The notes beneath the pieces are model-generated. The model had not been told where the DNA came from, searched no databases, and saw only the letters and a list, made by a program, of their open reading frames with translations. This document shows, one piece after another, positions 1 to 64,000 of a stretch of 64,000 bases of DNA (positions are counted from its first letter, which is position 1; the number at the start of each line of letters is the position of its first letter). Where the stretch lies: contig CAVZUZ010000012.1 in assembly GCA_963778565.1 (NCBI GenBank), positions 1,400,827 through 1,464,826 of the forward strand, given 5' to 3'. The DNA is from Thermoanaerobaculaceae bacterium (lineage in GTDB: Bacteria; Acidobacteriota; Thermoanaerobaculia; Multivoradales; UBA5704). Both the position numbers and the translations under genes were made by a program.

Positions 1-241
1 AGCGCCGGTGAACAAGAACATCTTCACCATGAGCAACCGCGAGAAGCGGCGCCTGCGGATCGGTCAGCTCCCGGCCAACCTGTCGGAGGCCCTGGACGAG
101 ATGGAGAAGGACGAGGTGGTCAAAGACGCCATGGGCGACCACATCGTCGAGAACTACCTGCGCGCCAAGCGTCAGGAGTGGGCGGACTACATCTCGCACG
201 TCCATCCCTGGGAGCAGGAGCGGTATCTGGCGGAGTATTGA
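1..241 (+). CDS. glutamine synthetase, C-terminal fragment (gene starts upstream of window)
   Basis: ORF 8..241 translation ...LPANLSEALDEMEKDEVVKDAMGDHIVENYLRAKRQEWADYISHVHPWEQERYL matches the conserved C-terminal region of glutamine synthetases; open frame continues to position 2. Confidence 0.6.
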   Translation, partial: APVNKNIFTMSNREKRRLRIGQLPANLSEALDEMEKDEVVKDAMGDHIVENYLRAKRQEWADYISHVHPWEQERYLAEY

Positions 242-313
242 GCCCTCACTCCCCCAACCCCCTCTCTCCCGCCCCCTCCCTCCCCACCTCCCCGGGAGAG
301 AGGGGGTTTCGCC
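241..313. repeat. partial copy of GGGAGAGG/CCTCTCCC-rich MITE/REP-like element (see 51493, 54277, 55457)
   Basis: agccctcactcccccaaccccctctctccc...ccccgggagagaggggg shares the left-arm motif gccctcactcccc..cccctctctccc with three downstream elements. Confidence 0.5.
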
Positions 314-316
314 TGT

Positions 317-1675
317 TCAGGCTCGCGGACCTGTGGGCACGTAGTCGATCGGCAGGATTCCGAGCTCGCCATCTTCCAGCACGTCCACGGTTTGCTCGTG
401 GATGTCCTGTTGGATGGCCCCTCCCGCGACAATGCTCTCGTCGATGGTGACCCCCCGGCGCACCTCGTGCCGGTCGACGAGCTGGCGGTCCTCGGACGAG
501 ATCTCGACGCCGTCCTCGGTGAAAAAGGAGTAGCGCTCCCAGAGGACGGTGTGGCGGATGGAGACCCGGTCTTCCAGGATCCAGCCATCCCCGATCACAG
601 CGTAGGGGCCGAGCGTGACGTTCCGCCCGACGATGCAGTTATTGCCGATGACGACCGGTGGGATGATGTTGACCCGCGAGAAGTCGATCTTGACGTTGCT
701 GCCGAGATAGCCCCAAGGCAGCTTCTCGTAAGGCAGATCGATCCTGAGCTCGCCGTCCAGAAGGAACTCGTTGACCCGCAGGTAGTCCCGCTTCTGGCCG
801 ACGTCGAACCAGGCGCCATCGTACTGCAACCCCCACAGGAGGAAGTCCTTCGGCAGCGAGACGTAAGGCAGGCCGCCGAGCATGGCCGGGAAGACGTGCT
901 TGCCGAAGTCGTAGAAAGGCTCCGGGATGTCGGACCGGGCCTCGGTGCGGAGGGGATCGAGGATCTCGAGCAGCTCCCGCTCGATCATGTAGATCGAGGC
1001 GTTGTTGAGATTGCTGGGCGAGTCGGGGTCCTTCTCGCGGAACTCCTGAATGCGCCCCGACTTCGAGAGCTTTCCGGCGAGCTCCTCGGGATGATCGAGG
1101 AGAACCGTGCCGAAGTCCTTTCGCCGGTCCCAAGGGACGGGGACGAGCACCACGGTGAAGGCGGAGCCAACTCGCTTGTGGATGTCGTACATCTCCTCGA
1201 GGAGCTCGGAGCCGAAGTTGGAGACGATGTCGCCGCTGGGGACGATCATTGTCGAGCCCCGAAACTCCCGACCGGTAGGCATGGTCTCACCGGGGAAGAC
1301 CTGCTTGGCTTTAACGCCCAGCGCTTGCTTGCACACTCCGCCCAGGGTGCCGCTCGGAATATCCTCCTCGACGTACTGGATGCTCGCCCCGAATTTGATC
1401 CCCTCTCGGAAGTAGCGCTTGATCGTGTCCTTGAGCACGCAGAGGTTCATCGACAGGTCCGTGATCCCGGAATCCACCATTCTCCGCACCCAGACCTCAG
1501 CCATGGCGACCTTGCCGCCGAGCGGGAACAGCGGTTTGGGGAGATGCTGGGCCGTCAGCGGGTCCATGCGCTTGCCCAGTCCCGCGGCCAGGATGGCGCA
1601 TTTGAGGTCGTTCTGGACGCCTCGCTGGTAGGTCCAGGAGCGCTGCCAGAAGGTGGGGTCGAATTGGATGGGCAC
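317..1675 (-). CDS. sugar-phosphate nucleotidyltransferase with C-terminal left-handed beta-helix (GlgC/GlmU-like NDP-sugar pyrophosphorylase)
   Basis: 452 aa; N-terminal AILAAGLGKRMDPLT nucleotidyl-transferase glycine-rich loop; C-terminal hexapeptide-repeat region (IGNNCIVGRNVTLGPYAVIGDGWILEDRVSI). Confidence 0.6.
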   Translation of the reverse strand: MPIQFDPTFWQRSWTYQRGVQNDLKCAILAAGLGKRMDPLTAQHLPKPLFPLGGKVAMAEVWVRRMVDSGITDLSMNLCVLKDTIKRYFREGIKFGASIQYVEEDIPSGTLGGVCKQALGVKAKQVFPGETMPTGREFRGSTMIVPSGDIVSNFGSELLEEMYDIHKRVGSAFTVVLVPVPWDRRKDFGTVLLDHPEELAGKLSKSGRIQEFREKDPDSPSNLNNASIYMIERELLEILDPLRTEARSDIPEPFYDFGKHVFPAMLGGLPYVSLPKDFLLWGLQYDGAWFDVGQKRDYLRVNEFLLDGELRIDLPYEKLPWGYLGSNVKIDFSRVNIIPPVVIGNNCIVGRNVTLGPYAVIGDGWILEDRVSIRHTVLWERYSFFTEDGVEISSEDRQLVDRHEVRRGVTIDESIVAGGAIQQDIHEQTVDVLEDGELGILPIDYVPTGPRA

Positions 1676-1864
1676 GCAAGGGCTCCTATGGTCACTTTGG
1701 ATCAGGCGGGCAAGAGCCTACACGAATCGACTCGCCGTGGCTCCCGTCTTCTAGGATCGGGTCACTTCTGATATTCTCCTGCTGGAACCTGGAGTTTCCC
1801 TCACGGGCTCCTGACCGCGGTTGATACTCTGCCACTACCCAGAACCCACCGCCATTCCTGAGCG

Positions 1865-2905
1865 ATGAGTATCCTTCGTTCCCCTTACCCATCCGCCTCC
1901 AGAGAGAAGCGGTCTCCCGCGCCGCTGGTCCAACCCGGTCGTGATGAGCGGAGTCAAACGCTGCCCTCGTTTTCAATCCGGTCGTTTCTGGAGATCGCCA
2001 TTGGCCGACCACGGAGAGCGATGCTCTCCATCCCCGCTCTCGATCGGGGGGAAACGCGTTGGCATACCAAAGATCTGGTGAGCTCCGGACCGGTCGAATC
2101 CGGTGGAAAATTCACTCTTGAGGAGCATCTCCAAGGTGCGCTGGATCGCGGACGGATTTCCCCAGGAGTTCCGCTTCTGATTCTGGGATTGCGCAATAGC
2201 CTCGTCAATCCGCGTGCGATCATCCAAACGATGGGATCGATCCTGGCGATCGAGGACGAGAACCCCGCCCGCAGCCGGCGGCCCTACTACGGGCTTCTCT
2301 ACGCGAAGGACCGATTCCAAATGGTGGAGCGGTCGAAATTCGGAGATCTTGCGACCGACGGAGGCTTCTTCTGCTCCGGGGTTCCAGTGCTGTGGGACGA
2401 TCTCGGAAGCGAGGATCTCTTCGAGCGAATCCTCGTTGAAGCAGCAGACCATTCCCACGTGTTCAATCTGCCCCGCGGCAACCATCCACTCGCCTCTGAC
2501 GCCAGCCGTGGCGCTTGGCAGGCTCTTCATGATGCCTTCCTTTCCACTCTCCACGAGGAGACCAGGGTCGCCGCTCGCACCATGCGGCAAGCCTTGCTCG
2601 ATTTTCCTCGCGCTCTCGGGCGTTGCGATACTTACCTTCACTCGATTTTGGGAGTCGACCGGCGAGGCCATCTGGTCAACGCCGTTGCTTACGGCCGCCT
2701 CGAGGATCTCGGGCGCATGGCTGCTGCTCGAGGCTGCCGGCGCGCGGTCTGTGTGGAAAATTCCGGCTCGGTCATGCCGACCTTCCTGCCTCAAGGTTGG
2801 CCCGGTCCAATCGTCCCTCTGTTGCGGGCCCCCAACTTCCGGCCGAAGGGTCGCGTTCTGTTGCTCATCGAGCTCAGCGACGAAAGCTTCGGCGGGTTGA
2901 GCTAG
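1865..2905 (+). CDS. hypothetical protein (lower-GC island)
   Basis: 346-aa ORF; GC3 higher than the competing antisense ORF 1973..3103; co-directional with the two following genes; no recognisable motif. Confidence 0.4.
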   Translation: MSILRSPYPSASREKRSPAPLVQPGRDERSQTLPSFSIRSFLEIAIGRPRRAMLSIPALDRGETRWHTKDLVSSGPVESGGKFTLEEHLQGALDRGRISPGVPLLILGLRNSLVNPRAIIQTMGSILAIEDENPARSRRPYYGLLYAKDRFQMVERSKFGDLATDGGFFCSGVPVLWDDLGSEDLFERILVEAADHSHVFNLPRGNHPLASDASRGAWQALHDAFLSTLHEETRVAARTMRQALLDFPRALGRCDTYLHSILGVDRRGHLVNAVAYGRLEDLGRMAAARGCRRAVCVENSGSVMPTFLPQGWPGPIVPLLRAPNFRPKGRVLLLIELSDESFGGLS

Positions 2906-3071
2906 CCAGCGGCAGTCTGGTTCATACCTGGAAGCCTTGCTCCAGGTCCGACGGTGACGATCTCGACAAGGAAACAGAGGCGGGTTCCTTCTCTGGTGAT
3001 CCGCCCTTCCCTTGCGGAAGGATATGGTTTCGCATATGCTAGACTCATAACCAGAGAGCTCAAGCCAGGTC

Positions 3072-4478
3072 ATGGTGAGCACAGATCCCATTCTCCCCGC
3101 CAAAGTCGGGAAACTGGCTAATCCCCGACCATTCCTGAGCTGCCACGTCTATGGAGATCCACCCAGAGTCTTCGCCGCTTGGCCGGGCAGGTTGGGCGCT
3201 CTGAAGGAAGTCGAGTTCGGGCTCAAACTGGACATGGAGCTGGATCATTGGTTGCGTCTTTGCCTGCAGTTGGTGAGACCTGAGAAGCGACAGGGCCTCG
3301 GGTCCGTCTTTCGCACCGATTTTGGCGACTTGGACGAACCGGGCGTCGCCCGGACACTGCGAATTCTCCGTGGCATCGAAGCCGCGCTTCAGGGATCCAA
3401 CTCCTTCTATCCACTTATCAATAGATCGATGGCAGCCCTGAAGCCCCATATGGACGCCCTCCTCGATCCACCGGCAAGGATTCCGGGCGGTTTCGAAGAT
3501 CCGGCCTGGCAGGTTTCTCTTCCCCTGCTGCTGATTCGTGCCGCGGCTTGGTCCCAGACCGGATGGCGTCAACCCTATCTATGGGAGGCCTATTCGGCGT
3601 GGCATGCCAGGCAGGCTCACGAGAGAGAGGGTTGGCTGGAGAGAGCTGGGCGACAGTTGCTCGTCTACCTCGTGCGCTTTCAGTCAGCCCCCGGCCAGTA
3701 CGTCCGCAACACCGGCGATACGCTGTTTCTCAAGAAAGCTCAAGAGATTTCGGATCGTGTTCAGCTTGAGCCGAAGTTGCTTCTCACTGCCCTGGGAATC
3801 CTCGCCCATGCCCAAGAGCTCCGCAATGTGATTCTGGAGGCGGAATCACCAAGCAGAGCCCCTATCCAGGGACCCTTGGAAGAGGAGCGAAAGATTGTAG
3901 CTCGCCATGCGCATCGAAAAGCGCCTACCGGCCTCGGGGATTTCTGGGAGCTGGTGGACGGCTGGACTCGCGGATCTCCAGTTTCCTGCAAGCGCAGGAG
4001 CACCTGGTCCTATTCACGTCGGCTGTTCCCTTCTCTGCTTCCCCGCGAATTGGCTGATTTTCAGACCCTTGTCGAAGAGAAAAGACCAGAGGTTACAGCC
4101 TTCTCCTTCGGTCGTGACTACCGCAGCGAGGCGCAGCAGGAGGGCTTGATAAAGGCAATTCACAAGACTCTGAGATCGCGAAAAGACCTGGAGAAGGTAT
4201 TCACGTTCAATCCCATCTTTGTCCCAGACTGCTTGCAAGAGCAGCATCAGGAAACGCTTATCGAGATCCGCCTACCGGATGGTGTTACCGCCGCCGCCAT
4301 GGTTTTCCGCGACATGGAACCCAGCAAGCGACTGACGAAGACTTCCGCTCGCGCGTGGGAGATCTACTCCATGCTGTTTGCGATGGCGGAGAGGCAGCAC
4401 CTGATCGACTGGACCGCCATTGATACACATGCCATGCATACGCGTAAGCAAGGTAGGACTCCGGAAGCCAGAAGATAA
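3072..4478 (+). CDS. hypothetical protein (lower-GC island)
   Basis: 468-aa ORF with protein-like composition; same strand and tight spacing with neighbours; no recognisable motif. Confidence 0.45.
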   Translation: MVSTDPILPAKVGKLANPRPFLSCHVYGDPPRVFAAWPGRLGALKEVEFGLKLDMELDHWLRLCLQLVRPEKRQGLGSVFRTDFGDLDEPGVARTLRILRGIEAALQGSNSFYPLINRSMAALKPHMDALLDPPARIPGGFEDPAWQVSLPLLLIRAAAWSQTGWRQPYLWEAYSAWHARQAHEREGWLERAGRQLLVYLVRFQSAPGQYVRNTGDTLFLKKAQEISDRVQLEPKLLLTALGILAHAQELRNVILEAESPSRAPIQGPLEEERKIVARHAHRKAPTGLGDFWELVDGWTRGSPVSCKRRSTWSYSRRLFPSLLPRELADFQTLVEEKRPEVTAFSFGRDYRSEAQQEGLIKAIHKTLRSRKDLEKVFTFNPIFVPDCLQEQHQETLIEIRLPDGVTAAAMVFRDMEPSKRLTKTSARAWEIYSMLFAMAERQHLIDWTAIDTHAMHTRKQGRTPEARR

Positions 4479-6729
4479 GAAACCTCTTCGGTACTGCCCG
4501 ACGGCGCTCATCGGTCGATTCCTGGAGGTCGCCTATCGGCTCCGTCCCGCCGACTGCGTTTCGATCCCGATCAGATTGAATGGTGAAAAATCTCTTTTCC
4601 TCCACCTGCCCAAGATGCCTGTAGACTTGCGCCCTCGCCGCCAAGAAGTCCAAGCAGCGGCTCGCTACGTACCAGCCTGGGTGTTGAACCAAATCATGAT
4701 GCAGGAGGTCACGAGTTGTCAGATTGCCTTAGAGGACTTGCAGGAAAGCCCGGAAGGAGAATTCTGGCGTGAGGAGATTGAGCAGGCGATCGGCGAGAAC
4801 CATTTCAAGATTCTCCTGCATCCGTACCTGAGTCATTATCTCGCAGAACCCAGTCAAGTCCTGCTGGACCAAGGGCACGCCGATCTGTTGCCGCCGCTCG
4901 AATCGGCTTCAGCCGATCCGGGATCGGAGGTCCAAGCTCTCCTCGAGGCCCTCAAGGCAACGGCAGGACTGAAGTCGAGATCCGTAATCGCTGGCGTCGA
5001 TATTGGCGGGACCTTCGTCAAGATACAGTTCTACCAGCTCGAGGAAGGAGAGGAGGGCGAGAGCCGGCTGAGTTCATGGGATCCAGGTATCCGCATGCTC
5101 ACGGCGGCTCCATCCAGCCGGCCGGACGAAGATCCGCTGGTGAACCTCAGCAGCTTTCTGGATCGCCTTGGCGACCGCATTCAAGCCGAGATCAAGGCGT
5201 TGCACCTGCCGGAGGTCGATGCCGTCGGTGTGAGTTGGCCAGGGCCGGTTCGACGGCAACGGGTGCAGGGAACGAGCGGCCTCCTCGCTCAACTGGGTTT
5301 CTCCCGCGATATCCCGAGGAACGATATCGGGCTGATCATGAAGATGGATATCGTAGGGGGCCTGGCATCCCGGATCTTCGGTGCCAAGGACGGCGTTCGC
5401 AGGACCGTCACGCTCATCAATGACGGCAATGCCCATGCTCTGGGAATCCTGGCCGAAGCTTACGTCGGCCGTAGGCTCAGAAGCGGTGGCGACGCGGAGC
5501 TCGGAGTCGTCTTGAAGGCGGGGACTGGAACTGCCGGCGCTCTGATTCTCAATGGACTGCCGGCGCCCGGCTTGATGGAGTTCGGCAAGCTGGTGGCGAA
5601 TCTCGCCTATGAATGCGTCTCGACGCCTCAGTACCCAAAGGGGGTCGCTAATGAAGTCTGTTCGAAAAAAACACTCCCGGCGCTGATGCAGGATCGGCTG
5701 AAGCATCTCGAGAAGCTCGAGCCGCCCGTCGAGAGCGTCGAGGTCGGCAGGCTCGCCGAGGTGTCCCAGGCACTCCAGGATGAGTCTTTAGAGCAAGCTC
5801 GTGAGGTGCTGAGCGACTTGATCTGGGACTCAGGAAAGATCGCGGTGGCTGCGCTTCTTGGCAAGATCGATCCTGAGCTCGACGTGGTGGCGCTCGAGGA
5901 GCTCAACTCCCGGTGGTCGGCGGACTCTCACCAAGCGTTGCGTGAGAAGGTGATTCAGAATCTGGCCCTGGGCTGCACGGGCGACGAGGATGGAGTGGCG
6001 GCTTTTCGTGAACGGATTCGGGCTTATGGAGAACAAAGGTTACTTCTGCTGCTGGACGCCGGAAGCAACGCGCGGAAACTCATCAGTCAGCTCTTCGAGG
6101 AAAGCAACGGCGACGATCAGCAGGTGAAAGAAACCTTAGCGAAACTCAACGACACTGCCAAGGCAGCCAAGGAAAGCATACGAAAACTGGGAAGCTACAT
6201 CGGCGATCTTCTGGCGTTGCTTTATTACACTCACCGGATGAGGTATGCAGTGCTGGGTGGCGGTGTGCTCGCTCAGACCACCGGTCTCATCGCGCGCGAA
6301 GCGGCCATTGAGCGGCTCAACAAATACAACGAAATCAACGCGTGGTCAGTGGATCTGGCAGGGAACCTCGGAGTCCGTTTCTTGGACGGTGAGGATTCAC
6401 CTGCTTCCACCTCTAAACACGATCCCGGTACTTTGGGCGCTGCTCTTGCCGGAGGGCTCGAGTTACTCCGGCAGAAACGCCTGGAGGGATTGAAGCGCGT
6501 GATCGAAATGGTTCATCGGCTTGAGCTGATGAAAACCCTCGAGATCACGGAAACCGAAGTAAAGGCGCAAGATGCACCGGTTCTGAGCCTTCAAGGCTTC
6601 GCGCTGGACGCGGGTGCCGTGCGGCGGCACCTCGATCAGGCATCGCCACGGCTGGGTCTCGTGCGCACCTTGACGAACGATCAAGATAAGAATCGAAAGT
6701 ACACTTACACCCGCTGGCTTGCCGGCTGA
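4420..6729 (+). CDS. large protein with central ROK/ASKHA sugar-kinase-like domain plus N- and C-terminal extensions
   Basis: 769-aa ORF; GVDIGGTFVKI (ROK GIDIGGT-like phosphate-1 motif), LINDGNAHALG (ROK NDANAAALGE-like), C-terminal AVLGGGVLAQT typical of ROK end; true start probably downstream of 4420 (overlaps previous gene by 58 nt). Confidence 0.5.
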   Translation: MIHMPCIRVSKVGLRKPEDKKPLRYCPTALIGRFLEVAYRLRPADCVSIPIRLNGEKSLFLHLPKMPVDLRPRRQEVQAAARYVPAWVLNQIMMQEVTSCQIALEDLQESPEGEFWREEIEQAIGENHFKILLHPYLSHYLAEPSQVLLDQGHADLLPPLESASADPGSEVQALLEALKATAGLKSRSVIAGVDIGGTFVKIQFYQLEEGEEGESRLSSWDPGIRMLTAAPSSRPDEDPLVNLSSFLDRLGDRIQAEIKALHLPEVDAVGVSWPGPVRRQRVQGTSGLLAQLGFSRDIPRNDIGLIMKMDIVGGLASRIFGAKDGVRRTVTLINDGNAHALGILAEAYVGRRLRSGGDAELGVVLKAGTGTAGALILNGLPAPGLMEFGKLVANLAYECVSTPQYPKGVANEVCSKKTLPALMQDRLKHLEKLEPPVESVEVGRLAEVSQALQDESLEQAREVLSDLIWDSGKIAVAALLGKIDPELDVVALEELNSRWSADSHQALREKVIQNLALGCTGDEDGVAAFRERIRAYGEQRLLLLLDAGSNARKLISQLFEESNGDDQQVKETLAKLNDTAKAAKESIRKLGSYIGDLLALLYYTHRMRYAVLGGGVLAQTTGLIAREAAIERLNKYNEINAWSVDLAGNLGVRFLDGEDSPASTSKHDPGTLGAALAGGLELLRQKRLEGLKRVIEMVHRLELMKTLEITETEVKAQDAPVLSLQGFALDAGAVRRHLDQASPRLGLVRTLTNDQDKNRKYTYTRWLAG

Positions 6730-6750
6730 GCCCTCCCTGGTCCTCGGGAC

Positions 6751-7317
6751 TTACCGCCTACTCAGTCCGGTGTTTCCACCTAGCTCTTGCACGATCTCCG
6801 CCAGCTTCGGAGCCGCCAGATCCTTGGCACTCAACAGGGGCTCCTCGACCGGCCATTCGATCCGGATCTCCGGATCGTTCCAAGCAATGCCAATCTCGTC
6901 CTTGGGATCATAGAGCTCGGTGCACTTGTACAGCACGTGCGCCGTTTCCGAGAGGACGCAGAAGCCGTGGGCGAAGCCCGGCGGGATGTAGAGCTGGCGG
7001 AAGTTCTCCCCCGAGAGGATCTCGCCCACCCATTTGCCGAAAGTGGGGGAGTCCGGCCGGATGTCGACCGCCACGTCAAAGATCTCTCCGAGGACGGCAC
7101 GCACCAGCTTGCCTTGGGGCCGGCGGAGCTGGGCGTGCAGACCGCGGAGCGTGCCGCGGGACGAGTAGGAATGGTTGTCCTGGACAAAGGGCTCGCCGAT
7201 GCCCCCCTGACGATATTTCTCCAGGTGGTAGGTCTCGAGGAAGAATCCCCGATCGTCAGGCCATACGTCGGGCTTGACGAGGATGACGTCCGGGAGGCTG
7301 AGACGCTGGAACTCCAT
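6751..7317 (-). CDS. rmlC: dTDP-4-dehydrorhamnose 3,5-epimerase
   Basis: MEFQRLSLPDVILVKPDVWPDDRGFF...FRQLYIPPGFAHGF...LYKCTELYDPKDEIGIAWNDP is canonical RmlC; ATG at 7317 chosen instead of the upstream R/S-rich extension of ORF 6751..7521. Confidence 0.85.
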   Translation of the reverse strand: MEFQRLSLPDVILVKPDVWPDDRGFFLETYHLEKYRQGGIGEPFVQDNHSYSSRGTLRGLHAQLRRPQGKLVRAVLGEIFDVAVDIRPDSPTFGKWVGEILSGENFRQLYIPPGFAHGFCVLSETAHVLYKCTELYDPKDEIGIAWNDPEIRIEWPVEEPLLSAKDLAAPKLAEIVQELGGNTGLSRR

Positions 7318-7321
7318 TCGC

Positions 7322-8410
7322 TCAGCCCTTGATGAGCCCCAGACGCTCGCGGCCGTACTTGCCCGTCTGCACGGCTTGGCACCAGGCGCGGTTGTCGAGA
7401 TACCAGCGCACCGTGGCGCGCAGTCCCGAGGCGAAGTCGTGCCGCGGCGCCCAGCCGAGCTCGCTGCGGATTTTCGTGTCGTCGATGGCGTAGCGGCGAT
7501 CGTGTCCGGGCCGGTCGGCAACGAAGGTCTTGAGCTGACGGTAGGCGGCGATCCCGCTTGCGGCGAGGGCGGGATTGCCTGCCGCCGGCCGCTCGCCTTC
7601 CAGGGCGTCGCAGATGCCGTCCACGATCTCCAGGTTGGTCCGCTCGCTGCGGCCGCCCAGGTTGTACTTTTCCCCCGGCAGGCCGCGCCGCAACACCTCC
7701 AGGACGCCGCGGCAGTGGTCCTCGACGTAGATCCAGTCGCGGACGTTGCCGCCGTCGCCGTAGATGGGCAGCGGCTTGCCCTCCAGGGCGTTGAGCACCA
7801 TCAGAGGGATCAGCTTCTCGGGGAACTGGTACGGGCCGTAATTGTTCGAACAGTTGGTGAGGAGGGTCGGCAGTCCGTACGTCTCATGGTAGGCCCGCAC
7901 CAGGTGGTCCGCGCCGGCCTTGGAGGCGGCATAGGGGGAATTGGGCGCGTAGGGCGTGATCTCCGCGAAGGCGCCGGTGGGTCCCAGGCTGCCGTAGACC
8001 TCGTCGGTGGAGACGTGGAGGAAGCGGAAAGCGCGGCGGGCCTCTTCACCGAGGCCCGTGAGATGGTGGCGGGCCGCTTCGAGCAGCTCGAAAGCCCCCA
8101 CGATGTTGGTCTGGATGAAGGCGCTGGCGTCGTCGATGGAGCGGTCCACGTGGCTCTCGGCGGCGAAGTTGACCACGGCTGTGGGGCGGTGCTCGGCGAA
8201 GATCCGCCGCACCTTCGGGCGGTCCGCGATGTCTCCGGTCAGGAAGGTCAGGCGCGGCTCGTCGAGCACGTCCGCCAGGTTCTCCAGGCTGCCGGCGTAG
8301 GTGAGCTTGTCGAGCACGAGCACGCGGGCGTGCGTATCCGCGAGGGCGAGCCTCACGAAGTTACAGCCGATGAAACCGGCTCCGCCGGTGACGAGGAGGA
8401 TGTCTGCCAT
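7322..8410 (-). CDS. rmlB: dTDP-glucose 4,6-dehydratase
   Basis: 362 aa; [19 protein letters not shown] Rossmann motif, [15 protein letters not shown] (YxxxK), very high similarity pattern to RfbB/RmlB. Confidence 0.9.
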
Positions 8411-8457
8411 GGATTCAGACCCCGAGGGCCGCGCAGCCGGGGAAGTATATTCGACCT

Positions 8458-9267
8458 ATGACCCTGCTCCAGATCGTCGTGCTCGCCATCGTACAGGCCG
8501 TCACGGAGTTCCTGCCGATCAGCTCTTCCGGGCACCTCATCCTGGTGCCCTTCTTTCTCGGGTGGCCCGATCAGGGCCTCACCTTCGACGTCGCCACCCA
8601 CGCCGGCACGCTGCTGGCGGTCGTGGTCTACTTCCGCCGCGACCTGCGCGATCTGATGGCGGGCCTGTTCACCGGCCGGCCCGCCGCCACCGGCGAGTAT
8701 TCCCCCCGAGCCTTGGCGTGGTGGATCGCCCTGGGCACCGTTCCGGCAGGGCTCGCCGGGCTCGCCTTCAAGGACATGATCGAGGGGCAGGCCCGCAATC
8801 CGCTCCTCATCGCCTCGACGGCCATCTTCTACGGCCTGCTTCTTCTCCTGGGGGATCGGATCGGCAGACAGTCGCGGGAGATCGGTGAGCTCGGCTGGCG
8901 AGAGGCGCTCCTCATCGGCATCGCCCAAGCCCTGGCCCTGGTCCCCGGCACCTCCCGGTCCGGAATCACCATCACGGCCGCGCTCCTGCTGGGCTTCACC
9001 CGGCCGGCGGCGGCCCGCTTCTCCTTTCTGCTGAGCATCCCCATCACCGCCGTAGCCGCCGCCTTGAAGCTCGGGGAGCTGGCCGTGACGGGGACTACGG
9101 CCGGGCAACTCTTCCCCATGGTACTCGGCGCCATCGTCTCGGCGGGAGCGGGCTATGCCGTGATCGCCTGGCTCCTGGCGTGGCTGCGCCGGCGAAGCCT
9201 GGCGGTGTTCGTGGTCTACCGTGTGCTGCTGGCGGCGGTGATCGTGGCGACTCTGGTCCTGCGCTAA
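8458..9267 (+). CDS. uppP: undecaprenyl-diphosphatase
   Basis: 269 aa; VTEFLPISSSGHLIL and multi-TM profile typical of UppP/BacA. Confidence 0.85.
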   Translation: MTLLQIVVLAIVQAVTEFLPISSSGHLILVPFFLGWPDQGLTFDVATHAGTLLAVVVYFRRDLRDLMAGLFTGRPAATGEYSPRALAWWIALGTVPAGLAGLAFKDMIEGQARNPLLIASTAIFYGLLLLLGDRIGRQSREIGELGWREALLIGIAQALALVPGTSRSGITITAALLLGFTRPAAARFSFLLSIPITAVAAALKLGELAVTGTTAGQLFPMVLGAIVSAGAGYAVIAWLLAWLRRRSLAVFVVYRVLLAAVIVATLVLR

Positions 9268-9285
9268 AGAGAGGGAAGATTCATA

Positions 9286-9314
9286 TTGACAAAAGCAAAT
9301 ACATCGTCTAGGAT
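9286..9314 (+). promoter_or_regulatory. sigma-70-like promoter (TTGACA-17-TAGGAT) driving a roughly 65-nt transcript that ends at the terminator at 9354..9387; candidate small RNA
   Basis: TTGACA at 9286..9291, 17-nt spacer, TAGGAT at 9309..9314; AT-rich local context in an otherwise GC-rich genome; downstream hairpin ggaggcaaatcctcc then intrinsic terminator. Confidence 0.35.
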
Positions 9315-9353
9315 CAAGGATGCGGGGAGGCAAATCCTCCTCTCATCCCTCCC

Positions 9354-9387
9354 AAAAAGGAGCGCGTAGGCGCTCCTTCTTTTTTTC
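9354..9387. terminator. bidirectional Rho-independent terminator
   Basis: aaaaa GGAGCGC gtag GCGCTCC ttcttttttt: perfect 7-bp GC stem flanked by an A-tract and a T-tract, between convergent uppP region and gene 9423..9914. Confidence 0.8.
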
Positions 9388-9422
9388 TCCCTGACTCCTG
9401 TGGGGACCGGGTGGGCCACCGG

Positions 9423-9914
9423 TCACGATCCTTCCTTCACGACCACCTCGATCTTGACTTCCCAGCCGCGACACCGCCCCTCGCGGTACAGGAACGAGGC
9501 TGTCTGCCGGCCGGGCTCGTCGAACTGGACGAGGAAAAGCTTGTCTCCCTCTATGCTGCCGAGGCACCGGCCGGAGCTGACCTTGCAGTCGATCTTCTTC
9601 AAGCCTATACAGTTGGCGACGCGCCCGTCCGGGAGCGTCCAGCCGTGCTCCGCGCGCACGTAGAGCAGACCCCGGACGACGGTGAGCTCCCAGCCCGGTA
9701 CGTAGACCTCCGGGCCGAACAGTCGCGCAGGCCGTTGCGCAGGGGCTGCGCTCGCGAGGAGAAAAAGGCAGGCGGCGAGGCGAACGACGCGCCGCCTGAA
9801 ACCCCCGGAGCGGAACACCCGCCCCGCGCGGGTTGCCTCGTAGCCCTCCCTTTCGACCAGCCCGGCCAGGTAGCCGAGCCTCTTCGATGAGGGCCAAATT
9901 TCAAGTCCTCGCAT
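9423..9914 (-). CDS. hypothetical secreted/exported protein
   Basis: 163-aa ORF; hydrophobic LAACLFLLASAAPAQ signal-like segment; true start may be internal (about 9790); the competing ORF 9343..9897 is R/G/P-rich junk. Confidence 0.4.
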   Translation of the reverse strand: MRGLEIWPSSKRLGYLAGLVEREGYEATRAGRVFRSGGFRRRVVRLAACLFLLASAAPAQRPARLFGPEVYVPGWELTVVRGLLYVRAEHGWTLPDGRVANCIGLKKIDCKVSSGRCLGSIEGDKLFLVQFDEPGRQTASFLYREGRCRGWEVKIEVVVKEGS

Positions 9915-10012
9915 CCGAGTCTCCTCTGCGCCAGCGGCTTCAAAGCCAGACCGCTACGGAGGGACGCAGCCATCAACTTCAATCGTCAGGTTATCTCCGC
10001 AGTGCCGTAATA

Positions 10013-10567
10013 CTACCCGACAAGCACAGCCTTCTTGAAGTCCTCGCCGGGCGCGGGGTCGGGCCCGATCCAGGTCGCGAGGATGGCGTCCGCCACCGCT
10101 TTTCCCGGCAGGGTGCCCTTGGCCTTGCCGTTGATCTCGACCGTGGTGCCCTCTCCGGGGAGGTAGGTCATGGCGAGCTGGTTCCCTTCGCCGACCCCGT
10201 CCATCCAGCCGCAGAGGGTTGCGAAGGCCTTCTTGACGTCGGCCGAGGCGTTGGGGGTGTTCGCTTCCAGCCCCTCGTTCCAGGCTTCGCACATCTGGTC
10301 CTTGCTGACGTCGTAGATGAAGTGCAGGACCATCCGGCGCGGCGCGTCGGCACCCAGGACCTTGGCCGCGCTCTTCTCCTTCTGAGGCAGATAGAGTCCG
10401 CCGACGTAGACCTTGATCACGAACTTCTTGCGCAGGCCCATGCCGTTGAGCACCAGGGTCTGGCCTTTGACCTCGGCTTTGTCGGGCAGGGTGACCCCGG
10501 CGAGCGTGCCGGCGCCGGCCGGCATGGCGAGCAGCAGGGACAAGAGAGCGGCGTATAGAATTCGCAT
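10013..10567 (-). CDS. chalcone isomerase-like family protein (secreted)
   Basis: 184 aa from ATG at 10567 with AGGAGG RBS; signal peptide MRILYAALLSLLLAMPAGAG; body resembles bacterial chalcone-isomerase-like (Chalcone_3) proteins; upstream part of the 444-aa ORF is not protein-like. Confidence 0.6.
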   Translation of the reverse strand: MRILYAALLSLLLAMPAGAGTLAGVTLPDKAEVKGQTLVLNGMGLRKKFVIKVYVGGLYLPQKEKSAAKVLGADAPRRMVLHFIYDVSKDQMCEAWNEGLEANTPNASADVKKAFATLCGWMDGVGEGNQLAMTYLPGEGTTVEINGKAKGTLPGKAVADAILATWIGPDPAPGEDFKKAVLVG

Positions 10568-10690
10568 CGGGTTTCCTCCTGCGAAGTCGAGCTTGGGTCC
10601 GGCGGCAAGTCTAGCCGAAATCCGATACCCCGGCGCCGCAACCCGGGCGCCTGTACCGCCGTATCTGGGCGTCGAGGCGCTGAGCCCGAG

Positions 10691-11308
10691 ATGAAAACCG
10701 ATGCCGAGCTGGTCGCGGGGGCCCTGCGGGGCTCCCAGGACGCCTACCGCGAGCTGGTCAAGCGGTTCGAGCGTCCCGTCTACTCGCTGGTTCTGCGTAT
10801 GGTTCAGGATCCGGCGGCGGCCGAGGACTTGGCGCAGGAGGTCTTCGTCAAGGCCTTCCGCCGCCTCGACCGCTACGATCCGCAGTGGAAGTTCTCGAGC
10901 TGGCTGTTCAAGATCGCGCACAACTCCACCATCGACCACCTGCGCCGGGGAATGCCGGAGACGGTGCCGCTGGAGGCGGAGGGGGACGACAAAGGCTCGC
11001 TCGGCGCCGTCCTCGCCGACGGCGCGGCGGAGGATCCCCACGCCATGGCGGAGCGGCGGGACCTGGCCCGCTCGCTCGAGCGCGCCATCGCCCGGCTGCG
11101 GCCCGATTACCGCCAGGCGGTGCTGATGTTCTACGCTCATGGCGCCTCGTACCAGGACATCTGCGAGGTCACCGGCCTGCCGCTGGGGACGGTGAAGACC
11201 AACCTCCACCGGGCAAGAAAGGAGCTCGCCCAGTCGATGGCCGCTCTCGGGTGGGGTCCCGAAGGTGGCAGGGCGGCGGGTGAAACCGAGGGGACACCGG
11301 TCTCGTAG
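10691..11308 (+). CDS. ECF-family RNA polymerase sigma-70 factor
   Basis: 205 aa; region 2 (DLAQEVFVKAFRRLDRYD, FSSWLFKIAHNSTIDHLRR) and region 4 (YQDICEVTGLPLGTVKTNLHRARKEL) motifs. Confidence 0.85.
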   Translation: MKTDAELVAGALRGSQDAYRELVKRFERPVYSLVLRMVQDPAAAEDLAQEVFVKAFRRLDRYDPQWKFSSWLFKIAHNSTIDHLRRGMPETVPLEAEGDDKGSLGAVLADGAAEDPHAMAERRDLARSLERAIARLRPDYRQAVLMFYAHGASYQDICEVTGLPLGTVKTNLHRARKELAQSMAALGWGPEGGRAAGETEGTPVS

Positions 11309-11332
11309 GGCGGGACAGAGGAGAAACGAGGA

Positions 11333-11863
11333 ATGCGCCGCTCCCATCAGAACGCCCTGGACCGCTGGCTCGCAGCCGAGCGGGACGATCGCGTGGAAGA
11401 GGCCGAGGCCGCGCTGTTCGAGGTGTTCGAGGCCCTGCCGCTGATCGCGCCCCCCGCCGGCTTCGCCGGCCGGGTGCTCGCGCGGGCCGGGATTCAGGCC
11501 GCCAGGCGAGACGTCTTCGCTTCGCGCGGGGTGCGTCTGGTATTGGCGCTCTGCCTGGTGGCCACGGGCCTCGGCGCGCTGTGGCTGCCGCCGGTCCTGC
11601 GCCTCCTGGCGGGGCTCTGGACCTTCGGCGGTCTCGTGCGGGGCTGGGTGATGGCGCTGGTCGAAGCCAGCCAGGTGCTGGCCTCGACGCTACGGCTCTG
11701 GGATCTGCTGCTCACCATCGGCCGGGCGATCACCCAGCCGCTGACGCTGCCGCAGGTCACGGCGGTTCTGGTGGTCTGCCTGCTGGCCTCCAGCCTCGCC
11801 TTTCGGTTTCTCCGTGACCAAATCACAGGTGAGAGGAATTGGACCTATGTCGACCCCATCTGA
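11333..11863 (+). CDS. anti-sigma factor (membrane-spanning)
   Basis: 176 aa directly downstream of the ECF sigma gene; N-terminal cytoplasmic segment followed by several hydrophobic helices. Confidence 0.55.
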   Translation: MRRSHQNALDRWLAAERDDRVEEAEAALFEVFEALPLIAPPAGFAGRVLARAGIQAARRDVFASRGVRLVLALCLVATGLGALWLPPVLRLLAGLWTFGGLVRGWVMALVEASQVLASTLRLWDLLLTIGRAITQPLTLPQVTAVLVVCLLASSLAFRFLRDQITGERNWTYVDPI

Positions 11864-13469
11864 ACGTTCCTATCTTTCTTTCGGGAAGGGAGCCCTGCGG
11901 ATCGCGGCGGTCCTTCTCGTCCTCGGTTCCGCGGCGGCGTACGCCGCGCCGCAGTCCGCCGCCGGCTCGCCCGTCTCGGCTGAGGAGCGCGGCGAGCTGC
12001 GGCGGACCATCGAGAGCCGCTACGAGGTGCTGCCGGTCAGCGGCGGCATCGCGCTCAAGCCCCGTCAGGTCCTGGCGGGGGTCCGTACCATCGAGGTGAC
12101 CGGAGACGACATCGCGGTCAATGGCGAACGGGTCAGCCCTCGTACGTTGCGCGACTGGTTGGGGGACGACGCCGGCTCGATCCTGCGCCTCCAGGGGCTG
12201 TCCGCCGTCGAGCAGCGCCAGATTTTCGGTCTGGATGAGGCCGCGGCCGGGACCGCTCAGGATGACGGCGAGCCCGCGGAGCAGGAGGTCGCCGAAGAGG
12301 CCGAACCGGATGAGCAGGCCGAGCCCGCGGAACCGGCTGAGCCCGCGGAACCGGCAGAGCCCGCCGAGCCGGAAAGACCCTTTCGCCATGGCACCGGCGA
12401 CCGGGTGAACGTCGGTGGCAGCGTCACGGTTTCCAAGGGCGAGGTCGTGAGTGAGGCAGTGGCTGTCGGCGGCAGGGTCGTCGTGGAAGAGGGTGCCGAG
12501 GTGATGAGCGGCGCCACCGCGATCGGCGGTTCCGCGCGGATCGACGGCAAGGTCGGCGGCGAGGTGGTCTCGGTCGGCAGCGGTGTCTATCTCGGTCCGC
12601 ACGCCGTGGTGGAGGGAGCCGTCACCAGCGTCGGCGGCCGCATCCATCGCTCGCCGGGCGCCGTGATCAACGGTCCTACCTCCGAAGTGGCGTTTCCGTT
12701 CTTCGGCCACGACGGCGGCGACTGGGGAGACTGGGATTGGGACTGGGACGGCTGGGAGCCCTGGCCCTTCTGGGGGGGCGTCTCGGACGTCATGAGCAGT
12801 CTGATGTGGCTCGTGCTGATGGGCCTGCTGACCTGCCTGGTGCTGCTGGTGGCGAGGCGTCCGCTGGAGAGGGTGGACCGGCAGCTCGCCTCCCGGCCCT
12901 GGCCGTCGGCGCTCGCCGGGCTCCTGAGCATCATCTTCTTCTGGCCGCTTTTCCTGGTGGTGACAGTCCTGCTGGCGATCACCATCGTCGGCTGCGTGCT
13001 GTTCCTGCTCTACCCGTTCCTCTTCCTCTATCTGGCGCTGCTCTTGCTGCTGGGCTACGCCGCGGCCGCCTACCGCCTGGGACGCTGGCTGGAGATCCGT
13101 TTCAACCGGAGCTTCGGCGGGCCCTACGCGGTGGCTCTGGTCGGCGTGCTGATGATCCAGGTCTGGTCCGTGCTGGGCGAGCTGCTCGACCTGATCCCCG
13201 GGCCCTTCGGATTCTTCGCCTTCCTGGTGGGGCTGTTCGGGTTCCTCGTCCAGGCCACCGCCTGGATCGTGGGCCTGGGTGCGGTGATCCTGGCTCGCTT
13301 CGGGCTGGAGCCCGGTTACTGGCCGCGGCGCGGAGCGCCGGTTCCGCCGCCGCTCTACACGCCTCCGCCACCGGCGCCTGACCAGTTGCCGCTCACCGAG
13401 CCGCGGTGGGAGGAACCGGGGACGTATCCTGCGGATTCCTATCCGCCCGAGGAGGGCGAGTCGCGGTAG
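11847..13469 (+). CDS. membrane protein with bactofilin-like (polymer-forming beta-helical) repeat domain and (PAE)n linker
   Basis: start at ATG 11847 after GAGAGGAA RBS; signal peptide; PAEPAEPAEPAEP linker; V/G-rich repeat GDRVNVGGSVTVSKGEVV...GGRVVVEEGAEV...IDGKVGGEVVSVGSGVYLG typical of bactofilin/DUF583 fold; C-terminal multi-TM region. Confidence 0.5.
   Translation: MSTPSERSYLSFGKGALRIAAVLLVLGSAAAYAAPQSAAGSPVSAEERGELRRTIESRYEVLPVSGGIALKPRQVLAGVRTIEVTGDDIAVNGERVSPRTLRDWLGDDAGSILRLQGLSAVEQRQIFGLDEAAAGTAQDDGEPAEQEVAEEAEPDEQAEPAEPAEPAEPAEPAEPERPFRHGTGDRVNVGGSVTVSKGEVVSEAVAVGGRVVVEEGAEVMSGATAIGGSARIDGKVGGEVVSVGSGVYLGPHAVVEGAVTSVGGRIHRSPGAVINGPTSEVAFPFFGHDGGDWGDWDWDWDGWEPWPFWGGVSDVMSSLMWLVLMGLLTCLVLLVARRPLERVDRQLASRPWPSALAGLLSIIFFWPLFLVVTVLLAITIVGCVLFLLYPFLFLYLALLLLLGYAAAAYRLGRWLEIRFNRSFGGPYAVALVGVLMIQVWSVLGELLDLIPGPFGFFAFLVGLFGFLVQATAWIVGLGAVILARFGLEPGYWPRRGAPVPPPLYTPPPPAPDQLPLTEPRWEEPGTYPADSYPPEEGESR
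12318..12374 (+). repeat. tandem 9-nt/18-nt repeat encoding (EPA/PAE)n
   Basis: gagcccgcggaaccggct repeated about 3 times. Confidence 0.6.
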
Positions 13470-13496
13470 GCGAACTGTGAATCGTGGTTTTTGGTA

Positions 13497-13525
13497 GGGG
13501 CGGGGCTTGTCCCCGCCCTTTTGCT
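13497..13525 (+). terminator. intrinsic terminator hairpin GGGGCGGGG-cttgt-CCCCGCCC followed by TTTTG
   Basis: perfect GC-rich stem immediately after stop of gene 11847..13469; same 22-nt hairpin sequence recurs inside the MITE copy at 55522..55584. Confidence 0.65.
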
Positions 13526-13542
13526 GTGAGCAGCAGTTGAAT

Positions 13543-13636
13543 CAAGGACGAAAAGGACAGCAAGGACGCCAAGGACTCGAGGTGAATCGCATGGTCCTCG
13601 TCCTTGAAGTCTTTGCTGTCCTTTTCGTCCTTGATT
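13543..13636. repeat. large imperfect inverted repeat (about 43-bp arms, 10-12-nt loop) between convergent genes
   Basis: left arm aatcaaggacgaaaaggacagcaaggacgccaaggactcgagg, right arm cctcgtccttgaagtctttgctgtccttttcgtccttgatt (reverse complement nearly identical). Confidence 0.7.
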
Positions 13637-13645
13637 CTGCGGCGA

Positions 13646-15857
13646 TCAACCCTCCGCCGGACCCGTCAACCGCTCGGCCAGCCGGGTGAACCGCGCGCGG
13701 ACTCGGCGGTTGCCGACGGCGATCCGCAGGGCTCGCTCCTCTCCCACCAGAATCGCCAGCCGCTTCGCCCGGGTGAGCGCCGTGTAGAGGAGGTTCCGCT
13801 GCAGCATCACGTAGTGGGTGGTGTGGAGCGGGATGACCACGCAGGGGTATTCGCTTCCCTGCGACTTGTGGATCGTGCAGGCGTAGGCCAGCATCAGCTC
13901 ATCCATCGCGCTGAAGTCGTACACCACCTCCCGGCCGTCCACCGCCACCTTGAGGATCTGATCGACCTCGTCGACGGCGCGGACCCGGCCGATGTCGCCG
14001 TTGAAGACCTCGAGGTCGTAGTTGTTGCGCACCTGCATCACCTTGTCGCCCACCCGCAGGCTGTGCCCGCCGCGGACGGCCATCGGGCCTTCGGGGTTCA
14101 GCAGGTCGCGCAGGACGGCGTTGAGGCTGTTCGTGCCGAGGGGACCCCGGTTCGTCGGGGTCAGCACCTGGATCTGCTCGACGGGATCGAAGCCGAACCT
14201 GGCCGGGATGCGCTTGCCGACGAGCTGGCCGATGGTCTCGACGATCTCCTCGGGTTCCTTGCGCTCCAGGAAGAAGAAGTCGCCGTCGCTGTCCACCGAC
14301 TCCAGGACCGGCATCTGTCCCTGGTTGACCCGATGGGCGTTGACCACGATCAGGCTGCGCTCGGCCTGGCGGAAGATCTCGGTCAGCCGCACGACCTCGA
14401 CCGCTTTCGGAACGGATGAGGTCGGCCAGCACGCGGCCGGGGCCGACCGACGGGAGCTGATCCACGTCCCCCACCAGGATCAGGCGGCCGTGGTCCGGCA
14501 CGGCCCGGAGGACGTGGTAGGCGAGCACGGTGTCGAGCATCGACGTCTCGTCGACGATCAGCAGGTCGCAGCCCAGCGGATGCTCGCGGTTGCGGTCGAA
14601 CTGCCGCGTCTTGGGGTTGAACTCGAGCAACCGGTGCAGGGTGGTCGCTTCAGCGCCGGTGGCCTCGGCCAAGCGCTTGGCCGCGCGGCCGGTGGGGGCG
14701 GCGAGCGACACCTTCTGGGCCTTCCTCTCCAGGATCTCGACGATGCCGCGCACCAGCGTCGTCTTGCCGGTCCCCGGACCGCCGGTGATGACCAGCATCT
14801 TGCGGGTGAGCCCAGAGCGGATGGCCTGCCGCTGCTCCCTGGCGAGCGCCAGCCGCTCCCGCTTCTCGAACCAGTCCAGGGCCCGTTCGACGTCGATCTC
14901 GAGCGGCAGGAGCGGCTGGACGAGCAAGGCGCGGATGCGCGCGGCCACCCCGGACTCGGCGGCGTGGAGCGCCTTGAGGAAGACCGCCTGCTCGGCGGGA
15001 TCGACCGGGGCTTCGAGAACGACCTGCTCGGCCTCGGCAAGCGCCGCGAGCGCCTGATCGATCCGTTCGGCCGGCGCCTCGAGGAGCTTCTCCGCCTCCT
15101 CCAGGAGCGCCTTGCGCGGCAGGTAGAGATGACCGCGGTCCGCGGCCTGCCCCAGCAGGTAGAGCGTACCGGCCTCGATGCGCTGCGGCGCGTCGGGCGG
15201 TACGCCGAGGGCCGCGGCGATCCGGTCCGCCGTCTTGAAGCCGATGCCGTAGACGTCGGCCGCCAGGCGGTACGGGTTCTCCCGCACCAGCTTCGTGGCC
15301 TGAGGGCCGTAGGTCTTGTAGATCTTGATCGCGTAGTGGGTGGAGACGCCGTGCGACTGCAGGAAGATCATCACCTCCTTGATCTCCCTTTGCTCCGTCC
15401 AGGCGCGAAGGATGTCGCGGCTGCGCTTGGGACCGATCCCCTCCACCTCCTTCAGGCGGTGCGGGCGGTTCTCGATGACGTCCAGCGTCTCCAGGCCGAA
15501 GGCCTTCACCAGCCGCGCCGCCATCACCTTGCCGATGCCGCGGATGAGGCCGGAGCCGAGATATTTCTCGATCCCCTTGAGCGTCCCGGGCACCATGGTG
15601 GAGTAGGAAGCGACGCGGAACTGCCGGCCGTACTTCGGGTCGTTGATCCAGGAACCGGTCAGCCGCAGGTGCTCCCCCGGCTGCACCCCCAGAAGGTTGC
15701 CGACGGCGGTCACCGGCTCGTGCCGTCCCGAGACGTTGAGCCGCACCACGCTCCAGGCGTTCTCCTCGTTGGTGAAGACGATCCGCTCGAGCACCCCTTC
15801 CAGGGTGGTCGAGGCATCGCCGGATGGACCGGATCGGGGAGTGAGAGGGAGGGTCAT
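13646..15857 (-). CDS. recD2: ATP-dependent RecD-like DNA helicase (RecD2), apparent frameshift near 14395
   Basis: N-terminal part (ORF 13899..15857) has OB/HhH region and Walker A VITGGPGTGKTT, DEAD-like LLIVDETSMLD, GDVDQLPSVGPG; C-terminal part (ORF 13646..14392) has RLTEIFRQ...AYACTIHKSQGSEYP; the two frames join around ctttcgg at 14395-14400 with a 1-nt offset. Confidence 0.8.
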
Positions 15858-15909
15858 ATCCGCCGGAGCGGCAATAGTTTATGACAGGAGGTGACCCCCA
15901 TCCCCGTCT

Positions 15910-17320
<1,411 letters not shown>

Positions 17321-17329
17321 GGAGGGACG

Positions 17330-17545
17330 ATGGAGCTCCACACCGAAGTGCTGATCCACAACGATACCCTGGGAGTGAAGGGGGGCAAGGGGGTGCTGAT
17401 CCAGATCAGCGGCGACGGCTACTACGAGGTGAACTGCGTTTTCGGGGAGCGGGTCCACCGTACGCTCTTCCCGATCCATGGCACGGTGCTGATCTGCCGC
17501 GAGCCGGAGGACACCACGGCGCCCGACACGGAGATCGAGCGCTGA
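17330..17545 (+). CDS. small hypothetical protein
   Basis: 71 aa; strong RBS GAGGAGGGA 4 nt upstream of ATG; stop overlaps pdxJ start (TGATGG). Confidence 0.5.
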   Translation: MELHTEVLIHNDTLGVKGGKGVLIQISGDGYYEVNCVFGERVHRTLFPIHGTVLICREPEDTTAPDTEIER

Positions 17546-18285
17546 TGGCGGCGATAGACGCCTCGGGACAGTCGGCTAAGCTCTCCGTCAACGTCGATCA
17601 CGTCGCGACGCTGCGGCAGGCCCGCAAGGCCGATGATCCGGACCCGGTCGAGGCGGCGCGGATCGCCGAGGACGCCGGCGCCTCCGGCGTCACGGCTCAC
17701 CTGCGGGTGGACCGCCGCCATATCCAGGACTCCGACGTGGAGAGGCTGCGCGCGAGCGTGCGGGGCAAGCTCAACCTGGAGATGTCGAGCGCCGAGGACA
17801 TGGTGAAGATCGCTCTATGGGTGAAGCCCGATCAGGTGACGCTGGTGCCGGAGCGGCCCGAGGAGGTGACGACCGAGGGAGGTCTCAACCTGCTCCTCTA
17901 TGCCCGGCGGATCGCCGAGGTAGCCGAGCGCCTGGCGGCCGGCGGCATGGCCGTCTCGCTCTTCATCGATCCGGACCCTCTGCAGCTCCAGGCTCTCGCG
18001 CGCCTCTCCGGCCACGGCGTCACCGGGTTCGAGATCAATACCGACGCCTACTCCCGCGCCCCGGCGATCGGGAGCGAGCTGCGCCAGATCGCCGAGAGCG
18101 TGGAGCAGGGCAGGGCGGCCGGCTTCCACGCTTACGCCGGCCACGGGCTGCGCACGGACAACGTCGGCCCGATCGCCGCTCTGCCTGGCATGGAGGAGCT
18201 GAACATCGGCCATTTCATCGTCAGCCGCGCCGTGGTCGTCGGCATGGAGGCGGCGGTGCGGGAGATGCTGGCGGCGATGGCGTGA
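17545..18285 (+). CDS. pdxJ: pyridoxine 5'-phosphate synthase
   Basis: 246 aa; LSVNVDHVATLRQAR and overall TIM-barrel PdxJ pattern. Confidence 0.85.
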   Translation: MAAIDASGQSAKLSVNVDHVATLRQARKADDPDPVEAARIAEDAGASGVTAHLRVDRRHIQDSDVERLRASVRGKLNLEMSSAEDMVKIALWVKPDQVTLVPERPEEVTTEGGLNLLLYARRIAEVAERLAAGGMAVSLFIDPDPLQLQALARLSGHGVTGFEINTDAYSRAPAIGSELRQIAESVEQGRAAGFHAYAGHGLRTDNVGPIAALPGMEELNIGHFIVSRAVVVGMEAAVREMLAAMA

Positions 18286-18912
18286 TCAGCTCCGTCTTCT
18301 CTGGTTCCTGATCCGGTACAGGCGCTCCGTGAAACCACCCTCTGCTTCGAAGGCCTGCGCCTGAGCTGCCAACTGGCGATCGAGCAGGTAGCAGCAGAGG
18401 TTCAACAAAGAGAGGGCCGCATTGGCCACCAAGGTGGAAGAGCTCAGGGACTGACACGGACCTTCACGGACGGACACGGCGACTTCTCTCCCGTCCGTGC
18501 TCGTCTGTGTCCGTCCCTGCTCGTCCTCAACCCAAAGGCGCACCTCCTCCACCGTAGCGCAACGCCTCGCCTTGAAACGCACCAGGGCCGGGTGATCCGG
18601 TGGAAGAAGGGGCAGCCCCCGTTGCCGCAGGAAGTCTTCGTAGTCGAGCCGCATCTCCTCCAGACTGGCCCGCGCCACGTTGGTCAGCTTGAGCTCCGTC
18701 TTCTTCGAAGTGCCCGACGCCTGGCTCCCCTCGGCAATGTTCTGCACCCCGCTACGGGCAGCCTGCACCATCTGGTCGCGGGTTCGGCTTCGGCGCTCGA
18801 CGTAGCGCTCGCAGAAACGTACCGTAACGTCGTAGGTCAGTTGAGCCAACTGGAAGCTCCTCAGCTTCCGGTATCCGCCGTGCTTCGGGATCAGGGGCTC
18901 ATCGGTGCTCAC
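18286..18912 (-). CDS. four-helix-bundle protein (TIGR02436-like) with C-terminal suffix domain
   Basis: GTG start at 18912 preceded by AAGGAGGG RBS; YRKLRSFQLAQLTYDVTVRF...QNIAEGSQASGTSKKTELKLTNVARASLEEMRLDYEDFL matches four-helix-bundle family; upstream part of 462-aa ORF is composition junk. Confidence 0.6.
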   Translation of the reverse strand: MSTDEPLIPKHGGYRKLRSFQLAQLTYDVTVRFCERYVERRSRTRDQMVQAARSGVQNIAEGSQASGTSKKTELKLTNVARASLEEMRLDYEDFLRQRGLPLLPPDHPALVRFKARRCATVEEVRLWVEDEQGRTQTSTDGREVAVSVREGPCQSLSSSTLVANAALSLLNLCCYLLDRQLAAQAQAFEAEGGFTERLYRIRNQRRRS

Positions 18913-18934
18913 GATCCCTCCTTGGTCTTTCAGG

Positions 18935-19547
18935 CTAGGCCGACCCGATGCCAACCATGAAGTCGTACCCATCCGGGCCGCAGACTCTCTCGAGCGCAGC
19001 GAGCACGCGTTTGGATTTGGCCGCCGTGTCACGAGGCCCCGAGATGTAGAGAGGCTTGCCGTCCTTGCCGTACGGGAAAACGCGGTCGCCAAGGCGAGGG
19101 TCGACGCCGGCGAAGATCCGGCTCGCCACGGGATAATCATGATGCGGTGACAGGCCGAACTGCTGAGCGTACGCGACAGCGCCCTCGACCAGAGCTCGCG
19201 CGTTCGCCGCTGAGAGAGCTGCGAATGAACCATCTGCCGCGAAGCGGGTTCTCTGACGGTACTCGGCGGTTGCGAAGACGCCGAAGACCACATCCTTGAC
19301 GCCGAGGCAGAAGACGTCCAACAGAAACGTCGCCATGGCGATTCGACCGGCCCCAAGCTCTCGGGCGACCACGACGTTGCCGAGCCCGAGGCTCGAAGAG
19401 GCTTCGTGGGATCAGGCACTCGTAGATGGGAGAATCCGCCGGCACCGTGGGGAAACGCACCTGCGGCAGGTTCGGGCCCGCCGCTTGGCGCTTCGCTTTC
19501 CGGCGCGCAGCGGCCTTCTGCTCGCGACGCTTGCTGGGTTTTCCCAT
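18935..19547 (-). CDS. hypothetical protein, apparent frameshift near 19395 (basic N-terminus plus conserved-looking C-terminal domain)
   Basis: ORF 19137..19547 gives MGKPSKRREQKAAARRKAKRQAAGPNLPQVRFPTVPADSPIYECLIP then degenerates; ORF 18935..19372 frame continues ...EASSSLGLGNVVVARELGAGRIAMATFLLDV... upstream of its annotated start, so the two probably form one roughly 200-aa protein. Confidence 0.4.
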
Positions 19548-19672
19548 TGCTGTAGCCTTGCCTCTGCCGGGAGCTGACTGGAGAGACTCTACATGGAGGA
19601 GCTCTCGACGGCGGCGCGGGGGTTATGACGTAGAATAATCTCTCCATTCGGGCACCACCGGAGCCGCGTGAC

Positions 19673-20680
19673 ATGTCTCAGGATTCGAAGCGTCCCGACG
19701 TCGAACCGATGACGCGCGGTGTCTCCGAGGGCAGAGGCGCCTCCTCCGTCTCCGCGAGAGATTTCGCGGCAGACGATCGCTGCCGCTTCCGGCCCAGCAC
19801 GGTGGCGGGAGTCCGCATCGTCGCCAGGCTGACGGCTCGCTGCATCTTCCTCTGCGAGCACTGCCTGGCCAGCGCGGCGGGGAACGTCCGTTCCAGCGAC
19901 CGCAGCCTCGGCGATTGGCAGCGCATCCTGTCCGGGCTCCGCGGGATCGCCGCCCACAAGGTACTGCTGACCGGCGGCGAGCCCCTCCTCTTCGACGGCC
20001 TCGTCGAGCTCACCGCCCACATCGCCGAACAGGGCGTGAGCACCGATCTCAACAGCACTCTCTGGTCGATGACTCCGCGTCTGGCCCGGCGTCTCGCTGC
20101 GGCCGGCCTGACGGAGGCGTCGATCTCGCTGGAGGGGCCGGAGGAGGTTCACGATCGGCTGCACGGGCGCTCCGGCGCCTGCGCTCGTCTGAAGGCCGGG
20201 GTGCGGATGCTGCAAGACGTGGGCTCGATCGTGGACGGCTCGATGTGCGTTACGCCGATGAACCTGCCTCACGTGGCCTCGATGATCGAGGAGGCCGCGC
20301 GGATGGGCCTGGCCTCCTTCACGGTCTCGCGGATGATGCCCGTCGGACATGGGCTCAGCTGGGTCGGGCCCCGTGTCCCGCAGGAGAGCCTGACCGCGCT
20401 CCACGCCGATCTGGCGTCGGCCCGCGCCGGGGGATGCGGCATTCCCGTCCGCTGCGTCGGGCTTCTCGGCGCCCCCGGACCTCATGAATGCGAACAGGGG
20501 CGCACCCTGATCGGCATTCGCGCCGACGGGACGCTCGCGGCGTGCCCCCTCTCCCGGGACGACCCGCGGGGAGTGCCGAAGCCCGAGGAGGTGGGATTGG
20601 CCGCGGCCGTCGCGGCCGTGGGCGAATCCCTGCGAGCGCTGGCTTCGCCACGGATGTGCTATGGCCTGGAGGATCTCTGA
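19673..20680 (+). CDS. radical SAM/SPASM-domain protein (rSAM-1)
   Basis: 335 aa; CIFLCEHC (CxxxCxxC) radical SAM cluster motif; C-terminal Cys-rich CEQGRTLIGIRADGTLAACP SPASM/twitch-like region. Confidence 0.75.
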   Translation: MSQDSKRPDVEPMTRGVSEGRGASSVSARDFAADDRCRFRPSTVAGVRIVARLTARCIFLCEHCLASAAGNVRSSDRSLGDWQRILSGLRGIAAHKVLLTGGEPLLFDGLVELTAHIAEQGVSTDLNSTLWSMTPRLARRLAAAGLTEASISLEGPEEVHDRLHGRSGACARLKAGVRMLQDVGSIVDGSMCVTPMNLPHVASMIEEAARMGLASFTVSRMMPVGHGLSWVGPRVPQESLTALHADLASARAGGCGIPVRCVGLLGAPGPHECEQGRTLIGIRADGTLAACPLSRDDPRGVPKPEEVGLAAAVAAVGESLRALASPRMCYGLEDL

Positions 20681-20681
20681 A

Positions 20682-21692
20682 ATGACGATTCCCGCCTCGA
20701 CAGGCTCCATCCGCGAGGGCGCTGACCGCACCTGCCGCTTCCGGCCGATCGAGGCCGGCGGCTTTCGGGTGGCCCTCGAAGTGACCCGCCGCTGCAACCT
20801 CGCCTGTCTCCATTGCTTCGTGCCCAACGAGCCGCGCGATCCGGCCCTCCCGACATTGCTGGGCGTGCTGGGCGCCCTCGCCGGGCTCGGAGGCCGCAAA
20901 GTCATCCTGACCGGTGGCGAGCCCCTGCTCCGGGCCGACCTCGAGGAGATCATCCGCGCCGCCGCCGGCGCAGGCATGGGGGTCGACCTGAACAGCAACC
21001 TCCTGGGCCTGGACGATCGACGGGCGGACGCGCTCGTGGAGGCGGGCCTGGGCGAGGCAAGCGTGAGCTTCTACGGCGATCGGGACTTCCACGACCGGTT
21101 CGTGCGCCGCGCCGGGGCCTTCGACGAGGCGCTCGCGGCCTGTCACCGGCTGCGTGAGCGGCGCGTCGATCTCGACGTCCACGGGCCCGTCTGGGCCGGT
21201 AACCTCGGCTTCGCGGCAACGATCCACGACCTGGCGTGCTCGATGGGCGCCAAGAGCCTCACCCTCTTCCGCGTCATCGGGCTCGCCGGCACCGAGAACG
21301 GCAGGGTCTTCGCGGCGACCCGGTTCGGCGCCCATGTCGACGGCTTCGGCTCGCCGCCCGAGGACGAGCTGCGGCTGGCCATCCAATCCCTGCGGGAGAA
21401 GGCCCGGCTCCCCGTCCGGACGATCGGTTTCTGGGGCGACGACGTCTGCCGCGAGTGCGAGCAGGGAAGGTCGATCGTAGGCCTCGATTCGAATCTCAAC
21501 CTCTCCCCCTGCCTCCTCTCCCGGCGGCTCGAGCCGCTGCGGCGGACGGTCACGCAAGAGACGCTGGCAACGACCCTCGGAGCGCTCCGGGACGAGGTCC
21601 GGCGAGGCCTCTGGGCTCCGGTCTGCGTGCCGCCGCGGGAGGACGCGGCGACGGGGACCGGCGCGGCGGAGAGGGTGGAAGACGCGCGATGA
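20682..21692 (+). CDS. radical SAM/SPASM-domain protein (rSAM-2), paralog of rSAM-1
   Basis: CNLACLHC motif; C-terminal CRECEQGRSIVGLDSNLNLSPC; start ATG 20682 has GGAGGAT RBS (alternative ATG 20661); stop overlaps next gene. Confidence 0.75.
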   Translation: MTIPASTGSIREGADRTCRFRPIEAGGFRVALEVTRRCNLACLHCFVPNEPRDPALPTLLGVLGALAGLGGRKVILTGGEPLLRADLEEIIRAAAGAGMGVDLNSNLLGLDDRRADALVEAGLGEASVSFYGDRDFHDRFVRRAGAFDEALAACHRLRERRVDLDVHGPVWAGNLGFAATIHDLACSMGAKSLTLFRVIGLAGTENGRVFAATRFGAHVDGFGSPPEDELRLAIQSLREKARLPVRTIGFWGDDVCRECEQGRSIVGLDSNLNLSPCLLSRRLEPLRRTVTQETLATTLGALRDEVRRGLWAPVCVPPREDAATGTGAAERVEDAR

Positions 21693-23906
21693 GGGCCCTG
21701 CCCATCCGGGTCCTGGCCATGATCTACCCGATCGAGCGGCACGTGGGGCATTGGGCCTGCCCGTCACCTTCGATCGACCTGGTCAGAGTGCTGATGGAGG
21801 GGGAGGACCTCGAGGGCCGGGTGCTGGAGGCCGTCAGACGGCACGATCCGCAGGTGGTCGCCATCATCGGCAAGCGACCCGGAGAGTATCTCGATCTCCT
21901 GGACCGGCTCGCGCCGCGCGTGCCCTCGCTGGCCCGCGTACCGCGGGTCTATCGCTGCCAGAACACGGTGCTCGCGGCGCGCCTGGGAAGCGGCGGGCCG
22001 GCACCGGCCCGGGAGGAGCTGGCCGCCCTCAGCCACTGGTTCGCGTTCGCCTGCGATCCCCGGTTTTCGCTCGTTCTGGTGCAGACCCTGGACGACGTCG
22101 AGCTGATCGCGCGGGCCCTGGCGCCGACCCGGGTCGCGCCATGCCCCTACGGCTACGACCCGGCGGTTTTCGATCCGGAGCTTCCCCGAGCTGCAACGGT
22201 CCGTCGACGTCGGGTGCTACTTCAAGCTGCGCGACGATCCGCGGCGCCGGCGCCTGGTCGAGACCGCCGAGAGGATCTGCCGGCGGCGCGGCTGGACGTT
22301 CCTTTTCGTCGAGGGCCGCTACGGGCACGACTACGCCCGCCAGATCCGCGAGACGAAGGTTTGTCTCCACCTCTCGGGCCTGCGGGAAGTCCCGTTCCGG
22401 ATGTACGAGACGACCGCGCTCGGGGCGCTCTTCCTGACGGATCCGCTCCGTTGCCGGGTCGAGACGCTGTTCGAGCGGGGCCTGGAATACCTCACCTACC
22501 GGCCCGACCTCTCGGACCTCGAGGAAGTCCTGGAATCGGTGCTTCTGGATTCTCGACGGCGGCAGGAGATTGCCCGGCGGGGGAAGGCGAGGGCGGCCGC
22601 GTACGCCTGGCCGGGCATCGCGGAGCGCTGGGTGGTGCCGGCCCTCGATTCGATCCTGGCCGCCACTCCCGCCATCGATCCCACCGAGCACTTCCGGGGC
22701 GAGGTCGGGCCGATCGAGCACCCGGAGCTGCAGGAATGCGGGATCGATATCCGCAACATCGGCTGGACCCTCGGCAACGAGTGCCCCTACCGCTGCACGC
22801 ACTGCTATTCCATGTCCGCTCGGCGCAAGGGCAGGGATCTGTCGGTGCCGCTCGTCGATCGGATCGTCGACCAGTTGGCCCGCAACGGCGTCGAGACGGT
22901 CAACCTGGGGGGCAATGAGCCGCTCTTCACCAACGGGCCGGATCCCCGGCACAGCCTGCTTCACTACATCATCGAGAGGCTGGCCGGCGCGGGGATCAAG
23001 GTCGGCCTCACCACGGCCGGCATCACGCTCGTCCAACTGGTCCGGCACCATCCCGAGGCCGCCCGCCGGCTCAACGACGTCGACGTCAGCCTCGATTCCC
23101 CCTTCGCGGAGGAGCACGACCGCAACCGCGGCGCTCGCCTCTATCCGCAGGCGATCGAGGCGCTGGAGATCTGCGGCAGGTTGGGCGTGGACCGCTCGAT
23201 CATCATGTGCGGCATGAGTTGGAACTTCACCCCTCGCCACCTCCGGGCCCTGGTGAGCGTGGCCCGCCGTCACCAGGCCCACGTCCGGATCAATCCGCTC
23301 AAGCCCGTCGAGCCCGGCCACGCCGCCTCCGCCCTCGAGCCCGGCCAGTACTACGCCGGGTTCTCGCTGCTCATGGACCTGTGCGACCCCGTCGACCTCG
23401 GCGAGCCGCCCCTGGCGACGATGATGCGGTTTCAAGGGGCGCGCGGCTGCCCCTGCGGCCGGACGTCCTTGCGGATCCATTCCATCACGCCCGAAGGCCG
23501 GGTCCCGGTCTCGCCCTGCGTCTACCTGCACGACTACAAGGTCGGCGACCTTGCGACGGACGAGCTGTACGACATCGTCCGGTCACCGCAGTTCCGCTCC
23601 TTCCGGCAACGCAACGCGAACCCGCACGTCATCCCCGGTTGCGAGGGCTGCCCCGTGCTCGACTTCTGCCGGGGAGGATGCGCTGCCCGGTCCTACCTCC
23701 ATCACGCGCACGCGACCGGCGAGCGCTCCCTTTTCCAGCGCGATCCCTACTGCCCGGTGGAGATCGCTCCCGGAGACCCCTTCCCGGTCGAGCCCCGCCT
23801 GCCCCGGGATATGGTCCTCGTCCATCGGGACTATCTCTGCACCTGGATCGGCACGCCCAAGGCCATGGCGCCGGAGGCATCCCGGGAGGCATCTCCATGC
23901 ATGTGA
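21689..23906 (+). CDS. CgeB-like glycosyltransferase fused to radical SAM/SPASM domain (rSAM-3), apparent frameshift near 22190
   Basis: N-terminal frame (from ATG 21689) MRALPIRVLAMIYP...; after a 1-nt offset near 22185-22195 the frame of ORF 22401..23906 is open upstream and reads ...VDVGCYFKLRDDPRRRRLVETAERICRRRGWTFLFVEGRYGHDYARQIRETKVCLHLSGLREVPFRMYETTALGALFLTD (CgeB-family GT motif R.YE..A.GA.L.TD) continuing without stop into CPYRCTHC radical SAM core and Cys-rich SPASM tail. Confidence 0.6.
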
Positions 23907-24967
23907 TGACGCTCGACGATCTCGAGACCTACACGAAACCGCTCTGCTCGGCACCCCAGTACGCGCGGAAGGTCGAGAACTTCCGCCGAGTCGAGCGCTC
24001 CTTCCTGCGGCGGGACGAGCGCTGCGAGGGCCGGCCGGTCCACCTTCACCTGGAAGCGACGGGAGACTGCAACCTGCCCTGTCCCATCTGCCCGCGGGGC
24101 CGCGGCCACATCGAACGCACCGGGCATCTCCCCTTCGACGTTTTCGAGAAGCTGTTCTCGGAGCTGTCGGACGGGCTCTGCAACATCGTCATCAGCGGTT
24201 GGGGAGAGCCGCTCCTCAACCCGGCGACGACGGCGATGATCGCCCACGCGACCCGCCACGCGGTCCCGGTCTTCCTGAACACCAACGGGACGGTCCTCGC
24301 CGGCAGAGTGGAGGAGCTCCTGGACGCCAGGCTGACCCTGGTGAACGTCTCCATCGACGGCGCCGTCTCGCGGAGCACGCACGTCTACACGCAGGCCGCT
24401 CCGTTCGAGCGGGTGATCGAAGGCGTCGCCCGGCTGCGGCAGGCGAAGGACCGCCGCGGCTGCCGCCATCCTGTCATTCACGGCCAGTTCATCGTCAACG
24501 AGGGTACCGTCGACGAGATCGAGCCGTTGACGAAGTGGGCCTTCGACCTCGGCGTCGATCACGTCAAGTTCAAGCGCCGGCACCACACCATGCCGGGGCA
24601 GGAGGAGAGGAGCAAAGTGCTGTCCGTCGACAAGCTGCTGGAGATCACGCAGCGGCGAAGGCTGGAGAGCTGGCGAGAGGACCTCGGCTTCTCCCACGTC
24701 ACCTGCGCCCATCCGTGGCACTCGGTCTACCTCGGGTGCACGGGGAAGCTCGGCCTTTGCAGTTGGGATCCCCATCAGGTCGTGACCCTGGGCAGCACGG
24801 ATGAAGACTTCGAGTCGATCTGGAACGGCGACGCGATGCGAACGGTCAGGAGATGGCATACGGGGAGGGACCCGGAGGTCGGCGACCCGTGCCTGAAGTG
24901 CAACCGCCTGCCGGGCTACCTGCACCACGAGGACGCGGGCGAGCGGGAGCCCACGGCGCACGTTTAG
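23897..24967 (+). CDS. radical SAM/SPASM-domain protein (rSAM-4)
   Basis: start ATG 23897 after GGGAGG; CNLPCPIC motif; C-terminal CAHPWHSVYLGCTGKLGLCSWD...CLKCN SPASM motif. Confidence 0.8.
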   Translation: MHVMTLDDLETYTKPLCSAPQYARKVENFRRVERSFLRRDERCEGRPVHLHLEATGDCNLPCPICPRGRGHIERTGHLPFDVFEKLFSELSDGLCNIVISGWGEPLLNPATTAMIAHATRHAVPVFLNTNGTVLAGRVEELLDARLTLVNVSIDGAVSRSTHVYTQAAPFERVIEGVARLRQAKDRRGCRHPVIHGQFIVNEGTVDEIEPLTKWAFDLGVDHVKFKRRHHTMPGQEERSKVLSVDKLLEITQRRRLESWREDLGFSHVTCAHPWHSVYLGCTGKLGLCSWDPHQVVTLGSTDEDFESIWNGDAMRTVRRWHTGRDPEVGDPCLKCNRLPGYLHHEDAGEREPTAHV

Positions 24968-24993
24968 CGCGCCGCGAGAGGACGTTCGGCAAG

Positions 24994-25998
24994 GTGAGCG
25001 AGACGACTGCGGGGCGGCGGGTCCTGTTGGCCGGCCACCGAGCCTACTCCGCTCGGGGGCTGAGGGAGCTCCTGTGCCGGCAGGGCCACGAGGTCGTCGG
25101 CTTCAGCAGGGGGCCGGTGGAAAGGCAGGACTTCACGGCGACCGGCCCGGTCGACGGGCTCGATCGCCATCCGCGTCTCCGGGAGACGTTCGATACCCTG
25201 ATCAATTTCGTCGTCCTCAGGTTCGAGAGCCGGCACCGCAATCTCGCCTACCTGGACGCGGTGCTGCGGTTCTGCCGCAGCCACCGGGTAGGGCATCTGA
25301 TCCACATCTCTTCGATGAGCGTGTACCGCGACTCGGTGCGCCTGGTCACGGAACGGGCGGCGACGCAGCCCGCGCCGGCCGGGAGCGCCACCTATGCGGC
25401 GATCAAGCTCGCCGGCGAGACTCGCCTGCGCGACAACCTCCCCGCCGGGACGCGGCTGACGCTCATCCGTCCCGCGTGCATCCTGAGCGCCGACATGCCC
25501 CACCCGCTGGGCAGCGTGGGGGAGCGCCTGGCCTCCGGGAAGGTGCTGGTGCTGGGCAGGCCTTCCCGGCAGCGGCCGGTGATCGGCCGCAGCGTCCTGC
25601 AGCGCGCTCTCGGCCGTCTCGTCTCTTCGCCTCCGGTGGGGAGCCACGAGGTTCTCCTCTTCGTCGACCGGAACTCCCCGACGTGCATGGAGTACCTTCA
25701 GGCCTGCTGCGAGCTCCTGGGAAGCGGCACCGGCGCGGTCTCGCGCCCCGCTCCGGTCTGGATCGCCCGCCTTCTCCTCCGCGAGCTGCGGCGAGGCGGA
25801 CGTCCGCCGCGGCAGGCCGTCGCCAGGGGGCTGTCCACGGTCCGCCAGCGGTGGACCGGGCAACGGTACGACCCCCGCTGGACGGAGGAACGGCTCGGCA
25901 TGCCGCTCGCCACCCGCTGGCTCGACGAGCTGGCGGGAGCCTCCGATCATCAGATCGCCGCCGGCTCCACCGGCTGCCGGCGGGCGGCCGAGTCGTAG
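24994..25998 (+). CDS. NAD-dependent epimerase/dehydratase family protein
   Basis: GTG 24994 start; VLLAGHRAYSARGLRELLCRQGHEVVGF Rossmann-like N-terminus; length and composition consistent with SDR-extended sugar epimerases; start uncertain. Confidence 0.45.
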   Translation: MSETTAGRRVLLAGHRAYSARGLRELLCRQGHEVVGFSRGPVERQDFTATGPVDGLDRHPRLRETFDTLINFVVLRFESRHRNLAYLDAVLRFCRSHRVGHLIHISSMSVYRDSVRLVTERAATQPAPAGSATYAAIKLAGETRLRDNLPAGTRLTLIRPACILSADMPHPLGSVGERLASGKVLVLGRPSRQRPVIGRSVLQRALGRLVSSPPVGSHEVLLFVDRNSPTCMEYLQACCELLGSGTGAVSRPAPVWIARLLLRELRRGGRPPRQAVARGLSTVRQRWTGQRYDPRWTEERLGMPLATRWLDELAGASDHQIAAGSTGCRRAAES

Positions 25999-26981
25999 GC
26001 GGCCTCGATGACGGCCAGGGCCCGAATGGCGTCCGCGGGACCGGCCCGCAGCGGCGCCCCTGCCCTGAGATGGTCGGCGAAGTTCTCGAGCAGGCGGATC
26101 TTCATGTCCGCGACGCTGAGCCGCGGCAGCTCGTATTCCCGCAGGAAGCGGATGCGGTCGAAGCACTTCAGCGGGCTGCCCAGCTCGAGAAAACCGTCGG
26201 TGCCCATCACCACGTCCTTCGGCCCCGCGATGGGAAACCGGCCCACGCCGTAGGCGCAACAGGCCGCCTCGATCACGCCCAGCGCGCCGCTGCGGTAGCG
26301 GAGATCGACCAGGGCAATGTCCTCCACCTCGACCTCGTGGTGCAGCGTCGCCGTGCGGGCGAAGACGTCCGCCACTTCCAGGCCGGTGACCCAGGCCATC
26401 AGGTCGACCTGGTGGATGCCGTTCATCAGCAGCACGCCGCCGCCGCTCGTCTCCTTCCTGCTCCGCCAGGACGATGGATATTCCTCGCAGCGCATGCCGT
26501 GCTCCCAGTAGGCCCTGGATTTGTAGCCGAGCGCGGAGACACGGGTGAAGACGGTGCTGCCCAGCGTCCCCTCGGAGAGGATCTCCCGGGCCCGCTCGGC
26601 AGAGGGAAGAAAGCGGCGCTCGAGCCAGGGCGCAATGCTGACTCCGCACTCCCGGCCGACCTCCACCAGCTCCCGGGCCTGGCCGACGTTCAGGGTGAAC
26701 GGCTTCTCGAGGAGAACGTGTTTGCCGGCGCGCGCGGCCCGGGTCGCCATCTCCAGGTGAAGGTGGTGCGGCACGGCCAGCGAGACGGCCTCGATCGCCG
26801 GGTCCTCGAGCAGGCGTTCGGGCTCCGAGGTCCAAGGTAGGCCGAAACGCTCTCCCAGCATCTTGGCGGCCCTCGGCTCGGCGTCGGCAACCATGCGGAA
26901 GCTCGACCCGCGGGGATTCCCGCATCGCCTGGGCGTGGAGCTTGCCTGCCGCTCCGCAGCCGACGAGTCCCGTCCGAATGG
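25950..26981 (-). CDS. Gfo/Idh/MocA-family oxidoreductase (WbpB-like sugar dehydrogenase), apparent frameshift near 26895; continuous in-frame with upstream DegT gene
   Basis: N-terminal Rossmann TGLVGCGAAGKLHAQAMRESPRVEL in the 1283-aa ORF frame (TTG 26981 with GGGAGGAGAG RBS), then frame break; ORF 25950..26894 continues MVADAEPRAAKMLGERFGLPW...HLHLEMATRAARAGKHVLLEKP (Gfo/Idh/MocA EKP motif). Confidence 0.65.
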   Translation of the reverse strand, partial: PFGRDSSAAERQASSTPRRCGNPRGSSFRMVADAEPRAAKMLGERFGLPWTSEPERLLEDPAIEAVSLAVPHHLHLEMATRAARAGKHVLLEKPFTLNVGQARELVEVGRECGVSIAPWLERRFLPSAERAREILSEGTLGSTVFTRVSALGYKSRAYWEHGMRCEEYPSSWRSRKETSGGGVLLMNGIHQVDLMAWVTGLEVADVFARTATLHHEVEVEDIALVDLRYRSGALGVIEAACCAYGVGRFPIAGPKDVVMGTDGFLELGSPLKCFDRIRFLREYELPRLSVADMKIRLLENFADHLRAGAPLRAGPADAIRALAVIEAAYDSAARRQPVEPAAI

Positions 26982-28149
26982 GCTCGCTCAAGCGCGGCTC
27001 TCCTCCCGGAGCCGATCGAGCGTCTCGAGGATCACGCCGGCATACCGGTCCACGAGCTTCCGGCTCGTAGGCCGTGAAGGCGTCGAGGAAGAACACCCGC
27101 CGCATGACGTCCTCGGCCGTGAGCCACGGCCCGCCCGGCCGCAGGTGGCCGGCCAGCGAAGGCAGATCGGCGAGGTAGCCGGCGACCCTTCGCGCGCGGA
27201 CGCCGCGGGCCTGCAAGGCGTCCACGAGCCGGTCGCGGAGGGCGCCGCTCGCGCCAGCGGCCAGCAGCAGCTCGTTGCGGAAGTAGACGCGGCCGGCGGG
27301 CGGGCGATCCAGGTTGGCGAAGCATCCTCGCTCGCGAAGGCGAGCCCGCAGGTGCTCGCACGCCCGCTTGCGCACGGCGGCCTGCTCCGGCAGGTCCTTC
27401 AGGGACTCATGCGCCAGGGCCACGAGGATCGGGGAAGGGATGAGCTTGAAGCCACGGCCGACGCCGGCGAGCGCCCTCCTTTCAGGCGGCGCCGCCAGCA
27501 GCCGGCGCGGATGGCCGAGCTCCATGGCCCGATAGTACAGGTCGTCGCGGTCGGTCAGCAGGGCCCCTCCCTCGCCGCCGGAGACGAGCTTCGCCGCCTG
27601 GAAGCTGCAAAAGGACACGTCGCCATAGCTCCCGACCGGCCGCCCGCCGAAAGCGGCGCCGTGGGCGTGCGAGACGTCCTCGACCAGCGCCAGGCCGTGC
27701 TCGTCGCACAGGGCCCGCAGCTCGTCCAGGCGCAACGCTTCGCCGAACATGTGCGTCACGACGACGGCCCGCACCGTGCCGTCCAGCAGGCGGCGCACCG
27801 CTTCCGGGTCGATGTGGCAGGTGTCGGGCAAGACATCGGCCAGGGCGACGCGCGCTCCGCACTGCACGGCCGGCAGCACGGAGGCCCAGTGCCCGATCGC
27901 CGACGCGATCACCGTGTCGCCCGGGCCGACGCCCAACGCCTTCAGGGCCGAGAAACAGGCCGACGTGCCGTTGACGCAACTCAGCGCACGGCGGACGCCG
28001 AAGAGCGCGGCCACGTCCCGCTCGAACGCCTCGAGCGTCTCCGGATGCCAGGACGTGGCTCCGGCCTGCAGGAGCCCGGCCACCCGTTCGAGAGCCCGGC
28101 TGCCGATCCGGGGCCATTGGAAGAACGCGGCTTCGTCCTCAAGGCTCAT
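26982..28149 (-). CDS. DegT/DnrJ/EryC1/StrS-family PLP-dependent sugar aminotransferase (WbpE-like); no stop before the Gfo/Idh/MocA domain (possible fusion)
   Basis: ATG 28149 after GGGAGG RBS; MSLEDEAAFFQWP...GDTVIASAIGHWAS...DVSHAHGAAF...SFQAAKLVSGGEGGAL (PLP-lysine region); 389 aa to the start of the oxidoreductase domain with no intervening stop codon. Confidence 0.7.
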
Positions 28150-29030
28150 GGGAGACAGACCTCCCTGCCATCCTGCCTGCTGCGGGCGGCCTTTCTTTCG
28201 ATATCGTGCCACAATTGACCCAGGGTCTGAGATTCTATCCCTCTCGACAAGGTGAGATGTCGAAGCAGCCGATCGAAGCCTTCCACCTTGCCGCCGTCTT
28301 TCGCGGACGACGGTCCGTCTTTCCCCACCCTCAGAAAAGAGAAACTGTGGGCCGCAAAGGTCAGGTATCCATACCCGATGCTCAGGGCTTCGTCCGCAAA
28401 CGCCGCCAGCAATTCGGCAGGCCCCTTGTCGATATCGAATTTCATCCTGCGGGGTGCACCGTTTGCGTCCGCTACATTGAACCATGAGATCGGCAACTCC
28501 CATGAGCCATCGCGTTCCGCCAGCTCGAATTTCGTCCAATCGACATGGCAGTACCTGTGGCCGTAGAGGCTCGAGCTGTCCAAATGGATCCCGTTCTCCC
28601 TCAGCGCCACGATCGACTCCTCGTTCGCCGCGTAATACCCGGCCCGGTGGGCGACCACTCTCCTGCCCGTCCACGCCTCGAGCTTCTCCTTGCCATGGCC
28701 GATGAGCTCGGTCTGCTCCTGCAGCGGGCTGTCGCACAGGAACGGCTTTCCCGTCACGAACGACGGATGGGTGTGCAGTTGAACGTCGTGGCCCCTCGCG
28801 AGCATCTCGTCGCACATGGCGGCCATCAGCTTTTCACCGATGACCTTGTACTCGAACACATTGACGAAGAACGTTGCCCTGATCCCGTAACGCTCGCAGA
28901 TCTCCATCACCAGCGGAAAGCCGCAGTGCACGCCCTCGCACGTGCACCAGGCACCGTTCGGGTACTTCACCAGGGGTCCGGGCGCCTGGGTGAAATGCTC
29001 GGTGTCTATGGTTACGATCAGCTTGCTCAT
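28146..29030 (-). CDS. polysaccharide deacetylase-like (CE4-like) family protein
   Basis: 294 aa; IVTIDTEHF N-terminal motif and His-rich segments; stop overlaps DegT start (ATGA). Confidence 0.45.
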   Translation of the reverse strand: MSKLIVTIDTEHFTQAPGPLVKYPNGAWCTCEGVHCGFPLVMEICERYGIRATFFVNVFEYKVIGEKLMAAMCDEMLARGHDVQLHTHPSFVTGKPFLCDSPLQEQTELIGHGKEKLEAWTGRRVVAHRAGYYAANEESIVALRENGIHLDSSSLYGHRYCHVDWTKFELAERDGSWELPISWFNVADANGAPRRMKFDIDKGPAELLAAFADEALSIGYGYLTFAAHSFSFLRVGKDGPSSAKDGGKVEGFDRLLRHLTLSRGIESQTLGQLWHDIERKAARSRQDGREVCLP

Positions 29031-29926
29031 AGGCTCGCGAACACTGACCGCAACGCGGTCCCCACCACCGCCCTGGACAGCTCGTGGTTGACGTAATCGT
29101 GCGCCTCCACGTTGGCTTGCGGAGCGGATGACGTAATCTGCCTCATGGCCTCCAGGATGTCGTCATCGCATGCCGCCAGGCGGCAATGCGGATACGCGTA
29201 GCTGTAGATGACTTCCTTCCCTTTGCCCATGGCCTCGATCACCATCATGGAGAGCCCGTCATGTTCCGGGGTCCTCAGCAAGATGCTGCATTTGGCGTAC
29301 AGCGCAGCCATCTCCGGCCCCGACAGCCAGCCCCGGTAGTGAATGTTGTCGAGCGTCGGCTCTCCGGCCCCATCGTTGCCGGTTATGTAGAAGGGAATCC
29401 CGGGAAACCCCCTGGCGGCGGCAACCAGGCCGTCGATGCCGTAGAACCGCGACTTGCCCGTGGGCAGAAGGCTCACCACGGCATGCGCCGCGGGCGGCCG
29501 GTCCAACGCCATGTCCTGGTCGAAAGAGATGAGGGGGATGACGTCCGCGTGAATCCCATGGTCCCGCAATTCGGCGGCGATCCAGGGGGCGCACGCCAGG
29601 TGCCTGGTGATGGCTTCGTAACCCGCATCCTCATTCACAGGACCGAGCTCGAGCACATCGGAGCCGATCCAGTGATTGACGTACGGTTTCTTCGTCAGAG
29701 CTGCGAATCGCAGGTACTCGCTGCCGTGCTTGTTACGGCCGAGGTTGTACAACACGTCGGCGGCCTCCAGCAGATGGCTCTGAACCGAAAGCGGCACGTT
29801 CTTCTGAGCTTCAATGACCTGAAAGCCCTCGTGGCGCAGCAACCTGGCTACTTGCGGGGCCTGGCACGTATCGTGTCTGTAGTCCCCGATGAGACCGATT
29901 CTCGGCATATGGATTCCGATCATGGG
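29027..29926 (-). CDS. glycosyltransferase family 1 (GT4-like)
   Basis: C-terminal LLRTPEHDGLSMMVIEAMGKGKEVI matches the GT1 E-x7-E region; start chosen at internal ATG near the upstream gene stop. Confidence 0.6.
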   Translation of the reverse strand, partial: PMIGIHMPRIGLIGDYRHDTCQAPQVARLLRHEGFQVIEAQKNVPLSVQSHLLEAADVLYNLGRNKHGSEYLRFAALTKKPYVNHWIGSDVLELGPVNEDAGYEAITRHLACAPWIAAELRDHGIHADVIPLISFDQDMALDRPPAAHAVVSLLPTGKSRFYGIDGLVAAARGFPGIPFYITGNDGAGEPTLDNIHYRGWLSGPEMAALYAKCSILLRTPEHDGLSMMVIEAMGKGKEVIYSYAYPHCRLAACDDDILEAMRQITSSAPQANVEAHDYVNHELSRAVVGTALRSVFASL

Positions 29927-31170
29927 CCGATCTCGGCAGCCAGCGACCGTGACTCCACGATATTGTCCTCCATCGAGCAGTACTTCCAGCCTCCATACCT
30001 GCCGATGCTGTAAACACCCCGTGCGCACCACTCACGGTGGAAGCGCTCGTACAGCGCCCGGGACTCCGGAGTGATGTGGACATAGGCGGGGTCCATCACG
30101 ACATGATGATGTGAAACCAGGTTCTGCGTCGTGACGACGCCGGTCGCGGCGAGCCCGTCCAGGATGCCTTGAAGCGTATCTGCGAAGTCGATCTCGGCCT
30201 TCGCGCTGAAGCCGCTCTCCACGTAGAGGCTCATGCGATGGTGGGGAACGACGTTGTCGTAGTAGCCCACGCGATAGAACGGGTACTTCTTCTCGGGGAA
30301 GTACACCCAGTGCAGGCGATCGTTTCCTTTTGCGTCGAAGCCGAGGTTGAGGGCCAGGACCTTGCTGGCGGACAGGCGCCTCGCCGCCTCGGCCTCGCCG
30401 ACGCAGGCCAGCATCGTCGTAAGCGGGGCGGAGGAGACCAGGTAACGAAATGTAATCTCCCGTTGGTTCGTGGTGGCGACGCGCGCTTGCAGGTCGACCC
30501 TCTCCAGGCGCTCCCCATACGAGAGCCTGCCGCCATCCAGGTCTCGCAACAGGGCCTCGACGTACTGAAAGGCACCGTCCCGCGGGTACGTAAACGTGGT
30601 GTTGTAGGACTTGTCATCGGGCCGCTTGAAGTTCCTTATGATGTCGTCGACGCCGGCCGCCGGAAAAAACCTGCCCATGGCTTCCGGAGCCAAGGATGAA
30701 AGGTCCGTCGCCAGGATCTTTTCGTTGTAGGGCACGAGGAATCTTTCAGCGATCCCTTGCCCGAATCGCTCGTAGAGCATGGCCCTGAACCCGCAGGCCC
30801 CCTGCGGACTCTCTCTGAAATAGAGGTGATACAGGCAATCGATGAATTCCTGCTTGGGCAGTTGATGGATGTTCTTCTGAAAGGGATAATCGATGAAACG
30901 GCCCCGGTAATGGATGGCGGCGCATTTGTGGATGCGCACGACGGCATCAGGGGGCATTCTGGACAGCAGGAAGCTCTCGATACCCGCGTTGCGGAAATGA
31001 AAGAAGTGTCCTGAATAGTCCCAGGTGAATCCCGCCTGGTGAATGGTCTTGCAATACCCCCCGGGCTGAGGGTCTCTCTCGATGATCAGGTAATTGTCGG
31101 AAGCGAGGAAGTTGGCGAACGCCAACCCGGTGACCCCCGCGCCGACGATCAGGTAATCGACGTCGGCCAT
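29920..31170 (-). CDS. FAD-dependent oxidoreductase, UDP-galactopyranose-mutase-like/amine-oxidase-like fold
   Basis: 416 aa; DYLIVGAGVTGLAFANFL dinucleotide-binding motif; C-terminal GRYGGWKYCSMEDNIV resembles Glf-type flavoenzymes. Confidence 0.55.
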   Translation of the reverse strand: MADVDYLIVGAGVTGLAFANFLASDNYLIIERDPQPGGYCKTIHQAGFTWDYSGHFFHFRNAGIESFLLSRMPPDAVVRIHKCAAIHYRGRFIDYPFQKNIHQLPKQEFIDCLYHLYFRESPQGACGFRAMLYERFGQGIAERFLVPYNEKILATDLSSLAPEAMGRFFPAAGVDDIIRNFKRPDDKSYNTTFTYPRDGAFQYVEALLRDLDGGRLSYGERLERVDLQARVATTNQREITFRYLVSSAPLTTMLACVGEAEAARRLSASKVLALNLGFDAKGNDRLHWVYFPEKKYPFYRVGYYDNVVPHHRMSLYVESGFSAKAEIDFADTLQGILDGLAATGVVTTQNLVSHHHVVMDPAYVHITPESRALYERFHREWCARGVYSIGRYGGWKYCSMEDNIVESRSLAAEIGP

Positions 31171-31209
31171 TCGCTCAGTCCGTGCCGCCGGCGGCGTGGA
31201 ACGAATGGC

Positions 31210-32309
31210 TCAGCACGGTGACCTCCCAAGGTTCGCGAAGAATTCTGCCACCGTCGAGAAGGGCTCCTCGCACAGCTCGTGCTCCTGCCTGTGCTCCTGG
31301 ATGCCGCGATACCCCGTACAGGCCCGGCACACATCGCTGAAGCGCGCCTCGCAGTGGCTGAGCAGCAGGTCGATATAGCGGTCGTTGTCGAGGGAATAGA
31401 TCTGCTCGAACCGTTCTCGCGAGAGGTCGCCGATGACCATCGTGGCGTTGCCGTCGTCGGCGTAGCACGCATTCAACCGGCCATCGGGCAGCACCGTGTG
31501 CTTGTGAAACAGAAAGGCGCAGGGAATGCTTCCTTTGCTCGTCTGTGGCTTTAAATGGATGTCGAGCGAACGCAGGTCGCCGGACGTGATGAGACCGCCC
31601 CAATTCGAAAACCGGTCATGTGGGATTCGCACTCGAACCCGGCGTTGCTCGAGGTCCTCGAGCAGCTCGCGCAGACGGGGATGGCAGTCTTCCGGGCGAA
31701 AGGACGCGGCGGTCCGCAAACGCACTTCGACCCGCGCGGCCACGTCGGGCCAGTCGCTCAGCGATTCGAGATTTCGCAAGACGGTGTGGAAAAGCTCCGG
31801 CCGAGCCCGAGTGATCGCCGCGAACGTGTCCTCGTCGTGTCCGTAGACGCTGACCGACAGCCAACCCAGCTTCGTGAGCCGCCTGAGACGATCGCGGGCA
31901 GGCCGCGACAGCACGGTCAGGTTGGTACAGAATGAAAAGCCGGCTACGCCTCGGTGCCGCTCCAGGAGCGCTCGAGCTTGTCCAGAAACCGCGGGTCGAT
32001 GAACGCCTCGCCCAGGATGGGTGTCAGGCCGAACCGCGTGAATCCGTACTCGCAGGCCTTGTCCACAACCTCTGCGAAGAGCGCGTCGGGCATGATCTGA
32101 CGCGGGATGGACGTCTTCGGATACGCACAGAAGCGGCATTTCAAATTGCAGATCGTCGAAGGCGTGATGTACAGGCGTTCGGTCAGGCTCGGCACGCGCA
32201 GTTGGCTTACGTGGGCGATTCGGCGCAGGATGCGCGCGAGCTTGTCGTCGCGCGAGGCGGGTACGTCGGCGAGCCGAGCCTGAGAACCGTCAACCATCAG
32301 TCGTCTCAC
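31210..32309 (-). CDS. radical SAM domain protein (rSAM-5), apparent frameshift near 31975
   Basis: ORF 31944..32309 gives ITPSTICNLKCRFCAY (CxxxCxxC) ...AEVVDKACEYGFTRFGLTPILGEAFIDPRFLDKLERS then stops; ORF 31210..32139 frame continues ...LLERHRGVAGFSFCTNLTVLSRPARDRL... ; the two overlap in an LERS/LERH window consistent with a 1-nt indel. Confidence 0.65.
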
Positions 32310-32398
32310 CCCATGCGGGACGAGCGCTGATCCTAGCGTCGCCGCACGGCCTTGTCAAAGCGGCGGCGCTGGCCCGGAACCGTGAATGAACCTTCGCC

Positions 32399-34370
32399 CT
32401 AGAAGCTCATCTCCAGCTTCACGCTCCGCAGCGTGCCCTTGTCCAGCTTCTCCTTGTCCTGCACTTTCAGGGTCCAGGTGCCCTTCGGGGCCTTGCCGAC
32501 GAGCGTCAGGAGGCCGGGAGCATTGATGGCGTCGTAGGTCTTCTTGATGTTGTCCGTGCCGCCCCCCTGCCGGTTGTGGAGGATGACCGGCGCCACTCCC
32601 GTGGCGGCGGGCGGAAGCAAGCTGACCACGAGATCGCCGATGTAGGTGTGCTCGATGTCCACCGTCACCTTGATCGCTTTCAGCGGCGAGGTCTCGGGTA
32701 CCTGCACGGCGAGCTGAGCCGTCCCGAGATCGGGGATCGGCACGTCCTGGACCGTCGAGTGGACCACGACGGCTTGGGGTTGAGCGGGCAGGGCGAGATC
32801 CACGGCCTTTTTCGCATCCAGCCGTCCATAGCCGTACCAGGCGCTGTGGCCGCCGGCGTCGTACTTACCGTTCGCCGGGTCGATCTGCTCGCAGCACCGC
32901 TTGAGGATGTCTTTCACCTCGTCGTGCCGCAGCTCGGGATTCCGGGAGAGGACGAGCGCGGCCACTCCCGCCGCTCCGGGACAGGCGCTCGAGGTGCCGC
33001 CGAAGTTGTTGGTGTAGTTGCCCTTGACGTCGCCGAGAGACTCCCGGCCCGAGTTGTAACCCGGCGCGCCGCTGCGGTCGGTCGTGAAGATGCCCGGCGT
33101 CTGCGCTTGGATCGAGTCGTTGCTGGGAAAGGCGCACCAGTTCGCCTTGCCGAAGTCGCTGTAGGCGCTCTTCCTGCCCGCATCGTTGCAGGCCGCGACG
33201 GCGACCACCCCGGGGTGGCTGGCATAGCCGTCGTTGTCGACGCTCTCGTTGCCGTTGCCGGCCGCCCAGGTGATGACGCAGCCGCGCCCGTTGCGCCCAT
33301 GGGTGAGGGCGTGCTCGATCGCCAGACGGGTGGAGTCGGGCAGCGGGACCTTCCTGGTGTGCACGGGATCCTGCGGGTCGAACCACTTGCCGTCCTGCGG
33401 CCCCCAACTACAGGAGATGACGTCGGCGCCGTGATCGGCGGCCCACTCGAAGGCGTCCGCCTCTTCCAGCGAGCCCAGATCCGAAACCAGGCGAATCGGC
33501 ATGAGCTTCGCCGCCGGGGCTACCCCGGAGGCGCCGAACTTCCCGTCGGCCGCGGCGACTCCGGCGCAGGAGGTGCCGTGATTGTCACCTTGCCCCGGGC
33601 GCGGATCGTCCGTGCCGAACGACGCGTCGCGCTTGGCCACGATCTTGCCGGGCGAGCTGAATTCTTCATGGTCGATGTCGACGCCGTCGTCGATCACCGC
33701 GATCGTGGTCCCCTCGCCCCGCGTGACGGCCCACGCCGCCTCGACCTTGGCGTGCGCGTCGATGGACTTCCCCCCCACCGTCATCTTCTTGAGGTGCCAC
33801 TGTCCAGGAAAGGCGGCGCGGCGGCGAACCTCGCGCACCAGCTCGGCGTGGCAGAGGCTCGACGGTGGCCTCGTCCAGCAGCCGCTGGGCGATCTTGAAC
33901 ACCTCCTGGCCGGTGTCTTCCGGGGCGGAGACGAAGTAGGCGTTGCGGGCATACGGCAGGGGGCGCCTCACCTCCAGCCCGTAGCCCTTGAGGAGCCGCG
34001 TGCACGCCGACGGGCTCTGGTCGTCGTAAAACTTCACGAAGAAGTTCTCCGTGTAGACGACCGGCTCTTCCGAGGCCCTGTCCAGCAGCACCCGGCCGGC
34101 GAACTTGATCGCCGGCTCCTTCTTCAGGACGGCGCGGGCCTCGTCGCGCAAGGCACGGACCCCTTTGCGCGCCGTCGTGCACAGCACCTCCACTCCGGCT
34201 CGCTTGAACCTCGCCACCGTCTCGAACTGATCGACGACATTGCGGGCCGCGAGGGAGAGCGGCTCCAGTCGCAGATCGGCGGAGTCGGCCGTGCGCACCA
34301 CCAGGTGCTCGTCGCTCTCCACCAGAGTCAGCTTCGTGCCACCTTTGCCGCCGTAGGTCACCGTGAACAT
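32399..34370 (-). CDS. subtilisin-like S8 serine peptidase with N-terminal pro-domain and C-terminal proprotein-convertase P-domain, apparent frameshift near 33855
   Basis: catalytic motifs AVIDDGVD (Asp), NHGTSCAGVAAA (His), GGTSSACPGAAGVAAL (Ser); C-terminal HTYIGDLVVSL...GTWTLKV P-domain; N-terminal region is in ORF 33666..34409 frame (MFTVTYGG... with AGGAGAGG RBS) and joins the main frame at ...LLDEATVEP/LCHAELV. Confidence 0.75.
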
Positions 34371-34411
34371 CGTAGACTGCCTCTCCTGGGAAAGCTTGGT
34401 AGACTCCACGT

Positions 34412-34906
34412 ATGCCGGAGCCCGGGGGTTTTCCTAATTATCCGCGTCAACTCTCACAAAGTCAAAAGCAGGACGGGAAACCGTTCCGTTTGCAGGAGGA
34501 TACCTACGCGGTGCACGGGCGCGAGCCGGGCTCACCGCCGAAGGACGCTTTGTTCACGCTGAAGGGAGGAGACATCGCGGTCCATCGCGGCGACCCCGCG
34601 GCAGCGGCGGCGAAAGGGCGGCAGGTCGGACCCGTGTACGCGCTCCCGGAAGGTCCCCTCGCCGTGCCAACCGGCCTGCTGTTCATACGCTTCAAGGAGG
34701 GCACTGCCGCCGCGGAGCGCCGGGGGGAGATCGAGCGGAGCGGCTACGAGATCGTCAAGATCCCGGGCTATGCACCCCACGCCGCCTGGGTCCGCTCGCG
34801 CGACGGCGACATCGCTTCCTCTCTCCGGGACATGCGATCCCTGGCGTCGCTGCGCGGCGTCGAGAACGTCGAGCCGCAGATGCTGATGGAGAGCGTCAAG
34901 CGCTAG
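34412..34906 (+). CDS. stand-alone subtilase-propeptide-like protein (paralog of the S8 pro-domain; possible inhibitor/chaperone)
   Basis: 164-aa ORF divergent from the S8 gene; its sequence (LFIRFKEGTAAAERRGEIERSGYEIVKIPGYAPHAAWV...) aligns in pattern with the S8 N-terminal pro-region (FFVKFYDDQSPSACTRLLKGYGLEVRRPLPYARNAYFV). Confidence 0.4.
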   Translation: MPEPGGFPNYPRQLSQSQKQDGKPFRLQEDTYAVHGREPGSPPKDALFTLKGGDIAVHRGDPAAAAAKGRQVGPVYALPEGPLAVPTGLLFIRFKEGTAAAERRGEIERSGYEIVKIPGYAPHAAWVRSRDGDIASSLRDMRSLASLRGVENVEPQMLMESVKR

Positions 34907-35093
34907 GGCCGCCTCGGCGCGCCGGCAACCAGGAGCAGGCACTGCCGCCGGCAGGCGCCGGTTTCCTCTACGGAGACGAGGGGGGCAGGGGTTCGGAGAG
35001 GCTCCAGCGAGGCGGCCGGAGACGCCTTATACGGGGTTTTCAGAGGCTCCCCTTTTCTGCTCAGTGCCCCCCGTTCCTCTCCTAGGCCGACAC

Positions 35094-35447
35094 TCATCGT
35101 CGTTGTGACGTGACCTTGGACAAGATTTCGAGCATGATCGCCCCCGGTATTACACCGGCCATATCCCGAATGTCCGTTTGGCGAATACGCGCTACCCAAG
35201 TGCAGACGGCAGCGCACTTGCGGTTGAGCCCAGTCCGCGGATGCCCTTGGGCTTGCCACGGCAGCAACACATGGTCATGGGGCAATGGCTCGGGTACGCG
35301 GCTCGTCACCGCGATGACATCCAGCGGCGCAAAGGGAGTGATTCGGTCGCTCGGAGTGACAATCACCACCGGGCGCAGCTTGGGGATACCGTTCGCGTCC
35401 GCAATTTCCGCCCAGACAATGCGACCGAGCTGGAGTCGCTCAGCCAT
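35094..35447 (-). CDS. type II toxin-antitoxin system PemK/MazF-family toxin
   Basis: GRIVWAEIADANGIPKLRPVVIVTPSD...VIAVTSR is the MazF/PemK signature; start taken at MAERLQ (ATG 35447). Confidence 0.7.
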   Translation of the reverse strand: MAERLQLGRIVWAEIADANGIPKLRPVVIVTPSDRITPFAPLDVIAVTSRVPEPLPHDHVLLPWQAQGHPRTGLNRKCAAVCTWVARIRQTDIRDMAGVIPGAIMLEILSKVTSQRR

Positions 35448-35464
35448 ACCCGTCCAGTGTGGTC

Positions 35465-35758
35465 TCAGAACGGCTTGGGCTCCTCCCCTTCGAACCATTG
35501 CTGGGAAGGAGGGGAGTCTTGGGCCATCTTCGCCCAGTCGATCTGGGACGCGCGCTGCTCGGCCTCCTGCTGAGCCAGGAGATCTCGGAACAGTCTCAAA
35601 TCTTCCACTGGAATAACGGCGGCTACATCCCGCCCACCCCGCCGGACGATCACAGGATGATGCGTAGCGGCCACCCGACTCACCAAGCCTCGATAGTCCT
35701 GGACCTCCTGCGGCTCATCCACGAGGTCCGGTTCACTGAGAAGCGTATGTCTGACCAT
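35465..35758 (-). CDS. antitoxin (Phd/YefM-like or similar) of the MazF module
   Basis: 97-aa ORF immediately upstream of toxin; HHPVIVRRGGRDVAAVIPVEDLRLF typical of small antitoxins. Confidence 0.6.
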   Translation of the reverse strand: MVRHTLLSEPDLVDEPQEVQDYRGLVSRVAATHHPVIVRRGGRDVAAVIPVEDLRLFRDLLAQQEAEQRASQIDWAKMAQDSPPSQQWFEGEEPKPF

Positions 35759-35840
35759 ACCAACAAACTCCTAACAAGGACGAAGGCCACCTCGTGCCTA
35801 TGCGCACCGGCTGATCATAGCAGCTTCGGCCAGTCTCTAC

Positions 35841-35885
35841 GACTGCCTGTGCTACCATCCCTCGCGTAACTGCTCCTCCGGGGAG
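35841..35885 (+). repeat. 42-45-bp direct repeat copy 1 (putative duplicated promoter/operator)
   Basis: gactgcctgtgctaccatccctcgcgtaactgctcctccggggag vs copy 2 at 36165..36206 gactgccgtgctatcatcctcgcgtaactgctccggggag. Confidence 0.7.
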
Positions 35886-36164
35886 CTCAGCCGAACCCGG
35901 AGCCGTTTCCACACAGGCTGTAGCGAGTGTATGCTCGGGAAGCCTTCAGACCATCCTGCGGGCTCAGAAGAAGGCGACCGAGGGCGCCTTGCCCGCGGTT
36001 TGCGCAGTCTCCCAAGGGCTGCTCGGCTGGGCACCTATTCCGGCCATCGATGCCTGGTGCGCTGCGAGTCTGGGCTGCCTTCGGCGACAGCCACCGCGCG
36101 GTCGCCGAGCTGCTGAAGCAGCACGGCATCGGCTGCATCTGCTGAGCGGCAAGCTCCGGCTCCG

Positions 36165-36206
36165 CCGACTGCCGTGCTATCATCCTCGCGTAACTGCTCC
36201 GGGGAG
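36165..36206 (+). repeat. direct repeat copy 2, immediately upstream of the RBS/start of gene 36217
   Basis: see copy 1; ends in GGGGAGG Shine-Dalgarno of the downstream gene. Confidence 0.7.
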
Positions 36207-36216
36207 GATTCGAGCT

Positions 36217-36546
36217 ATGACGCCACTCTTGGAACGTGCGATTGAAGAGATACAGAAGCTCTCCACCCCTGAGCAGGATGCCATCGCGGGTGTCATTCTG
36301 GACGAATTGGCCGACGAAGAGCGCTGGGACGAGGCATTCACGCGCTCGCAGGAGCAACTTGGCCGGCTGGCAGCCAAGGCCCGGGAGGACATCCGTGCAG
36401 GTAAGGTCAGGGACACGCCGGTGGAAGATCCATCCAATCAACCATCTGCCAATGTGAATGGGCTGCTCCAGTATGTATTAAGGGTCAAGCCAACATTCCA
36501 TCCTGTACCCTCGCAGATACGAATCTGGTACTCGGGATTAAAGTAG
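36217..36546 (+). CDS. putative addiction-module antitoxin component (TIGR02574-like) with aberrant low-GC C-terminal extension
   Basis: MTPLLERAIEEIQKLSTPEQDAIAGVILDELADEERWDEAFTRSQEQLGRLAAKAREDIRAGKV matches the putative addiction module component pattern; the last 35 codons have low GC3 and overlap the convergent gene 36438..37193. Confidence 0.5.
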   Translation: MTPLLERAIEEIQKLSTPEQDAIAGVILDELADEERWDEAFTRSQEQLGRLAAKAREDIRAGKVRDTPVEDPSNQPSANVNGLLQYVLRVKPTFHPVPSQIRIWYSGLK

Positions 36547-37193
36547 TCAAACGTCTTGGGTCCAGCCCGATCTGCCAAGCACTCGAATATGCTGTGTGAG
36601 GCCAGCGGATGGGGGGGCGCAGGCTTCAGAGCGCGAAACTCAAGAGCGCTCTTTGCTCGATAATGGCTCAACAACCTTTGACACTCTGCCGACTTCACGT
36701 AACCTTGTTCGCTGCTGGCATGAAGGTAAGCCGCGATAGTCTTGAGTATCCGCGGCAGTGCGTAGCGGTCTAAACGCTGCTCAACTTCTGCATCAATGAA
36801 GCCGTCCTTGCCGCGCACCTTACGAAGTAGGGCCTTACCGAGCATCAGGAGAGTCGTAGCGGGCATTTTCATTGCCCCATCCTGGAGCACGACGTGATAG
36901 AGGTAACTGAGGAGTGCAACGTCGAAAGTAATACGAGCTGCAGCGTAGTCTTTTCGGCCGGGTCGTGATCCGACTTCGCTGAGCATAACCGAAATAAAGC
37001 GATTCGTAAAGCGGCGCACGCGTAGATGCACAATCGTACTCGCCAAGGGATGCGTGAGGGCCTCGGCTCCGAGTGAGATCGCATCGAATGGAAATGTGGT
37101 TCCAGCGTTCTCACCCGACGACTTGATGCCTTCGGCCGAGAGCGCGTGGATCCGCTTCAATTCGCGTTGGAATGCGTCGAAAGGGCCTTGCAT
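36438..37193 (-). CDS. hypothetical protein (low-GC island)
   Basis: 251-aa ORF in a roughly 52% GC segment; protein-like composition; no recognisable motif. Confidence 0.45.
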   Translation of the reverse strand: MQGPFDAFQRELKRIHALSAEGIKSSGENAGTTFPFDAISLGAEALTHPLASTIVHLRVRRFTNRFISVMLSEVGSRPGRKDYAAARITFDVALLSYLYHVVLQDGAMKMPATTLLMLGKALLRKVRGKDGFIDAEVEQRLDRYALPRILKTIAAYLHASSEQGYVKSAECQRLLSHYRAKSALEFRALKPAPPHPLASHSIFECLADRAGPKTFDYFNPEYQIRICEGTGWNVGLTLNTYWSSPFTLADG

Positions 37194-37590
37194 TTGGCGT
37201 ACGCCGAACCTAAAAGCGTCGATCCGAAGTCCTCTTGCACGGCGTCCCGAGATCCCCAGGCGGTGCCTGGGAGCCCGAGCTGCGTCTCGGTGCCAGCGGT
37301 TTCGCGCCTGCCATTATACCGCAGAGGCTTCGCGAGCGACACGCCTCCCGATCCCCGGTGTCGCCTGTAGGAATCCAGGTGCCTCGGGAGCGGTCGTCCG
37401 CCGAGAAAGGGATCCGCTCGGCGCATGTTCCATTCTTGACGCGGCTACGCAATCGGACTAGGCTTCTTCCAGGATTCGGTCTTCCAGCCGGCTGCGTTCG
37501 ACGCCGCCTTTCCGCACGCGGAGGGCTCGCCGGCAATTAGTGTTGCCGTTGGGCGGACGCGTCAGCACAGCGATCTCCTGGGAGGGGCGA

Positions 37591-38448
37591 ATGCAGAAAT
37601 CCGGGCTGATTCCAGTATCAACTGCGTGGCGTCGGGGTTTGTTGACCTTCGTCTTCGGCTCGCTCATTTGCTACGGGATTGGTGTCGCTATCGGCTATCA
37701 CTCGGGCGAGGTTGGAGGCTACCTGAGCAGTGATCTGAGCGATCGACTGGCTCCATACCTCATTCCAGTGTGGTTTTTGGTATTTTGGCTTGGCGGCGCA
37801 GTGCTGGCGGGACTGGCGGCGAAGCGGCAAGGACGCCGAGCATGGAGGTGGCTGGTTGGGTCCTTGTTTCTGTTGTTCCTTCCGCACCTTGTTCTTTCCT
37901 CGCGGCGATTTCGTGATTTCCTGGTGACGACTGTCGTCGGCTACGCCGTTGGATTCCTGATACTCTGGACGTTTGATCGGTACACCCCAACGAGCCTGCA
38001 GGAAAGGCTTGACATTGCGTGGGCACCCTACTTGAGCGAGCTTTCCCGGATTCCTCAAGCTTCGATCGACGGCTCAGGAAGACCCTACATTCAGGGTAGA
38101 GCGATCGTCATCGAAAATGGTCACGTCAAGCAAGCCCTTCATTCCGACATCCGTGCAATCCGACCCGAGGACGTTCAAACGGTCATTCTCCTGGATAAGA
38201 CGGCAACGGTTGGTACCTACGGAAACACGCCATACCTTGGTGTATCGAGCACTTCGAGCATTACGATCATCGACCGTCTCCTGGGCCGCGTGGTGGCTCG
38301 AAAATCATTTTCTACAGAAGCCCCATCGTCGATCACCGTCAACTCGCGTGGCAAGAGGGTTGGCTTGGCGAGCTCTCGCTCCCATACGGTCGGTGAAGAT
38401 AGTTGGTTCGAGGCATCGGCATGGATTCATGATCTCCCTCGGAGATGA
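37591..38448 (+). CDS. hypothetical membrane protein (low-GC island)
   Basis: ATG 37591 preceded by GGGAGGGG; 4 predicted TM helices followed by a roughly 150-aa soluble domain. Confidence 0.5.
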   Translation: MQKSGLIPVSTAWRRGLLTFVFGSLICYGIGVAIGYHSGEVGGYLSSDLSDRLAPYLIPVWFLVFWLGGAVLAGLAAKRQGRRAWRWLVGSLFLLFLPHLVLSSRRFRDFLVTTVVGYAVGFLILWTFDRYTPTSLQERLDIAWAPYLSELSRIPQASIDGSGRPYIQGRAIVIENGHVKQALHSDIRAIRPEDVQTVILLDKTATVGTYGNTPYLGVSSTSSITIIDRLLGRVVARKSFSTEAPSSITVNSRGKRVGLASSRSHTVGEDSWFEASAWIHDLPRR

Positions 38449-38967
38449 GCGCTCGCGGCCGATCGGGCGGCAGTATGTGTGGCGGGCGAAGGCGGTCAGC
38501 CGCGGTTTGGTCTTTATGCAGAAGGTGACTGGCGCGACCCGTGAGCACTTCGCAATAGATCTATGGTTTTGCCGTCTCGATTCAAGTCATCCTTCGCCCT
38601 TCGGCCAAGCCTTCTCAACCATGCTACTATTCAAGCAAGGGCTGACCGACGAGCCCGGTCGCTCCAGCGAACGCCGTCAAAGTCCTGAGCAGGGGTAGGA
38701 GCGACCCTACGGGGGCGCCCTGCAGAAGAGGTGCTCCGGCCGGCTGTGACGGATGCCCTGGGGTGAGGTATTGAGACGGGTGTCTTTCTCCAGCGGCTGC
38801 GCTATACTTGCCCGCGCGAAACCGCTGGAAGCAGGCCGAACGTGCGACGGGGTAGAGGGTCCCGTCTTCAGGGGGTCCCGTTCAGGGCTTGGCCGGCGGC
38901 TTCACGGACACATCCTTTTGTAGTTGTTTTCCTGCGACCGCCGCAAACGCGAAAGGAGACGGCTTCC

Positions 38968-39360
38968 ATGCGAAAGATCGTCATCGCCTCGGCTTGGTGG
39001 AACATTGGGCTCGGCGCCATCCTGCTGTGCCCGGCGCTGGACCGGGCCATCTTGTTGTGGCTCCCGAATCCCTTCTGGGGCTACCTGTTGTGCGCCTTCC
39101 TGTGGTTCACGTCGGTCACCCTGTTCCTGGCCGCGCGGAACCTGCAGAGCCGCGGCTCGTTCGTCTACTGGGAGGCCTTTCTGCGTTTCGCCGCCGCCTT
39201 CCTGATGCTGACGCTCGGACCGGAGCAGATCGGGCCGTGGGCGTATTTCGTCGGCATCACCGACTTCCTCTGGGGCCTGAGCTATGTGATCGGGCTGCCC
39301 CGCTATCTGCACACCACGCACCGCGCGCTGCTGTGCGACGAGGCCGCCGGCGGGAGCTGA
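38968..39360 (+). CDS. small integral membrane protein
   Basis: ATG 38968 with AAAGGAGA RBS; 130 aa, 4 hydrophobic helices. Confidence 0.55.
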   Translation: MRKIVIASAWWNIGLGAILLCPALDRAILLWLPNPFWGYLLCAFLWFTSVTLFLAARNLQSRGSFVYWEAFLRFAAAFLMLTLGPEQIGPWAYFVGITDFLWGLSYVIGLPRYLHTTHRALLCDEAAGGS

Positions 39361-39381
39361 CGGGGACAGTTTACAGATCGC

Positions 39382-39409
39382 TTGACTTCGCCCTGGCTTA
39401 CGGTAGAAT
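39382..39409 (+). promoter_or_regulatory. sigma-70-like promoter TTGACT-16-TAGAAT upstream of the di-heme cytochrome gene array
   Basis: TTGACT 39382..39387, 16-nt spacer, TAGAAT 39404..39409. Confidence 0.45.
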
Positions 39410-39539
39410 CCCGTCTACCGGAGTCAGCATGAGATCTCTGAGAGTCTCCCGCGAAGGGCCACGATGCTCGGTCGTGGCGCGGTCCCGGTTTATTCGTAAG
39501 AGCCGGGGTCGCTCGCCCGCTCCGGAGGGTTGGCAGGCT

Positions 39540-41910
39540 ATGGATCTTGGCTCCCTCATCGCCGCGGTAACCCTCCGGCGCGCCCCGGGCGCCGGAGGTC
39601 TGCGCGTCGCGGCGGCCATGCTCTCGTGGCTGTCGTTGACGGCCGGGCTGCTCGGCGGTTGCCGCGCGCGTTGCACGGTGACGTCGGCCGGCATCGGGCC
39701 GGAGCCCGGGCTCGATGGCGGCGTTCCCTACCTGGAGAGCCTGCGCCGCGCCGCCGAGGCCGAGGATCCGGCCGCCCGGGAGGCGTGGGATCGGGACCGG
39801 CGGGAGTACGCGACGTTCCGCCCGGCGCGTCTCGCGGAGCTGCGGACCCATCCTTACCTGCTGCAGTTTCCGCGGCTCACCGACGACCAGCGGCTCGGCC
39901 TGGACGCCTGGTTCCACTGGACCGGCGGCAACCAGCTCACCTGGCGCGACCTCGCCCAGCGCAGCGCCGGCAAGCTGGACCTGCTGCGGCTGCTCGACAA
40001 CAACCTGCTGGACCGCAACGAGCGCTTCGCGAGGTTCGGCCTGATCAACGATCCCGCCGCCCGGCCGCCGGAGCGCGATTCCGCGGGCCGCTGCCGCGTC
40101 GACGCGTACGGTCTGTGCCTCGACCGCGTCGCCGGCGATGCGCCGGCGACCGAGCGCTGGATGGGGCGCCCCTCGGGCATTCTCGGCGTGCGGCTGTTCG
40201 ACAACCCCGACTACCGGCCGGGAACCTGGAACGCGGCCACTCCCTTCCGGCCGGCGCCCGGTTGCCGGCCCGGCGCCCGGCAGGGCCGCGATCCGGCGGC
40301 CACGGCGCGCCAGAGTAACGCCGACTGCTACCAGCCGCCGTATCTGGTGGGCCTGAGCTGCGGCTTCTGCCACATCTCCTTCAACCCGGAGAACCCGCCG
40401 GCCGATCCGGCGCGGCCGGGCTGGGAGAACGTCGCGGGCCTGCTCGGCAACGTCTATTTCCAGGAGGGCCCGCTCTTCGCCTGGCTGCTGAACTTCGGCC
40501 AGGACGCCTTCTACACCGACTACCTGCTGGTCCAGCCGCCCGGCACCAGCGACACCTCGCGCATCGCCACCGACGATCTGGACAACCCCGGCGCCATCAA
40601 CGCGCTGTTCCAGGTGGGCGCCCGGCTCGCTGCGGCCGGGGACGCCGGGGACGAGGAGATGCCGAACGGCCGGCGCCAGCCGGTGCCCCACATCCTGAAG
40701 GACGGCGCCGACTCGGTGGGCCTGCCGCTGGCCGCCCTTCGCGTCTACGTCAACATCGGCATGCTCGGCAACTACTGGCTCAACCAGCACGACGCCTATC
40801 TGCTGCTGGGCGGGGCGCCGCGGCCGCAGGAGCCGTTCCGGGTCGAGCAGGCGATGCGGACGCCCGGCTACGACGGCACCTATTGGTGGAACCAGACCGA
40901 GCTGCGGGTGCCCGACCTGGCGGCGTTCTTCGCCAGCCAGGCGCCGGTGAAGCTGGCGCGGGCGCCCGGGGGTACGGCCTACATGACGGTGGACGCCGCC
41001 GCGCTGGAGCGCGGCAAGGTCGTCTTTGCCGATCACTGCGCCGGCTGTCACTCGAGCAAGCAGCCGTCCGCCGACCGCGAGCAGGATGCCGCGGCCTGGC
41101 GGGAGGAGATGCGCGCCATCGTGCTGCGGCCGGATTTCCTGGAGGGTAACCTTCTCGCCGACGACCGGCGCTATCCCGCGCCGCTGGTGGGGGTGAACCT
41201 CACCCGCAGCATGGCCACCAATGCCCTGGACGGCCACGTCTGGCAGGACTTCTCGTCGCTCACCTACCGCAACCAGCCGTCGCTGGGCGAGGTCGCGCTG
41301 CCGGACCCCTTCCGTTCCGGCGAGAGCCGCGAGCCTCTGCGCCCCGGCCGGCGGGCGCGGCTATTACCGCACCGCCTCGCTGGTCAGCCTGTGGGCCACC
41401 GCCCCCTTCTTCCACAACAACTCGCTCGGTCGTCCCATCCACGATCCCGGCGTCGCCGCGCGGCTGCGCGCCTTCACCGACGCCTCCGAGCAGCTCCTCT
41501 GGCCGGAGCGCCGGACCGATCCGCAAGGCCGGGTCGGCCCCTACGTCAAGCGGACCGGCGACCACGTCACCTGGCTGCCGCTGCCCGACGGCCTGCTCGT
41601 GCCGCTACCGCCGCGCTATCCGGTCAAAATGCTGGGCAACCTGCCGCTGCACGGGCTGGCGCAACGGCTGCCGGCCGGTCTCGCCAAGACCCTGCTCGGC
41701 GACGGCGGCGGCAAGCCGTCCCAGCGCAAGGAACGCATCCTTCGCCGGGTCCTCGGCAACGAGACCCTCCGCCTCCAGCTCAGGAAGCTCCTGCTGGACC
41801 TCAACGCGGCTCCCGATTTCGTCGAGAACAAGGGCCACGAGGCGTTCGTGGCGCGGATCGGCAGCGACGGGGACAAGCAGGCCCTGATCGAATTCATGAA
41901 GACCTTCTGA
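39540..41910 (+). CDS. di-heme c-type cytochrome, CCP/MauG-like or DUF1111-like (paralog A), apparent frameshift near 41330
   Basis: lipoprotein-like signal (LTAGLLGGC); CGFCH and CAGCH heme motifs; frame 0 runs to ...EVALPDPFRSGESREP then the frame of ORF 41221..41910 continues APAGGRGYYRTASLVSLWATAPFFHNNSLG...ALIEFMKTF, matching paralogs (GGGRGYIRPPSLVSVWATAPFLHNNELG). Confidence 0.7.
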
Positions 41911-41925
41911 GACAAGGAGTCACGC

Positions 41926-44817
41926 ATGGCGAGCAAGAAAAAGACCACCGCTGCCGTCGTCGTGTTGGTGATTGGCGCCCTGCTGCTGTTGTGGTGGTGC
42001 GGCCGGCCGGCCGAGGACGAGGCCATGGCGGCCGGCCTGACGGCGAAAGACTTCCATCAGGCGGAGGACGAGGCGGACTACTTCAAGGGCATGGACGACA
42101 GCGGCGAGTACAAGCAGAGCGAGGTGCGGGGCCGCAACACCTGGCTGGTCTGGGGCGGCGGCGACGAGGCCTTCTGGGACTGGCTGGCCAACAACAGCTT
42201 CGGCACCTTCGACCTGCTGAAGACGCTCTCCTCCTACCCTTGCTCGCCGGACCAGCAGAGACGGGCGGCGGAATACGAGAAGAAGTATCAGGCCGCCTGG
42301 GAGGCGGAGGGTTTCGGCGACACCTACGGCTCGTCCACCTACGGCTCGCCCGGCTACGGCAGCACCCCCGCTGGCGGCTACGGCCAACCCGGCTACGGAG
42401 AACCCGGCTACGGCCAGGCCGGCGCCCAGCCTGCCGCCAATTCCAGCCCGGCCGCCGGCGGCGATTACGCCAGCACGCCCGGCGACGACCAGTCCGGCGG
42501 CGATGGCGGCAATGCCCAGCCCGGCTACGTGCAGCCCGGCGCCCAGCCTGCCGGCAACTACAGCCCAGCCGGTGGCTACGGCCAAGCCGGCGGCGGTTAC
42601 GGCCAGCCCGGCGCCCAGCCTGCCGGCAATTACAGCCCGGCCGGCGGTTATGGCCAGGCCGGCGGCGGCTACAGCGACGGCAACAGCTATTACCCCTGGG
42701 ATGGGGTGTGCAAGGACAAGATCTGGCCCGCGCCCGGGAAGCCGGCCTACCGGTATTACAACCGCGACACCCGCTTCTGCTACCAGGGGCTGATCAACGA
42801 GCCCTATTTCGCCAAGCCCCAGGCGCCGGACGAGTTCGGCCTGTGCCTGGACCGCCGCATGCCGGGCACGCCCCCGGACCCCTTCGTGCAGTACTCGGCG
42901 ACGGACAGGAAGGGTCCCTACAAGGGGTACAAGAGGATGATGTACGGCTACCCGTCCGGCATCATGTCGCTGCGGCTCTTCCCCAATCCGGAGTTCAAGG
43001 GCAAGGCGAAGGAGCGGTGGATGGAGGCGATGAAGTCGGACCGCTTCTACCTCGATCCTTCGTTCTACAGCGACCGCAAGCTGATCCGGCCGTACCGGGT
43101 GGGCATGGCGTGCGCCTTCTGCCACGTGGCGCCGCACCCGATGCGCCCGCCCGCCGATCCCGAGAACCCGCAGATGAGCAACCTGTCGGCGAGCATCGGG
43201 GCGCAGTACTTCTGGTTCAGCCGCGTCTTCGGCGCCAACGTGACGTACGACAACTTCGTCTGGCACCTGCTCGACGCGCAGCGGCCGGGGACGGTGGACA
43301 CCTCGTTCATCCCGTCCGACAACCTGGTCAACTCGCGGCCGGTCAACGCCATCTTCCACCTTGGGGCACGGCTCGAAATCGGCAAGGCGCTCGCGCTGGA
43401 GCGGGCGGCCGGCGGCTCCCTGCGGCTGCCCGAGGTCAAGAAGTACAAGGACCAAGATTACGTCTTCGGCGTGCCCCACGTGCTCTGGGACGGCGGCGAC
43501 TCGGTGGGCATCGACGCCGCCCTGACGCGCGTCTACATCAACATCGGCGAGTATCACCAGGAGTGGATCCGCCACATCGGCGTCATCACCGGGTTCGGCA
43601 AGCAGTCGCCGATCACGGTCAAGTCGGCGCAGGCGAGATCGACCTACTGGAATTCCACACAGCAGCGCACCGCGGACCTGGCCTCCTACCTGGTCCGCGC
43701 CAGCCTCCCCATGCCGCTGACGCTGGCGCGGGGGCCGGGACAGCCTGCCGCGCCGCAGGGTCCCCAGGCGCAGACCGCCGCCGCGAGAGCGGCCCACATC
43801 GCGGCCCCGGACCGCGGCAAGGTGGTGTTCGCCGAGACCTGCGCCCGCTGTCATTCGAGCAAGTTGCCGCGGCAGCCGAAGCCGAAGAAGGGGCCCATGC
43901 TCGGCGACAAGGACTGCATCGGCGACAAGTACCTCGAGTGCTGGAACAACTACTGGAATTGGACGGGGACGGCGGCGTTCAAGCGCGAGATGACGCTGAT
44001 GGTGCGGGACCCGAACTTCACGGTGAACAATTACATGTCCAACGACGTCCGCGTCCCGGTCACCTACACCAAGACCGAGATCTGCAGCTCGATGGCCAGC
44101 AACGGCATCGCCGGGCACGTCTGGAGCGACTTCTCCTCGCAGAGCTACAAGGAGCTGCCGTCCGTGGGGCCGATCAACCTCAAGGAGCCGGTCACCGGCC
44201 AGGTCACGCAGTGGCCCACGCCGGGCGGCGGCCGCGGCTACATCCGGCCGCCGTCGCTGGTCTCGGTGTGGGCCACCGCGCCGTTCCTGCACAACAACGA
44301 GCTCGGCCAGTTCTCCGGCGATCCCTCGGTCCAGGGCCGCCTGAAGCTCTTCGACAATTCGATCCGGCAGATGCTGTGGCCCGGGTCGCGCCAGCCCTAC
44401 TATCACAAGACCACCGCCAAGACCGACGTCAAGGTCGTCGACACGGCGGTGCCCTGGATCCTGCGCGCGGGGGCCCGGCTGATCGGGCTGTCCCACGACG
44501 GCACGATACGGCTCGGTCCCGTCCCCAAGGGCACGCCGGTCAACCTGATCGGCAACCTCAACGCCGGCTTCAACGATCCGGCGGCGAGCCCCCTGAAGCT
44601 GGCCTCCAACCTGCTGGGCGTCGCCAGGGACCTCGGGCAGATCCGCAAGAAGCACATGCCGGACGACCAGGCCACGGCCGTGCTCACGCAGCAGATCCCG
44701 AGCCTGCTCGAGATCAGCGCCTGCCCGGACTTCATCGTCAACCGCGGGCACGAGTTCGGAAGCGAGCTGTCGGACCCGGACAAGGAAGCTCTGATCGCGT
44801 ACCTGAAGGCGCTGTAG
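41926..44817 (+). CDS. di-heme c-type cytochrome (paralog B) with N-terminal TM anchor and G/Y/Q-rich low-complexity domain
   Basis: 963 aa; CAFCH and CARCH motifs; GPYLHNG-type motif (WATAPFLHNNELG); C-terminal EALIAYLKAL shared with paralogs. Confidence 0.75.
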   Translation: MASKKKTTAAVVVLVIGALLLLWWCGRPAEDEAMAAGLTAKDFHQAEDEADYFKGMDDSGEYKQSEVRGRNTWLVWGGGDEAFWDWLANNSFGTFDLLKTLSSYPCSPDQQRRAAEYEKKYQAAWEAEGFGDTYGSSTYGSPGYGSTPAGGYGQPGYGEPGYGQAGAQPAANSSPAAGGDYASTPGDDQSGGDGGNAQPGYVQPGAQPAGNYSPAGGYGQAGGGYGQPGAQPAGNYSPAGGYGQAGGGYSDGNSYYPWDGVCKDKIWPAPGKPAYRYYNRDTRFCYQGLINEPYFAKPQAPDEFGLCLDRRMPGTPPDPFVQYSATDRKGPYKGYKRMMYGYPSGIMSLRLFPNPEFKGKAKERWMEAMKSDRFYLDPSFYSDRKLIRPYRVGMACAFCHVAPHPMRPPADPENPQMSNLSASIGAQYFWFSRVFGANVTYDNFVWHLLDAQRPGTVDTSFIPSDNLVNSRPVNAIFHLGARLEIGKALALERAAGGSLRLPEVKKYKDQDYVFGVPHVLWDGGDSVGIDAALTRVYINIGEYHQEWIRHIGVITGFGKQSPITVKSAQARSTYWNSTQQRTADLASYLVRASLPMPLTLARGPGQPAAPQGPQAQTAAARAAHIAAPDRGKVVFAETCARCHSSKLPRQPKPKKGPMLGDKDCIGDKYLECWNNYWNWTGTAAFKREMTLMVRDPNFTVNNYMSNDVRVPVTYTKTEICSSMASNGIAGHVWSDFSSQSYKELPSVGPINLKEPVTGQVTQWPTPGGGRGYIRPPSLVSVWATAPFLHNNELGQFSGDPSVQGRLKLFDNSIRQMLWPGSRQPYYHKTTAKTDVKVVDTAVPWILRAGARLIGLSHDGTIRLGPVPKGTPVNLIGNLNAGFNDPAASPLKLASNLLGVARDLGQIRKKHMPDDQATAVLTQQIPSLLEISACPDFIVNRGHEFGSELSDPDKEALIAYLKAL
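42310..42670 (+). repeat. coding low-complexity repeat region (GYGQ/PGAQPAGNYSPAGGYGQAGGGY repeats)
   Basis: repeated units GYGQPGAQPAGNYSPAGGYGQAGGGY occur at least twice with related degenerate units around them. Confidence 0.7.
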
Positions 44818-44837
44818 CGCACGGAGGGAGATGAGCC

Positions 44838-47800
44838 GTGGCGGAAGAGAGCTGGGAGTACATCGTCGTCGGCTCGGGGGCAGGAGGCGGCCCGGTGGCC
44901 GCGAACCTGGCCCGCGCGGGCTACCGGGTGCTGCTGCTGGAGGCCGGCGGCTCGCCCAACAGCTGGAACTACGACGTGCCGGCGTTCCATCCCGGCGCGT
45001 CGGAAGAGCCCGACATGTCCTGGGCGTACTACGTCCGGCATTACACCGACCAGGAGCAGCAGGAGCGGGACACCAAGTTCGTGGCGAAGAAGAACGGCAT
45101 CTTCTATCCCCGGGCCGGCACCCTGGGCGGCTGCACCGCCCACAACGCCATGGTCTTCCTCTATCCGAGCAACAGCGACTGGAACAACGTCGCCGAGCTG
45201 ATGCAGGACGACTCGTGGAAAGCCGGCAGGATGCGCCGCTACTTCGAGCGGCTGGAGCGCTGCGACTACCGTCCGGTCCAGCGCTTCATCCAGCGGCTGC
45301 TGGGATGGAACCCGAGCCGCCACGGCTTCAGCGGCTGGATGGCCAACAACCAGTCGGACCCCAAGCTGATGGAAGGCGACGACGAGCTGGAGAAGATCGT
45401 CATCGACTCGACGCTCAAAGTCCTTTTCGGCACCTTCAACCTCCGGCGGATCTTCAACCGCATCGTCACCGGCCTGCTCACCAAGCTCGACCCCAACACC
45501 TGGCTGCTGGTACGCAGGAACGCCGAGGGCGTGCGGCTGACGCCGATCTCGGTCAACGGCAGCTACCGCAACAGCTCCCGGGAGCGGCTCCTGGACACCA
45601 TGAAGGAGTTCCCCGACAAGCTCACGATCCGGACGGGGGCCCTGGCCACCCGCGTGCTGTTCGACGGCGAGATGCGCGCCGTCGGCGTCGAGTACCTCGA
45701 GGGCGAGCACCTCTACCTGGCCGACCCGCTGCACGATCCGGACAAGCCGGGCGTGCTGCGGCAGGCGCGGGCGTCGCGCGAGGTCATCCTCGCCGGCGGC
45801 GCGTTCAACTCCCCGCAACTGCTCCAGCTCTCGGGAATCGGCCCGGCCGAGCTGCTCGAGAAGCACGACATTCCGGTGCTGGTGGATCTCCCCGGCGTCG
45901 GCAAGCACCTCCAGGACCGCTACGAGACCTCGGTCGTGCTGGAGATGAAAAAGCCGTTCACGATCCTGAACGGCGCCACCCAGGTCCCTCCGCAGCCGGG
46001 CAAGCCGGTGGATCCCCAGTTCGTGCAGTGGCTGCAGGGCAAGGGCGTCTACACCACCAACGGCTCGGTCCTCGCCATCATCAAGAAGTCGGTGCCCTCC
46101 CGCCCGATCCCCGACCTCTACATCTTCGGCCTGCTGACCAACTTCTACGGCTACTTCCCGGGCTACGCGAAGGTCATCCAGGCGGCCCACTCTTTCTTCA
46201 CCTGGGCCATCCTCAAGGCCCACACCCTCAACACCGCCGGCCTGGTGGCCATCACCTCGAACGATCCGCGGGACGTGCCGTACATCAACTTCCATTACTT
46301 CAACGAGGGCAACGACACCAACGGCGACGATCTCGAGTCGGTGGTCCAGGGCATCCTGTACGCCCGCCAGATCGTCCGGGGCTACGCCCATCTGGTCAAG
46401 CGGGAGACGAAGCCCGGCAACGCCGTCCAGACCGTGGACCAGATCCGCGAATACGTGCGCAACGAGGCCTGGGGGCACCATGCCTCCTGCACCTGCGCCA
46501 TAGGACCGCGGAGCGACCCGGATGCGGTGCTCGACACCAACTTCCGCGTCTATGGAACCAAGAGCCTGAGGGTCGTCGACGCGTCGGCGTTCCCTCGCAT
46601 TCCCGGCATGTTCATTGTCTCGGCGATCTACATGATCGCCGAGAAGGCGAGCGACGTAATCCTGGCGGACGCCGAGCGCGGATCCGCCGGCAACCAGGGG
46701 AAAGAACCCATGAGCAACGACGATTCGGGCAAGACGAAAAAACGCGGGTGCCTGTGGTGGCTGCTGGCGATCGTGCTCCTGCTGGTCGTGGTGTGGGCGA
46801 TCTGCCGCTTCACCGCCGACCGGCCGGTCGACTACAGCTCCGACACCGATCACTTCAAGTACGGCTCGATCGGCAGCGAGCCCGGCGGCTCGCTGCTCAA
46901 TACCGTCGGCGGCCTGCTGCCGCCGGAGCCGATCTTCAAGGTGCTGCCGCAGGTCTGCTGGGACATGATCCCCCCGGGCGGCTACGCCTCCCTCGGGCTG
47001 TTGAGCGAAAAGGGGCACGAGCTGCCGATCGGCGTCTCGCAGCGGTTCCGCCTGGGCTTCGAGCAGGTGGGGCTCAACTGCGCGGTCTGCCACGCCGGCA
47101 CCGTGCGGGCGACGCCCCAGAGCCCGCCGCAGATCATCCTCGGCATGCCTTCGCAACAGCTCGCCCTGCAGGACTTCTTCCGCTTCGTCATCGACTGCAC
47201 GCTCGACCCGCGCTTCACCGCCGACAACCTGTTCGGCATCATGGAGCGGCAGGGGATCGAGCTCGGCGCGCTGAACAAGCTCCTCTACCGCGTGGCGGTG
47301 ATCCCGCAGACGCAGGCGAAGACGCTGGCGCTCCAGCGGCAGCTCCAGTTGCTGCTGAGCCCCGAGCTGACGCAGTGGGGCCGCGGCCGCGTGGACACCT
47401 TCAATCCCTACAAGGGGATGCAGTTCAACTGGCAGCTCCAGCGGCTGTCGCGCCAAGAGCTGACGGCGTCCTCGGACTTCCCGTCGATCTGGAACCAGGC
47501 GCCGCGGGAAAAGGCCAAGATGCACCTCCACTGGGACGGTGACAACGACTCGGTGGACGAGCGCAACCGCAGCGCCTCCCTGGGCGCCGGCGTGACGCCG
47601 GTCACCCTCGATTACGACCGCCTGAACCGGGTCAAGGACTGGATCATGGGGCTGCCGCCGCCGCCCTATCCGTTCGCCATCGACCCGGCGCGGGCGGCGC
47701 GCGGGCGCGCGGTCTACCGCGCCCAGTGCCAGGCGTGCCACGCCGACGACCAGTTCAAGAAAGGGATCATCAACGGCGCGCCGCGCGTCGGCCAGGTGGA

Positions 47801-48230
47801 GAACATCCGCGACATCGGCACGGATCCCTACCGCTTGAACTCCTACACCTACGTCTTCTCCCTCAACCAGTACCAGCTCTATCCGAACTCGAAGTTCCGC
47901 TTCACGCACTTCCGCAAGACCGACGGCTACTCCAACCATCCGCTGGACGGCATCTGGGCGCGCGGCCCCTACCTGCACAACGGCTCGGTGCCCACGCTGC
48001 GCGACCTGCTGGAGCCGCCGGAGGCGCGGCCGAAGGGCTTCTACCGCGGCTACGACGTGTTCGACCAGCAAAAGGTGGGCTTCCTCACCAACGTCGCCGC
48101 GGCCAACGGCCTGACGTTCACCTGGTTCGACACCACGCAGCCGGCCAACGGCAACGGCGGCCACGTCTACGGCGTCAACCTGTCGCCCGAGGACAAGGAC
48201 GCGATCGTCGAGTACATGAAGATGTTCTAG
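44838..48230 (+). CDS. GMC-family FAD oxidoreductase fused via a TM helix to a di-heme c-type cytochrome domain (paralog C)
   Basis: 1130 aa; N-terminal YIVVGSGAGGGPVAANLA and GGCTAHNAM GMC signatures, C-terminal GMC HHASCTCAIG; TM segment CLWWLLAIVLLLVVVWAIC; then CAVCHAG and CQACHAD plus GPYLHNGSVPTLRDLLEP and terminal IVEYMKMF as in paralogs. Confidence 0.8.
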   Translation: MAEESWEYIVVGSGAGGGPVAANLARAGYRVLLLEAGGSPNSWNYDVPAFHPGASEEPDMSWAYYVRHYTDQEQQERDTKFVAKKNGIFYPRAGTLGGCTAHNAMVFLYPSNSDWNNVAELMQDDSWKAGRMRRYFERLERCDYRPVQRFIQRLLGWNPSRHGFSGWMANNQSDPKLMEGDDELEKIVIDSTLKVLFGTFNLRRIFNRIVTGLLTKLDPNTWLLVRRNAEGVRLTPISVNGSYRNSSRERLLDTMKEFPDKLTIRTGALATRVLFDGEMRAVGVEYLEGEHLYLADPLHDPDKPGVLRQARASREVILAGGAFNSPQLLQLSGIGPAELLEKHDIPVLVDLPGVGKHLQDRYETSVVLEMKKPFTILNGATQVPPQPGKPVDPQFVQWLQGKGVYTTNGSVLAIIKKSVPSRPIPDLYIFGLLTNFYGYFPGYAKVIQAAHSFFTWAILKAHTLNTAGLVAITSNDPRDVPYINFHYFNEGNDTNGDDLESVVQGILYARQIVRGYAHLVKRETKPGNAVQTVDQIREYVRNEAWGHHASCTCAIGPRSDPDAVLDTNFRVYGTKSLRVVDASAFPRIPGMFIVSAIYMIAEKASDVILADAERGSAGNQGKEPMSNDDSGKTKKRGCLWWLLAIVLLLVVVWAICRFTADRPVDYSSDTDHFKYGSIGSEPGGSLLNTVGGLLPPEPIFKVLPQVCWDMIPPGGYASLGLLSEKGHELPIGVSQRFRLGFEQVGLNCAVCHAGTVRATPQSPPQIILGMPSQQLALQDFFRFVIDCTLDPRFTADNLFGIMERQGIELGALNKLLYRVAVIPQTQAKTLALQRQLQLLLSPELTQWGRGRVDTFNPYKGMQFNWQLQRLSRQELTASSDFPSIWNQAPREKAKMHLHWDGDNDSVDERNRSASLGAGVTPVTLDYDRLNRVKDWIMGLPPPPYPFAIDPARAARGRAVYRAQCQACHADDQFKKGIINGAPRVGQVENIRDIGTDPYRLNSYTYVFSLNQYQLYPNSKFRFTHFRKTDGYSNHPLDGIWARGPYLHNGSVPTLRDLLEPPEARPKGFYRGYDVFDQQKVGFLTNVAAANGLTFTWFDTTQPANGNGGHVYGVNLSPEDKDAIVEYMKMF

Positions 48231-48247
48231 TGCAGGAGGAACAAGGA

Positions 48248-49739
48248 ATGGCTACCAACCAGAAGACCCGGCGCGTCTGGATCCTGATCGTCGTCGTCGT
48301 CATCCTCGCCTTCTTGGGCTGGCTCGCGTGGTACTCGCTGTTCCGCGAGCCGCCGCAGAAACTGGCCAACGACTCCATCGAGGAGGCCTTCAAGTACGGC
48401 TCCATCTACGGCGAGAACGAAAACGGCGTGCCGTTCTGGATCTGGCTGATCCTGCCCAAGATGTTTCCCGAGTACCTGCCGGCGCCGGGCGGCTACGCCG
48501 AGCTGGGCTTCGCCTGGGAGCCGGGGCGCGAGATGCCGATCGGCTTCACCCGCAGGACCGTCGGCATCGAGCGGGTGGCCATCAACTGCGCCCTCTGCCA
48601 CGTCACCCGGCTGCGCAAGCAGGGCGAGGTGGTGCCCAGGCTGTACCTGGGCGGGCCGGGCCACACCAGTAACGTCCAGGGGTATCAACGGTTCCTGTCC
48701 GCCTGCGCCAGCGACCCCCGCTTCACCTCCGGCAACATCCTCAAGGCCATCGCCGCGGTCTACGAGATGCCGTGGTTCGAGCGGCAGCTCTACCGCTTCG
48801 TATACATACCGTTTACCCGCAAGGCGCTGCTCAAGCAGAAAGCGGACTACGAGTGGACCTTGAGCCGCCCGATCTGGGGGCGCGGCCGGGTCGATCCCTT
48901 CGGCCCGGCCAAGCTGGCAGTTTCTCGGCATCCCCCCGGGCAACGACATCGGCAACTCCGACATGCCGCCGGTCTGGGAAATGAGGCGTCGCGTCGAGAC
49001 CAACAGCGCCTTCCATTGGGACGGGCTCAACACCGACTTCACCGAGGTGGTCCGCGGCTCGGCGCTGGGCGACGGCACCGGCCGCGGGGTGATGTCCGAC
49101 GCTCTGCCGATGCTGGACCGGCTGGAGAAGTGGTTCCTGGACCTGAAGGCGCCGAAGTTCGAGAGCCTCTTCCCCGTGGACCGCGCCCTGGCCGCCGCCG
49201 GCGAGCCGATCTTCCGCCAGCAATGCGCCGACTGCCACGCCTTCGGCGGGCAGAAGACCGGCAAGCCGCTGCTGCTCGACGACGCGCTCTGGGGCGCCCA
49301 GCAGTTCCCCACCGCCCCGCGGCCGCTGTACACCGATCACCACCGCGTCGAGGAATGGGAGACGGCCGACGCCCAGGCGTTCAATGAATACAGCGACGGC
49401 TATCCCTGGCAGTGGACGCACTGGCGCGCCACCGGCGGCTACAACGCCGTGCCGCTGGTCGCCATCTGGATCCGGGGCCCCTACCTGCACAACGGCTCGG
49501 TTCCCTATCTGCCCGAGATGTTCGAGGTGCCCGAGAAGCGCACCAAGGTCTTCTACCGCGGCTTCGACGTGTACGATCCGGTGCGGGTGGGTTTCATTTC
49601 CGAAGGCGCGGAAGCGATGAAGTGGGGCACCCGGTACGACACGGCGGCGCCGGGCAACAGCAACCAGGGGCACCTGTGGGGCACGGACCTCGCGCCGGAG
49701 CAGAAGCGGGCGCTTCTCGAGTTCTTGAAAACCCTCTGA
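48248..49739 (+). CDS. di-heme c-type cytochrome (paralog D), apparent 1-bp deletion near 48925
   Basis: ATG 48248 after AGGAGG; N-terminal TM anchor; CALCHV heme motif; frame breaks after GRGRVDPFGPAKLA; ORF 48963..49739 frame continues GNDIGNSDMPP...CADCHAFGG...GPYLHNGSVPYL...ALLEFLKTL; about 85% identical to paralog E. Confidence 0.75.
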
Positions 49740-49941
49740 AGCTTCGGACATTTCCCTGCCAATCCGGGGGCGGCGCCGGCACGCGGCCGCCCCCTGAGCC
49801 CCGCCTCCGCTTCCTCCATTCCGGTGGTAGAATCGGCTCCCGGATCATCCAGACTACAAGACTGAATGACGCTGGCAGGACGACTTCGAGGGTCGTCTGG
49901 TCCATGAAGATGTTCCAAGTGGTGGCGGGAGGAATCAAGGA

Positions 49942-51426
49942 ATGGCAAAAAACCGGAAAACCAAGCGCATCCGGATCCTGATCGTCATCCTCCTCCTCGG
50001 CTTCCTGGGCTGGGTCGCATGGTACGGGCTGTTCCGCGAGGAGCCGCAGAAGCTGGCCAACGACTCCATCGAAGAGTTCTTCAAGTATGGCTCCATGGGC
50101 ACGGAGGGCTCCACCGGCCTGCCGTTCTGGCTCTGGCTGATTCTGCCCAAGATGTTTCCCGAGTACCTGCCGGCGCCGGGAGGCTACGCCGAGCTGGGTT
50201 TCGTCTGGGAGCCGGGGCGCGAGACGCCGATCGGCTTCACCCGGAAGACCATCGGCGTCGAGCGGGTGGGCATCAACTGCGCCCTTTGCCATACCGCCTC
50301 CGTGCGCAAGGCGGGAGAGGTGGTGCCCAGGGTGTATCTGGGCGGGCCGGGCCACACGATGAACATCCAGGCCTACCAGCGGTTCCTCGAGACTTGCGCG
50401 AACGATGCCCGCTTCACTTCCGGCAACATCCTCAAGGCCATCGCCGCGGTCTATGACATGCCGTGGTTCGAGCGGCAGCTCTACCGTTTCGCATACATAC
50501 CGTTTACGCGCAAGGCGCTGCTCGAGGAGCGCGAGGAATTCAGGTGGACCCTGAGCCGGCCGCTCTGGGGACGGGGCCGGATCGATCCCATGAACCCGGT
50601 CAAGCTCATGATCGGGCACGGCGTGGGGAATACGACCGGCAACTCCGACATGGAGCCGATCTGGAACATGGGGCCGCGGGTGAAAGGCGGCATGGCCTTT
50701 CACTGGAGCGGGATCAACACCGACTTCACCGAGGTGGTCCGCAACTCGGCCTTGGGCGACGGCACCGCCCGCAAGGACATGTCGGACGCTCTCGCGGCGC
50801 TCGACCGGGTGGAGAAGTGGCTCCTCGGCCTGCCGCCGGCGAAATTCGAGAGCCTCTTTCCCGTGGACCGCGCGCTGGCCGCCGCCGGCGAACCGATCTA
50901 CCGCCAGCAGTGCGCGGACTGCCACGCCTTCGGCGGCCGCCAGACCGGCAAGCCGCTGCTGCTCGACGACGAGCTCTGGGGCGCCGGGCAGTTCCCCACC
51001 GCCCCGCGGCCGCTGTACACCGATCCCCACCGCGTCGTGGAGTGGGGCACGGCGGACGCCCAGGCCTTGAACGACTACACCGACGGCTATCCGTGGGCCT
51101 TCACCCACTTCCGCTCCACCGGCGGCTACGTCAACGTGCCGCTGGACGCCATCTGGATCCGGGCGCCCTACCTGCACAACGGCTCGGTACCCTACCTGGC
51201 CGAGGTGCTCGAGGTGCCCGAGAAGCGCACCAAGGTCTTCTACCGGGGCTACGACGTCTACGATCCCGTGCGGATGGGCTTCATCGCCGAAGGTCCGCAG
51301 GCGGCGAGTTGGGGCACCCGGCTCGACACGGCCCAGCGGGGCAACAGCAACCAGGGGCATCTGTGGGGAACGGACCTGGCGCCGGAGCAGAAGCGGGCGC
51401 TGCTCGAGTTCCTGAAGACGCTCTGA
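49942..51426 (+). CDS. di-heme c-type cytochrome (paralog E), intact
   Basis: 494 aa; TM anchor; CALCHT and CADCHAFGG; APYLHNGSVPYL; EQKRALLEFLKTL terminus. Confidence 0.8.
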   Translation: MAKNRKTKRIRILIVILLLGFLGWVAWYGLFREEPQKLANDSIEEFFKYGSMGTEGSTGLPFWLWLILPKMFPEYLPAPGGYAELGFVWEPGRETPIGFTRKTIGVERVGINCALCHTASVRKAGEVVPRVYLGGPGHTMNIQAYQRFLETCANDARFTSGNILKAIAAVYDMPWFERQLYRFAYIPFTRKALLEEREEFRWTLSRPLWGRGRIDPMNPVKLMIGHGVGNTTGNSDMEPIWNMGPRVKGGMAFHWSGINTDFTEVVRNSALGDGTARKDMSDALAALDRVEKWLLGLPPAKFESLFPVDRALAAAGEPIYRQQCADCHAFGGRQTGKPLLLDDELWGAGQFPTAPRPLYTDPHRVVEWGTADAQALNDYTDGYPWAFTHFRSTGGYVNVPLDAIWIRAPYLHNGSVPYLAEVLEVPEKRTKVFYRGYDVYDPVRMGFIAEGPQAASWGTRLDTAQRGNSNQGHLWGTDLAPEQKRALLEFLKTL

Positions 51427-51492
51427 GGGAGGTTGGGCCGACGGATCCGCTCCTGAAATCCTCTCCAGGTCGGACCGTTGTCCGCGCCGTCG

Positions 51493-51728
51493 GGCCCCTC
51501 ACCTCCCCGGCCCTCCTCTCCCGCCTCACACCCACCCCTCCGGGAGAGGAGGGAGCTGTAAGAACAAATCCTCCAGAACCTCTCCCCTCTTTCCCGGCGG
51601 GCGGGAGTGCGATGGGAGAGAGGAAAAACCTGAGAGGAGAGTCTTTTCTTGCTGGCTTTTTCAGTCTCCCTCCTCTCCCGGAGGGGTGGGTGTGAGGCGG
51701 GAGAGGAGGGCCGGGGAGGTGAGGGGCC
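51493..51728. repeat. MITE/REP-like element with about 60-bp terminal inverted repeats (copy 1)
   Basis: left arm ggcccctcacctccccggccctcctctcccgcctcacacccacccctccgggagaggagggag; right arm is its reverse complement (tctccctcctctcccggaggggtgggtgtgaggcgggagaggagggccggggaggtgaggggcc). Confidence 0.75.
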
Positions 51729-51861
51729 CGAAGCGGCGTAGAGGCTCTCTCATCGACAACTTTCGACGTCAGGTTCAGCTCGCGCAGGAGGTACTGTGGA
51801 GTGAGGGAGTAGGTGACCCCCGTGCTAGCATCCGCCCGGTGAGCCCGGCCCTCCCTCCCGC

Positions 51862-54228
<2,367 letters not shown>

Positions 54229-54276
54229 TGCCCTCACCCGTGGTCCCTCGCCGATGTCTCGCCCCTCCGGGGCCGG

Positions 54277-54550
54277 CCCTCACTCCCCCGGCCCCTCTCT
54301 CCCACCTCACACCCGCCCGCCGGGAGAGAGGGGAGACTGGAAAAGACGACATATTTCTGCCTTTACAGTCTCCCTCCTCTCCCGGCCGGGCGGGCGTGAG
54401 GTGGGAGAGGAGGGCCGGGGAGGTGAGGGGCCCCGGCGGCGTCGCCCGCGGTTCGATGTACGACGCCGACCGAATCGGCTGTTTTTTCTCCCTCCTCTCC
54501 CGGTGTGGGGGGAGGGAGGGGCGGGAGAGGAGGGCCGGGGAGGTGAGGGC
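54277..54550. repeat. MITE/REP-like element copy 2 (with an extra partial right arm)
   Basis: gccctcactcccccggcccctctctcccacctcacacccgcccgccgggagagaggggag ... tctccctcctctcccggccgggcgggcgtgaggtgggagaggagggccggggaggtgagggg, then ttctccctcctctcccggtgtgg...gggagaggagggccggggaggtgagggc. Confidence 0.75.
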
Positions 54551-54586
54551 TTCGAAGGGCAGATCCTCTCCTGAAGGACCAACCCC

Positions 54587-55420
54587 ATGAACAATCGCAT
54601 CCCCCTAGAAGACCTCCAACCCCGCCACTTCGGCTGGGCCGTCGAGGACCGCGTCGCCACGGTCACGCTCAACCGGCCGGAGCGCAAGAACCCGCTCACC
54701 TTCGACTCCTACCGCGAGCTGGCCGATACCTTCCGCCGGCTGCGCCACGTCGAGGAGGTCAAGGCCGTGGTCCTGACCGGCGCCGGCGAGAGCTTCTGCT
54801 CGGGCGGGGACGTGCACGAGATCATCGGTCCCCTGGTGAAGATGCGCGAAGAGAAGCGGATGGACCGGCTGCTGGAGTTCACCCGCATGACGGGCGAGCT
54901 GGTGAAGACGATGCGCGCCTGCCCGCAGCCGATCGTCGCGGCCGTCGACGGCATCTGCGCCGGGGCGGGCGCGATCCTCGCCATGGCCTCGGACCTCCGC
55001 CTGGGCACGCCGCGCAGCCGCGTCGCCTTCCTCTTCACCCGCGTCGGGCTCTCCGGCGCCGACATGGGGGCCTGCGCCATCCTGCCGCGCCTCATCGGCC
55101 ACGGGCGCGCCTCGGAGCTGCTCTACACCGGCCGCTTCATGGAGGCCGAGGAGGCCGAGCGCTGGGGCTTCTACAGCCGCCTCGTGCCGCCCGAGAGCCT
55201 CCTCGCCGAAGCCCGCGGCCTCGCCCGCTCGCTCGCCCACGGTCCCACCTTCGCCCACGCCATGACCAAGCGCCAGCTCCACCAGGAGTGGGACATGGGG
55301 ATCGACCAGGCCATCGAGGCCGAGGCGCAGGCGCAGGCCCTCTGCATGCAGACCGAGGACTTCGCCCGCGCCTTCCGCGCCTTCGCGGCGAAGGAGAAGC
55401 CGGTGTTCGAGGGGGATTGA
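54587..55420 (+). CDS. enoyl-CoA hydratase/isomerase (crotonase) family protein
   Basis: 277 aa; [16 protein letters not shown] and [22 protein letters not shown] crotonase oxyanion-hole motifs. Confidence 0.8.
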
Positions 55421-55456
55421 AAGGGTGGAGACAAAATCAAAGCGGTGTGCCCTCCG

Positions 55457-55672
55457 AAGCCCTCACTCCCCTGGCCCCTCTCTCCCGGGGGGAGAGAGGG
55501 GAAACGGAAGAAGAATCTGCCGGATGCTTTTCGTAGGGGCGGGGCTTGTCCCCGCCCGCGACGGTTCAGGGCGGGAACAAGCCCCGCCCCTACGAAGAAA
55601 TTCGTCGGGTCGATTTCTTACTGTTCTCCCTCCTCTCCCTCTGGGAGAGGAGGGCCGGGGAGGTGAGGGCTT
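55457..55672. repeat. MITE/REP-like element copy 3 containing an inner palindrome cgtaggggcggggcttgtccccgccc...gggcgggaacaagccccgcccctacg
   Basis: outer arms gccctcactcccctggcccctctctccc / gggagaggagggccggggaggtgagggc; inner hairpin identical to terminator hairpin at 13497. Confidence 0.7.
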
Positions 55673-55719
55673 CGGAGGGCATACCGATCCGCTGCATGCT
55701 AAAGGGACCTGGGGCCTCC

Positions 55720-56904
55720 ATGCCTGACTCCACCTTCCTCGCCTGGCCCTTCTTCGAGGACGCCCACCGGTCGCTCGCCCAAGATCTCGACGCCTGGTGC
55801 CGGCGCGAAATCGCGCCGCTCGAGGAGGGTAATCTCGATGACACCTGCCGCGAGCTCGTCCGCCGGCTGGGCGCGGGCGGCTGGCTGCGCTGGGCCGTGC
55901 CGGGTCCTTGGGGCGGCGTCCGCGAGCGTCTGGACGTGCGCTCCCTCTGCCTCATCCGCGAGACCCTCGCGCGGTACTCCGGCCTCGCCGACTTCGCCTT
56001 CGCCCTCCAGGGGCTCGGCTCCGGTCCGCTCTCGCTCTTCGGTTCCGAGGCGCAGCGCAGCACCTGGCTGCCCCGCGTGGCCGCCGGAGAAGCCATCGCG
56101 GCCTTTGCACTCTCTGAAGCCGAAGCCGGCTCCGACGTGGCGGCGATGCGGACCAGCGCGCGGCGCGAGGGCGACGCCTGGGTGCTCGACGGCGAAAAGA
56201 CCTGGATCTCCAACGCCGGCCTCGCCGACTTCTACGTCGTCTTCTGCCTCCTGCCCCCCCTGCCGGAAAAAACGGACGAGCGGGCCTTCGGCGCCTTCCT
56301 CGTCGAGGCGGACAACCCGGGTCTCCGCGTCTCCGGGAGGATCGACGTCCTGGCGCCGCACCCGCTGGGCACCGTCGCCTTCGACGGCTGCCGCGTGCCG
56401 GCCGGTGCGATGGTGGGGGAGCCGGGGAAGGGGCTCAAGGTGGCCCTGGCGACGCTCGACGTCTTCCGGCCCACGGTGGGCGCCGCGGCGCTCGGCTTCG
56501 CCCGCCGCGCCCTCGACGAGGCGCTCGGCCACGCCCAAAAGCGCCAAACCTTCGGCAAGCCCCTGGCCGAGCACCAGCTCACCCGGGCGCGGCTCGCCGA
56601 CATGGCCGTCGACGTGGACGCCTCGGCCCTGCTCGTCTACCGCGCCGCCTGGACCCGCGACGCCGGCGCCGAGCGCATCACCCGCGAAGCGGCCATGGCT
56701 AAGCTCTACGCCACCGAGGCGGCGCAGCGGGTGGCCGACGCCGCCGTGCAGCTCCTCGGCGCCCGCGGAGTCGTCGCCGGCGCTCCCGTCGAGCGGCTCT
56801 ACCGCGAGGTCCGCGCCCTGCGCATCTACGAAGGCACCAGCGAAATCCAGCGGCTCGTCATCGCCGGCCAGCTGCTCGCCGGCGTGATGCATCGGGAGGC
56901 CTGA
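55720..56904 (+). CDS. acyl-CoA dehydrogenase
   Basis: about 394 aa from ATG 55720; ACAD motifs ([47 protein letters not shown]). Confidence 0.8.
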
Positions 56905-57065
56905 CCGCCTGGCTCCGGTCTTCAGGCAGCTCCCACTTTCCTGATACAATTCTATTGATTCTGCGGAATCTGTGACAACCACGGCCGCGGCGAATGCTGC
57001 GCTGGAACGGGTGCTCAGCTTGCCTCGCCTCGGGAGGGGAGGGCTTGTCCTCTGAGAGGAGATGA

Positions 57066-58698
57066 GTGACGCGTTTCTTGAAGACGGCGGTTGAGCTGAT
57101 TCGACAGCAAGCACGACGAGCGCGAGGCGGAACCGACTACGAGGCTGTCGAGGTGGCCGCGCATCTTTATGCGATCGGCATGAAGATCCTGGTCCACCAC
57201 AAAAACCCACAGATGGCGAAGGTTTCAGAGCTTGCCCCCCTTCTGCGACCCGCCAAGACGCTCGACGACCTCCTGAGCCAGCTCGAGTCTCTTCCCGGCA
57301 GCCTCGATATCGACACCCTTTTTCAGGTGATTCACGGTGCGCTGTCGCGGATCGAAAAGGAGTTCTGCGACACGGCGCGGGATTCCAAGGCTCTCCGGGG
57401 AAAGAAGAGAATCGGCAAGCTGGGCTGCACGGTTCATTTCGGCTTGCGTCTCCAGCCGGCACTGGGAGTGGCAAGAAAGAGGCGTTATGAACTGAAGCCG
57501 GGCAAGCGGCCTCCCGCTCCCACCTTCTATCTCAACGACCCGAGCTGGCGGCTCACTTTCTATCAGGAAGACGGGCTCCTGCCGGCGGTCCATTGGGTCA
57601 ACCCTGGACGTCATCCCAAGCCATTGTTTCGTGAAAGCGGCCGCGATGCCTCGGAGCGAAAGCACTTCCGCATCGCCCTCTGTCCGTTGCGGGGGCCCTT
57701 TCACCCACAGTTCCAGATCCATCCCGAGAAGGGTGATTCCTTTCGGGCGGTCCCGCAGGCGGGCATCTACGGCGCGGATCGCCTGCACAGACGCCTCGCC
57801 GAGATCTGCTCCGCGGCGGCCCGTCAGGAAGTACATCTGCTCGTGTTTCCCGAGCTCACCGTGGATCCGCACTCTCGTCGGTTCCTGAGCCGGCTGCTTC
57901 GGGAGTCCGGCTCGCGTTTTCCCTACGCCGTGATCGCCGGCAGCTTCCATGTCTGGCCGCAGGAAGCCTCGACGGATTGGCCCGGCGTCCGTCCGTGCAA
58001 CGAGTCCGTCATCCTCGACCAGCGTGGTGCCGAGCTTCTCGCGCCACCGCAAGCGGGGGCCGTTCCTGATCCCCGCTGAGCTCGTGACCTCCGCACCCGA
58101 CTGGTTCCCGGGCGAGACCCGCGGGCCCGAAGCGCTGGCCGCCGAAATCGATGAGGGCATCGAGCCCGGCTCGGAGCTGCAAGTGCTGGATACCTCCCTT
58201 GGACGGGTAGCCGTCCTCATCTGCGCCGACGCGATCAAGGCCGACCCCCATGGCTACCGCCCGCTGATCGAGCGCCTGCGCCCCGACCTCCTGTTCGTGG
58301 TCGCCATGACTCCCGAGACGGAGAGGTTCGGGCGTTTCGCCGAGGAAATGAGAGACCATTGGGTCGGCACCCTCTTCGTCAACGCGTATTGCCTCTGCGA
58401 GCTCCTCCCGGGAGCTGCCGCGAAGAAGGCTCCTGACCTCGCCGCCGTGGACCTTGCTCTGTTCGAGCCCATGGGGGCCGCCCCAACCCGTCTGTGCTGG
58501 CGTTTTGGCGAAGGAGAGGCTCTCTGTTGCTATTTCAACCCTCCCAAGGCGGGCGCCGGTGCCGGTCCGCCCAGGGATTGGCGAGCTTGGCAGCCGGCCA
58601 CGGAGGCGCTGACCCCGACCGGTCTTGCCTGGCTCGGAGGCTCTCGGAAGAGGCTGGGCGTGATCCTCGATCTCGGAATCCACTGGGAGACTCCCTGA
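57066..58698 (+). CDS. carbon-nitrogen hydrolase (nitrilase-superfamily) protein with roughly 200-aa N-terminal extension, apparent frameshift near 58040
   Basis: GTG 57066 after GAGAGGAGA; CN-hydrolase catalytic Glu (HLLVFPELT), frame break after ILDQRGAELL, next frame gives RHRKRGPFLIPAEL (catalytic Lys region) and AVLICADAI (catalytic Cys). Confidence 0.6.
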
Positions 58699-58807
58699 AG
58701 CGAAAGGGAAGAGAAAGTATGCTAGGATGCGTTAGAGAACAGTAAGCGGCCTCGGGTGAGCGGATCGCCTGGGTGCCGGCCCCCACCCATCGACCGAAAG
58801 TTTACTC

Positions 58808-60667
58808 ATGGCTAAGAAAGCATTGCCCCGGCGCCCATCCAATGAACTGGAGGAGCTGGTTCAGCAACTTCTGCAGGCGCTCGCCCGCTTAAAGAAAGCA
58901 CGAAGCGGAACCGACGAGGCCGACCTTTACCTCGCCTACCTCGATCACGCTCAGGCGCTCGCCTGGCGCGGCGTGGCTCAGCGGCGGCCCGCCGTGCCGC
59001 GCGAAGTGCTGGACCGCTTGCTGGCGGCCCAACCCTTCATCGACTCCTACCTTCCGGAGGACGACTCCGACCCGCGCGTCGAAGCGGCACGGAACCTCTC
59101 CTTCGTCTTTCGTTCGTTCTATCTCGCCGATGAGGCGCTCGAAGAGTCAAGAGTCGAAAGCGTGCTGGCGGACCGCGAACGCTCGTTGACGGAGCGCGAG
59201 GTGCTGCGCGTGCTCTCTGCGAACCCGGAGCGTTATCTGCGGCGAGGCGAGGTGCAAAAACTCTTGAAGCTGCTTAAACGTCCAACCCCGGCCCGGGTCG
59301 GCCAGATCCTCGTGCAGCTCGACGCGGAGGACTTGGTCGTCCACATGCCGGGACGAGCGCAGGGAAACCCCAGGACCACCTTCTATGCCCTGTCGCCCCA
59401 AGGCCATGAGATCTGCCGCCGGCTGGACCTGATCTCGCAGCGAAAGCCTTACTTCTCCACCAAAGAAGAGGACTGGAAGGTCTATGTCACGGCCGAGCGG
59501 ATCACTGCACCGCGCCGGCGGCCTCCTGAACCCGGGCGGATCATCGCATTTTGGTCTCATCGCGGAGGTGTGGGCAGAACGACCACGGTGGCTGGAGCCG
59601 CCCTCGTGTGGGCCGATCGCACGCGGCGGGCCCCGGAAGAGAAGCTACTCGTCGCCGACTTTGACTTCGAAGCCCCGGGGCTCGACGTTCATTTCGCGTC
59701 TCGGGGCCTTGGGGCGTGCCGCGGTCTCCGCGGGCTGGTGGTCGACTACTACCGTCTTTCACAGAACGACCGGGCACCTTGGCTCCGACAGGCGCTGCAA
59801 CAAGTTGGGGAATACATTTTGCAGCCTTTGCCGGAAAGGTGTCCGAATCTGTTCTACCTCCCTACCGGGTTCGGACCCGATGGTGCGAGTGACTCCGACG
59901 AAGAGAGAGCCGAAGCCTGGCGCCGCCTGGAAGCCGAAGCGCAAGCGGAAGCTACCGGCCAGAGAGGGGAGAGCGAATCGGTTGGAACCGCATTTCTTCC
60001 GGAGCTGCGAAGCGCTTTGGAGGAAGCCTATGCCCGAGTGCTCCTCGACCCGCGAACGGGCATGGGGCTGTCAGCTTGGGCGGCCATCCTCAAACTCGCC
60101 GACGCCTTGGTTCTCTGTATCCGTCCCACGGAGCCGGATCCTCGCCTGCTGCGCGCCGTCATGGGGAATTTTCTTAGACGGCGCGCCGAGGATGTCGGGG
60201 AGAGCGCTTCGAATGTAGGTGTGCTCTTCGTGCCGGTCCGTCCCGGCCATGAGGCAGAGCTGAGGTCTTGGGTCGAGCGCCATCTGTTAGAGGTCAAGCC
60301 TTCCCGATACGGCCTGACACGAAGAGATCAGCGTTATCTGATTGCGGTCGTCGGTCACGAGGACCAACTCGCCGGACGTATCGAGCAGAGCCCTTACGGT
60401 CCGCTGGTAGGTGAGGTTCTCGGTGCCGAAGCGTCTCCAGTAGTTCTCGACAAGGCTGTCACCTGTGTGTACGACCAAAACACCAATTTCGACTGGAAAC
60501 GAATTGCCGCTGGACTTCTCGGCAATGTCCGCAACCGTGAAACGACAAGTCTCCTCCGTGCGCGAGTCTTGCCGGGCTACGCTCCAGATGAAAAGACAAA
60601 GAAGCTGGTTACATCGATCCAAGAGACCTGGACGTTCGATGCCGGCGCAGGAGGGTTAGGCGTGTGA
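58808..60667 (+). CDS. ParA/MinD-like P-loop ATPase with N-terminal winged-helix-like domain and degenerate Walker A (HRGGVGRTT)
   Basis: 619 aa; RIIAFWSHRGGVGRTTTVAGAAL resembles deviant Walker A xKGGxGK[ST] with Lys replaced by Arg; N-terminal 250 aa helical. Confidence 0.5.
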   Translation: MAKKALPRRPSNELEELVQQLLQALARLKKARSGTDEADLYLAYLDHAQALAWRGVAQRRPAVPREVLDRLLAAQPFIDSYLPEDDSDPRVEAARNLSFVFRSFYLADEALEESRVESVLADRERSLTEREVLRVLSANPERYLRRGEVQKLLKLLKRPTPARVGQILVQLDAEDLVVHMPGRAQGNPRTTFYALSPQGHEICRRLDLISQRKPYFSTKEEDWKVYVTAERITAPRRRPPEPGRIIAFWSHRGGVGRTTTVAGAALVWADRTRRAPEEKLLVADFDFEAPGLDVHFASRGLGACRGLRGLVVDYYRLSQNDRAPWLRQALQQVGEYILQPLPERCPNLFYLPTGFGPDGASDSDEERAEAWRRLEAEAQAEATGQRGESESVGTAFLPELRSALEEAYARVLLDPRTGMGLSAWAAILKLADALVLCIRPTEPDPRLLRAVMGNFLRRRAEDVGESASNVGVLFVPVRPGHEAELRSWVERHLLEVKPSRYGLTRRDQRYLIAVVGHEDQLAGRIEQSPYGPLVGEVLGAEASPVVLDKAVTCVYDQNTNFDWKRIAAGLLGNVRNRETTSLLRARVLPGYAPDEKTKKLVTSIQETWTFDAGAGGLGV

Positions 60668-63229
60668 AAAAATCTCAAGAGCTCAGGAAACGAAATACAG
60701 TAGCATTGCAGATCGCGCGCGAGACTGCCCTCCTCACGTTGTCGGCCGCAGATCATTCGCTTACTGAGAATCTCAGCCGGTTGGCGCAGAAAATTGCTAA
60801 TTTGACGGGTTTAATGGGAGCCTTGATCATCGCATACGATGATGAGGGCTCACCTCTGACCTATGGATCTTACCACCTTGAAGTCGAAGGCGCTAAGGCG
60901 AAGATTCAGGGGATTTCAACACTGGTCAAGGCTCTGCCTTCATACCAGGATAAGAACAATTCTTGGCATTCAATCCGGTCACCCTTGTTTCCGATGGATG
61001 CCGGAGAGTTGCAACTTTTGCCCATCCAGAGCTCCGCCGCGAGCCATTCTTGCGGACTACTTCTCGCATCCTCCGCTTGGCCCCAGCCGAGCTCGCTTGC
61101 TGCCTTAATGGAGAGCGCCAATGTTCTGGCAGGGGCTCTGCAAACGTTGATTGTCGCCGAAGCTTGGGCCCGGGCCAAGCGTTTACAGGAGTTAGCTCAC
61201 AATTCACTGAACCAACCGGAAGGCGGGTTGCCGGATCTGCACAAGGTGGTGCAAAGCCTCAAAGACCTTTTTCAAGCCGACGCCGTGACTCTTCTGCTGG
61301 AGGACGGTGGCGAGTTGCTGCTGGCTTCGAGTACCAACCCCGAGCTCGGCAGGGACGTCAATCAGCCGGTTGTTTACCGCTCTGGAGAAGGGCTCACGGG
61401 AACGGTCTTCAAGGAGAGGAGAGCGCTTCGACTCACCAACGCCAATGACCCCAACGAGGTGTATTGCCTCTGTGGCTTGAGGAGGGAGAAACCGCTTCAC
61501 CCGGAGCATGATGACGAAGGATTGGTGACTTGCCAATTCCTGGGCGTTCCGATGCGCTCCGGCGATAAATGCATAGGTGTTCTCCGTATGTCGCGTCGGG
61601 GTGGCATAGCCAGATTCACCAAGAATGATGAAACGGCCCTGCAGTTTTTTGCGGACCTTCTGGGGAACTCTCTGATCCGCTCCTGGCAGCTACTGCTAGC
61701 CAGCGGGATCTTCGATTCAACTTCAGAAGCGATTGCTGTCTCGCGCCGTCAGCGAAACGATCAAGGGGAAACCTGGCCGAAAATTGTCAAGATCAATCGT
61801 GGCTTCGAGAGGCTGCTGGGAATGCGCGGTGACGAGCTGCTCGGGCGGGATGCCAGAAGATCTCTACGCCGCGGGAGCCTATGAGGAGATCTACCACAAT
61901 CTGGAAAAGATGCGTGACGAGGCCCTCAAGAGCCGACCAAGTGAGTACGGCCCGGTGGTGGTGCACCTTAACGTAAAGGGTTCCCCTCGGCCCGTCGAGA
62001 TTTCATTTCATGCATTCTCCAATAAGCTCGTAATTCCACCGAGTCTTTATATGATTGGAATCGCCCGAGATACGGAAGCGCGTCATCAAGGCTTGCTTGC
62101 GCTCCTTGACAAGATGGGCATCGCTTATTTTCGTGCTGATATCGCCGGCAAGACCATCGAGTCGACGCCCGCAGAGGAGCGAATCACGGGTTACAGCGCC
62201 GCTGAGTTTGATGAGTTCAGCAGAGATCGCCTGTACGAGGATTCCCGGGATCGGGAAGAGCTGCTGAGAAAGCTGCGCAACAATGGCGGCTTATTGATCA
62301 GCGAACCGCTGCGAGGGCGCCGCAAGGACGGTTCCCTTTTTTGGGTCGAAGGTGACTTTCAGCTGATAAGGGATGCTGAAGGAAGGGAAATTCTTGAGGG
62401 ATTTTACAAAGACATCACTCATCGCATACAGCTTCAGAGTTTCGTTGATGTCAACACCGGCAGCGTATTGCAGGAGGAGGAGCTGTTCACGCGGCTGAAG
62501 GCCAATGCCGAGTTTCACCTGGATTACGTGAACAGCCTGAGCCACCAGCTTCAGACACCTCTCTCCTCACTGGTCGAGAACCTGCGAAACATCAAGGAAG
62601 GAGTGTTGAGCCAACGAGATATCGCGGATCGTCTGTCCTATGTCGTCGGCCAGGCTGGAGTCTGCGCGCGCCTGGTCCGTAACCTTTCGTACATGGACAA
62701 GATCTTGCGCGGAGAGAGCTTCCAGCGCGGCGAGGTGGGTTTGGCCCGCCTCGCCATCCAGACCAAGCTCGATTTCCTCCACTTGATCCAAGAGAGGAAG
62801 CTTGATGTCGAAATTGAAGGCGGCAGCCTCGACCGGTACCTGCGGGTCCTAGGCCACCAGGAAATGCTCCGGCAGGTTCTGGTCAATCTATTGGACAATG
62901 CCATCAAATACTCGGTGCCGGGATCGAAGATCTTGATTCGCGGTCTGCAGTGGCGGCAAGGACCTGTCTTGGAGATCAGTAATCAGGGACTCTCTATTCC
63001 TCGGGAATTTCGCGAACGAATCTTCGAGCGCGGATTCCGTACTGCCCAGGCGAAAGCCAATGTACCCCACGGTACAGGACTGGGTCTCTGGCTGGTGCGC
63101 CGCATCCTCGAGGCACATGGGGCCTCTATTCATTGCGACGAGCTTCTCGAGCACGGAGCGAAGCGTACGGTCTTCCGTATCTTTTTTCATCACCAGAACC
63201 AGTCGTCGGCTCTTAGGAGATCGGCATGA
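60664..63229 (+). CDS. GAF-PAS sensor histidine kinase, apparent frameshift near 61848
   Basis: GTG 60664 overlaps previous stop; GAF domain (GLTGTVFKERRALRL...FLGVPMRSGDKCIGVLRMSRR); PAS start ...GDELLGRD / MPEDLYAAGAYEEIY joined by 1-nt offset; HisKA (LSHQLQTPLSSL) and HATPase_c (LVNLLDNAIKYS, GTGLGLWLVRRILEAHG). Confidence 0.7.
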
Positions 63230-63684
63230 ATCAGGTCTTGACCATCGACGACCAGGTAGGAGACCTCCTGTGGCTGCTGGACCTGATTCGCAGCCGGGGT
63301 TACGGAGTAGTCACCGCCACCAATGAGAAGGAGGGTAGGGAGAGGCTGCAGGCCGTCAAGGCGGGGGAGGAGAGCTACTCCTTGGCGATCATTGATGTGA
63401 TGATGTCGACGCATCCGATCGAGGATCTGGTGGATTTGGACGAGAAGTTTTTTGAGGAGTCTAGAGACACCGGGATCCGCCTCTGCCGATACGCCCGGAA
63501 AGAGCTTGGAATTTCTCCCCAGGAGCTACCGATCGCTTGCCTTACCGTCCGCGATGATGACGACGTGAGCCGGGCGATGGGGGAGCTGGATATTCCGCTT
63601 TTCAACCGGGTTCCCCAAAGCCCGGAAGATTCGATCCGCAGGTTTATCGAGGAACGTCTGCCGCTACAGACTGGAATTGCTTAG
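63226..63684 (+). CDS. stand-alone response regulator receiver domain protein
   Basis: 152 aa; ATGA overlap with kinase stop; CheY-like fold with D (IIDVMM) and conserved T/K positions. Confidence 0.65.
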   Translation: MNQVLTIDDQVGDLLWLLDLIRSRGYGVVTATNEKEGRERLQAVKAGEESYSLAIIDVMMSTHPIEDLVDLDEKFFEESRDTGIRLCRYARKELGISPQELPIACLTVRDDDDVSRAMGELDIPLFNRVPQSPEDSIRRFIEERLPLQTGIA

Positions 63685-63817
63685 CCCACTCGGCGGATTC
63701 TTGCAGTGCACGAGCTCGGTCGTTGGGGGTGCCAAGAGACTCCCCGGATGAGCTAGACTCCATTCGCAATCCGGGCTGAGGGTTCTTTCATCTCTCAGCC
63801 CAAGACTGGGGGTACAG

Positions 63818-64000
63818 TGGCTGAAAGCGCCCACGTGGACACCTTCTGCCGCGACAACCTGCCGCCGCGCGAGCTGTGGCCGGACATGGACTACACGCGC
63901 CTGCCCGAGCTCGCCGCCTATCCGCCGCGCCTCAATTGCGCCGCCGAGCTGCTCGACCGCGCCGTCGAGCGCGGCTGGGGCGGCCGCACCCTCCTCCACT
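63818..64000 (+). CDS. aryl-CoA ligase (2-aminobenzoate/benzoate-CoA ligase-like), N-terminal fragment continuing beyond window
   Basis: GTG 63818; VAESAHVDTFCRDNLPPRELWPDMDYTRLPELAAYPPRLNCAAELLDRAVERG resembles the N-terminus of aminobenzoate/benzoate-CoA ligases. Confidence 0.5.

Follow-up and report, generated by a model that had tools for sequence, protein, structure and literature searches.

Insertions of one or two bases, two thirds of them at GAGCTC, break 12 genes in a Thermoanaerobaculia assembly and most probably reflect consensus errors

Pseudogene-rich decaying genomes, such as those of Mycobacterium leprae and Sodalis, carry stops, deletions and IS elements together with a deletion bias and relaxed selection, and their lesions are of mixed types. 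Classic residual errors of nanopore and PacBio sequencing are homopolymer indels, often deletions. The IDEEL test of Watson and Warr (2019) reportedly addresses indel-induced frameshifts in long-read assemblies. Such frameshift-causing indels have been documented in long-read consensus sequences (PMC9262707). Motif-bound, modification-mediated errors have also been documented in nanopore data, where the great majority are substitutions, with GCAGC and GCTGG among the motifs concerned (PMC10687267).

We analyzed a 64-kb stretch of DNA (hereafter the window) whose proteins match one 1,511,397-nt NCBI/ENA contig exactly, as singletons. In this window, we observed 12 otherwise healthy genes, each broken by one or two surplus bases (Table 1). 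As described for long-read (Nanopore/PacBio) consensus assemblies and MAGs, single-base indels interrupt genes that remain intact in relatives (PMC9262707), at about one per few kb and with no accompanying decay. In addition, for an uncultured organism this is a very long contig, and its public gene calls are truncated, as for the S8 protease, whose public call P0139 is a 100% identical fragment of 432 aa. A 1.51-Mb contig from an uncultured organism points most likely to long reads as its source. The interruption of many conserved genes by frameshifts is shared with M. leprae and Sodalis, but the window shows none of the stops, deletions, IS elements, deletion bias or relaxed selection of their decay.

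On a GC3 frame plot and in a Viterbi segmentation by codon usage, the sites in typical high-GC coding sequence show up as same-strand frame switches; the surroundings of sites 3 and 11 are poorer in GC, and the Viterbi model made no assignment there. An earlier note on this DNA had listed eleven disruptions, and we recovered all eleven by composition and homology, within 12 nt of the positions that it gave. A twelfth break had been missed, at the C-terminus of the DegT aminotransferase (site 5b), where the segmentation shows a frame blip and the switch is visible in the three-frame reading. The density is one break per ~4 kb and not one per ~6 kb as previously estimated. All 12 breaks are net insertions, 11 of them of a single nucleotide, an outcome with a probability of 0.5^12 = 2e-4 under equal chances of insertion and deletion. 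The 1-nt offset that had been claimed for every gene thus held for all but rSAM-5 (site 6), which is best fitted by a 2-nt insertion ('GC'). Removal of 13 bases restored 12 complete ORFs with no internal stop in any of them. No break was found in positions 1-13.6 kb of the window.

Table 1. Positions of the 12 frame breaks in the window, with the surplus bases and the genes concerned.
Site	Coordinates	Strand	Surplus bases	Gene
1	14399..14407	-	one extra base, coding strand GAAAGCGGTCGAG	recD2, 13646-15857
2	16645..16654	+	one extra C, sequence GGCACGCCTG	sigma-54 response regulator, 15928-17320
3	19388..19394	-	GAGGCTC (coding GAGCCTC) = GAGCTC + one C	conserved 203-aa hypothetical, 18935-19547
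4	22178..22184	+	GAGCTTC = GAGCTC + one T	glycosyltransferase-radical SAM/SPASM fusion, 21689-23906
5	26898..26904	-	GAAGCTC (coding GAGCTTC) = GAGCTC + one T	Gfo/Idh/MocA oxidoreductase, 25950-26991
5b	27054..27060	-	GAGCTTC (coding GAAGCTC) = GAGCTC + one A	DegT/DnrJ/EryC1 aminotransferase, 26988-28149, near 3' end
6	31966..31973	-	GAGCGCTC = GAGCTC + GC	radical SAM/SPASM gene 5 (rSAM-5), 31210-32297
7	33854..33860	-	GAGGCTC (coding GAGCCTC) = GAGCTC + one C	S8 protease with P-domain, 32399-34370
8	41331..41337	+	GAGCCTC = GAGCTC + one C	RoxA-like cytochrome 'A', 39540-41910
9	48921..48937	+	one extra base, TTT 48921-48923 or C6 run 48932-48937	cytochrome 'D', 48248-49739
10	58032..58038	+	GAGCTTC = GAGCTC + one T	CN-hydrolase-domain protein, 57066-58698
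11	61843..61850	+	one extra base, sequence CGGGATG	GAF-PAS histidine kinase, 60664-63229

Homologues, orthologue DNA or an intact paralogue cover 10 of the 12 junctions; for the remaining two, in the CN-hydrolase and the histidine kinase, only a Pfam domain runs across the junction. The comparison with related genomes that the earlier note had proposed showed intact orthologues in the relatives L002, L007, L008, L009 and L010. Among the orthologues found in syntenic relatives, only the frameshifted window genes were split, and every orthologue or paralogue compared keeps one reading frame, with no frameshift at the corresponding positions.

Four breaks lie outside GAGCTC. At site 1, the window reads AGCGGTC, with exactly one base more than the orthologue DNA of L002 (AGC-GTC) and of L001 (GA-CCGTC). 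More than 120 full-length RecD2 homologues (80-91% identity) are all unsplit, the string ...LIRS(E/A/T)xVEVVRL... is present in 12/12 fetched homologues, and Pfam AAA_30 spans the junction. The extra C previously noticed in the sigma-54 regulator was confirmed by the L002 orthologue (92% nt identity), which has one base fewer (GGCA-GCCTG). A tblastn search with this regulator returned two abutting matches, 1-241 and 242-463, and the Sigma54_activat domain that spans the junction is unbroken once repaired. In cytochrome 'D', the string that had been quoted as 'gttt(t)ctc' actually reads GTTTCTC, with three T. After repair, cytochrome 'D' aligns end to end with its intact tandem paralogue (49942-51426), at 76% identity over 496 aa, and a 494-aa protein of L010 matches the window in two frames. 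At site 11 (residue 406), the junction is spanned by weak, sub-threshold PAS and PAS_4 matches, with no stretch significant alone, and repair gives a clean 854-aa ORF. Following the PAS consensus, the extra base would be placed after ELLGR. A repair to GAGCTCTC is formally possible at this site; it is opposed by the PAS consensus (ELLG), so site 11 is not among our motif sites.

The other eight insertions each sit in a heptamer or octamer that turns into GAGCTC on repair. Orthologue DNA carries the unbroken hexamer at sites 3 and 7. At site 3, L009 (91% nt identity) reads CTTCGAGC-TCGGG, without the extra C, and at site 7, L007 reads GTCGAGC-TCTGCC, also without it. The hypothetical protein of site 3 has more than 2500 homologues, the best 150 of which each match in one stretch, and the GAG CTC repair agrees with the family consensus LFExGIGN. 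The three closest full-length homologues of the S8 protease contain ...VELCH..., and this protease is full-length in 119/120 among the matches listed.

At sites 4, 5, 5b, 6 and 8, the motif-based repair gave the best fit to homologues. The L006 homologue aligns without gap across the site 4 junction, where the repaired PELPELQRSVDVGCY matches PEFPENDRDIDIGCY. In the Gfo/Idh/MocA gene, whose TTG start overlaps the DegT stop, the repaired VELRMVAD corresponds to VDLRCVVD of the orthologue from L008, in an alignment with 68% identity and no gap, and the Pfam GFO_IDH_MocA (Rossmann) domain extends across the junction. The C-terminus of the DegT protein was beyond the reach of the PDB alignments; site 5b was decided by L008, whose AYSEEVVTNYGRAIVETVRKLRQVS aligns without gap to the repaired AYEPELVDRYAGVILETLDRLREES, and repair raised the Pfam score from 198.1 to 201.6 bits. 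For rSAM-5, with a junction spanned by Pfam Radical_SAM, a gapless alignment to two L006 paralogues (41% and 38% identity) requires the removal of 2 nt (FLDKLELLERH), a 1-nt deletion being an alternative reading. The L010 orthologue of cytochrome 'A' (92% nt identity) reads CGA-ATTCTGC and its ESREFCAPAGG matches the repaired ESRELCAPAGG; tblastn gave two matches in different frames, and a paralogue from the window aligns across the junction. Finally, a Pfam CN_hydrolase match spans the junction of site 10, where repair yields a clean 543-aa ORF and the extra base probably falls within the motif.

A first motif test, which took the highest count reached by any hexamer within +/-10 nt of the sites, was not significant: a count of 9 also occurred in ~6% of random sets, since GC-rich hexamers are abundant and dominate such a test. 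This was resolved by an enrichment test in which each hexamer was normalised to its own background frequency. GAGCTC was recreatable at 9/12 sites versus 8.2% of background positions (binomial 3e-8), and 0/1500 random site sets were as extreme as observed. The chance that at least 8 of 12 random positions land in GAGCTC-derived heptamers is below 1e-12. Overall, 8/53 GAGCTC sites (~15%) are affected and 45 are intact. The first 13.6 kb hold 16 sites, all of them unaffected, a difference that is not significant (Fisher p = 0.09). No flanking motif separating the affected from the intact sites was found beyond the hexamer. A heptamer-by-heptamer repair of GAGCTC-like sites, with ORF growth as the readout, was too noisy in this 67% GC DNA. 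Homopolymers, the context about which the earlier note had asked, were nearly free of errors: at most one of the 133 runs of at least 5 nt in the window is possibly affected (the C6 run at 48932), and GAGCTC itself contains no homopolymer. In this respect, the window is unlike the classic homopolymer and deletion errors, with insertions only, two thirds of which fall in one non-repetitive palindromic hexamer.

Conservation downstream of the breaks matches that upstream in five genes, where amino acid identities upstream and downstream were 87.5/84.5, 98.3/91.0, 78.9/87.6, 93.4/94.2 and 65.4/62.9%. Synonymous codon differences outnumbered non-synonymous ones after the junction (40:23, 51:39, 45:20, 91:60 and 18:11) in five orthologue comparisons, covering the four genes with orthologue DNA. 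Relaxed selection was thus not seen in the broken reading frames, where downstream divergence is still dominated by synonymous changes.

Taken together, these results suggest that consensus errors in the deposited assembly, and not mutations of the organism, caused the 12 frame breaks (probability of about 0.85). The earlier note had also preferred sequencing or assembly error over gene decay, and the insertions-only pattern, the downstream conservation and the intact relatives argue for the same conclusion. Base calling or consensus polishing would have added one or two spurious bases at 12 places, each added base being readable as the duplicate of a neighbour. Eight of the additions would fall on the inner four bases (AGCT) of GAGCTC, giving GAAGCTC, GAGGCTC, GAGCCTC, GAGCTTC or the octamer of site 6. 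Since GAGCTC is a palindrome and reads the same on both strands, a context-dependent error would arise in both read orientations and might therefore escape removal by the consensus. As the trigger, we favour a base modification at GAGCTC, for example by a SacI-type methyltransferase, which may disturb the raw signal or the polymerase kinetics. The insertions in recD2, the sigma-54 regulator, cytochrome 'D' and the histidine kinase resemble generic single-base over-calls and could have arisen as such. The true genome should then hold 12 intact genes. Like modification-mediated nanopore errors, those of the window are recurrent, resistant to consensus correction and bound to a short methyltransferase-type motif (PMC10687267; PMC11610603). 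They differ from the published cases in being insertions of 1-2 nt, in an analysis where substitutions are undetectable, and in that GAGCTC methylation in this organism is putative.

Several observations count against the error reading. The near absence of homopolymer errors and of deletions is atypical for the known artefacts, and the modification-mediated nanopore errors published so far are mainly mismatches. Only ~15% of the GAGCTC sites are affected, and no GAGCTC methyltransferase was seen in the window, where the ORFs scanned gave no Pfam match to a methyltransferase family.

Genuine recent frameshift mutations would leave the organism, or its dominant population, with 12 freshly inactivated genes at an early stage of genome decay. 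The breaks are indeed present in the deposited sequence, and very recent events would be compatible with the downstream conservation. The earlier note had argued from the essential look of the broken genes, an argument that is weaker than stated: none of the 12 is strictly essential, so viability agrees with real mutations as well. However, mutations should have left a mixed set, with nonsense codons, IS elements and deletions at least as frequent as insertions, and we saw only insertions of 1-2 nt, with no nonsense mutation, deletion or IS element in 64 kb. Mira, Ochman and Moran reportedly described bacterial mutation as deletion-biased in 2001. One lesion per 4 kb would mean that about a quarter of the genes are dead, yet no sign of relaxed selection was seen. 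The lesions are moreover specific to a hexamer, and we know of no spontaneous-mutation basis for such a specificity. We therefore consider genuine mutation unlikely. Another possible origin is self-attack of a GAGCTC-specific endonuclease, following loss, lapse or under-activity of its cognate methylase, with mutagenic end joining (Ku/LigD) then adding 1-2 nt at ~15% of the sites. Eight lesions stay within one palindromic hexamer of the kind that type II restriction enzymes typically recognize, and GAGCGCTC is the product expected from fill-in of a 2-nt GC 5' overhang; mycobacterial end joining is also said to add single nucleotides at blunt ends (Aniukwu et al., 2008). Against such scars, the insertions occupy three positions (A2/T5, G3/C4 and the centre), unlike the outcome of one cleavage geometry, and four lesions lie outside GAGCTC. 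At ~15% of sites genome-wide, one surviving lineage would have to carry hundreds of breaks and hundreds of dead genes, and neither Ku, LigD nor a restriction gene was seen in the window. This origin appears very improbable to us; if true, the scars would document restriction self-attack across the whole genome of a wild bacterium.

Expression of the 12 genes by programmed recoding, through +1 ribosomal frameshifting or transcriptional slippage at the break sites, would account for the purifying selection on the downstream frames, and in 7/8 motif sites GAG is an in-frame codon with C(C/T)T or CGC after it. The orthologues and paralogues nevertheless lack a frameshift at the same places, and the sites have no slippery sequence or stimulatory element in common. 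The motif of site 5b is in a different frame, four sites have no motif, and 45 intact GAGCTC sites are read normally. Judged by the orthologue comparison, recoding seems already close to refuted, and we give it almost no credence.

With consensus error as the preferred reading, we recommend regarding the 12 genes as intact and drawing no conclusion on gene decay from them. At ~1 frameshift per 4 kb, about a quarter of the genes of this genome are probably mis-called in public protein sets. This error type is not a homopolymer one, so homopolymer-aware polishing would miss these insertions; the GAGCTC signature offers a cheap, reference-free way to locate and repair most errors across the 1.5-Mb contig. 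If methylation is indeed the cause, a GAGCTC modification system would be present in an uncultured Thermoanaerobaculia lineage, and modification-linked errors would include insertions besides mismatches.

Scans of the window for Rfam families and tRNAs gave no hit, and the long stretches that the codon model labelled 'non-coding' are not rRNA and correspond to low-GC protein-coding islands. A scan of genome contigs gave distant homologues of the rSAM island and no close relative. For the ORF overlap 3072-4478 / 4429-6729, no family or homologue was found. Two further candidates for a frameshift were rejected: the ORF pair 11333-11863 / 11814-13469 is made of two genes in L002 too, and the 23S-IVP gene (18286-18912) is intact in the window and split in L002.

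We confirmed all of the eleven frame breaks claimed in the earlier note, because frame switches, domains spanning the junctions, alignments with homologues and paralogues, and two-frame matches in related contigs all supported them. Where the coding sequence had the typical high GC, the reading frame changed on the same strand at the claimed sites, both in a GC3 frame plot and in a Viterbi segmentation by codon usage. Three-frame translations showed recognisable protein motifs running on in another frame, as in RecD2 (DVDQLPSVGPG.../VVRLTEIFRQ, the slash marking the change of frame) and in the sigma-54 activator (GT/LFLDEI). After joining of the frames, the junction was spanned by a single Pfam domain in five genes (Table), and PAS matches ran weakly across that of the histidine kinase. 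The GT-rSAM protein aligned without gaps with its homologue in a Cytophagia MAG, and full-length relatives of 655-682 aa made up 119 of the 120 matches listed for the S8 protease. The 203-aa hypothetical protein had >2500 homologues, the best 150 of which each aligned in a single stretch. Cytochrome D shared 76% identity over its whole length with the intact gene next to it in tandem, and alignments of cytochrome A to the following gene and to an orthologue (92% identical) ran across its junction. In comparison with the syntenic relatives L002 and L010, among the genes compared, matches were split across two frames only for recD2, the regulator and cytochromes A and D.

Table. Frame-break sites, with the window motif and its position on the + strand, orthologue DNA (relative in brackets), Pfam domains across the junction and repaired protein motifs (compared motif in brackets)
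Site	Gene	Position	Motif	Window DNA / orthologue DNA	Pfam domain	Repaired protein
1	recD2			AGCGGTC / AGC-GTC (L002)	AAA_30	
2	sigma-54 regulator			GGCACGCCTG / GGCA-GCCTG (L002)	Sigma54_activat, 1-167 of 168	
3	hypothetical	19388	GAGGCTC	CGAGCCTCGGG / CGAGC-TCGGG (L009)		LFELGLGN (family consensus LFExGIGN)
4	GT-rSAM	22178	GAGCTTC			PELPE (PEFPE)
5	Gfo/Idh/MocA	26898	GAAGCTC		Rossmann domain, 1-114 of 120	VELRMVAD (VDLRCVVD)
5b	DegT	27054	GAGCTTC			
6	rSAM-5	31966	GAGCGCTC		Radical_SAM	
7	S8 protease	33854	GAGGCTC	GTCGAGCCTCTGCC / GTCGAGC-TCTGCC (L007)		VELCH
8	cytochrome A	41331	GAGCCTC	CGAGCCTCTGC / CGA-ATTCTGC (L010)		ESRELCAP (ESREFCAP)
9	cytochrome D					
10	CN-hydrolase	58032	GAGCTTC		own domain	
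11	histidine kinase					

The lesions had all been described as 1-nt offsets, which holds for 10 of the 11 claimed sites, where one base is skipped. At rSAM-5, removal of 2 nt fits better: two homologues became gap-free only after two bases (GC) were taken out, which disfavours a 1-nt deletion, otherwise possible there. Several insertions were placed to the base by orthologue DNA, and deleting 13 bases overall gave twelve complete ORFs with no internal stop.

The twelfth of these ORFs is a DegT aminotransferase gene. In the Viterbi segmentation, a frame blip of 59 nt appeared at 26999-27057, and the DegT frame is lost near position 27058; read in the new frame, the protein ends in ...PELVDRYAGVILETLDRLREESRA, and its TGA overlaps the TTG start of the Gfo/Idh/MocA gene. 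Since the two genes are separate and intact in the orthologous contig L008, with which the repaired DegT C-terminus aligned without a gap, the sequence comparison indicates that the apparent DegT-Gfo read-through is an artefact of the extra base.

At 8 of the 12 sites, repair turns a heptamer or octamer into the palindrome GAGCTC, and these motif-based repairs gave the best fit to homologues (Table). The duplicated base is always among the inner four of the hexamer (A2, G3, C4, T5, or G3 and C4 together). When hexamer counts were normalised by the background frequency of each hexamer, GAGCTC was recreatable at 9/12 sites, the share among random positions being 8.2% (binomial 3e-8); of 1500 sets of randomly placed sites, none reached this count. 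Heptamers and octamers derived from GAGCTC make up 0.5% of the window, so that at least eight of twelve by chance has p < 1e-12. The window holds 45 intact GAGCTC sites, and the share affected is approximately 15%. We found no motif common to the four other sites (recD2, regulator, cytochrome D and kinase). As for the homopolymer context raised in the earlier note, it was not borne out: among 133 runs of at least 5 nt, only the C6 run adjoining site 9 is possibly involved. In the first 13.6 kb we detected no frameshifts at all (p = 0.057 for twelve events missing that stretch); 0/16 GAGCTC sites there carry an insertion versus 8/37 beyond (Fisher p = 0.09, not significant); a coverage or polishing difference along the contig might account for this.

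Regarding the source data, eight proteins encoded intact in the window, as well as an S8 protease fragment of 432 aa, had exact singleton matches to proteins of one NCBI/ENA contig of 1,511,397 nt. Because a 1.5-Mb contig comes here from an uncultured lineage, this suggests a long-read metagenome assembly. The repaired RecD2 had >120 full-length homologues at 80-91% identity, those bearing a name being mostly labelled Thermoanaerobaculia, Acidobacteriota. The GC content of the window was 57-71%, and Rfam and tRNA scans found no RNA genes in the 64 kb.

On this sequence evidence, we consider the twelve breaks to be probable consensus artefacts (probability about 0.85), which agrees with the sequencing or assembly error preferred in the earlier note and is supported by the one-sided spectrum, the conservation downstream, the density of the lesions and the hexamer specificity. 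Genuine recent frameshifts, which we regard as unlikely, fit poorly to a spectrum made of 1-2 nt insertions in 12/12 cases, with nonsense codons, deletions and mobile elements all absent. Conservation of the reading frames persists downstream of the breaks, with more synonymous than non-synonymous codon differences, and identities upstream/downstream of the junction in five genes were 87.5/84.5, 98.3/91.0, 78.9/87.6, 93.4/94.2 and 65.4/62.9%. A lesion per 4 kb, if real, would knock out roughly a quarter of genes. Programmed frameshifting is scarcely credible, the shift being absent from orthologues and paralogues. Restriction self-attack at GAGCTC with mutagenic end joining would be a striking finding if true, but it is very unlikely given insertions at three different positions within the hexamer, four lesions outside it and an implausible damage implied across the genome. 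To our knowledge, nothing in spontaneous mutation accounts for specificity towards one hexamer.

By contrast, such single-motif specificity is what context- or modification-dependent sequencing error typically shows (PMC10687267). Long-read consensus sequences are also documented to suffer frameshifts from indels (PMC9262707), which likewise favours an artefact. A palindrome would produce the identical error in reads of both strands, and the consensus could therefore not vote it out. The artefact reading is weakened by the errors being insertions with clean homopolymers, unlike the profile of classic nanopore/PacBio residual errors, and by published modification-mediated errors being mismatches. 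Whether putative GAGCTC methylation is the specific trigger we place only at about even odds, well below the consensus artefact itself. The finding would be an artefact of an ordinary kind and of low biological interest, with an unusual and diagnostic motif signature. Its practical value is a simple repair rule for the assembly, and the signature hints at a GAGCTC modification system.

Several other features were observed in the window. Positions 18900-38900 form an accessory island absent from L002, with five radical-SAM genes (four with a SPASM domain), two glycosyltransferase-like proteins, a DegT aminotransferase, a Gfo/Idh/MocA oxidoreductase, an epimerase, a polysaccharide deacetylase and an amine oxidase; the S8/P-domain protease comes after these genes, and the Cytophagia MAG carries a partly similar GT and rSAM set. 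Coding signal is weak over approximately 4 kb at 34900-38900. Of a small pair located there (35094-35498 and 35465-35758), the second member has a match to the Phd antitoxin family, and two further ORFs (251 and 302 aa) matched no family. The region 1700-6800 has a lower GC (0.59-0.60) and three large ORFs (1865-2905, 3072-4478 and 4429-6729) with no significant match in Pfam, NCBIfam or PADLOC; in L002 this position is taken by a DUF4301 gene together with two ORFs lacking annotation. The last two window ORFs overlap by approximately 50 nt, which may reflect one more frameshift or just two separate genes.

At 18286-18912, the 23S-rRNA-IVP (four-helix-bundle) gene forms a single ORF of 209 aa. 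In L002, a JGI relative, indels in a variable linker lead to a call of two ORFs of 156 and 53 aa (6942-7570); the gene looks intact in the window and split in L002. The 91%-identical contig L009 (Logan SRR25722001) has its own single-base homopolymer differences from the window at 1594-1652 and 2193-2252 (TT versus TTT within the hypothetical gene, and one more A in an A-run of the IVP gene), one of which cuts its hypothetical protein to 85 aa; these look like ordinary homopolymer error of another data set. The tandem RoxA-like dihaem cytochrome genes at 48248-51426 are 76% identical to each other, versus a single copy (13411-14895) in the 86%-related contig L010. At 51862-54228, one 788-aa ORF is an apparent fusion of a FAD-binding monooxygenase-like N-terminal half and an Old-Yellow-Enzyme (Oxidored_FMN) C-terminal half. 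Finally, at 57066-63229, the CN-hydrolase-domain protein, with a 230-aa N-terminal extension without assigned function, precedes a protein of 619 aa that has a KGGVGR-motif AAA ATPase domain, after which comes the GAF-PAS histidine kinase; these three could form a putative single functional module.

Follow-up and report, generated by a model that had tools for sequence, protein, structure and literature searches.

A 64,000-nucleotide stretch of DNA (the window) from a Thermoanaerobaculia (Acidobacteriota) bacterium contains, at 19.67-32.30 kb, a locus for five radical SAM (rSAM) proteins, which we predict, with a probability of about one half, to be a biosynthetic gene cluster for a putative, heavily tailored amino-sugar-containing metabolite or glycoside, and neither a RiPP locus nor a standard O-antigen or capsule locus. 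The rSAM proteins fall into four Fe-S-rich families (the A/B pair, D, E, and L) that make up a conserved functional set, found together with a CgeB-like GT-B glycosyltransferase (GT), a CE4 deacetylase, and an SDR. One subtype adds a Gfo/Idh/MocA dehydrogenase coupled to a DegT aminotransferase. Because of this conserved co-localization, we prefer sugar or small-molecule chemistry to the maturation of a peptide or protein; a sequence-only reading of the same DNA had offered both options. Each chemical step proposed below is predicted from the family to which the protein belongs.

Genes of the locus

GC3 frame analysis, translation, and Pfam searches identified a Radical_SAM domain (PF04055) in all five rSAM proteins, four encoded on the + strand and the fifth on the other, as the sequence-only reading had described. 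Their companions are the SDR, the Gfo/Idh/MocA dehydrogenase, the DegT aminotransferase, the CE4 deacetylase, a second CgeB-like GT, and an FAD oxidoreductase (Table 1); Pfam thus bore out the sugar genes expected between the rSAM genes, the SDR by a weak match. The genes form two convergent operons, and the translational coupling proposed earlier is visible in the junction sequences as ATGA overlaps at B/CD, K/J, J/I, and I/H, TTGA at H/G (the TTG start of G overlapping the stop of H), and TGATG at CD/E.

Table 1. Features of the locus and its neighbors, with the positions of one-base frameshifts
Feature	Position	Strand	Assignment
A	19673..20680	+	small rSAM, 335 aa; Pfam Radical_SAM E 5e-14
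B	20661..21692	+	A paralog, 343 aa; Pfam Radical_SAM E 9e-20
C-D	21689..23906	+	Glyco_trans_1_2 (CgeB-like), then Radical_SAM + SPASM (Pfam, frame-corrected protein)
E	23897..24967	+	rSAM, 356 aa, partial SPASM/twitch C-terminal domain; Pfam Radical_SAM + SPASM
F	24994..25998	+	SDR/epimerase-like; weak Pfam Epimerase match, E 6.5e-7
G	25950..26991	-	Gfo/Idh/MocA NAD-dependent dehydrogenase; Pfam GFO_IDH_MocA + C-terminal domains
H	26988..28149	-	DegT/DnrJ/EryC1-family PLP aminotransferase; Pfam DegT E 5e-59
I	28146..29030	-	CE4-type polysaccharide deacetylase, 294 aa; Pfam Polysacc_deac_1 E 2e-7
J	29027..29923	-	second CgeB-like GT, 298 aa; Pfam Glyco_trans_1_2 E 1.2e-6
K	29920..31170	-	FAD-dependent oxidoreductase, amine-oxidase/UGM-like superfamily, 416 aa; Pfam Amino_oxidase + NAD_binding_8
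L	31210..32297	-	rSAM, CNLKCRFC, partial SPASM/twitch; Pfam Radical_SAM + SPASM on corrected protein
S8	32399..34409	-	S8 subtilase with C-terminal proprotein-convertase P-domain; Pfam Peptidase_S8 + P_proprotein; neighbor
ORF O	34412..34906	+	164 aa, no family assignment; neighbor
Frameshift in CD	CCCC run near 22183-22187	+	frame analysis
Frameshift in G	near 26898	-	frame analysis
Frameshift in H	near 27058, close to C-terminus	-	frame analysis
Frameshift in L	near 31969	-	frame analysis
Frameshift in S8	near 33857	-	frame analysis

Protein A carries a CxxxCxxC motif and a conserved N-terminal ERCRFRP. B is 34% identical to it (BLASTP, E 1e-35) and has an alternative start at ATG 20682, immediately past the stop of A. 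Neither has a Pfam SPASM match, so that of the four tandem rSAM/SPASM genes reported earlier the tandem rSAM genes stand and the SPASM label for A and B does not; a family alignment shows four to five additional conserved Cys in both, in a twitch-like pattern. The AF2 model of A (pLDDT 86.9) has SkfB and BlsE as its nearest PDB folds, and its nearest fold and profile matches include the peptide- or protein-modifying enzymes SkfB, PqqE, and SuiB.

The frame-corrected C-D protein supports the proposed fusion of a CgeB-like GT (aa ~1-325) to an rSAM/SPASM enzyme (D, aa ~326-738). D has a full SPASM domain with the full Cys complement, is 60-72% identical to stand-alone proteins of 405-430 aa, and finds its nearest fold and profile matches in anSME, SuiB, and CteB, likewise peptide- or protein-modifying enzymes. 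The top NCBIfam match of E, W_rSAM_matur, scores 100 bits where 380 are required, and all five rSAM proteins stay below the cut-offs of every curated NCBIfam model. The specific BtrN-like identity suggested earlier could not be demonstrated: the BtrN match is weak (~26 bits) and confined to E.

The reading frame of F is open from 24853, and a GTG near 24994, behind a GAGAGGA motif, is the likely start. G has sub-threshold NCBIfam matches to inositol 2-dehydrogenase (126 bits) and archaeal UDP-GlcNAc 3-dehydrogenase (107 bits), and H is sub-threshold for the PseC, LegC, and DesI models. K had been described as Glf-like; it is an FAD oxidoreductase with an 80-bit PRK07208-type match, and its likeness to UDP-galactopyranose mutase is limited to the N-terminal dinucleotide-binding part (residues 5-68 of the UGM model match). 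The S8 peptidase with a P-domain seen earlier beyond L was recovered by Pfam. The ORF at 33666-34409 was rejected as a separate gene, being the N-terminal part of the frameshifted S8 gene.

Occurrence in other genomes

Members of the A family are very rare, being encoded in 2 of 185,579 species genomes; orthologs of A, 37-70% identical to it, occur in ~12 loci from a Cytophagia MAG and metagenomes with GC contents of 0.32-0.70. In 11 of 12 loci a B-like gene directly follows the A-like gene. Partners of the pair include a stand-alone ortholog of the fused GT (44-64% identity in L006, L008, L010, L033, L035, L036, and L037), a CE4 deacetylase, and E-like and L-like rSAM proteins; SDR, Gfo, DegT, and AsnB-like amidotransferase genes are often present as well, as are kinase-like (Pkinase/APH-like), sulfotransferase, methyltransferase, and aldo-keto reductase genes. 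L010, the Cytophagia locus, and L036 are syntenic operons of 11-12 genes. Orthologs of E are 49-54% identical (L003, L007, L008, L010, L031, L033, L036) and those of L 34-51% (L008, L036, and two copies each in L003, L010, and L033). F has orthologs in L010 and L036 (41-48%), H in L007 and L031 (55-57%), and G in the same two loci (~59-60%) and in L035 (45%).

A Gemmataceae MAG encodes orthologs of all five rSAM proteins in one operon (51-62% identity) with no glycosyl genes within 10 kb, indicating that such genes need not accompany the rSAM set. The earlier reading was to be refuted if the rSAM proteins belonged to unrelated characterized families and the locus was not conserved as a unit in relatives; this refutation fails, as the rSAM set is kept together as a unit in other phyla.

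The CE4 genes found in 9-10 of the 12 related loci belong to a different subfamily from I (no BLAST match), and K has no detectable homologs in the other loci. Because I, J, and K lack counterparts there and have lower GC3, part of the sugar module in the window may be lineage-specific. The same J gene (298 aa) is also called on an independent Logan contig.

Candidate pathway and alternative readings

In the pathway that we propose, G would oxidize the hydroxyl group of a sugar or cyclitol, giving a ketone that H would convert to an amine by transamination. Domain C and protein J, both CgeB-like GTs, would join one or more nucleotide-activated sugars to an acceptor, I would strip an N-acetyl group, and F and K may contribute reduction or oxidation steps. 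The rSAM enzymes, each with a predicted auxiliary cluster, would abstract hydrogens from sugar C-H bonds, permitting O2-independent oxidation, epimerization, deoxygenation, or C-C rearrangement. The GT-D fusion in this genome suggests that the direct target of D may be its GT's substrate or product.

The same genes could instead make or modify a cell-envelope polysaccharide or glycoconjugate (a capsule, S-layer, or spore-like coat glycan), with the rSAM proteins as anaerobic epimerases, dehydrogenases, or deoxygenases of either nucleotide-sugar precursors or the polymer itself, a reading that we regard as possible and rather unlikely. Both CgeB-like GTs and CE4 enzymes are typically associated with surface polysaccharides and recur across the loci, as does, in one subtype, the Gfo and DegT pair, a combination characteristic of 3-amino sugar synthesis; L006 and L010 contain extra GT2, GT4, GT28, and GT61 genes, and L033 a DUF6311 gene. 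RmlB and RmlC genes lie 11-13 kb upstream of the locus, and a nucleotidyltransferase and UppP are also encoded upstream in the window; however, unrelated housekeeping genes separate the rml genes from the locus. In none of the loci could we identify an initiating phosphoglycosyltransferase, Wzx/Wzy, or Wzm/Wzt-type transporter, and the single exporter observed was a fused ABC protein of L033. Moreover, the kinase-like, AsnB-like, sulfotransferase, methyltransferase, and aldo-keto reductase genes resemble small-molecule pathways more, as do the contexts of D-like genes elsewhere, near efflux pumps, kinases, and NUDIX or diphosphatase-like genes.

Improbable, in our view, is that the rSAM/SPASM enzymes modify an unrecognized peptide or protein, possibly encoded elsewhere, that the GTs glycosylate and the S8 protease processes. 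SPASM domains on D, E, and L, sub-threshold NCBIfam and PDB relatives that include MftC, SkfB, PqqE, SuiB, CteB, and anSME, and the position of the S8 gene immediately upstream of L in the same orientation (with ~100 nt of non-coding DNA in between) are consistent with such a role. Yet an intergenic small-ORF BLAST screen of this locus against five others found no conserved small ORF, including the mini-ORF upstream of A (MEELSTAARGL, ATG 19593 to TGA 19628, earlier read as 19591..19626), and inspection of the lower-GC loci L033 and L010 yielded no plausible precursor, in agreement with the earlier impression that none is visible. Pfam detected no PqqD/RRE domain, stand-alone or fused, among the locus proteins, and the rSAM motif lies ~40-60 residues from the N-terminus in each rSAM protein, too short a stretch to hold an RRE. 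A RiPP is therefore unlikely. The protease and ORF O, taken earlier for parts of the system, have no detectable homologs in the other loci with DNA available and are probably bystanders. ORF O, which has no Pfam or PADLOC match, was also thought to be a propeptide-like paralog of the protease; similarity to the S8 N-terminus is undetectable (BLASTP E=37; Smith-Waterman score below the shuffle mean).

Five genes (CD, G, H, L, and S8) require a one-base frame correction, and in the raw sequence the frameshifts in CD and L break both the GT-rSAM fusion gene and the gene for the fifth rSAM into two ORFs each. Were these frameshifts genuine, the cluster would be a pseudogenized remnant in this genome; an independent Logan contig appears to break DegT at a different position (250-aa and 172-aa ORFs), which is consistent with decay. 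We doubt this strongly, and assembly errors are the most likely cause. The housekeeping genes RecD2 and NtrC in the window are frameshifted at a similar rate; close relatives of RecD2 are intact (~733 aa); L is whole (361 aa) in an independent assembly (Logan contig, ERR12036784); GC3 is high on both flanks of every junction; and 8 of 10 junctions adjoin CGAGC/GCTCG, suggesting a systematic base-calling error.

That the locus is an anti-phage or other conflict system making nucleotide analogs, as viperins do, is very improbable: PADLOC gives all five rSAM proteins weak viperin (pVip) matches and D-like genes occur on plasmids and Tn3/integrase islands beside NUDIX or diphosphatase-like genes, but these matches (17-36 bits) are restricted to the generic rSAM core, relatives of A or D were undetectable on viral contigs, and GT, CE4, and SDR genes, not kinases or nucleases, are the constant partners.

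Comparison with known systems

The earlier view that this gene mix fits no described class agrees with the NCBIfam and PADLOC results. RiPP loci differ from this one, in which no precursor or RRE was found and no rSAM protein reaches a curated maturase model. Standard O-antigen and capsule loci differ as well, as the Pfam-assigned genes here include no initiating phosphoglycosyltransferase, Wzx, or Wzy. The nearest folds of the rSAM proteins comprise sugar- or nucleotide-acting enzymes (BlsE, DesII, MoaA, and viperin) along with peptide-acting ones. Precedents for the amino-sugar chemistry that we favor are BtrN, which carries two [4Fe-4S] clusters and works as an rSAM alcohol dehydrogenase on an aminocyclitol (PMC2996862), and BlsE, an rSAM enzyme acting on a sugar nucleoside (PMC3715490).

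Gene content and sequence quality of the locus

At a G+C content of ~67%, the window yields raw ORF lists that are swamped by spurious frames, and genes were therefore called from third-position GC, with each junction checked by translation. The locus consists of two convergent, tightly packed operons at 19.67-32.30 kb, in which stop and start codons commonly overlap (ATGA at B/CD, K/J, J/I and I/H; TTGA at H/G; TGATG at CD/E). The gene inventory drawn up in the sequence-only reading is essentially right; Pfam backs the five radical SAM (rSAM) proteins A, B, D, E and L, the fusion of D to a CgeB-like glycosyltransferase (GT) domain, C, the second GT (J), the SDR (F), Gfo (G), DegT (H) and CE4 (I) enzymes, the flavoprotein (K) and the neighboring S8 peptidase. 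The description of the rSAM proteins as radical SAM/SPASM enzymes holds for D, E and L, which match the SPASM family PF13186; A and B have no such match. An Rfam scan of the entire window identified no riboswitch or other RNA family, and no promoter or terminator was found in the 5' region of the locus. Homologs of its RecD2-like helicase assign the window to the Thermoanaerobaculia (Acidobacteriota).

Features of the window and of related loci (coordinates are those of the window unless another locus is named)
Feature	Coordinates	Strand	Signature or remark
A	19673-20680	+	Plus-strand operon; Radical_SAM (Pfam)
B	20661-21692	+	Plus-strand operon; Radical_SAM (Pfam)
C-D	21689-23906	+	N-terminal Glyco_trans_1_2 (CgeB-like) fused to Radical_SAM + SPASM
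E	23897-24967	+	Radical_SAM + SPASM
F	~24994-25998	+	Weak SDR (Pfam)
G	25950-26991	-	Gfo/Idh/MocA dehydrogenase (Pfam)
H	26988-28149	-	DegT aminotransferase (Pfam)
I	28146-29030	-	CE4 deacetylase (Pfam)
J	29027-29923	-	Second Glyco_trans_1_2 GT (Pfam)
K	29920-31170	-	Amine-oxidase/UGM-like flavoprotein (Pfam)
L	31210-32297	-	Radical_SAM + SPASM
S8 peptidase with P-domain	32399-34409		Peptidase_S8 + P_proprotein (Pfam)
Frameshift junctions	near 14401-14415, 16635, 22183 (CCCC run, C-D), 26898 (G), 27058 (H), 31969 (L), 33857 (S8), 41312-41365, 48916, 58022		
Four-helix-bundle protein	18286-18999	-	Akin to 23S rRNA intervening-sequence protein
Lower-GC stretch, downstream	34907-38900		G+C 0.59-0.64
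ORF, downstream flank	36441-37193	-	No family match
ORF, downstream flank	37540-38448	+	No family match; membrane-like
Five tandem paralogous large proteins	39600-51426		
Paralog	41911-44817		RoxA-like + cytochrome c (Pfam)
Paralog	44838-48230		RoxA-like + cytochrome c (Pfam); 1130 aa
Paralog	49942-51426		RoxA-like + cytochrome c (Pfam)
D ortholog with different N-terminal extension	L007, 8268-10004		Metagenomic
D ortholog with different N-terminal extension	L031, 3177-4946		Metagenomic
FGE-sulfatase domain	L006, 15791-17497		
FGE-sulfatase domain	L008, 3508-4389		
B12-rSAM-type context of D	L001, L071 (S. clavuligerus pF1D35B), L072 (Phaeobacter inhibens plasmid), L073 (Enterococcus pM190262), L074 (metagenome contig), L075 (Nocardia mangyaensis), L076 (S. 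antimycoticus)		
PPDK_N-kinase cluster type	L011 (Bradyrhizobium murdochi WSM1741), 1607-13574		
PPDK_N-kinase cluster type, further loci	L028/L016, L012, L013, L015, L021, L022, L048, L051, L053, L056, L063		

Single-base frameshifts interrupt five genes of the locus (C-D, G, H, L and S8), and ~10 apparent one-base breaks over the 64 kb split otherwise continuous high-GC3 genes, housekeeping genes (a RecD2-like helicase, an NtrC-type regulator) included. Real pseudogenization is a minor rival explanation for these breaks. Close RecD2 homologs from Thermoanaerobaculia MAGs are intact (~733 aa), L is intact (361 aa) on an independent short-read contig that bears an identical K protein, and CGAGC or GCTCG occurs within ~20 nt of eight of the ten junctions; on these grounds we treat the frameshifts as assembly errors. 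The proximity of the junctions to this motif points to a systematic fault in base calling or assembly, perhaps originating from modification of the motif. As a consequence, the public gene calls for the contig are truncated, the C-D gene being recorded only as a 501-aa ORF, and the public annotation of the locus is broken by what are probably sequencing frameshifts.

The frameshift-corrected S8 protein has a Peptidase_S8 domain (141.9 bits) followed by P_proprotein (55.7 bits), the architecture of a kexin-like subtilase. An ORF at 33666-34409 is not a separate gene; it encodes the N-terminal portion of the S8 protein. The adjacent ORF, O (34412-34906), had been taken for a propeptide-like paralog; it matches no family and is not significantly similar to the S8 N-terminus, and the proposed paralogy was dropped.

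The genes on either side have no relation to the locus. Upstream are PdxJ and a four-helix-bundle protein, the latter scoring 31.2 bits against a Pfam gathering score of 33.8, with ~670 nt next to it that lack a convincing gene, a promoter-like site and any Rfam match. The lower-GC stretch on the downstream side, with ORFs lacking a Pfam or PADLOC match, could represent a separate island at the edge of the locus. Beyond it are the five large paralogs, two of which are frameshifted; among the three with matches, the 1130-aa protein is fused to a GMC oxidoreductase.

Conservation of the radical SAM set

The A family is very rare, with ~30 clusters among 5.8 billion proteins and, in a set of 1.84 billion, five representatives scoring above 300 bits; it is found in 2 of 185,579 species genomes, a Gemmataceae MAG and a Cytophagia MAG. 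In the Gemmataceae MAG, all five rSAM proteins of the window have orthologs in one operon (62% identity for D, 62% for A, 59% for B, 51% for L and 54% for E), together with a second L paralog. We compared the neighborhoods of 12 A-like loci, both genomic and metagenomic. B directly follows A in 11 of them, a stand-alone ortholog of the fused GT is present in nine (44-64% identity), a CE4 deacetylase in 9-10, an E-like rSAM in 8-9, and one or two copies of an L-like rSAM in six; nearly all encode D or D', a distant D-type rSAM/SPASM protein. The F-like SDR occurs in L010, the Cytophagia locus, and L036, and the Gfo and DegT pair in L007, L031, L035 and a 60.8-kb JGI contig. L010 and L036 are syntenic, with 11-12 genes in the order E, a SPASM protein, D', GT, CE4, A, B, a kinase-like protein, F, L and a Gfo-like protein. 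Variable extras in the related loci include AsnB-like amidotransferases, Pkinase-like proteins, methyl- and sulfotransferases, FGE-sulfatase domains, and an ABC exporter.

The cluster is retained from the Acidobacteriota to the Planctomycetota and Bacteroidota, and the G+C content of the loci, which ranges from 0.32 to 0.70, indicates that it has spread across very different lineages. The five rSAM proteins form a conserved set linked to a GT/CE4/SDR module, a unit more robust than could be known from the window alone. The protease, which had been counted as part of the system, probably does not belong to this unit: no counterparts of S8 or O, or of I, J or K, were detected in the other loci. 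The title of the finding should omit the protease, and the frameshifts need to be flagged. The block I-J-K-L (28146-32297) has a G+C content of ~0.615 and a GC3 of 0.78-0.85, as compared with ~0.70 and 0.85-0.91 for A-H; this lower-GC module, in which I, J and K lack counterparts in the related loci, may have been acquired separately.

Elsewhere, the D half is a stand-alone family of 405-430 aa, with 60-72% identity across Actinomycetes, Alphaproteobacteria, Terriglobia and Gemmataceae, and fusion of the CgeB-like GT domain to a rSAM/SPASM protein is absent from the other matches listed. In two metagenomic loci (L007 and L031), the D ortholog bears a different N-terminal extension of ~200 aa, which has no Pfam match (L031) and no detected similarity to the GT of the window (both loci); the fusion partner of D therefore varies among lineages. 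FGE-sulfatase domains, once fused to a rSAM (568 aa), and sulfotransferases (L008 and L033) hint at possible sulfation of the product in some lineages.

Family assignment and the nature of the product

All five rSAM proteins match PF04055 (49-72 bits; cut-off 29.5) and contain the CxxxCxxC motif (CIFLCEHC, CNLACLHC, CPYRCTHC, CNLPCPIC and CNLKCRFC). A and B are paralogs (34% identity) with 4-5 extra invariant cysteines in addition to the motif, a possible twitch signature, and an N-terminal ERCRFRP motif is kept in the A family; D has nine, a full SPASM complement, and D, E and L have only the generic core in common. No rSAM protein reaches the curated cut-off of an NCBIfam model (MftC, PqqE, AhbC/D, NirJ, anSME-like, BlsE, MoaA, HpnH, viperin and tungsten-enzyme maturase among them); they lie outside the characterized families. 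The best scores, 76-100 bits against cut-offs of 265-725, are those of A and B to AhbD, NirJ or pseudo-SAM models (~76-80 bits; cut-offs of at least 500), of D to MftC (90 bits; cut-off 265) and of E to the tungsten-enzyme maturase (100 bits; cut-off 380); the best score of L is 29 bits. Searching the PDB by sequence and by fold likewise returned only distant, generic rSAM relatives (12-20% identity), SkfB, BlsE, PqqE, SuiB, DesII, MoaA and viperin for A and BlsE, anSME, SuiB, CteB and PqqE for D, and functional transfer is therefore not possible.

The SPASM/twitch architecture of D, E and L is shared with the maturases of ribosomally synthesized peptides (MftC, PqqE, SkfB, SuiB, CteB and anSME), which also rank highest among the sub-threshold matches by profile and fold. 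A peptide product is nevertheless argued against by the lack of a small ORF shared among the loci, of a PqqD/RRE domain and of a match to any curated maturase model, and by the position of the rSAM motif, which in each protein starts 40-60 residues from the N-terminus. That no precursor peptide is visible had been remarked on for the window, and none emerged from an all-versus-all BLAST of the small ORFs that lie between genes in six loci, which gave chance-level matches only, or from inspection of two lower-GC loci (L033 and L010), which revealed just a small membrane protein and no plausible precursor. The mini-ORF upstream of A is present, running from an ATG at 19593 to a TGA at 19628, a placement slightly different from that first reported, and it is not conserved in the small-ORF screen against the five other loci. 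No PqqD-type Pfam match, fused or stand-alone, was found on any locus protein. Unlike those of peptide maturases, the constant partners of the rSAM set are carbohydrate enzymes.

A standard O-antigen or capsule locus fares no better, as had been anticipated. An initiating phosphoglycosyltransferase, Wzx/Wzy and the ABC export pair Wzm/Wzt are not among the 13 locus proteins of 19.67-34.41 kb, all of which are otherwise assigned by Pfam, and were not identified in the related loci examined, which argues against this type of locus. A known anti-phage system was rejected, as PADLOC 2.0 gave 17-36-bit pVip matches over the generic rSAM core only; the S8 protein had a 44-bit 'subtilase' match, and viral contigs scanned for A and D contained no relatives.

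The contexts of D-like genes sampled independently of A or B bear on its substrate. In these loci, D is commonly next to a rSAM protein of 516-544 aa, in which Pfam detects a B12-binding domain in L001 and L074-L076 (L072 has no annotated rSAM adjacent to D), followed by a small inorganic-diphosphatase-like protein or an APH-type kinase. NUDIX proteins also occur in these contexts, as, often, do efflux pumps and tailoring enzymes. The cassettes are located on conjugative plasmids (Streptomyces clavuligerus, Phaeobacter inhibens and Enterococcus) or beside integrase/Tn3 genes on islands (Actinoalloteichus and Nocardia), and in S. antimycoticus the cassette lies beside bacimethrin-like pyrimidine genes (thymidylate-synthase-like, nucleoside deoxyribosyltransferase-like, ThiD-like kinase and TenA). 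Collectively, these contexts point to a small substrate for D, probably one bearing a phosphate or nucleotide, and they mark the D family as a widespread group of uncharacterized radical enzymes.

Another, more widespread cluster type, present in Bradyrhizobium murdochi, Acidimicrobiia and Caulobacterales, consists of two small rSAM proteins (~27% identical to A/B) that flank a DegT protein, followed by an unknown protein, a D ortholog (60-64% identity) and a PPDK_N/PEP-utilizer-type kinase; in the Bradyrhizobium example, no protein scores above an NCBIfam cut-off. A strict link between D and DegT, seen at first in 17 of 19 D loci, was dropped when it held for only ~2 of 10 in an unbiased sample of D-like contexts.

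We rate the cluster as a putative form of rSAM-tailored sugar biosynthesis. G and H would turn a hydroxyl into an amine by way of a ketone, the CgeB-like GTs would attach one or more nucleotide-activated sugars, and I would take off an N-acetyl group. The five rSAM proteins, which together probably carry about eleven [4Fe-4S] clusters, could perform oxygen-independent radical tailoring, such as oxidation, epimerization, deoxygenation or C-C rearrangement, with D acting beside its fused GT. The association of four uncharacterized rSAM families with a GT and a deacetylase across at least three phyla implies an undescribed multi-step radical pathway on a carbohydrate scaffold. Our most unconventional reading, to which we tentatively give about one chance in three, is that of an undescribed class of carbohydrate-derived metabolite or cofactor, in which a fixed team of 5-7 rSAM proteins (A/B, D or D', E, L and further SPASM proteins) would build the scaffold on one glycosylated intermediate by chemistry without a described counterpart, for example radical C-C coupling or rearrangement of an amino-sugar ring. 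D would then be a shared radical module reused in at least three pathway types, probably on a substrate bearing a nucleotide or phosphate. Ortholog sets for heterologous expression are now available, including compact, lower-GC operons of 11-12 genes (L010, 4970-16916; L033, 5193-19636; and L036).

Comparison with known systems

A handful of single enzymes, BtrN, DesII and BlsE among them, represent what is known of radical SAM chemistry on sugars, and we found no published description of a rSAM/GT/deacetylase cluster of this kind in the literature searched. The 2-deoxystreptamine aminoglycoside route combines a DegT-type aminotransferase (BtrS), a GT (BtrM) and a deacetylase (BtrD). Its BtrN is a rSAM alcohol dehydrogenase with two [4Fe-4S] clusters that acts on an aminocyclitol (PMC2996862). 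The locus likewise unites auxiliary-cluster rSAM proteins, a DegT protein (H), GT-B proteins (the C domain and J) and an N-deacetylase (I), and would have the alcohol-to-ketone-to-amine logic in common. It differs in having five rSAM proteins rather than one, a deacetylase of the CE4 rather than the LmbE type, and, by Pfam, no protein of the DOI-synthase, inositol-phosphate-synthase or other carbocycle-synthase families; BtrN itself matches E weakly (~26 bits) and is outside the top matches for A or D.

The C4 deoxygenation of TDP-desosamine by DesI/DesII also brings a DegT aminotransferase together with a rSAM enzyme, and DesII, which acts on a nucleotide sugar, is among the structural neighbors of A and D; H also has a sub-threshold match to the DesI model (119 bits; cut-off 650). 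However, DesII has no specific resemblance to the rSAM proteins of the locus (TM 0.4-0.6, 12-17% identity), and the DegT protein of the window is translationally coupled to the Gfo dehydrogenase, unlike the pairing with a rSAM in DesI/DesII. The substrate of BlsE, the cytosylglucuronate decarboxylase of blasticidin S biosynthesis, is a sugar nucleoside (PMC3715490). Among the solved small-molecule rSAM enzymes, BlsE comes nearest to A in size and fold (TM 0.67/0.68), and it ranks first by E-value among the Foldseek matches of D, but sequence identity is 16-20%, the NCBIfam BlsE model gives 33-40 bits against a cut-off of 400, and the locus contains no blasticidin-type genes. The C domain and J score above the gathering score of PF13524 (49.4 and 29.0 bits, respectively, against 25), as in the CgeB family; unlike the spore-maturation CgeB GTs, they occur in an acidobacterial host, with no spore-coat context in the window.

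In hopanoid side-chain synthesis, a GT (HpnI), a deacetylase (HpnK) and a rSAM (HpnJ) act together, and tunicamycin synthesis employs an SDR (TunA), a rSAM (TunB), a GT (TunD) and a deacetylase (TunE). The locus contains no hopanoid- or uridine-related genes, and matches to the HpnH model (B and E) and the HpnJ model (a B12-rSAM in another locus) are far below cut-off. By analogy, the enzyme logic of both pathways would be that proposed here: a GT, an N-deacetylase and a rSAM that rearranges a sugar or couples carbons, sometimes with an SDR. Every kind of proposed step would have an analogous precedent in BtrN, BlsE, DesI/DesII, HpnI/J/K or TunA/B/D/E.

Follow-up and report, generated by a model that had tools for sequence, protein, structure and literature searches.

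The PF13524 (Glyco_trans_1_2) family takes its name from CgeB, a protein of spore maturation in Bacillus subtilis. In mycothiol and bacillithiol synthesis, GlcNAc is transferred by MshA or BshA and the product is then N-deacetylated by MshB or BshB, both of which belong to the LmbE-type deacetylase family. A glycosyltransferase (GT), a deacetylase and a radical SAM (rSAM) enzyme act sequentially on one sugar in the hopanoid cyclitol ether pathway (HpnI, HpnK and HpnJ) and in butirosin synthesis (BtrM, BtrD and BtrN); HpnI is a GT2 enzyme, HpnK is YdjC-like, HpnJ is a B12-type rSAM enzyme and BtrN is of the twitch type. We know of no GT-rSAM fusion in either pathway.

The window analysed here (the whole 64-kb stretch of DNA) contains a GT-like region that runs in one reading frame into an rSAM/SPASM enzyme of a family which we have designated rSAM412. 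Like CgeB, the GT has a C-terminal Rossmann domain that scores above the Pfam cut-off for PF13524, with an R-x-[FY]-E-x4-G donor-binding-type motif that is invariant among its orthologues. It differs in having no detected DUF3880-type N-domain, in belonging to a tight family of its own (321-354 aa), in being fused to an rSAM enzyme and in its host, an uncultured, non-sporulating, soil-type bacterium of the Acidobacteriota (Thermoanaerobaculia type). In structure, the GT model most closely resembled MshA/BshA (3c4q, E 1.8e-10; 3mbo, E 4.7e-9), and in orthologous clusters a deacetylase gene lies right after the GT gene, which mirrors GlcNAc transfer followed by N-deacetylation. However, identity to MshA/BshA is only 10-16% (TM ~0.55), the cluster deacetylase is NodB-type (PF01522), and the window cluster has five rSAM enzymes and no thiol-pathway genes. 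The cluster also combines the same enzyme types (GT, deacetylase and rSAM) as the hopanoid and butirosin trios, but the families differ and the likeness is one of enzyme types only. The rSAM half was closest by profile and fold to anSME (4K36-39), CteB (5WHY), PqqE (6C8V) and BlsE (7VOB), and has in common with them the CX3CX2C core, a GGxE motif for SAM and the SPASM signature CX2CX5CX3C, although at only 16-18% identity.

Reading frames and domain content of the corrected protein

Analysis of the sequence from ATG 21689 (MRALPIRVL...) revealed a frame (frame A) that is coding up to ~22186, as judged from its translation and its codon-position GC of 0.77/0.48/0.87; beyond this point the third-position GC dropped to 0.47. 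A second frame (frame B) was open from 22107 to the stop codon at 23904-23906 and had a coding profile from 22188 onwards (0.69/0.49/0.89). At the change of frame lies a CCCC run, immediately preceded by GAGCTT (22178-22183). Removal of one C from this run gave a 738-aa protein, which aligned with 14 orthologous GTs over their entire length and without gaps at the frameshift site (DPELPELQRS, compared to the consensus DPDLPELERx). Additionally, tblastn with the orthologues matched 21701-22186 in frame +2. An earlier reading of this DNA, made from the sequence alone, had proposed a polypeptide of about 740 aa after correction of a single-nucleotide offset near 22190; the length and the single-base correction were right, while the place of the offset is the CCCC run. 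All the motifs that it quoted were found, namely RMYETTALGALFLTD (22398-22442), CPYRCTHC (22782-22805) and the Cys-rich tail (23448-23753).

The sole effect of the frame correction was to reconnect the GT N-terminal domain. The fusion itself is independent of the correction, as frame B runs uninterrupted by any stop from the GT C-terminal domain through the entire rSAM/SPASM enzyme. This contig has been annotated publicly with a 501-aa product (P0001) that starts at ATG 22401 and contains PF13524, PF04055 and PF13186. A programmed ribosomal frameshift was rejected, as the orthologues are unshifted single ORFs and the GAGCTT-linked indels of the window are sense in two genes but antisense in two others.

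Table 1. Position, strand and basis of the features of the locus and its neighbours in the window
Feature	Position	Strand	Basis
Two paralogous small rSAM genes, mutually overlapping	19673-20680 and 20661-21692	+	Pfam
GT-like N-terminal Rossmann domain (frame A)	21689-22186	+	Translation, codon-position GC, tblastn, alignment
Frameshift site, CCCC run	22184-22187	+	One C more than in all orthologues
GT-like C-terminal Rossmann domain (frame B)	22188-22658	+	Pfam, alignment A2, Foldseek
Possible internal start, GGAG (22622-22625) then GTG GTG (22632-22637)	22622-22637	+	Read from sequence
Junction AATPA, five codons	22659-22673	+	Between last conserved GT and first conserved rSAM residues; alignments A1 and A2
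Radical SAM/SPASM enzyme (rSAM412 family)	22674-23906	+	Pfam, NCBIfam, alignment A1, AF2, Foldseek
rSAM/SPASM gene, 356 aa (downstream, same operon)	23897-24967	+	Pfam, tblastn
NAD-epimerase-like gene (downstream, same operon)	24853/25012-25998	+	Pfam, tblastn
GFO/IDH/MocA, frameshift near 26898	25950-26991	-	tblastn, Pfam
DegT aminotransferase, frameshift near 27060	26988-28149	-	tblastn, Pfam
Polysacc_deac_1	28146-29030	-	tblastn, Pfam
Second PF13524-like protein	29027-30031	-	tblastn, Pfam
Amine oxidase	29920-31170	-	tblastn, Pfam
rSAM/SPASM gene, frameshift near 31971	31210 to ~32354	-	tblastn, Pfam

Pfam analysis of the 738-aa protein located Glyco_trans_1_2 (PF13524) at aa 201-304 (~22290-22601 on the DNA) with an E value of 5.9e-13 and 49.4 bits (cut-off 25). 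PF13524 was the sole family matched on aa 1-330 at E≤0.01, with no DUF3880 N-domain among the results, so that the description of the GT as CgeB-like, which the sequence-only reading had given, is true of the C-domain only. The E-x-P-x-R-x-x-E...G motif, which lies within RMYETTALGALFLTD, was invariant; E233, P235, R237, E240 and G245 were conserved in all 15 sequences of alignment A2. The spacing of this donor-binding-type motif is E-x6-E, compared to E-x7-E in classic GT4 enzymes, and the domain ends in the terminal helix ...ERWVVPALDSIL. Structure models of the GT and rSAM halves were built separately. The best 50 Foldseek matches of the GT model (AF2; pLDDT 88, pTM 0.83) in the PDB were all GT-B enzymes, with E values down to 1.8e-10, and the nearest were MshA, a mannosyltransferase, PimB′ and BshA (2e-10 to 5e-9 for MshA, BshA and PimB′). 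Judged from its model, the GT half has a generic GT-B fold, with two Rossmann-like domains and a C-terminal helix that crosses back, and is closest to the GT4 enzymes MshA, BshA and PimB′. All 47 of its orthologues were standalone proteins of 321-354 aa and all but one fragment had a precomputed PF13524 match.

The second half was found to encode a radical SAM core with a Cys-rich SPASM tail downstream of the GT, as had been proposed: Radical_SAM (PF04055) matched aa 361-509 (E 2.7e-17; 63.9 bits, cut-off 29.5), SPASM (PF13186) matched aa 593-655 (E 1.3e-8; 35.4, cut-off 21.5) and the NCBIfam SPASM model TIGR04085 scored 36.5 against a cut-off of 27. In alignment A1 the cysteines of the CX3CX2C motif (CPYRCTHC) and the residues NLGGNEP, which include GGNEP at 22908-22922, were invariant. 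Cysteines of the SPASM region are encoded at 23448, 23454, 23517, 23640, 23649, 23667, 23679 and 23751; they agree with the seven-Cys pattern of the SPASM subfamily and all were invariant (C448/C450...C471, C512-x2-C515-x5-C521-x3-C525 and C549). The AF2 model of this half (pLDDT 92.9) was nearest by Foldseek to BlsE, a nucleoside-sugar decarboxylase, followed by anSME, CteB, PqqE and MoaA. More than 119 standalone orthologues of 406-441 aa (54-72% identity) were found in Actinomycetota, Pseudomonadota, Acidobacteriota, Nitrospirota and Planctomycetota, so high a conservation being extreme; Bradyrhizobium, Nocardia and Streptomyces strains are among the carriers. All NCBIfam equivalog scores were far below their cut-offs; the best equivalog, MftC, reached 90.2 bits (cut-off 265) and an MftC identity was rejected. 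A role in anti-phage defence was also rejected, because the PADLOC similarity to pVip (31-33 bits) covered only the generic N-terminal rSAM core (profile positions 2-112 of ~260).

The junction and the search for other fused copies

Alignment of the two halves with their respective orthologues (A2 and A1) showed that the GT orthologues end in '..VAPALxxLLxx' and that conservation of the rSAM orthologues begins at 'IDPxEH'; in the window these points are only five codons apart. There is neither a stop nor a start codon between the GT end and IDPTEH. The plus-strand stops nearest to the junction, at 22435 and 22916, are both outside frame B, and as 22438-22915 is stop-free in all plus frames, one indel cannot split the halves. 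None of the five linker codons is one substitution away from a stop, and the linker has no GAGCTT and a single homopolymer of three or more, one CCC. A start at GTG 22632 would give a predicted standalone rSAM protein of 424 aa, similar in length to the 406-441-aa orthologues. The join looks real, though it has been seen once and in an error-prone assembly.

The orthologues of both halves (47 GTs and >119 rSAMs, 50-72% identity) were each separate proteins, and P0001 formed a one-member cluster from one contig. Comparison of the full corrected protein with 5.8 billion proteins revealed no second fusion among the best 120 of 250 matches, and none was present among the orthologues found with the GT half as query. 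The 572-aa frame-B product was likewise compared with 1.84 billion representatives, with no second fusion among the best 150 matches; Pfam analysis of each of the long matches showed them to be rSAM-rSAM, rSAM-pyrophosphatase and rSAM-methyltransferase fusions. No fused copy was present in 44 loci of species-representative genomes or among the matches listed by a junction-specific scan of JGI metagenomes, the sensitivity of which is limited. One locus (L049), which tblastn matched over residues 1-524, was found to have two adjoining but separate genes, with the rSAM gene ahead of the GT gene. A literature search returned nothing on GT-rSAM fusions, on the gene cluster or on PF13524. The sequence-only reading had known of no characterised fusion of this kind, and the searches made here agree, having yielded no second example, characterised or sequenced. 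Additionally, the GT and rSAM genes are not obligate partners, as the 42 species-representative genome loci with the rSAM gene all lacked the GT within 10 kb.

Gene cluster and single-base indels

The fusion gene is part of an operon or island (~19.6-32.4 kb) with genes for five radical SAM enzymes and a number of sugar-type tailoring enzymes, including two PF13524-type GT-like proteins. The small rSAM gene pair is translationally coupled to the fusion gene, ATG 21689 overlapping the TGA with which the rSAM gene in front of it ends (ATGA), and has orthologues in L001, L006 and L049 (58-66% identity). The downstream rSAM/SPASM and epimerase-like genes had tblastn matches to L001, L005, L006 and L049, and the corrected translations of the opposite-strand part of the cluster (25950-32354) were collinear with their orthologues. 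A few further contigs (L001/L005, L006, a 60-kb JGI contig and L049) also have the GT and rSAM genes in one conserved cluster, together with several rSAMs and sugar-modifying enzymes, and there the two genes are either ~five genes apart or in reversed order; in the orthologous clusters, the Polysacc_deac_1 gene overlaps the end of the GT gene that it follows. A tRNA scan found no tRNA at the island borders and the GC profile showed no sharp boundary there.

The 64-kb window has at least six isolated 1-nt indels, roughly one per 10 kb, each of which splits an otherwise intact conserved gene; besides the CCCC run, they lie at about 14405, 16649, 26898, 27060 and 31971. Two relatives with 88-97% DNA identity carry uninterrupted genes for RecD2 (745/742 aa) and NtrC (463 aa), whereas each of the window copies has one base more than both relatives. 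These two genes sit outside the sugar/rSAM cluster. Four of the six frameshifts fall within the GT/rSAM cluster, and at three of these four sites the event is the same, GAGCTTC to GAGCTTCC, whatever the strand of the gene. Because this change recurs irrespective of gene strand, it points to a DNA-reading artefact rather than to independent decay. Nanopore assemblies are known for consensus errors at motifs and homopolymers (PMC6591954). All of the verified errors were single-base indels, and the offset at 22184-22187 is probably an assembly error as well. The frequency of indels supports the frame correction, yet it lowers the trust that can be placed in any single-copy structural oddity, and the contig needs indel polishing before gene-level oddities in it are relied upon.

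Alternative explanations and proposed function

We consider it fairly probable that the locus encodes a rearranged, fused GT-rSAM chain of 738 aa that acts in a sugar pathway, with the extra C being a sequencing or assembly error. A rearrangement in this lineage would have set the GT-like gene (~328 aa) directly before the most conserved rSAM/SPASM gene (~410 aa), with loss of the GT stop codon and of the variable rSAM leader, leaving two enzymes as a single chain with a five-residue join. It is unlikely that the frameshift is instead a genuine recent mutation, which would make the GT a pseudogene and the lost stop an irrelevant by-product of decay, with only the rSAM/SPASM protein being made from GTG 22632/22635 or ATG 22401. 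The extra C is present in the deposited sequence, the public annotation calls the 501-aa product only, the gathering of four of six frameshifts in one cluster is expected of a decaying island and GGAG, 6 nt upstream of GTG 22632, would allow a 424-aa product of normal family length. Both flanks of the frameshift, however, are strongly coding, with 60-70% identity to orthologues and no further lesions; similar 1-nt insertions occur outside the cluster in RecD2 and NtrC, genes that close relatives hold intact; and the recurrence of the GAGCTTC change on either strand at three of the four cluster sites argues for an artefact of DNA reading.

An artefact at the junction itself, in which a stop or a few bases were lost at ~22640-22690 between genes that are really adjacent and separate, is improbable to much the same degree. 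Such a loss would fit the indel rate of the assembly, the lack of a second confirming sequence for the junction in the databases searched and the invariable separation of the two halves among orthologues. Against this, the verified errors were all of one base, and a single-base indel here would lengthen the GT by 80-180 residues, up to 22916 or 23215, and deprive the rSAM gene of a start codon; to obtain two genes, one has to assume that at least 2 nt were lost in a specific way. The conserved GT and rSAM residues are moreover in frame and just 15 nt apart, and the linker has neither GAGCTT nor any homopolymer beyond its one CCC. Less likely than either is a RiPP cluster, in which a precursor peptide would be crosslinked or epimerised by the SPASM rSAM domain and glycosylated by the fused GT. 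SPASM enzymes are often peptide maturases, and MftC, anSME, CteB and SkfB are among the nearest sequences in NCBIfam and the PDB. The standalone orthologues, however, have ~30 residues before CX3CX2C, which leaves no space for an RRE-type peptide-binding domain, the equivalog scores are far under their cut-offs (MftC, 90 against 265) and the best structural match is the nucleoside-sugar enzyme BlsE. The neighbouring genes encode enzymes of sugars or nucleotides (DegT, GFO/IDH/MocA, deacetylase, epimerase, pyrophosphatase and NUDIX), and no precursor gene was noticed, without a systematic search.

A lineage-specific Rosetta-stone fusion is thus plausible, its function being something that we infer. 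Fold resemblance and gene neighbourhood suggest that the GT-B domain of the fused chain may use a nucleotide sugar to attach a hexose or N-acetylhexosamine to a pathway intermediate, following the logic of MshA or BshA and then a deacetylase. The rSAM domain would cleave SAM reductively at the [4Fe-4S] cluster bound by CX3CX2C, and the resulting 5′-deoxyadenosyl radical could take a hydrogen from the sugar or nucleoside-sugar moiety that the GT produces or uses, while two SPASM auxiliary clusters presumably handle electrons. The outcome might be an oxidation, a decarboxylation, an epimerisation or a C-C rearrangement; the fusion itself would do no more than tether two enzymes of one pathway. 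The sequence-only reading had expected coupled chemistry on the same substrate, which is a reasonable expectation for a cluster of this type but is not a general property of rSAM412, as none of the 42 rSAM loci has this GT within 10 kb. That the 738-aa chain is made and is bifunctional, tethering two steps of a widespread multi-rSAM amino-sugar, cyclitol or nucleoside-sugar pathway, is to us an evenly balanced proposition.

As a domain rearrangement in a single genome that involves two known superfamilies, the fusion has the value of a lead and not of a discovery. If genuine, it would link a tight PF13524 GT family to an rSAM/SPASM family with ~60-70% identity across at least five phyla, both of them uncharacterised but widespread, would point rSAM412 towards carbohydrate rather than peptide chemistry and would offer enzymologists a defined construct. 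If the chain is also made and bifunctional, it would provide the first Rosetta-stone clue to an action of rSAM412 on a glycoside or nucleotide sugar, and one convenient polypeptide with which the pathway chemistry could be reconstituted.

Reading frames and domains of the fusion gene

Frame A, the reading frame of the N-terminal glycosyltransferase (GT) part, starts at an ATG at 21689 that shares bases with the stop codon (TGA) of the gene before it, forming ATGA. Its translation was protein-like as far as '...YGYDPAVFDPELP' and Arg/Ala-rich beyond that point. Frame B, which encodes the C-terminal GT domain and the whole radical SAM (rSAM)/SPASM enzyme, was open between 22107 and its terminating TGA (23904-23906); starting around 22188, its translation read 'ELQRSVDVGCYFKLRDD...' and ran to the end of the Cys-rich enzyme. 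The switch from frame A to frame B was confirmed by codon-position GC on both sides: frame A showed 0.77/0.48/0.87 up to 22186, after which the pattern was lost and third-position GC was 0.47, and frame B showed 0.69/0.49/0.89 from 22188 onward. Removal of one C from CCCC at 22184-22187 yielded a protein of 738 amino acids.

The sequence-only reading had assumed a single-nucleotide offset and a polypeptide of about 740 amino acids. The offset proved to be this one extra C, the correction of which is justified, and the predicted length agreed closely. The GT, CPYRCTHC and Cys-rich tail motifs that it quoted were all found in the sequence, and HMM annotation, which it had suggested as a check, placed Glyco_trans_1_2 upstream of Radical_SAM and SPASM. 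SPASM was also matched by NCBIfam TIGR04085 (36.5 against a cut-off of 27); no NCBIfam equivalog came near its cut-off with the 738 amino acid protein, the best being MftC (90 against 265). In the public annotation, this contig encodes a 501 amino acid product (P0001) from an ATG at 22401 that carries PF13524, PF04055 and PF13186. Since frame B encodes PF13524 as well as the rSAM/SPASM enzyme, the fusion is independent of the frame correction.

Motifs and domains of the fusion gene, and single-nucleotide indels in the window
Feature	Position	Strand	Detail
RMYETTALGALFLTD GT motif	22398-22442	+	found in sequence
CPYRCTHC	22782-22805	+	found in sequence
Cys-rich tail	23448-23753	+	found in sequence
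Glyco_trans_1_2 (PF13524)	aa 201-304 of 738		Pfam, 49.4 bits (cut-off 25)
Radical_SAM (PF04055)	aa 361-509 of 738		Pfam, 63.9 bits
SPASM (PF13186)	aa 593-655 of 738		Pfam, 35.4 bits
GT indel	22184-22187	+	extra C in CCCC
GFO/IDH/MocA indel	~26898	-	1-nt correction makes it collinear with orthologue
DegT indel	~27060	-	1-nt correction makes it collinear with orthologue
rSAM gene indel	~31971	-	1-nt correction makes it collinear with orthologue
RecD2 helicase indel	~14405	-	outside cluster; one Pfam domain divided between two frames
NtrC-type sigma-54 activator indel	~16649	+	outside cluster; one Pfam domain divided between two frames

Single-nucleotide indels and the fusion junction

The corrected 328 amino acid GT half had 47 standalone homologues of 200-354 amino acids with 49-70% identity, most of which spanned 95-99% of the query; about 40 were full-length, with 321-354 amino acids. 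An alignment with 14 homologues showed no gap at the frameshift site, where 'DPELPELQRS' corresponded to the consensus 'DPDLPELERx'. Frame jumps were also found in three further cluster genes by tblastn with proteins of orthologous clusters, giving, with the two outside the cluster, six isolated 1-nt indels in 64 kb (five insertions and one deletion) in otherwise intact genes. RecD2 (745/742 amino acids) and NtrC (463 amino acids) were intact in the syntenic relatives L055 and L056, which share 88-97% DNA identity with the window across 6.9-18.3 kb, and the window has exactly one extra base compared to both at each of these two sites. Six isolated indels, two of them in non-degenerate housekeeping-type genes, are far better explained by consensus error than by a biological cause; the frameshift in the fusion gene is most likely a single extra C introduced by assembly. 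The indels are also a warning on the quality of this assembly.

In four of the six cases, GAGCTT/AAGCTC was only a few bases from the indel (22178, 26899, 27054 and 31974; family-wise P ~0.008 for any hexamer near 4/6 random sites). The identical change of GAGCTTC to GAGCTTCC occurred at three indels irrespective of gene strand, and 3/5 GAGCTTCC sites in the window were affected. Motif-linked and homopolymer errors are documented in nanopore consensus sequences (PMC6591954). The GAGCTT-adjacent indels suggest a motif-linked, possibly methylation-linked, basecalling error, and the 1.51-Mb contig is consistent with a long-read assembly. After correction, the DegT stop and the TTG start of GFO/IDH/MocA overlap as TTGA (26988-26991, - strand), which is a sign that their translation is coupled. 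In the uncorrected assembly, the DegT frame has no stop before the GFO N-terminus and mimics a second 'fusion'.

The GT-rSAM fusion is a singleton, known from one contig of an assembly in which indels occur about once per 10 kb. GT orthologues terminate at '...YVAPALxxLL' plus 0-10 residues (window equivalent 'WVVPALDSILAA'), and rSAM orthologues carry a variable 10-40-residue leader before conservation starts at 'IDPxEHF' ('IDPTEHF' in the window, from 22674). The linker between the halves consists of five codons (AATPA, 22659-22673), none of which is one substitution from a stop. That the junction itself is an assembly artefact is improbable, as conserved GT and rSAM residues lie in one frame only five codons apart and separating them again would require a specific multi-base loss, whereas every verified error here is of a single base. 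The closest stops in the other two forward frames are at 22435, 22916 and 23215, so with one base gained or lost in the junction the GT would run on for another 80-180 residues; the rSAM gene would also have no start codon from the site of the indel up to IDPTEH. We consider it likely that the organism encodes the fusion and, with somewhat less assurance, that it is translated as a single chain. GGAG (22622-22625) followed by GTG at 22632/22635 is a possible internal start for a 424 amino acid rSAM protein of normal family length, so a standalone rSAM product may be made alongside or in place of the fusion.

Distribution of the fusion and its gene cluster

In a search of 5.8 billion proteins, the other matches listed (at least 119) were standalone rSAM/SPASM proteins of 406-490 amino acids with 59-72% identity, and PF13524 was present among the matches listed only in P0001. 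Matches to the GT half were all standalone. No GT fusion was found among the best 150 representatives of 1.84 billion proteins (HMMER, 572 amino acid frame-B query), nor any GT-rSAM fusion in 44 loci of species-representative genomes; locus L049 was rejected as a second case because it encodes two separate genes in the order rSAM, GT. A junction-specific metagenome scan revealed, among the matches listed, a GT orthologue only and no fusion. The search for orthologous fusions suggested by the sequence-only reading has returned no second example from the protein, genome or metagenome sets scanned.

The HMMER query did retrieve other fusions in rSAM412, the family of the rSAM/SPASM half: P0175 (709 amino acids, with a second rSAM domain), P0172 (475 amino acids, with an inorganic-pyrophosphatase-like domain) and an rSAM-methyltransferase. 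From P0175 and P0172, either the rSAM412 gene is prone to fusion with adjacent genes or these two are gene-calling artefacts. The GT-rSAM fusion is a joining of already known enzyme kinds, and it is the combination that is new. It does not amount to a recurrent new architecture; plausibly, two enzymes that act in one pathway were joined in a single lineage. For rSAM412, a family that is highly conserved and uncharacterised, the fusion suggests a link to the GT family.

The GT and rSAM412 genes belong to one cluster type. Both are present in one cluster on a Gemmataceae contig (L001/L005), ENA contig L006 and a 60-kb JGI contig, in the order rSAM412, two small rSAM genes, DegT, GFO/IDH/MocA, GT (~340 amino acids), Polysacc_deac_1, an epimerase-like gene and more rSAM/SPASM genes. 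In the window these genes are all present but differently ordered, GT being immediately upstream of rSAM412. This GT lay within 10 kb of rSAM412 at 0/42 genome loci. Instead, rSAM412 accompanied a B12-binding rSAM (~532 amino acids) at 18/42, sometimes joined by a small pyrophosphatase (10 loci), or a DegT-like gene and a 319 amino acid rSAM (13-14 loci); with the GT/deacetylase cluster, this makes at least three neighbourhood types. The orthologues (L007-L053) share 54-72% identity across Actinomycetota, Pseudomonadota, Acidobacteriota, Nitrospirota and Planctomycetota; in Actinoalloteichus, rSAM412 adjoins Tn3 and integrase genes. A second, weaker PF13524-like protein in the cluster (29027-30031, - strand; E 1.5e-6) is orthologous to an unannotated gene of 302-323 amino acids located after the deacetylase or an amine oxidase on L006 and JGI contigs.

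Synteny with L055 and L056 (dTDP-sugar isomerase ... RecD2, NtrC, PdxJ) stops directly after pdxJ (18285), where the rSAM/GT cluster is absent from both relatives, so the cluster, within the region 18286-32354 of the window, has the appearance of an island gained by acquisition. Neither a tRNA nor a sharp GC boundary was found at its borders. By PdxJ, which showed 77-86% identity to named matches, the organism falls among Thermoanaerobaculia (Acidobacteriota) MAGs. Between pdxJ and the cluster lies a 462 amino acid ORF (18286-19674, - strand) whose only match, to the 23S rRNA-intervening-sequence protein family, scored below threshold (30.7 against 33.8 bits); in L056 this position is occupied by a small IVP-like gene.

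Predicted folds and proposed chemistry

The model of the GT half (pLDDT 88, pTM 0.83) is a GT-B fold, closest to MshA (3c4q, E 1.8e-10), methylmannose polysaccharide mannosyltransferase, PimB' and BshA; E233, P235, R237, E240 and G245 were invariant in the GT family alignment. The rSAM half (pLDDT 92.9) was closest in structure to BlsE, a cytosylglucuronate decarboxylase (7vob, E 8e-14), followed by anSME, CteB, PqqE, MoaA, viperins and DesII, and closest by profile to anSME. Standalone rSAM412 orthologues have only ~30 residues before CX3CX2C, which leaves no room for an RRE peptide-binding domain. The neighbours, which in this cluster include DegT, GFO/IDH/MocA and a deacetylase of NodB type and elsewhere include pyrophosphatase, NUDIX, metallophosphatase and adenosine deaminase, point towards a sugar or nucleoside-sugar substrate rather than a peptide. 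In our working model, in which step order, substrates and product are all inferred, the GT domain would use a nucleotide sugar as donor of a hexose or N-acetylhexosamine and the deacetylase would act afterwards, as MshB does after MshA. With a 5'-deoxyadenosyl radical, the rSAM domain would abstract hydrogen either from that sugar-bearing intermediate or from the nucleotide-sugar donor.

Elsewhere in the window, the region 44838-51426 (+ strand) encodes an 1130 amino acid GMC-oxidoreductase with a fused C-terminal RoxA-like/cbb3-type cytochrome c domain, followed by two more RoxA-like cytochrome c-domain proteins (48864-49739 and 49942-51426). Near 48900 the GC3 signal changes frame, which may mark either a frameshift or the boundary between two genes.

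Follow-up and report, generated by a model that had tools for sequence, protein, structure and literature searches.

The closest described relatives of the proteins analyzed here are found among the RoxA-like di-haem oxygenases, including the fatty-acid di-haem Ccps (FadCcps) and the Rox proteins. In Pseudomonas aeruginosa, PA2077 (10S-dioxygenase) and PA2078 (7,10-diol synthase) are encoded by adjacent RoxA-like di-haem paralogs, 43% identical, and generate oxylipins from oleate; PA2078 is active without its haem histidines, which leaves this precedent mechanistically unclear (PMC4496055). RoxA, RoxB, and RoxC are defined by a motif set comprising (i) two CxxCH motifs, (ii) PYxHNGSVP, and (iii) a second His ligand of the C-terminal haem (PMC10837239), with a Sec-secreted soluble protein, the equivalents of F317 and W302, and polyisoprene cleavage as further traits. 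The sequence PYLHNGSVP is the so-called 'MauG motif' of the Rox and FadCcp proteins (PMC10837239, PMC4496055), the second ligand of haem 2 in RoxA is H641 (PMC10094197), and the RoxA distal pocket is purely hydrophobic (PMC6797691). Bacterial oxylipin biology rests so far on very few enzymes, the PA2077/PA2078 pair and scattered lipoxygenases. The locus described below points to a much larger and apparently uncharacterized RoxA-like di-haem set, linked to lipases, lipoxygenases, COX-like peroxidases, and ene-reductases.

Organization and integrity of the gene cluster

The 64-kb window, i.e., the whole stretch of DNA analyzed, contains a 12-kb plus-strand operon ordered s130-A-B-(GMC::C')-D-E, with the five paralogous di-haem genes A to E in succession (Table 1). 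The original prediction of five consecutive plus-strand genes with exactly two CxxCH motifs each is borne out by the reading of ORFs and motifs: CGFCH/CAGCH in A, CAFCH/CARCH in B, CAVCH/CQACH in C, and CALCH/CADCH in both D and E. The size range given at that time also stands, A and D being taken as corrected and C comprising 1130 aa. The first gene, s130, displays predicted hydrophobic segments in a hydropathy scan and matches no Pfam or NCBIfam model. The claimed sigma-70-like promoter agrees with the consensus at 10 of 12 positions, one site being found versus 0.2 expected from shuffles, as a consensus match only.

Table 1. Features of the di-haem cluster (positions in the window)
Feature	Position	Strand	Remarks
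s130	38968..39360	+	small membrane protein of 130 aa, hydrophobic; opens the conserved cluster
Promoter match	39382..39409	+	sigma-70-like, TTGACT-16-TAGAAT, s130/A intergenic; consensus match only
A	39540..41910	+	long-form RoxA-superfamily di-haem protein, 789 aa after removal of one base
B	41926..44817	+	long-form di-haem protein, 963 aa
C, N-terminal part	44838..46673	+	GMC-family FAD flavoprotein domain; PF00732, PF05199 above cut-offs
C, transmembrane helix	46749..46805	+	residues about 638-656, KTKKR just before; hydropathy scan
C'	46806..48230	+	short-form di-haem domain of C; CAVCH, CQACH, GPYLHNGSVP, GNGNGGH
D	48248..49739	+	short-form di-haem protein, 496 aa after correction; lineage-specific extra E copy
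E	49942..51426	+	short-form, TM-anchored di-haem protein, 494 aa

The proteins fall into two clades, the short TM-anchored C', D, and E and the long A and B. N-terminal membrane anchors had been assigned to four copies; B, D, and E do carry N-terminal TM helices, whereas the TM helix of C is internal and A shows a lipoprotein-type signal (LLGGC). In B, the N-terminal TM helix leads into a conserved N-domain; residues 132-257 then form a disordered linker of G/Y/Q/P-rich repeats, after which comes the di-haem catalytic body.

A and D, previously read as intact ORFs, are both frameshifted in the window sequence. The frame of A shifts at about 41343-41348, inside a CCCCGG run, and D, with its start corrected to 48248, contains four extra bases compared to E at about 48921, adjoining a CCCCCC run. 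Errors of assembly or sequencing are the most likely origin of both shifts, because housekeeping genes of the same assembly are also frameshifted: within the window, single-base shifts also break the genes of a RecD2-like helicase and an NtrC-type regulator, which points to an indel-prone assembly. The presence of both shifts in the window sequence may instead be taken at face value, as the mark of a partly decayed cluster in which only B, C, and E still function and D is a decaying duplicate. D indeed appears to be under relaxed constraint (Ka/Ks of 0.55 versus E, compared with 0.35-0.42 in E orthologs), has kept 59 and lost two of the 61 invariant residues, and has no counterpart in the two closest relatives, L001 and L008. 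Nevertheless, such decay is unlikely, considering that at least two unrelated conserved genes of the window are likewise broken, that both shifts lie at C/G runs, that GC3 is still 0.86-0.91 downstream of them, that the Ka/Ks of D is equal before and after its shift, and that A is unbroken in L001 (781 aa) and L008 (789 aa).

The D/E pair was first described as about 85% identical and recently duplicated. The actual values are 83% for DNA and 76.5% for protein, and the duplication is not recent, because Ks between D and E (0.29) equals that between E and its L008 ortholog.

Family, fold and haem sites

A to E belong to the RoxA/FadCcp branch of the bacterial CCP/MauG (di-haem peroxidase) fold. 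The PF21419 model (RoxA-like_Cyt-c) matches all five copies, including C' with an E-value of 2.6e-16, the matches of A and B being weak and below the gathering threshold. For NF040606 (cut-off 150 bits), C scores 179.5 and E a borderline 150.4, followed by the C-terminal fragment of D (139.9), B (43.1), and the two pieces of A, again weak (22-25). The models PF03150 (CCP_MauG) and PF06537 (DUF1111), suggested as a check in the original prediction, match none of the five proteins at E<=0.1, by which the identity with canonical CcpA is rejected. The scores for the RoxA, RoxB, and RoxC equivalog models are far too low as well, C, D, and E reaching 39-58 bits and A and B 12-21 bits, compared to cut-offs of 1000 (NF050033), 900 (NF050034), and 900 (NF051462). 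The structure prediction of E, proposed at the same time, yielded an AF2 model with a pLDDT of 89 (P0001 is an identical protein), whose sole significant Foldseek match in the PDB is RoxA (4b2n; E 2.7e-10); RoxA also provides the longest structural alignment for B.

The (G/A)PY(L/F)HNGS motif, initially ascribed to all copies and likened to the distal haem region of CCP/MauG, occurs in C, D, and E as GPYLHNGSVP or APYLHNGSVP and corresponds specifically to the 'MauG motif' of the Rox family (PMC10837239). The Rox motif set is complete in these three proteins, and C' and E (plus D) constitute an adjacent RoxA-like di-haem pair with PYLHNGSVP, as in the FadCcps; in A (APFFHNNS) and B (APFLHNNE) the motif is degenerate, APF(F/L)HNN. 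The common C-terminal motif ...L(I/L)E(F/Y)(L/M)K(T/A)(L/F) is confirmed. H473 of E aligns with RoxA H641, and the second His ligand of the C-terminal haem is kept in all five copies, A and B retaining the GH ligand position, so that the C-terminal haem is predicted to be bis-His. The two CxxCH motifs, on whose conservation in orthologs the first reading depended, do not vary across 47 E-type and 32 B-type homologues. C' is 41% identical to E and preserves all 61 family-invariant residues, and between its two haem motifs the E family further displays His-Trp-x-Gly and a Glu, both of them invariant. Altogether, the original picture is supported insofar as a single di-haem family, akin to the CCP/MauG fold, makes up a specialized, periplasm-facing multi-gene system.

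Flavoprotein fusion, neighbourhoods and candidate functions

The N-terminal 612 residues of C, overlooked in the first reading, form a GMC flavoprotein, matching PF00732 (63.7 bits) and PF05199 (94 bits) above their gathering cut-offs and comprising the GxGxxG FAD fold (GSGAGGG from residue 12) and the active-site His; 34 homologues share GSGAGGG, H547, and H548 without exception. In the alignment, this clade appears to have a hydrophobic residue at the second catalytic Asn/His position. The domain has no signal peptide and is predicted to be cytoplasmic; from the positive-inside rule we infer a cytoplasmic GMC domain and a periplasmic di-haem domain. The GMC::C' fusion is real: L001 encodes the GMC as a gene of its own, with an ATGA overlap, L008 has it fused to C', and a fused ortholog of 1130 aa, 86% identical (P0121), occurs in an independent metagenome sample. 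Such flavoprotein::TM::di-haem fusions represent an unusual architecture, joining a cytoplasmic with a periplasmic redox enzyme. A single TM helix cannot carry electrons, and the fusion is thus accounted for by co-localization only.

The order small membrane protein-A-B-GMC-C'-E recurs in L001 and L008, with a 130-aa s130 ORF directly upstream of the A ortholog in both (4 bp overlap in L001). More widely, an E-family profile retrieves 1,552 clusters (50% identity) at E<=1e-30, and the same uncharacterized module is found at several hundred loci in species-representative genomes, the C'/E homologues being named 'cytochrome c' or 'hypothetical protein' by the NCBI pipeline. Among the best 80 species genome loci, the C'+E pair occurs in 71, OYE in 60, a long A/B-type gene in 41, GMC2 in 16, An_peroxidase in 14, GMC and a Tle1-like phospholipase in 10 each, and patatin, lipoxygenase, and a lipase-like hydrolase in nine each. 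Across phyla, the neighbours of the C'/E pair comprise OYE and GMC flavoproteins, patatin-like and Tle1-like lipases, lipoxygenases, and COX-like haem peroxidases. Individual loci include (i) Rhizobium johnstonii 3841 pRL11, with OYE-C'-small TM-E-B-GMC-patatin in one run, the orthologous operon there being RL_RS32240-32270; (ii) Ralstonia, with a cholesterol-oxidase-like GMC::alpha/beta-hydrolase followed by an E-type gene; and (iii) the fusions OYE::TM::C'-class (P0402), GMC::patatin (P0170), and multi-TM::E-class (P0363 and P0098). Within the 64-kb window, no lipase, lipoxygenase, An_peroxidase, or cluster-type OYE is encoded, and the link to lipids therefore rests on other lineages.

This context bears on the respiratory or extracellular electron conduit of the original prediction, in which the five di-haem proteins would form a chain linking the membrane with an electron acceptor or donor in the periplasm or outside the cell. 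Ten c-type haems in one operon, all membrane-tethered, together with a predicted bis-His C-terminal haem, typical of electron-transfer haems, agree with it. The haem density is nevertheless very low, two per 494-963 residues, and the characterized relatives are catalytic oxygenases (RoxA and, by literature, the FadCcps). The cluster contains no NapC/NrfH/CymA-type quinol dehydrogenase, porin-cytochrome, multihaem partner, or terminal reductase. The search for a partner electron donor or acceptor in relatives, suggested with that prediction, reveals no conserved electron-donor gene in the cluster, the conserved partners being cytoplasmic flavoproteins, to which other genomes add lipases and fatty-acid dioxygenases. 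The conduit is thus unsupported, and we consider it highly improbable.

The function of the cluster is inferred, and our tentative preference, held at slightly less than even confidence, is an operon of membrane-tethered, periplasm-facing di-haem enzymes for lipid oxygenation of the oxylipin type, by analogy with the PA2077/PA2078 oleate-diol synthase. The N-terminal haem would be the catalytic site, binding O2 or hydroperoxide as in RoxA and PA2077, supported by the bis-His C-terminal haem. The adjacent paralogs C' and E may work as a pair, forming a heteromer or catalysing successive steps, on the model of PA2077 (10S-dioxygenase) followed by PA2078 (hydroperoxide to diol). The enzymes would oxygenate an unsaturated fatty acid or membrane lipid on the outer face of the inner membrane. 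The tethered flavoprotein would then take over the product at the inner face, with alcohol/carbonyl oxidation by GMC in this cluster and an OYE ene-reductase in most other lineages.

The same neighbours can be read as damage control. On the outer face of the inner membrane, anchored peroxidases would use electrons from periplasmic cytochromes to reduce H2O2 or lipid and organic hydroperoxides, while GMC, OYE, and lipases clear damaged lipid, a peroxidation repair rather than an oxylipin synthesis. NCBIfam calls the nearest family 'di-heme-cytochrome C peroxidase', with C and E reaching its cut-off, the fold is that of bacterial CCPs, and the family is frequent in oxygenic and anoxygenic phototrophs and in aerobes. 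In addition, OYE, patatin, and Tle1-type lipases suit the removal of oxidized acyl chains or enals, and the invariant His and Glu of the E family, unlike the hydrophobic RoxA pocket (PMC6797691), suggest that the chemistry may be peroxidatic instead of dioxygenase-type. However, the CCP_MauG Pfam model is unmatched, RoxA as the closest structure has no peroxidase activity (PMC6797691), and the cluster lacks a conserved electron-donor gene. Lipoxygenases and COX-like dioxygenases, moreover, make hydroperoxides on purpose, so their co-location points to a pathway and not to repair. We regard detoxification as rather unlikely.

A further reading follows from the structural likeness to RoxA, the best match of E and the longest alignment for B, and from the shared 'MauG motif' and bis-His C-terminal haem (PMC10837239): C=C bonds of carotenoids, squalene/hopanoids, polyprenols, or quinone tails might be cut in or near the membrane, as by RoxA and RoxB, with GMC and OYE processing the aldehyde or enone products. 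A CrtO-family gene adjoins the cluster at one related locus, and carotenoid- and hopanoid-producing phyla dominate the distribution of the family. Conversely, the Rox models give 12-58 bits versus cut-offs of 900-1000, the cluster proteins are membrane-anchored and not secreted, the RoxC relatives tested have no rubber activity (PMC10837239), and the recurrent neighbours are the fatty-acid enzymes lipoxygenase, COX-like haem peroxidase, and phospholipases, not isoprenoid genes. Isoprenoid or polyene cleavage consequently seems improbable.

If lipid oxygenation is pursued as the preferred reading, a bolder and more doubtful extension is that the C'/E and A/B proteins and the tethered GMC or OYE form an undescribed membrane-spanning lipid-oxygenation machine, the core of a widespread bacterial oxylipin pathway. 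Such a pathway would extend to cyanobacteria, rhizobia, Ralstonia, Halomonas, purple sulfur bacteria, and Acidobacteriota, the machine working with, or replacing, lipoxygenases and COX-like dioxygenases and acting on a membrane lipid from both sides of the inner membrane. The searched literature holds no biochemical or genetic data on any member of the C'/E and A/B clades; the cluster is present in the tractable Rhizobium johnstonii 3841 pRL11, Ralstonia solanacearum, and Nostoc, which makes the hypothesis directly testable.

Comparison with known di-haem systems

Compared to the canonical CCPs and the MauG/MbnH/BthA/YhjA proteins (PF03150), the cluster proteins are far larger and contain additional loops and domains, and their C-terminal haem is His/His instead of His/Met or His/Tyr. 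The NF040606 subfamily, 'di-heme-cytochrome C peroxidase', exemplified by WP_166354503.1 from a Bradyrhizobium barranii plasmid, is collinear with them through ...PIGF...CxxCH, WG.GR.D, PYLHNGSVP, and G.S..GH...L.EYLKTL, with 42-46% identity in the last 100 residues but 22-24% across the N-terminal 300; no demonstrated function was found for this subfamily.

The Rox proteins (PDB code, 4B2N) provide the best structural match and share the 'MauG motif', the bis-His C-terminal haem, and the C-terminal tail ...LIEY(I/L)KTL, and lipoprotein signals, as in RoxC, occur in A and its long-form relatives. Nevertheless, the identity to the cluster proteins is 16-18%, the gene neighbourhoods differ, and the cluster proteins are not secreted in soluble form, B, C, D, and E being TM-anchored and A having a lipobox. 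The E family, moreover, places its invariant His and Glu where RoxA is hydrophobic, although the positional mapping is uncertain.

The FadCcps PA2077 and PA2078, likened here by description, resemble C' and E in the two CxxCH motifs, PY(F/L)HNGSVP, and the distal C-terminal His ligand, and also in forming an adjacent paralog pair within one operon (43% identity in PA2077/PA2078, 41% in C'/E). Both enzymes act on unsaturated fatty acids in the periplasm, and the wider C'/E family sits in lipid and oxylipin neighbourhoods. The two groups differ in that the FadCcps, at about 630 aa, are exported by Sec as soluble proteins and have 235-245 residues separating the haem motifs, whereas C', D, and E are TM-anchored, about 495 aa long, and display 211-216 residues in this region, and in that Pseudomonas has no known flavoprotein fusion, unlike C.

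Organization of the di-haem gene block

The six-frame ORF listing and its translation confirm the predicted block of five consecutive plus-strand genes, A to E, each encoding exactly two CxxCH motifs and a common ...L(I/L)E(F/Y)(L/M)K(T/A)(L/F) C-terminal tail, and a consensus match likewise supports the sigma-70-like promoter. Codon-position GC (GC3 0.86-0.95 across the five genes) indicates real coding sequence, but A and D are not intact, each carrying one single-base frameshift; A is unbroken in two close relatives (781 and 789 aa). Single-base shifts also interrupt the RecD2-like and NtrC-type genes of the window. Taken together, the four shifts suggest an assembly prone to indels, possibly built from long reads, and not decaying genes; those in A and D are therefore probably assembly errors.

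Features of the window discussed in the text
Feature	Position	Strand	Observation
RecD2-like helicase gene	13646..15857	-	single-base shift near 14400
NtrC-type sigma-54 response regulator gene	15910..about 17300	+	single-base shift near 16640
599-aa ORF	22107..23906	+	glycosyltransferase-like, radical SAM and SPASM domains; surrounded by sugar/polysaccharide genes including GDP-mannose dehydratase-like, BacA and epimerases
s130 gene	38968..39360	+	130-aa small hydrophobic membrane protein
Sigma-70-like promoter match	39382..39409		TTGACT-16-TAGAAT
Genes A to E	39540..51426	+	
Frame switch in A	about 41343-41348		inside ...CTGCGCCCCGGCCGG...
Tandem DNA repeats in B	42321..42672		72-nt unit x 2.1 copies, plus 15-21-nt units
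Frameshift in D	about 48921		4 extra bases relative to E, next to a CCCCCC run
D/E gap	49740..49941		202 nt; A/B, B/C and C/D gaps 15-20 nt
Aromatic/acyl-CoA catabolic set	51862..56904		directly downstream; bifunctional salicylyl-CoA 5-hydroxylase/oxidoreductase, enoyl-CoA hydratase, acyl-CoA dehydrogenase

The paralogs form two clades, a short one comprising D, E and C', the di-haem domain of C (E-C' 41% and E-D 76% identity), and a long one comprising A and B (39%), with 22-25% identity between clades. D and E, originally put at about 85% identity and read as a recent duplication, are 83% identical in DNA and 76.5% in protein; their Ks of 0.29 is the same as that measured between E and the E ortholog of the closest relative, showing that the two copies did not arise recently. 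D retains 59 of 61 family-invariant residues, with a Ka/Ks of 0.55, and the long D/E gap may be a scar of duplication or an internal promoter. The repeats inside B give rise to a linker rich in G/Y/Q/P at residues about 132-257, predicted to be disordered in an AF2 model. Most B homologues have a shorter linker, the whole protein being about 850 aa in them and 963 aa here.

The two nearest relative contigs comprise (i) L001, from a soil metagenome and labelled Thermoanaerobaculia, encoding a 130-aa membrane protein, A (781 aa), B (914 aa), a GMC flavoprotein (614 aa), C' (508 aa), and E (493 aa); and (ii) L008, an independent JGI contig, encoding a 130-aa protein, A (789 aa), B (916 aa), a GMC::C' fusion (1130 aa), and E (494 aa). 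The conserved unit is thus four di-haem genes, a GMC gene and the small membrane protein, D being restricted to the window lineage when compared with these two contigs, whose cluster flanks are not alike. The catabolic set downstream is not kept beside the di-haem cluster in relatives; its 788-aa OYE-domain gene was considered as the OYE partner (OYE being a second flavoprotein family) and rejected, since it is a genuine salicylyl-CoA 5-hydroxylase (NF006101, 1266 bits) with only 29% identity to the cluster OYE.

The di-haem reading of C stands for its C-terminal part, but residues 1-612, overlooked by the original prediction, form a GMC-family FAD flavoprotein (PF00732, PF05199), followed by a KTKKR-flanked TM helix at residues about 638-656 that precedes the di-haem domain. 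The FAD fold begins at residue 7, leaving no space for a signal peptide. An indel artefact is ruled out as the source of the fusion, which is real given the fused 1130-aa ortholog, 86% identical, in the independent contig L008; in L001, GMC and C' are separate genes with an ATGA overlap, at a junction that differs from the window by 25 nt. Searched against PDB sequences, the GMC domain finds generic relatives only, namely choline dehydrogenase/oxidase and fatty-acid photodecarboxylase.

Family assignment, haem sites and topology

In agreement with the expectation that the proteins lie outside ordinary families, none of the five matches CCP_MauG or DUF1111 in Pfam at E<=0.1, which rules out a canonical CcpA/MauG or DUF1111 identity. 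PF21419, the RoxA-like cytochrome c-like domain, matches all five, A and B weakly and below the gathering threshold, and the NF040606 model 'di-heme-cytochrome C peroxidase' (cut-off 150 bits) is reached only by C (179.5 bits) and, just, by E (150.4 bits). With the equivalog models for RoxA, RoxB and RoxC, whose cut-offs are 900-1000 bits, the scores are only 12-58 bits.

The sole solved relative by sequence is the rubber oxygenase RoxA (4B2N), with an alignment spanning the ...PYxHNGSVP... segment and the C-terminal GN.N.GH...L.EY.KTL tail. In RoxA, haem 1, ligated by C191/C194/H195, carries O2; haem 2 (C390/C393/H394) has H641 as second ligand (PMC10094197), and the Rox 'MauG motif' reads PY(F/M/D/L)HNGSVP (PMC10837239). 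H473 of E aligns to RoxA H641. The (G/A)PY(L/F)HNGS motif, attributed to all five proteins, is found in C, D and E (exactly PYLHNGSVP) but is degenerate in A and B (APF(F/L)HNN), which nevertheless retain the GH ligand. Neither CxxCH motif varies in any of 47 E-type or 32 B-type homologues.

Haem c attachment is periplasmic. The N-terminal membrane anchors ascribed to four of the proteins are present as TM helices behind basic N-termini in B, D and E; C' is instead preceded by the internal TM helix of C, and A carries a lipobox (LLGGC). Given this layout and the site of haem attachment, all five predicted catalytic bodies should face the periplasm, with the GMC domain of C facing the cytoplasm. 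The small membrane protein s130 finds no homology support, by hmmsearch or hhalign, with the small TM protein that other phyla encode between C' and E, and a transmembrane haem-b relay through such proteins was dropped, conserved His pairs being absent by eye.

Wider family and gene neighbourhoods

A word-indexed search recovered 1,459 E-type proteins with E<=0.001 among 8,000 candidates scored, and the E-family profile matched 6,708 clusters of 50%-identity representatives at E<=1e-3 (1,552 at E<=1e-30); in species-representative genomes, 596/600 E-type pattern matches were confirmed. Acidobacteriota and Chromatiaceae are among the taxa represented, as are many Cyanobacteria, Halomonas and relatives, Planctomycetota, Nitrospirota and Opitutales.

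Neighbourhoods were surveyed in the best 80 genome loci, with six-frame ORFs classed by BLAST against the cluster proteins. C'-type and E-type genes occur together in 71 of the 80 loci. The same 80 loci include (i) an OYE (Oxidored_FMN) gene in 60, mostly directly upstream of C'; (ii) a long A/B-type gene in 41; (iii) a cholesterol-oxidase-like GMC (GMC2) in 16 and a window-type GMC in 10; and (iv) a multi-TM patatin in 9. All-against-all clustering of the leftover ORFs with a Pfam check added animal-haem-peroxidase/COX-like genes (14/80; Halomonas, Coleofasciculus and others), Tle1-like phospholipases (10/80; Acidobacteriota), lipase-like alpha/beta hydrolases (9/80), and lipoxygenases directly after E (9/80; Nostocales). 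None of these lipase or dioxygenase partners of other lineages lies within the window.

In Nostocales and relatives (L015, L020, L021, L024, L025, L029, L038, L041), the lipoxygenase gene stands directly 3' of the E-type gene, with a lipase and a long A-type di-haem gene upstream in divergent orientation. Within the Halomonas group (L069, L074, L075, L078, L079), the COX-like gene sits between divergent OYE-C' and small-TM-E units. Plasmid pRL11 of Rhizobium johnstonii 3841 (L091, 526540-538892) encodes in a single run an NADH:flavin oxidoreductase (OYE), C', a 143-aa protein, E, a B-like protein of 929 aa, GMC and a patatin-like phospholipase, most annotated 'hypothetical protein'; this full module in a model rhizobium would offer a convenient genetic system for studying function. 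On the Ralstonia solanacearum OE1-1 megaplasmid (L092, RSOE_05410/05415), a 1150-aa 'choline dehydrogenase', in fact a cholesterol-oxidase-like GMC fused to an alpha/beta hydrolase, is followed by an E-type gene encoding 628 aa with a multi-TM N-terminal extension; an E-type gene is present in 127 Ralstonia megaplasmid records. Domain fusions, namely OYE::TM::C'-class (P0402), GMC::patatin (P0170) and multi-TM::E-class (P0363, P0098) proteins, repeat linkages seen in the gene neighbourhoods.

Candidate function and known systems

Apart from the rubber oxygenases, PA2077 and PA2078 of P. aeruginosa are, to our knowledge, the sole RoxA-like enzymes with a characterised function. These adjacent paralogs, 43% identical, convert oleate in the periplasm to the 10-hydroperoxide and then the 7,10-diol (PMC4496055), and RoxC-type lipoproteins, which lack rubber activity, have been suggested to oxidise unsaturated fatty acids (PMC10837239). 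C' and E are likewise adjacent paralogs, and this pattern, together with family-wide neighbours comprising lipases, lipoxygenase or COX-like dioxygenases, ene-reductases and alcohol oxidoreductases, makes a membrane-bound lipid-oxygenation (oxylipin-type) system the best-supported reading, which we put forward tentatively. Beyond homology and synteny, we infer each of its steps: catalysis would take place at the N-terminal haem, the C-terminal bis-His haem would play a supporting role, and the product would be handled by the tethered cytoplasmic flavoprotein.

The main rival, detoxification of peroxides or lipid hydroperoxides, seems rather unlikely, although it draws on the name of NF040606 and on a His-Trp-x-Gly and a Glu that E-family proteins invariably carry between their haem motifs, unlike the RoxA pocket, which is purely hydrophobic on the distal side in an enzyme devoid of peroxidase activity (PMC6797691). 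Isoprenoid cleavage fits the evidence less well and appears improbable, and the electron conduit originally proposed fits poorly enough to be very improbable beside the preferred lipid oxygenation.

Literature searches found no published work on either of the membrane-anchored clades, C'/E and A/B, or on the flavoprotein fusions and lipid-enzyme neighbourhoods of these proteins; those covering RoxA-like/PF21419/NF040606 proteins, di-haem proteins with OYE/patatin/GMC, lipoxygenase neighbourhoods and pRL11 loci returned nothing on this di-haem family. Compared with an NF040606 member from a Bradyrhizobium plasmid, C' and E have collinear motifs, but within the 300 N-terminal residues identity is only 22-24%. 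Judged by sequence, A to E fall outside the RoxA/B/C equivalogs and CCP_MauG, and are related to RoxA and probably also to the PA2077/PA2078-type fatty-acid di-haem enzymes (FadCcp), and would work like these enzymes.
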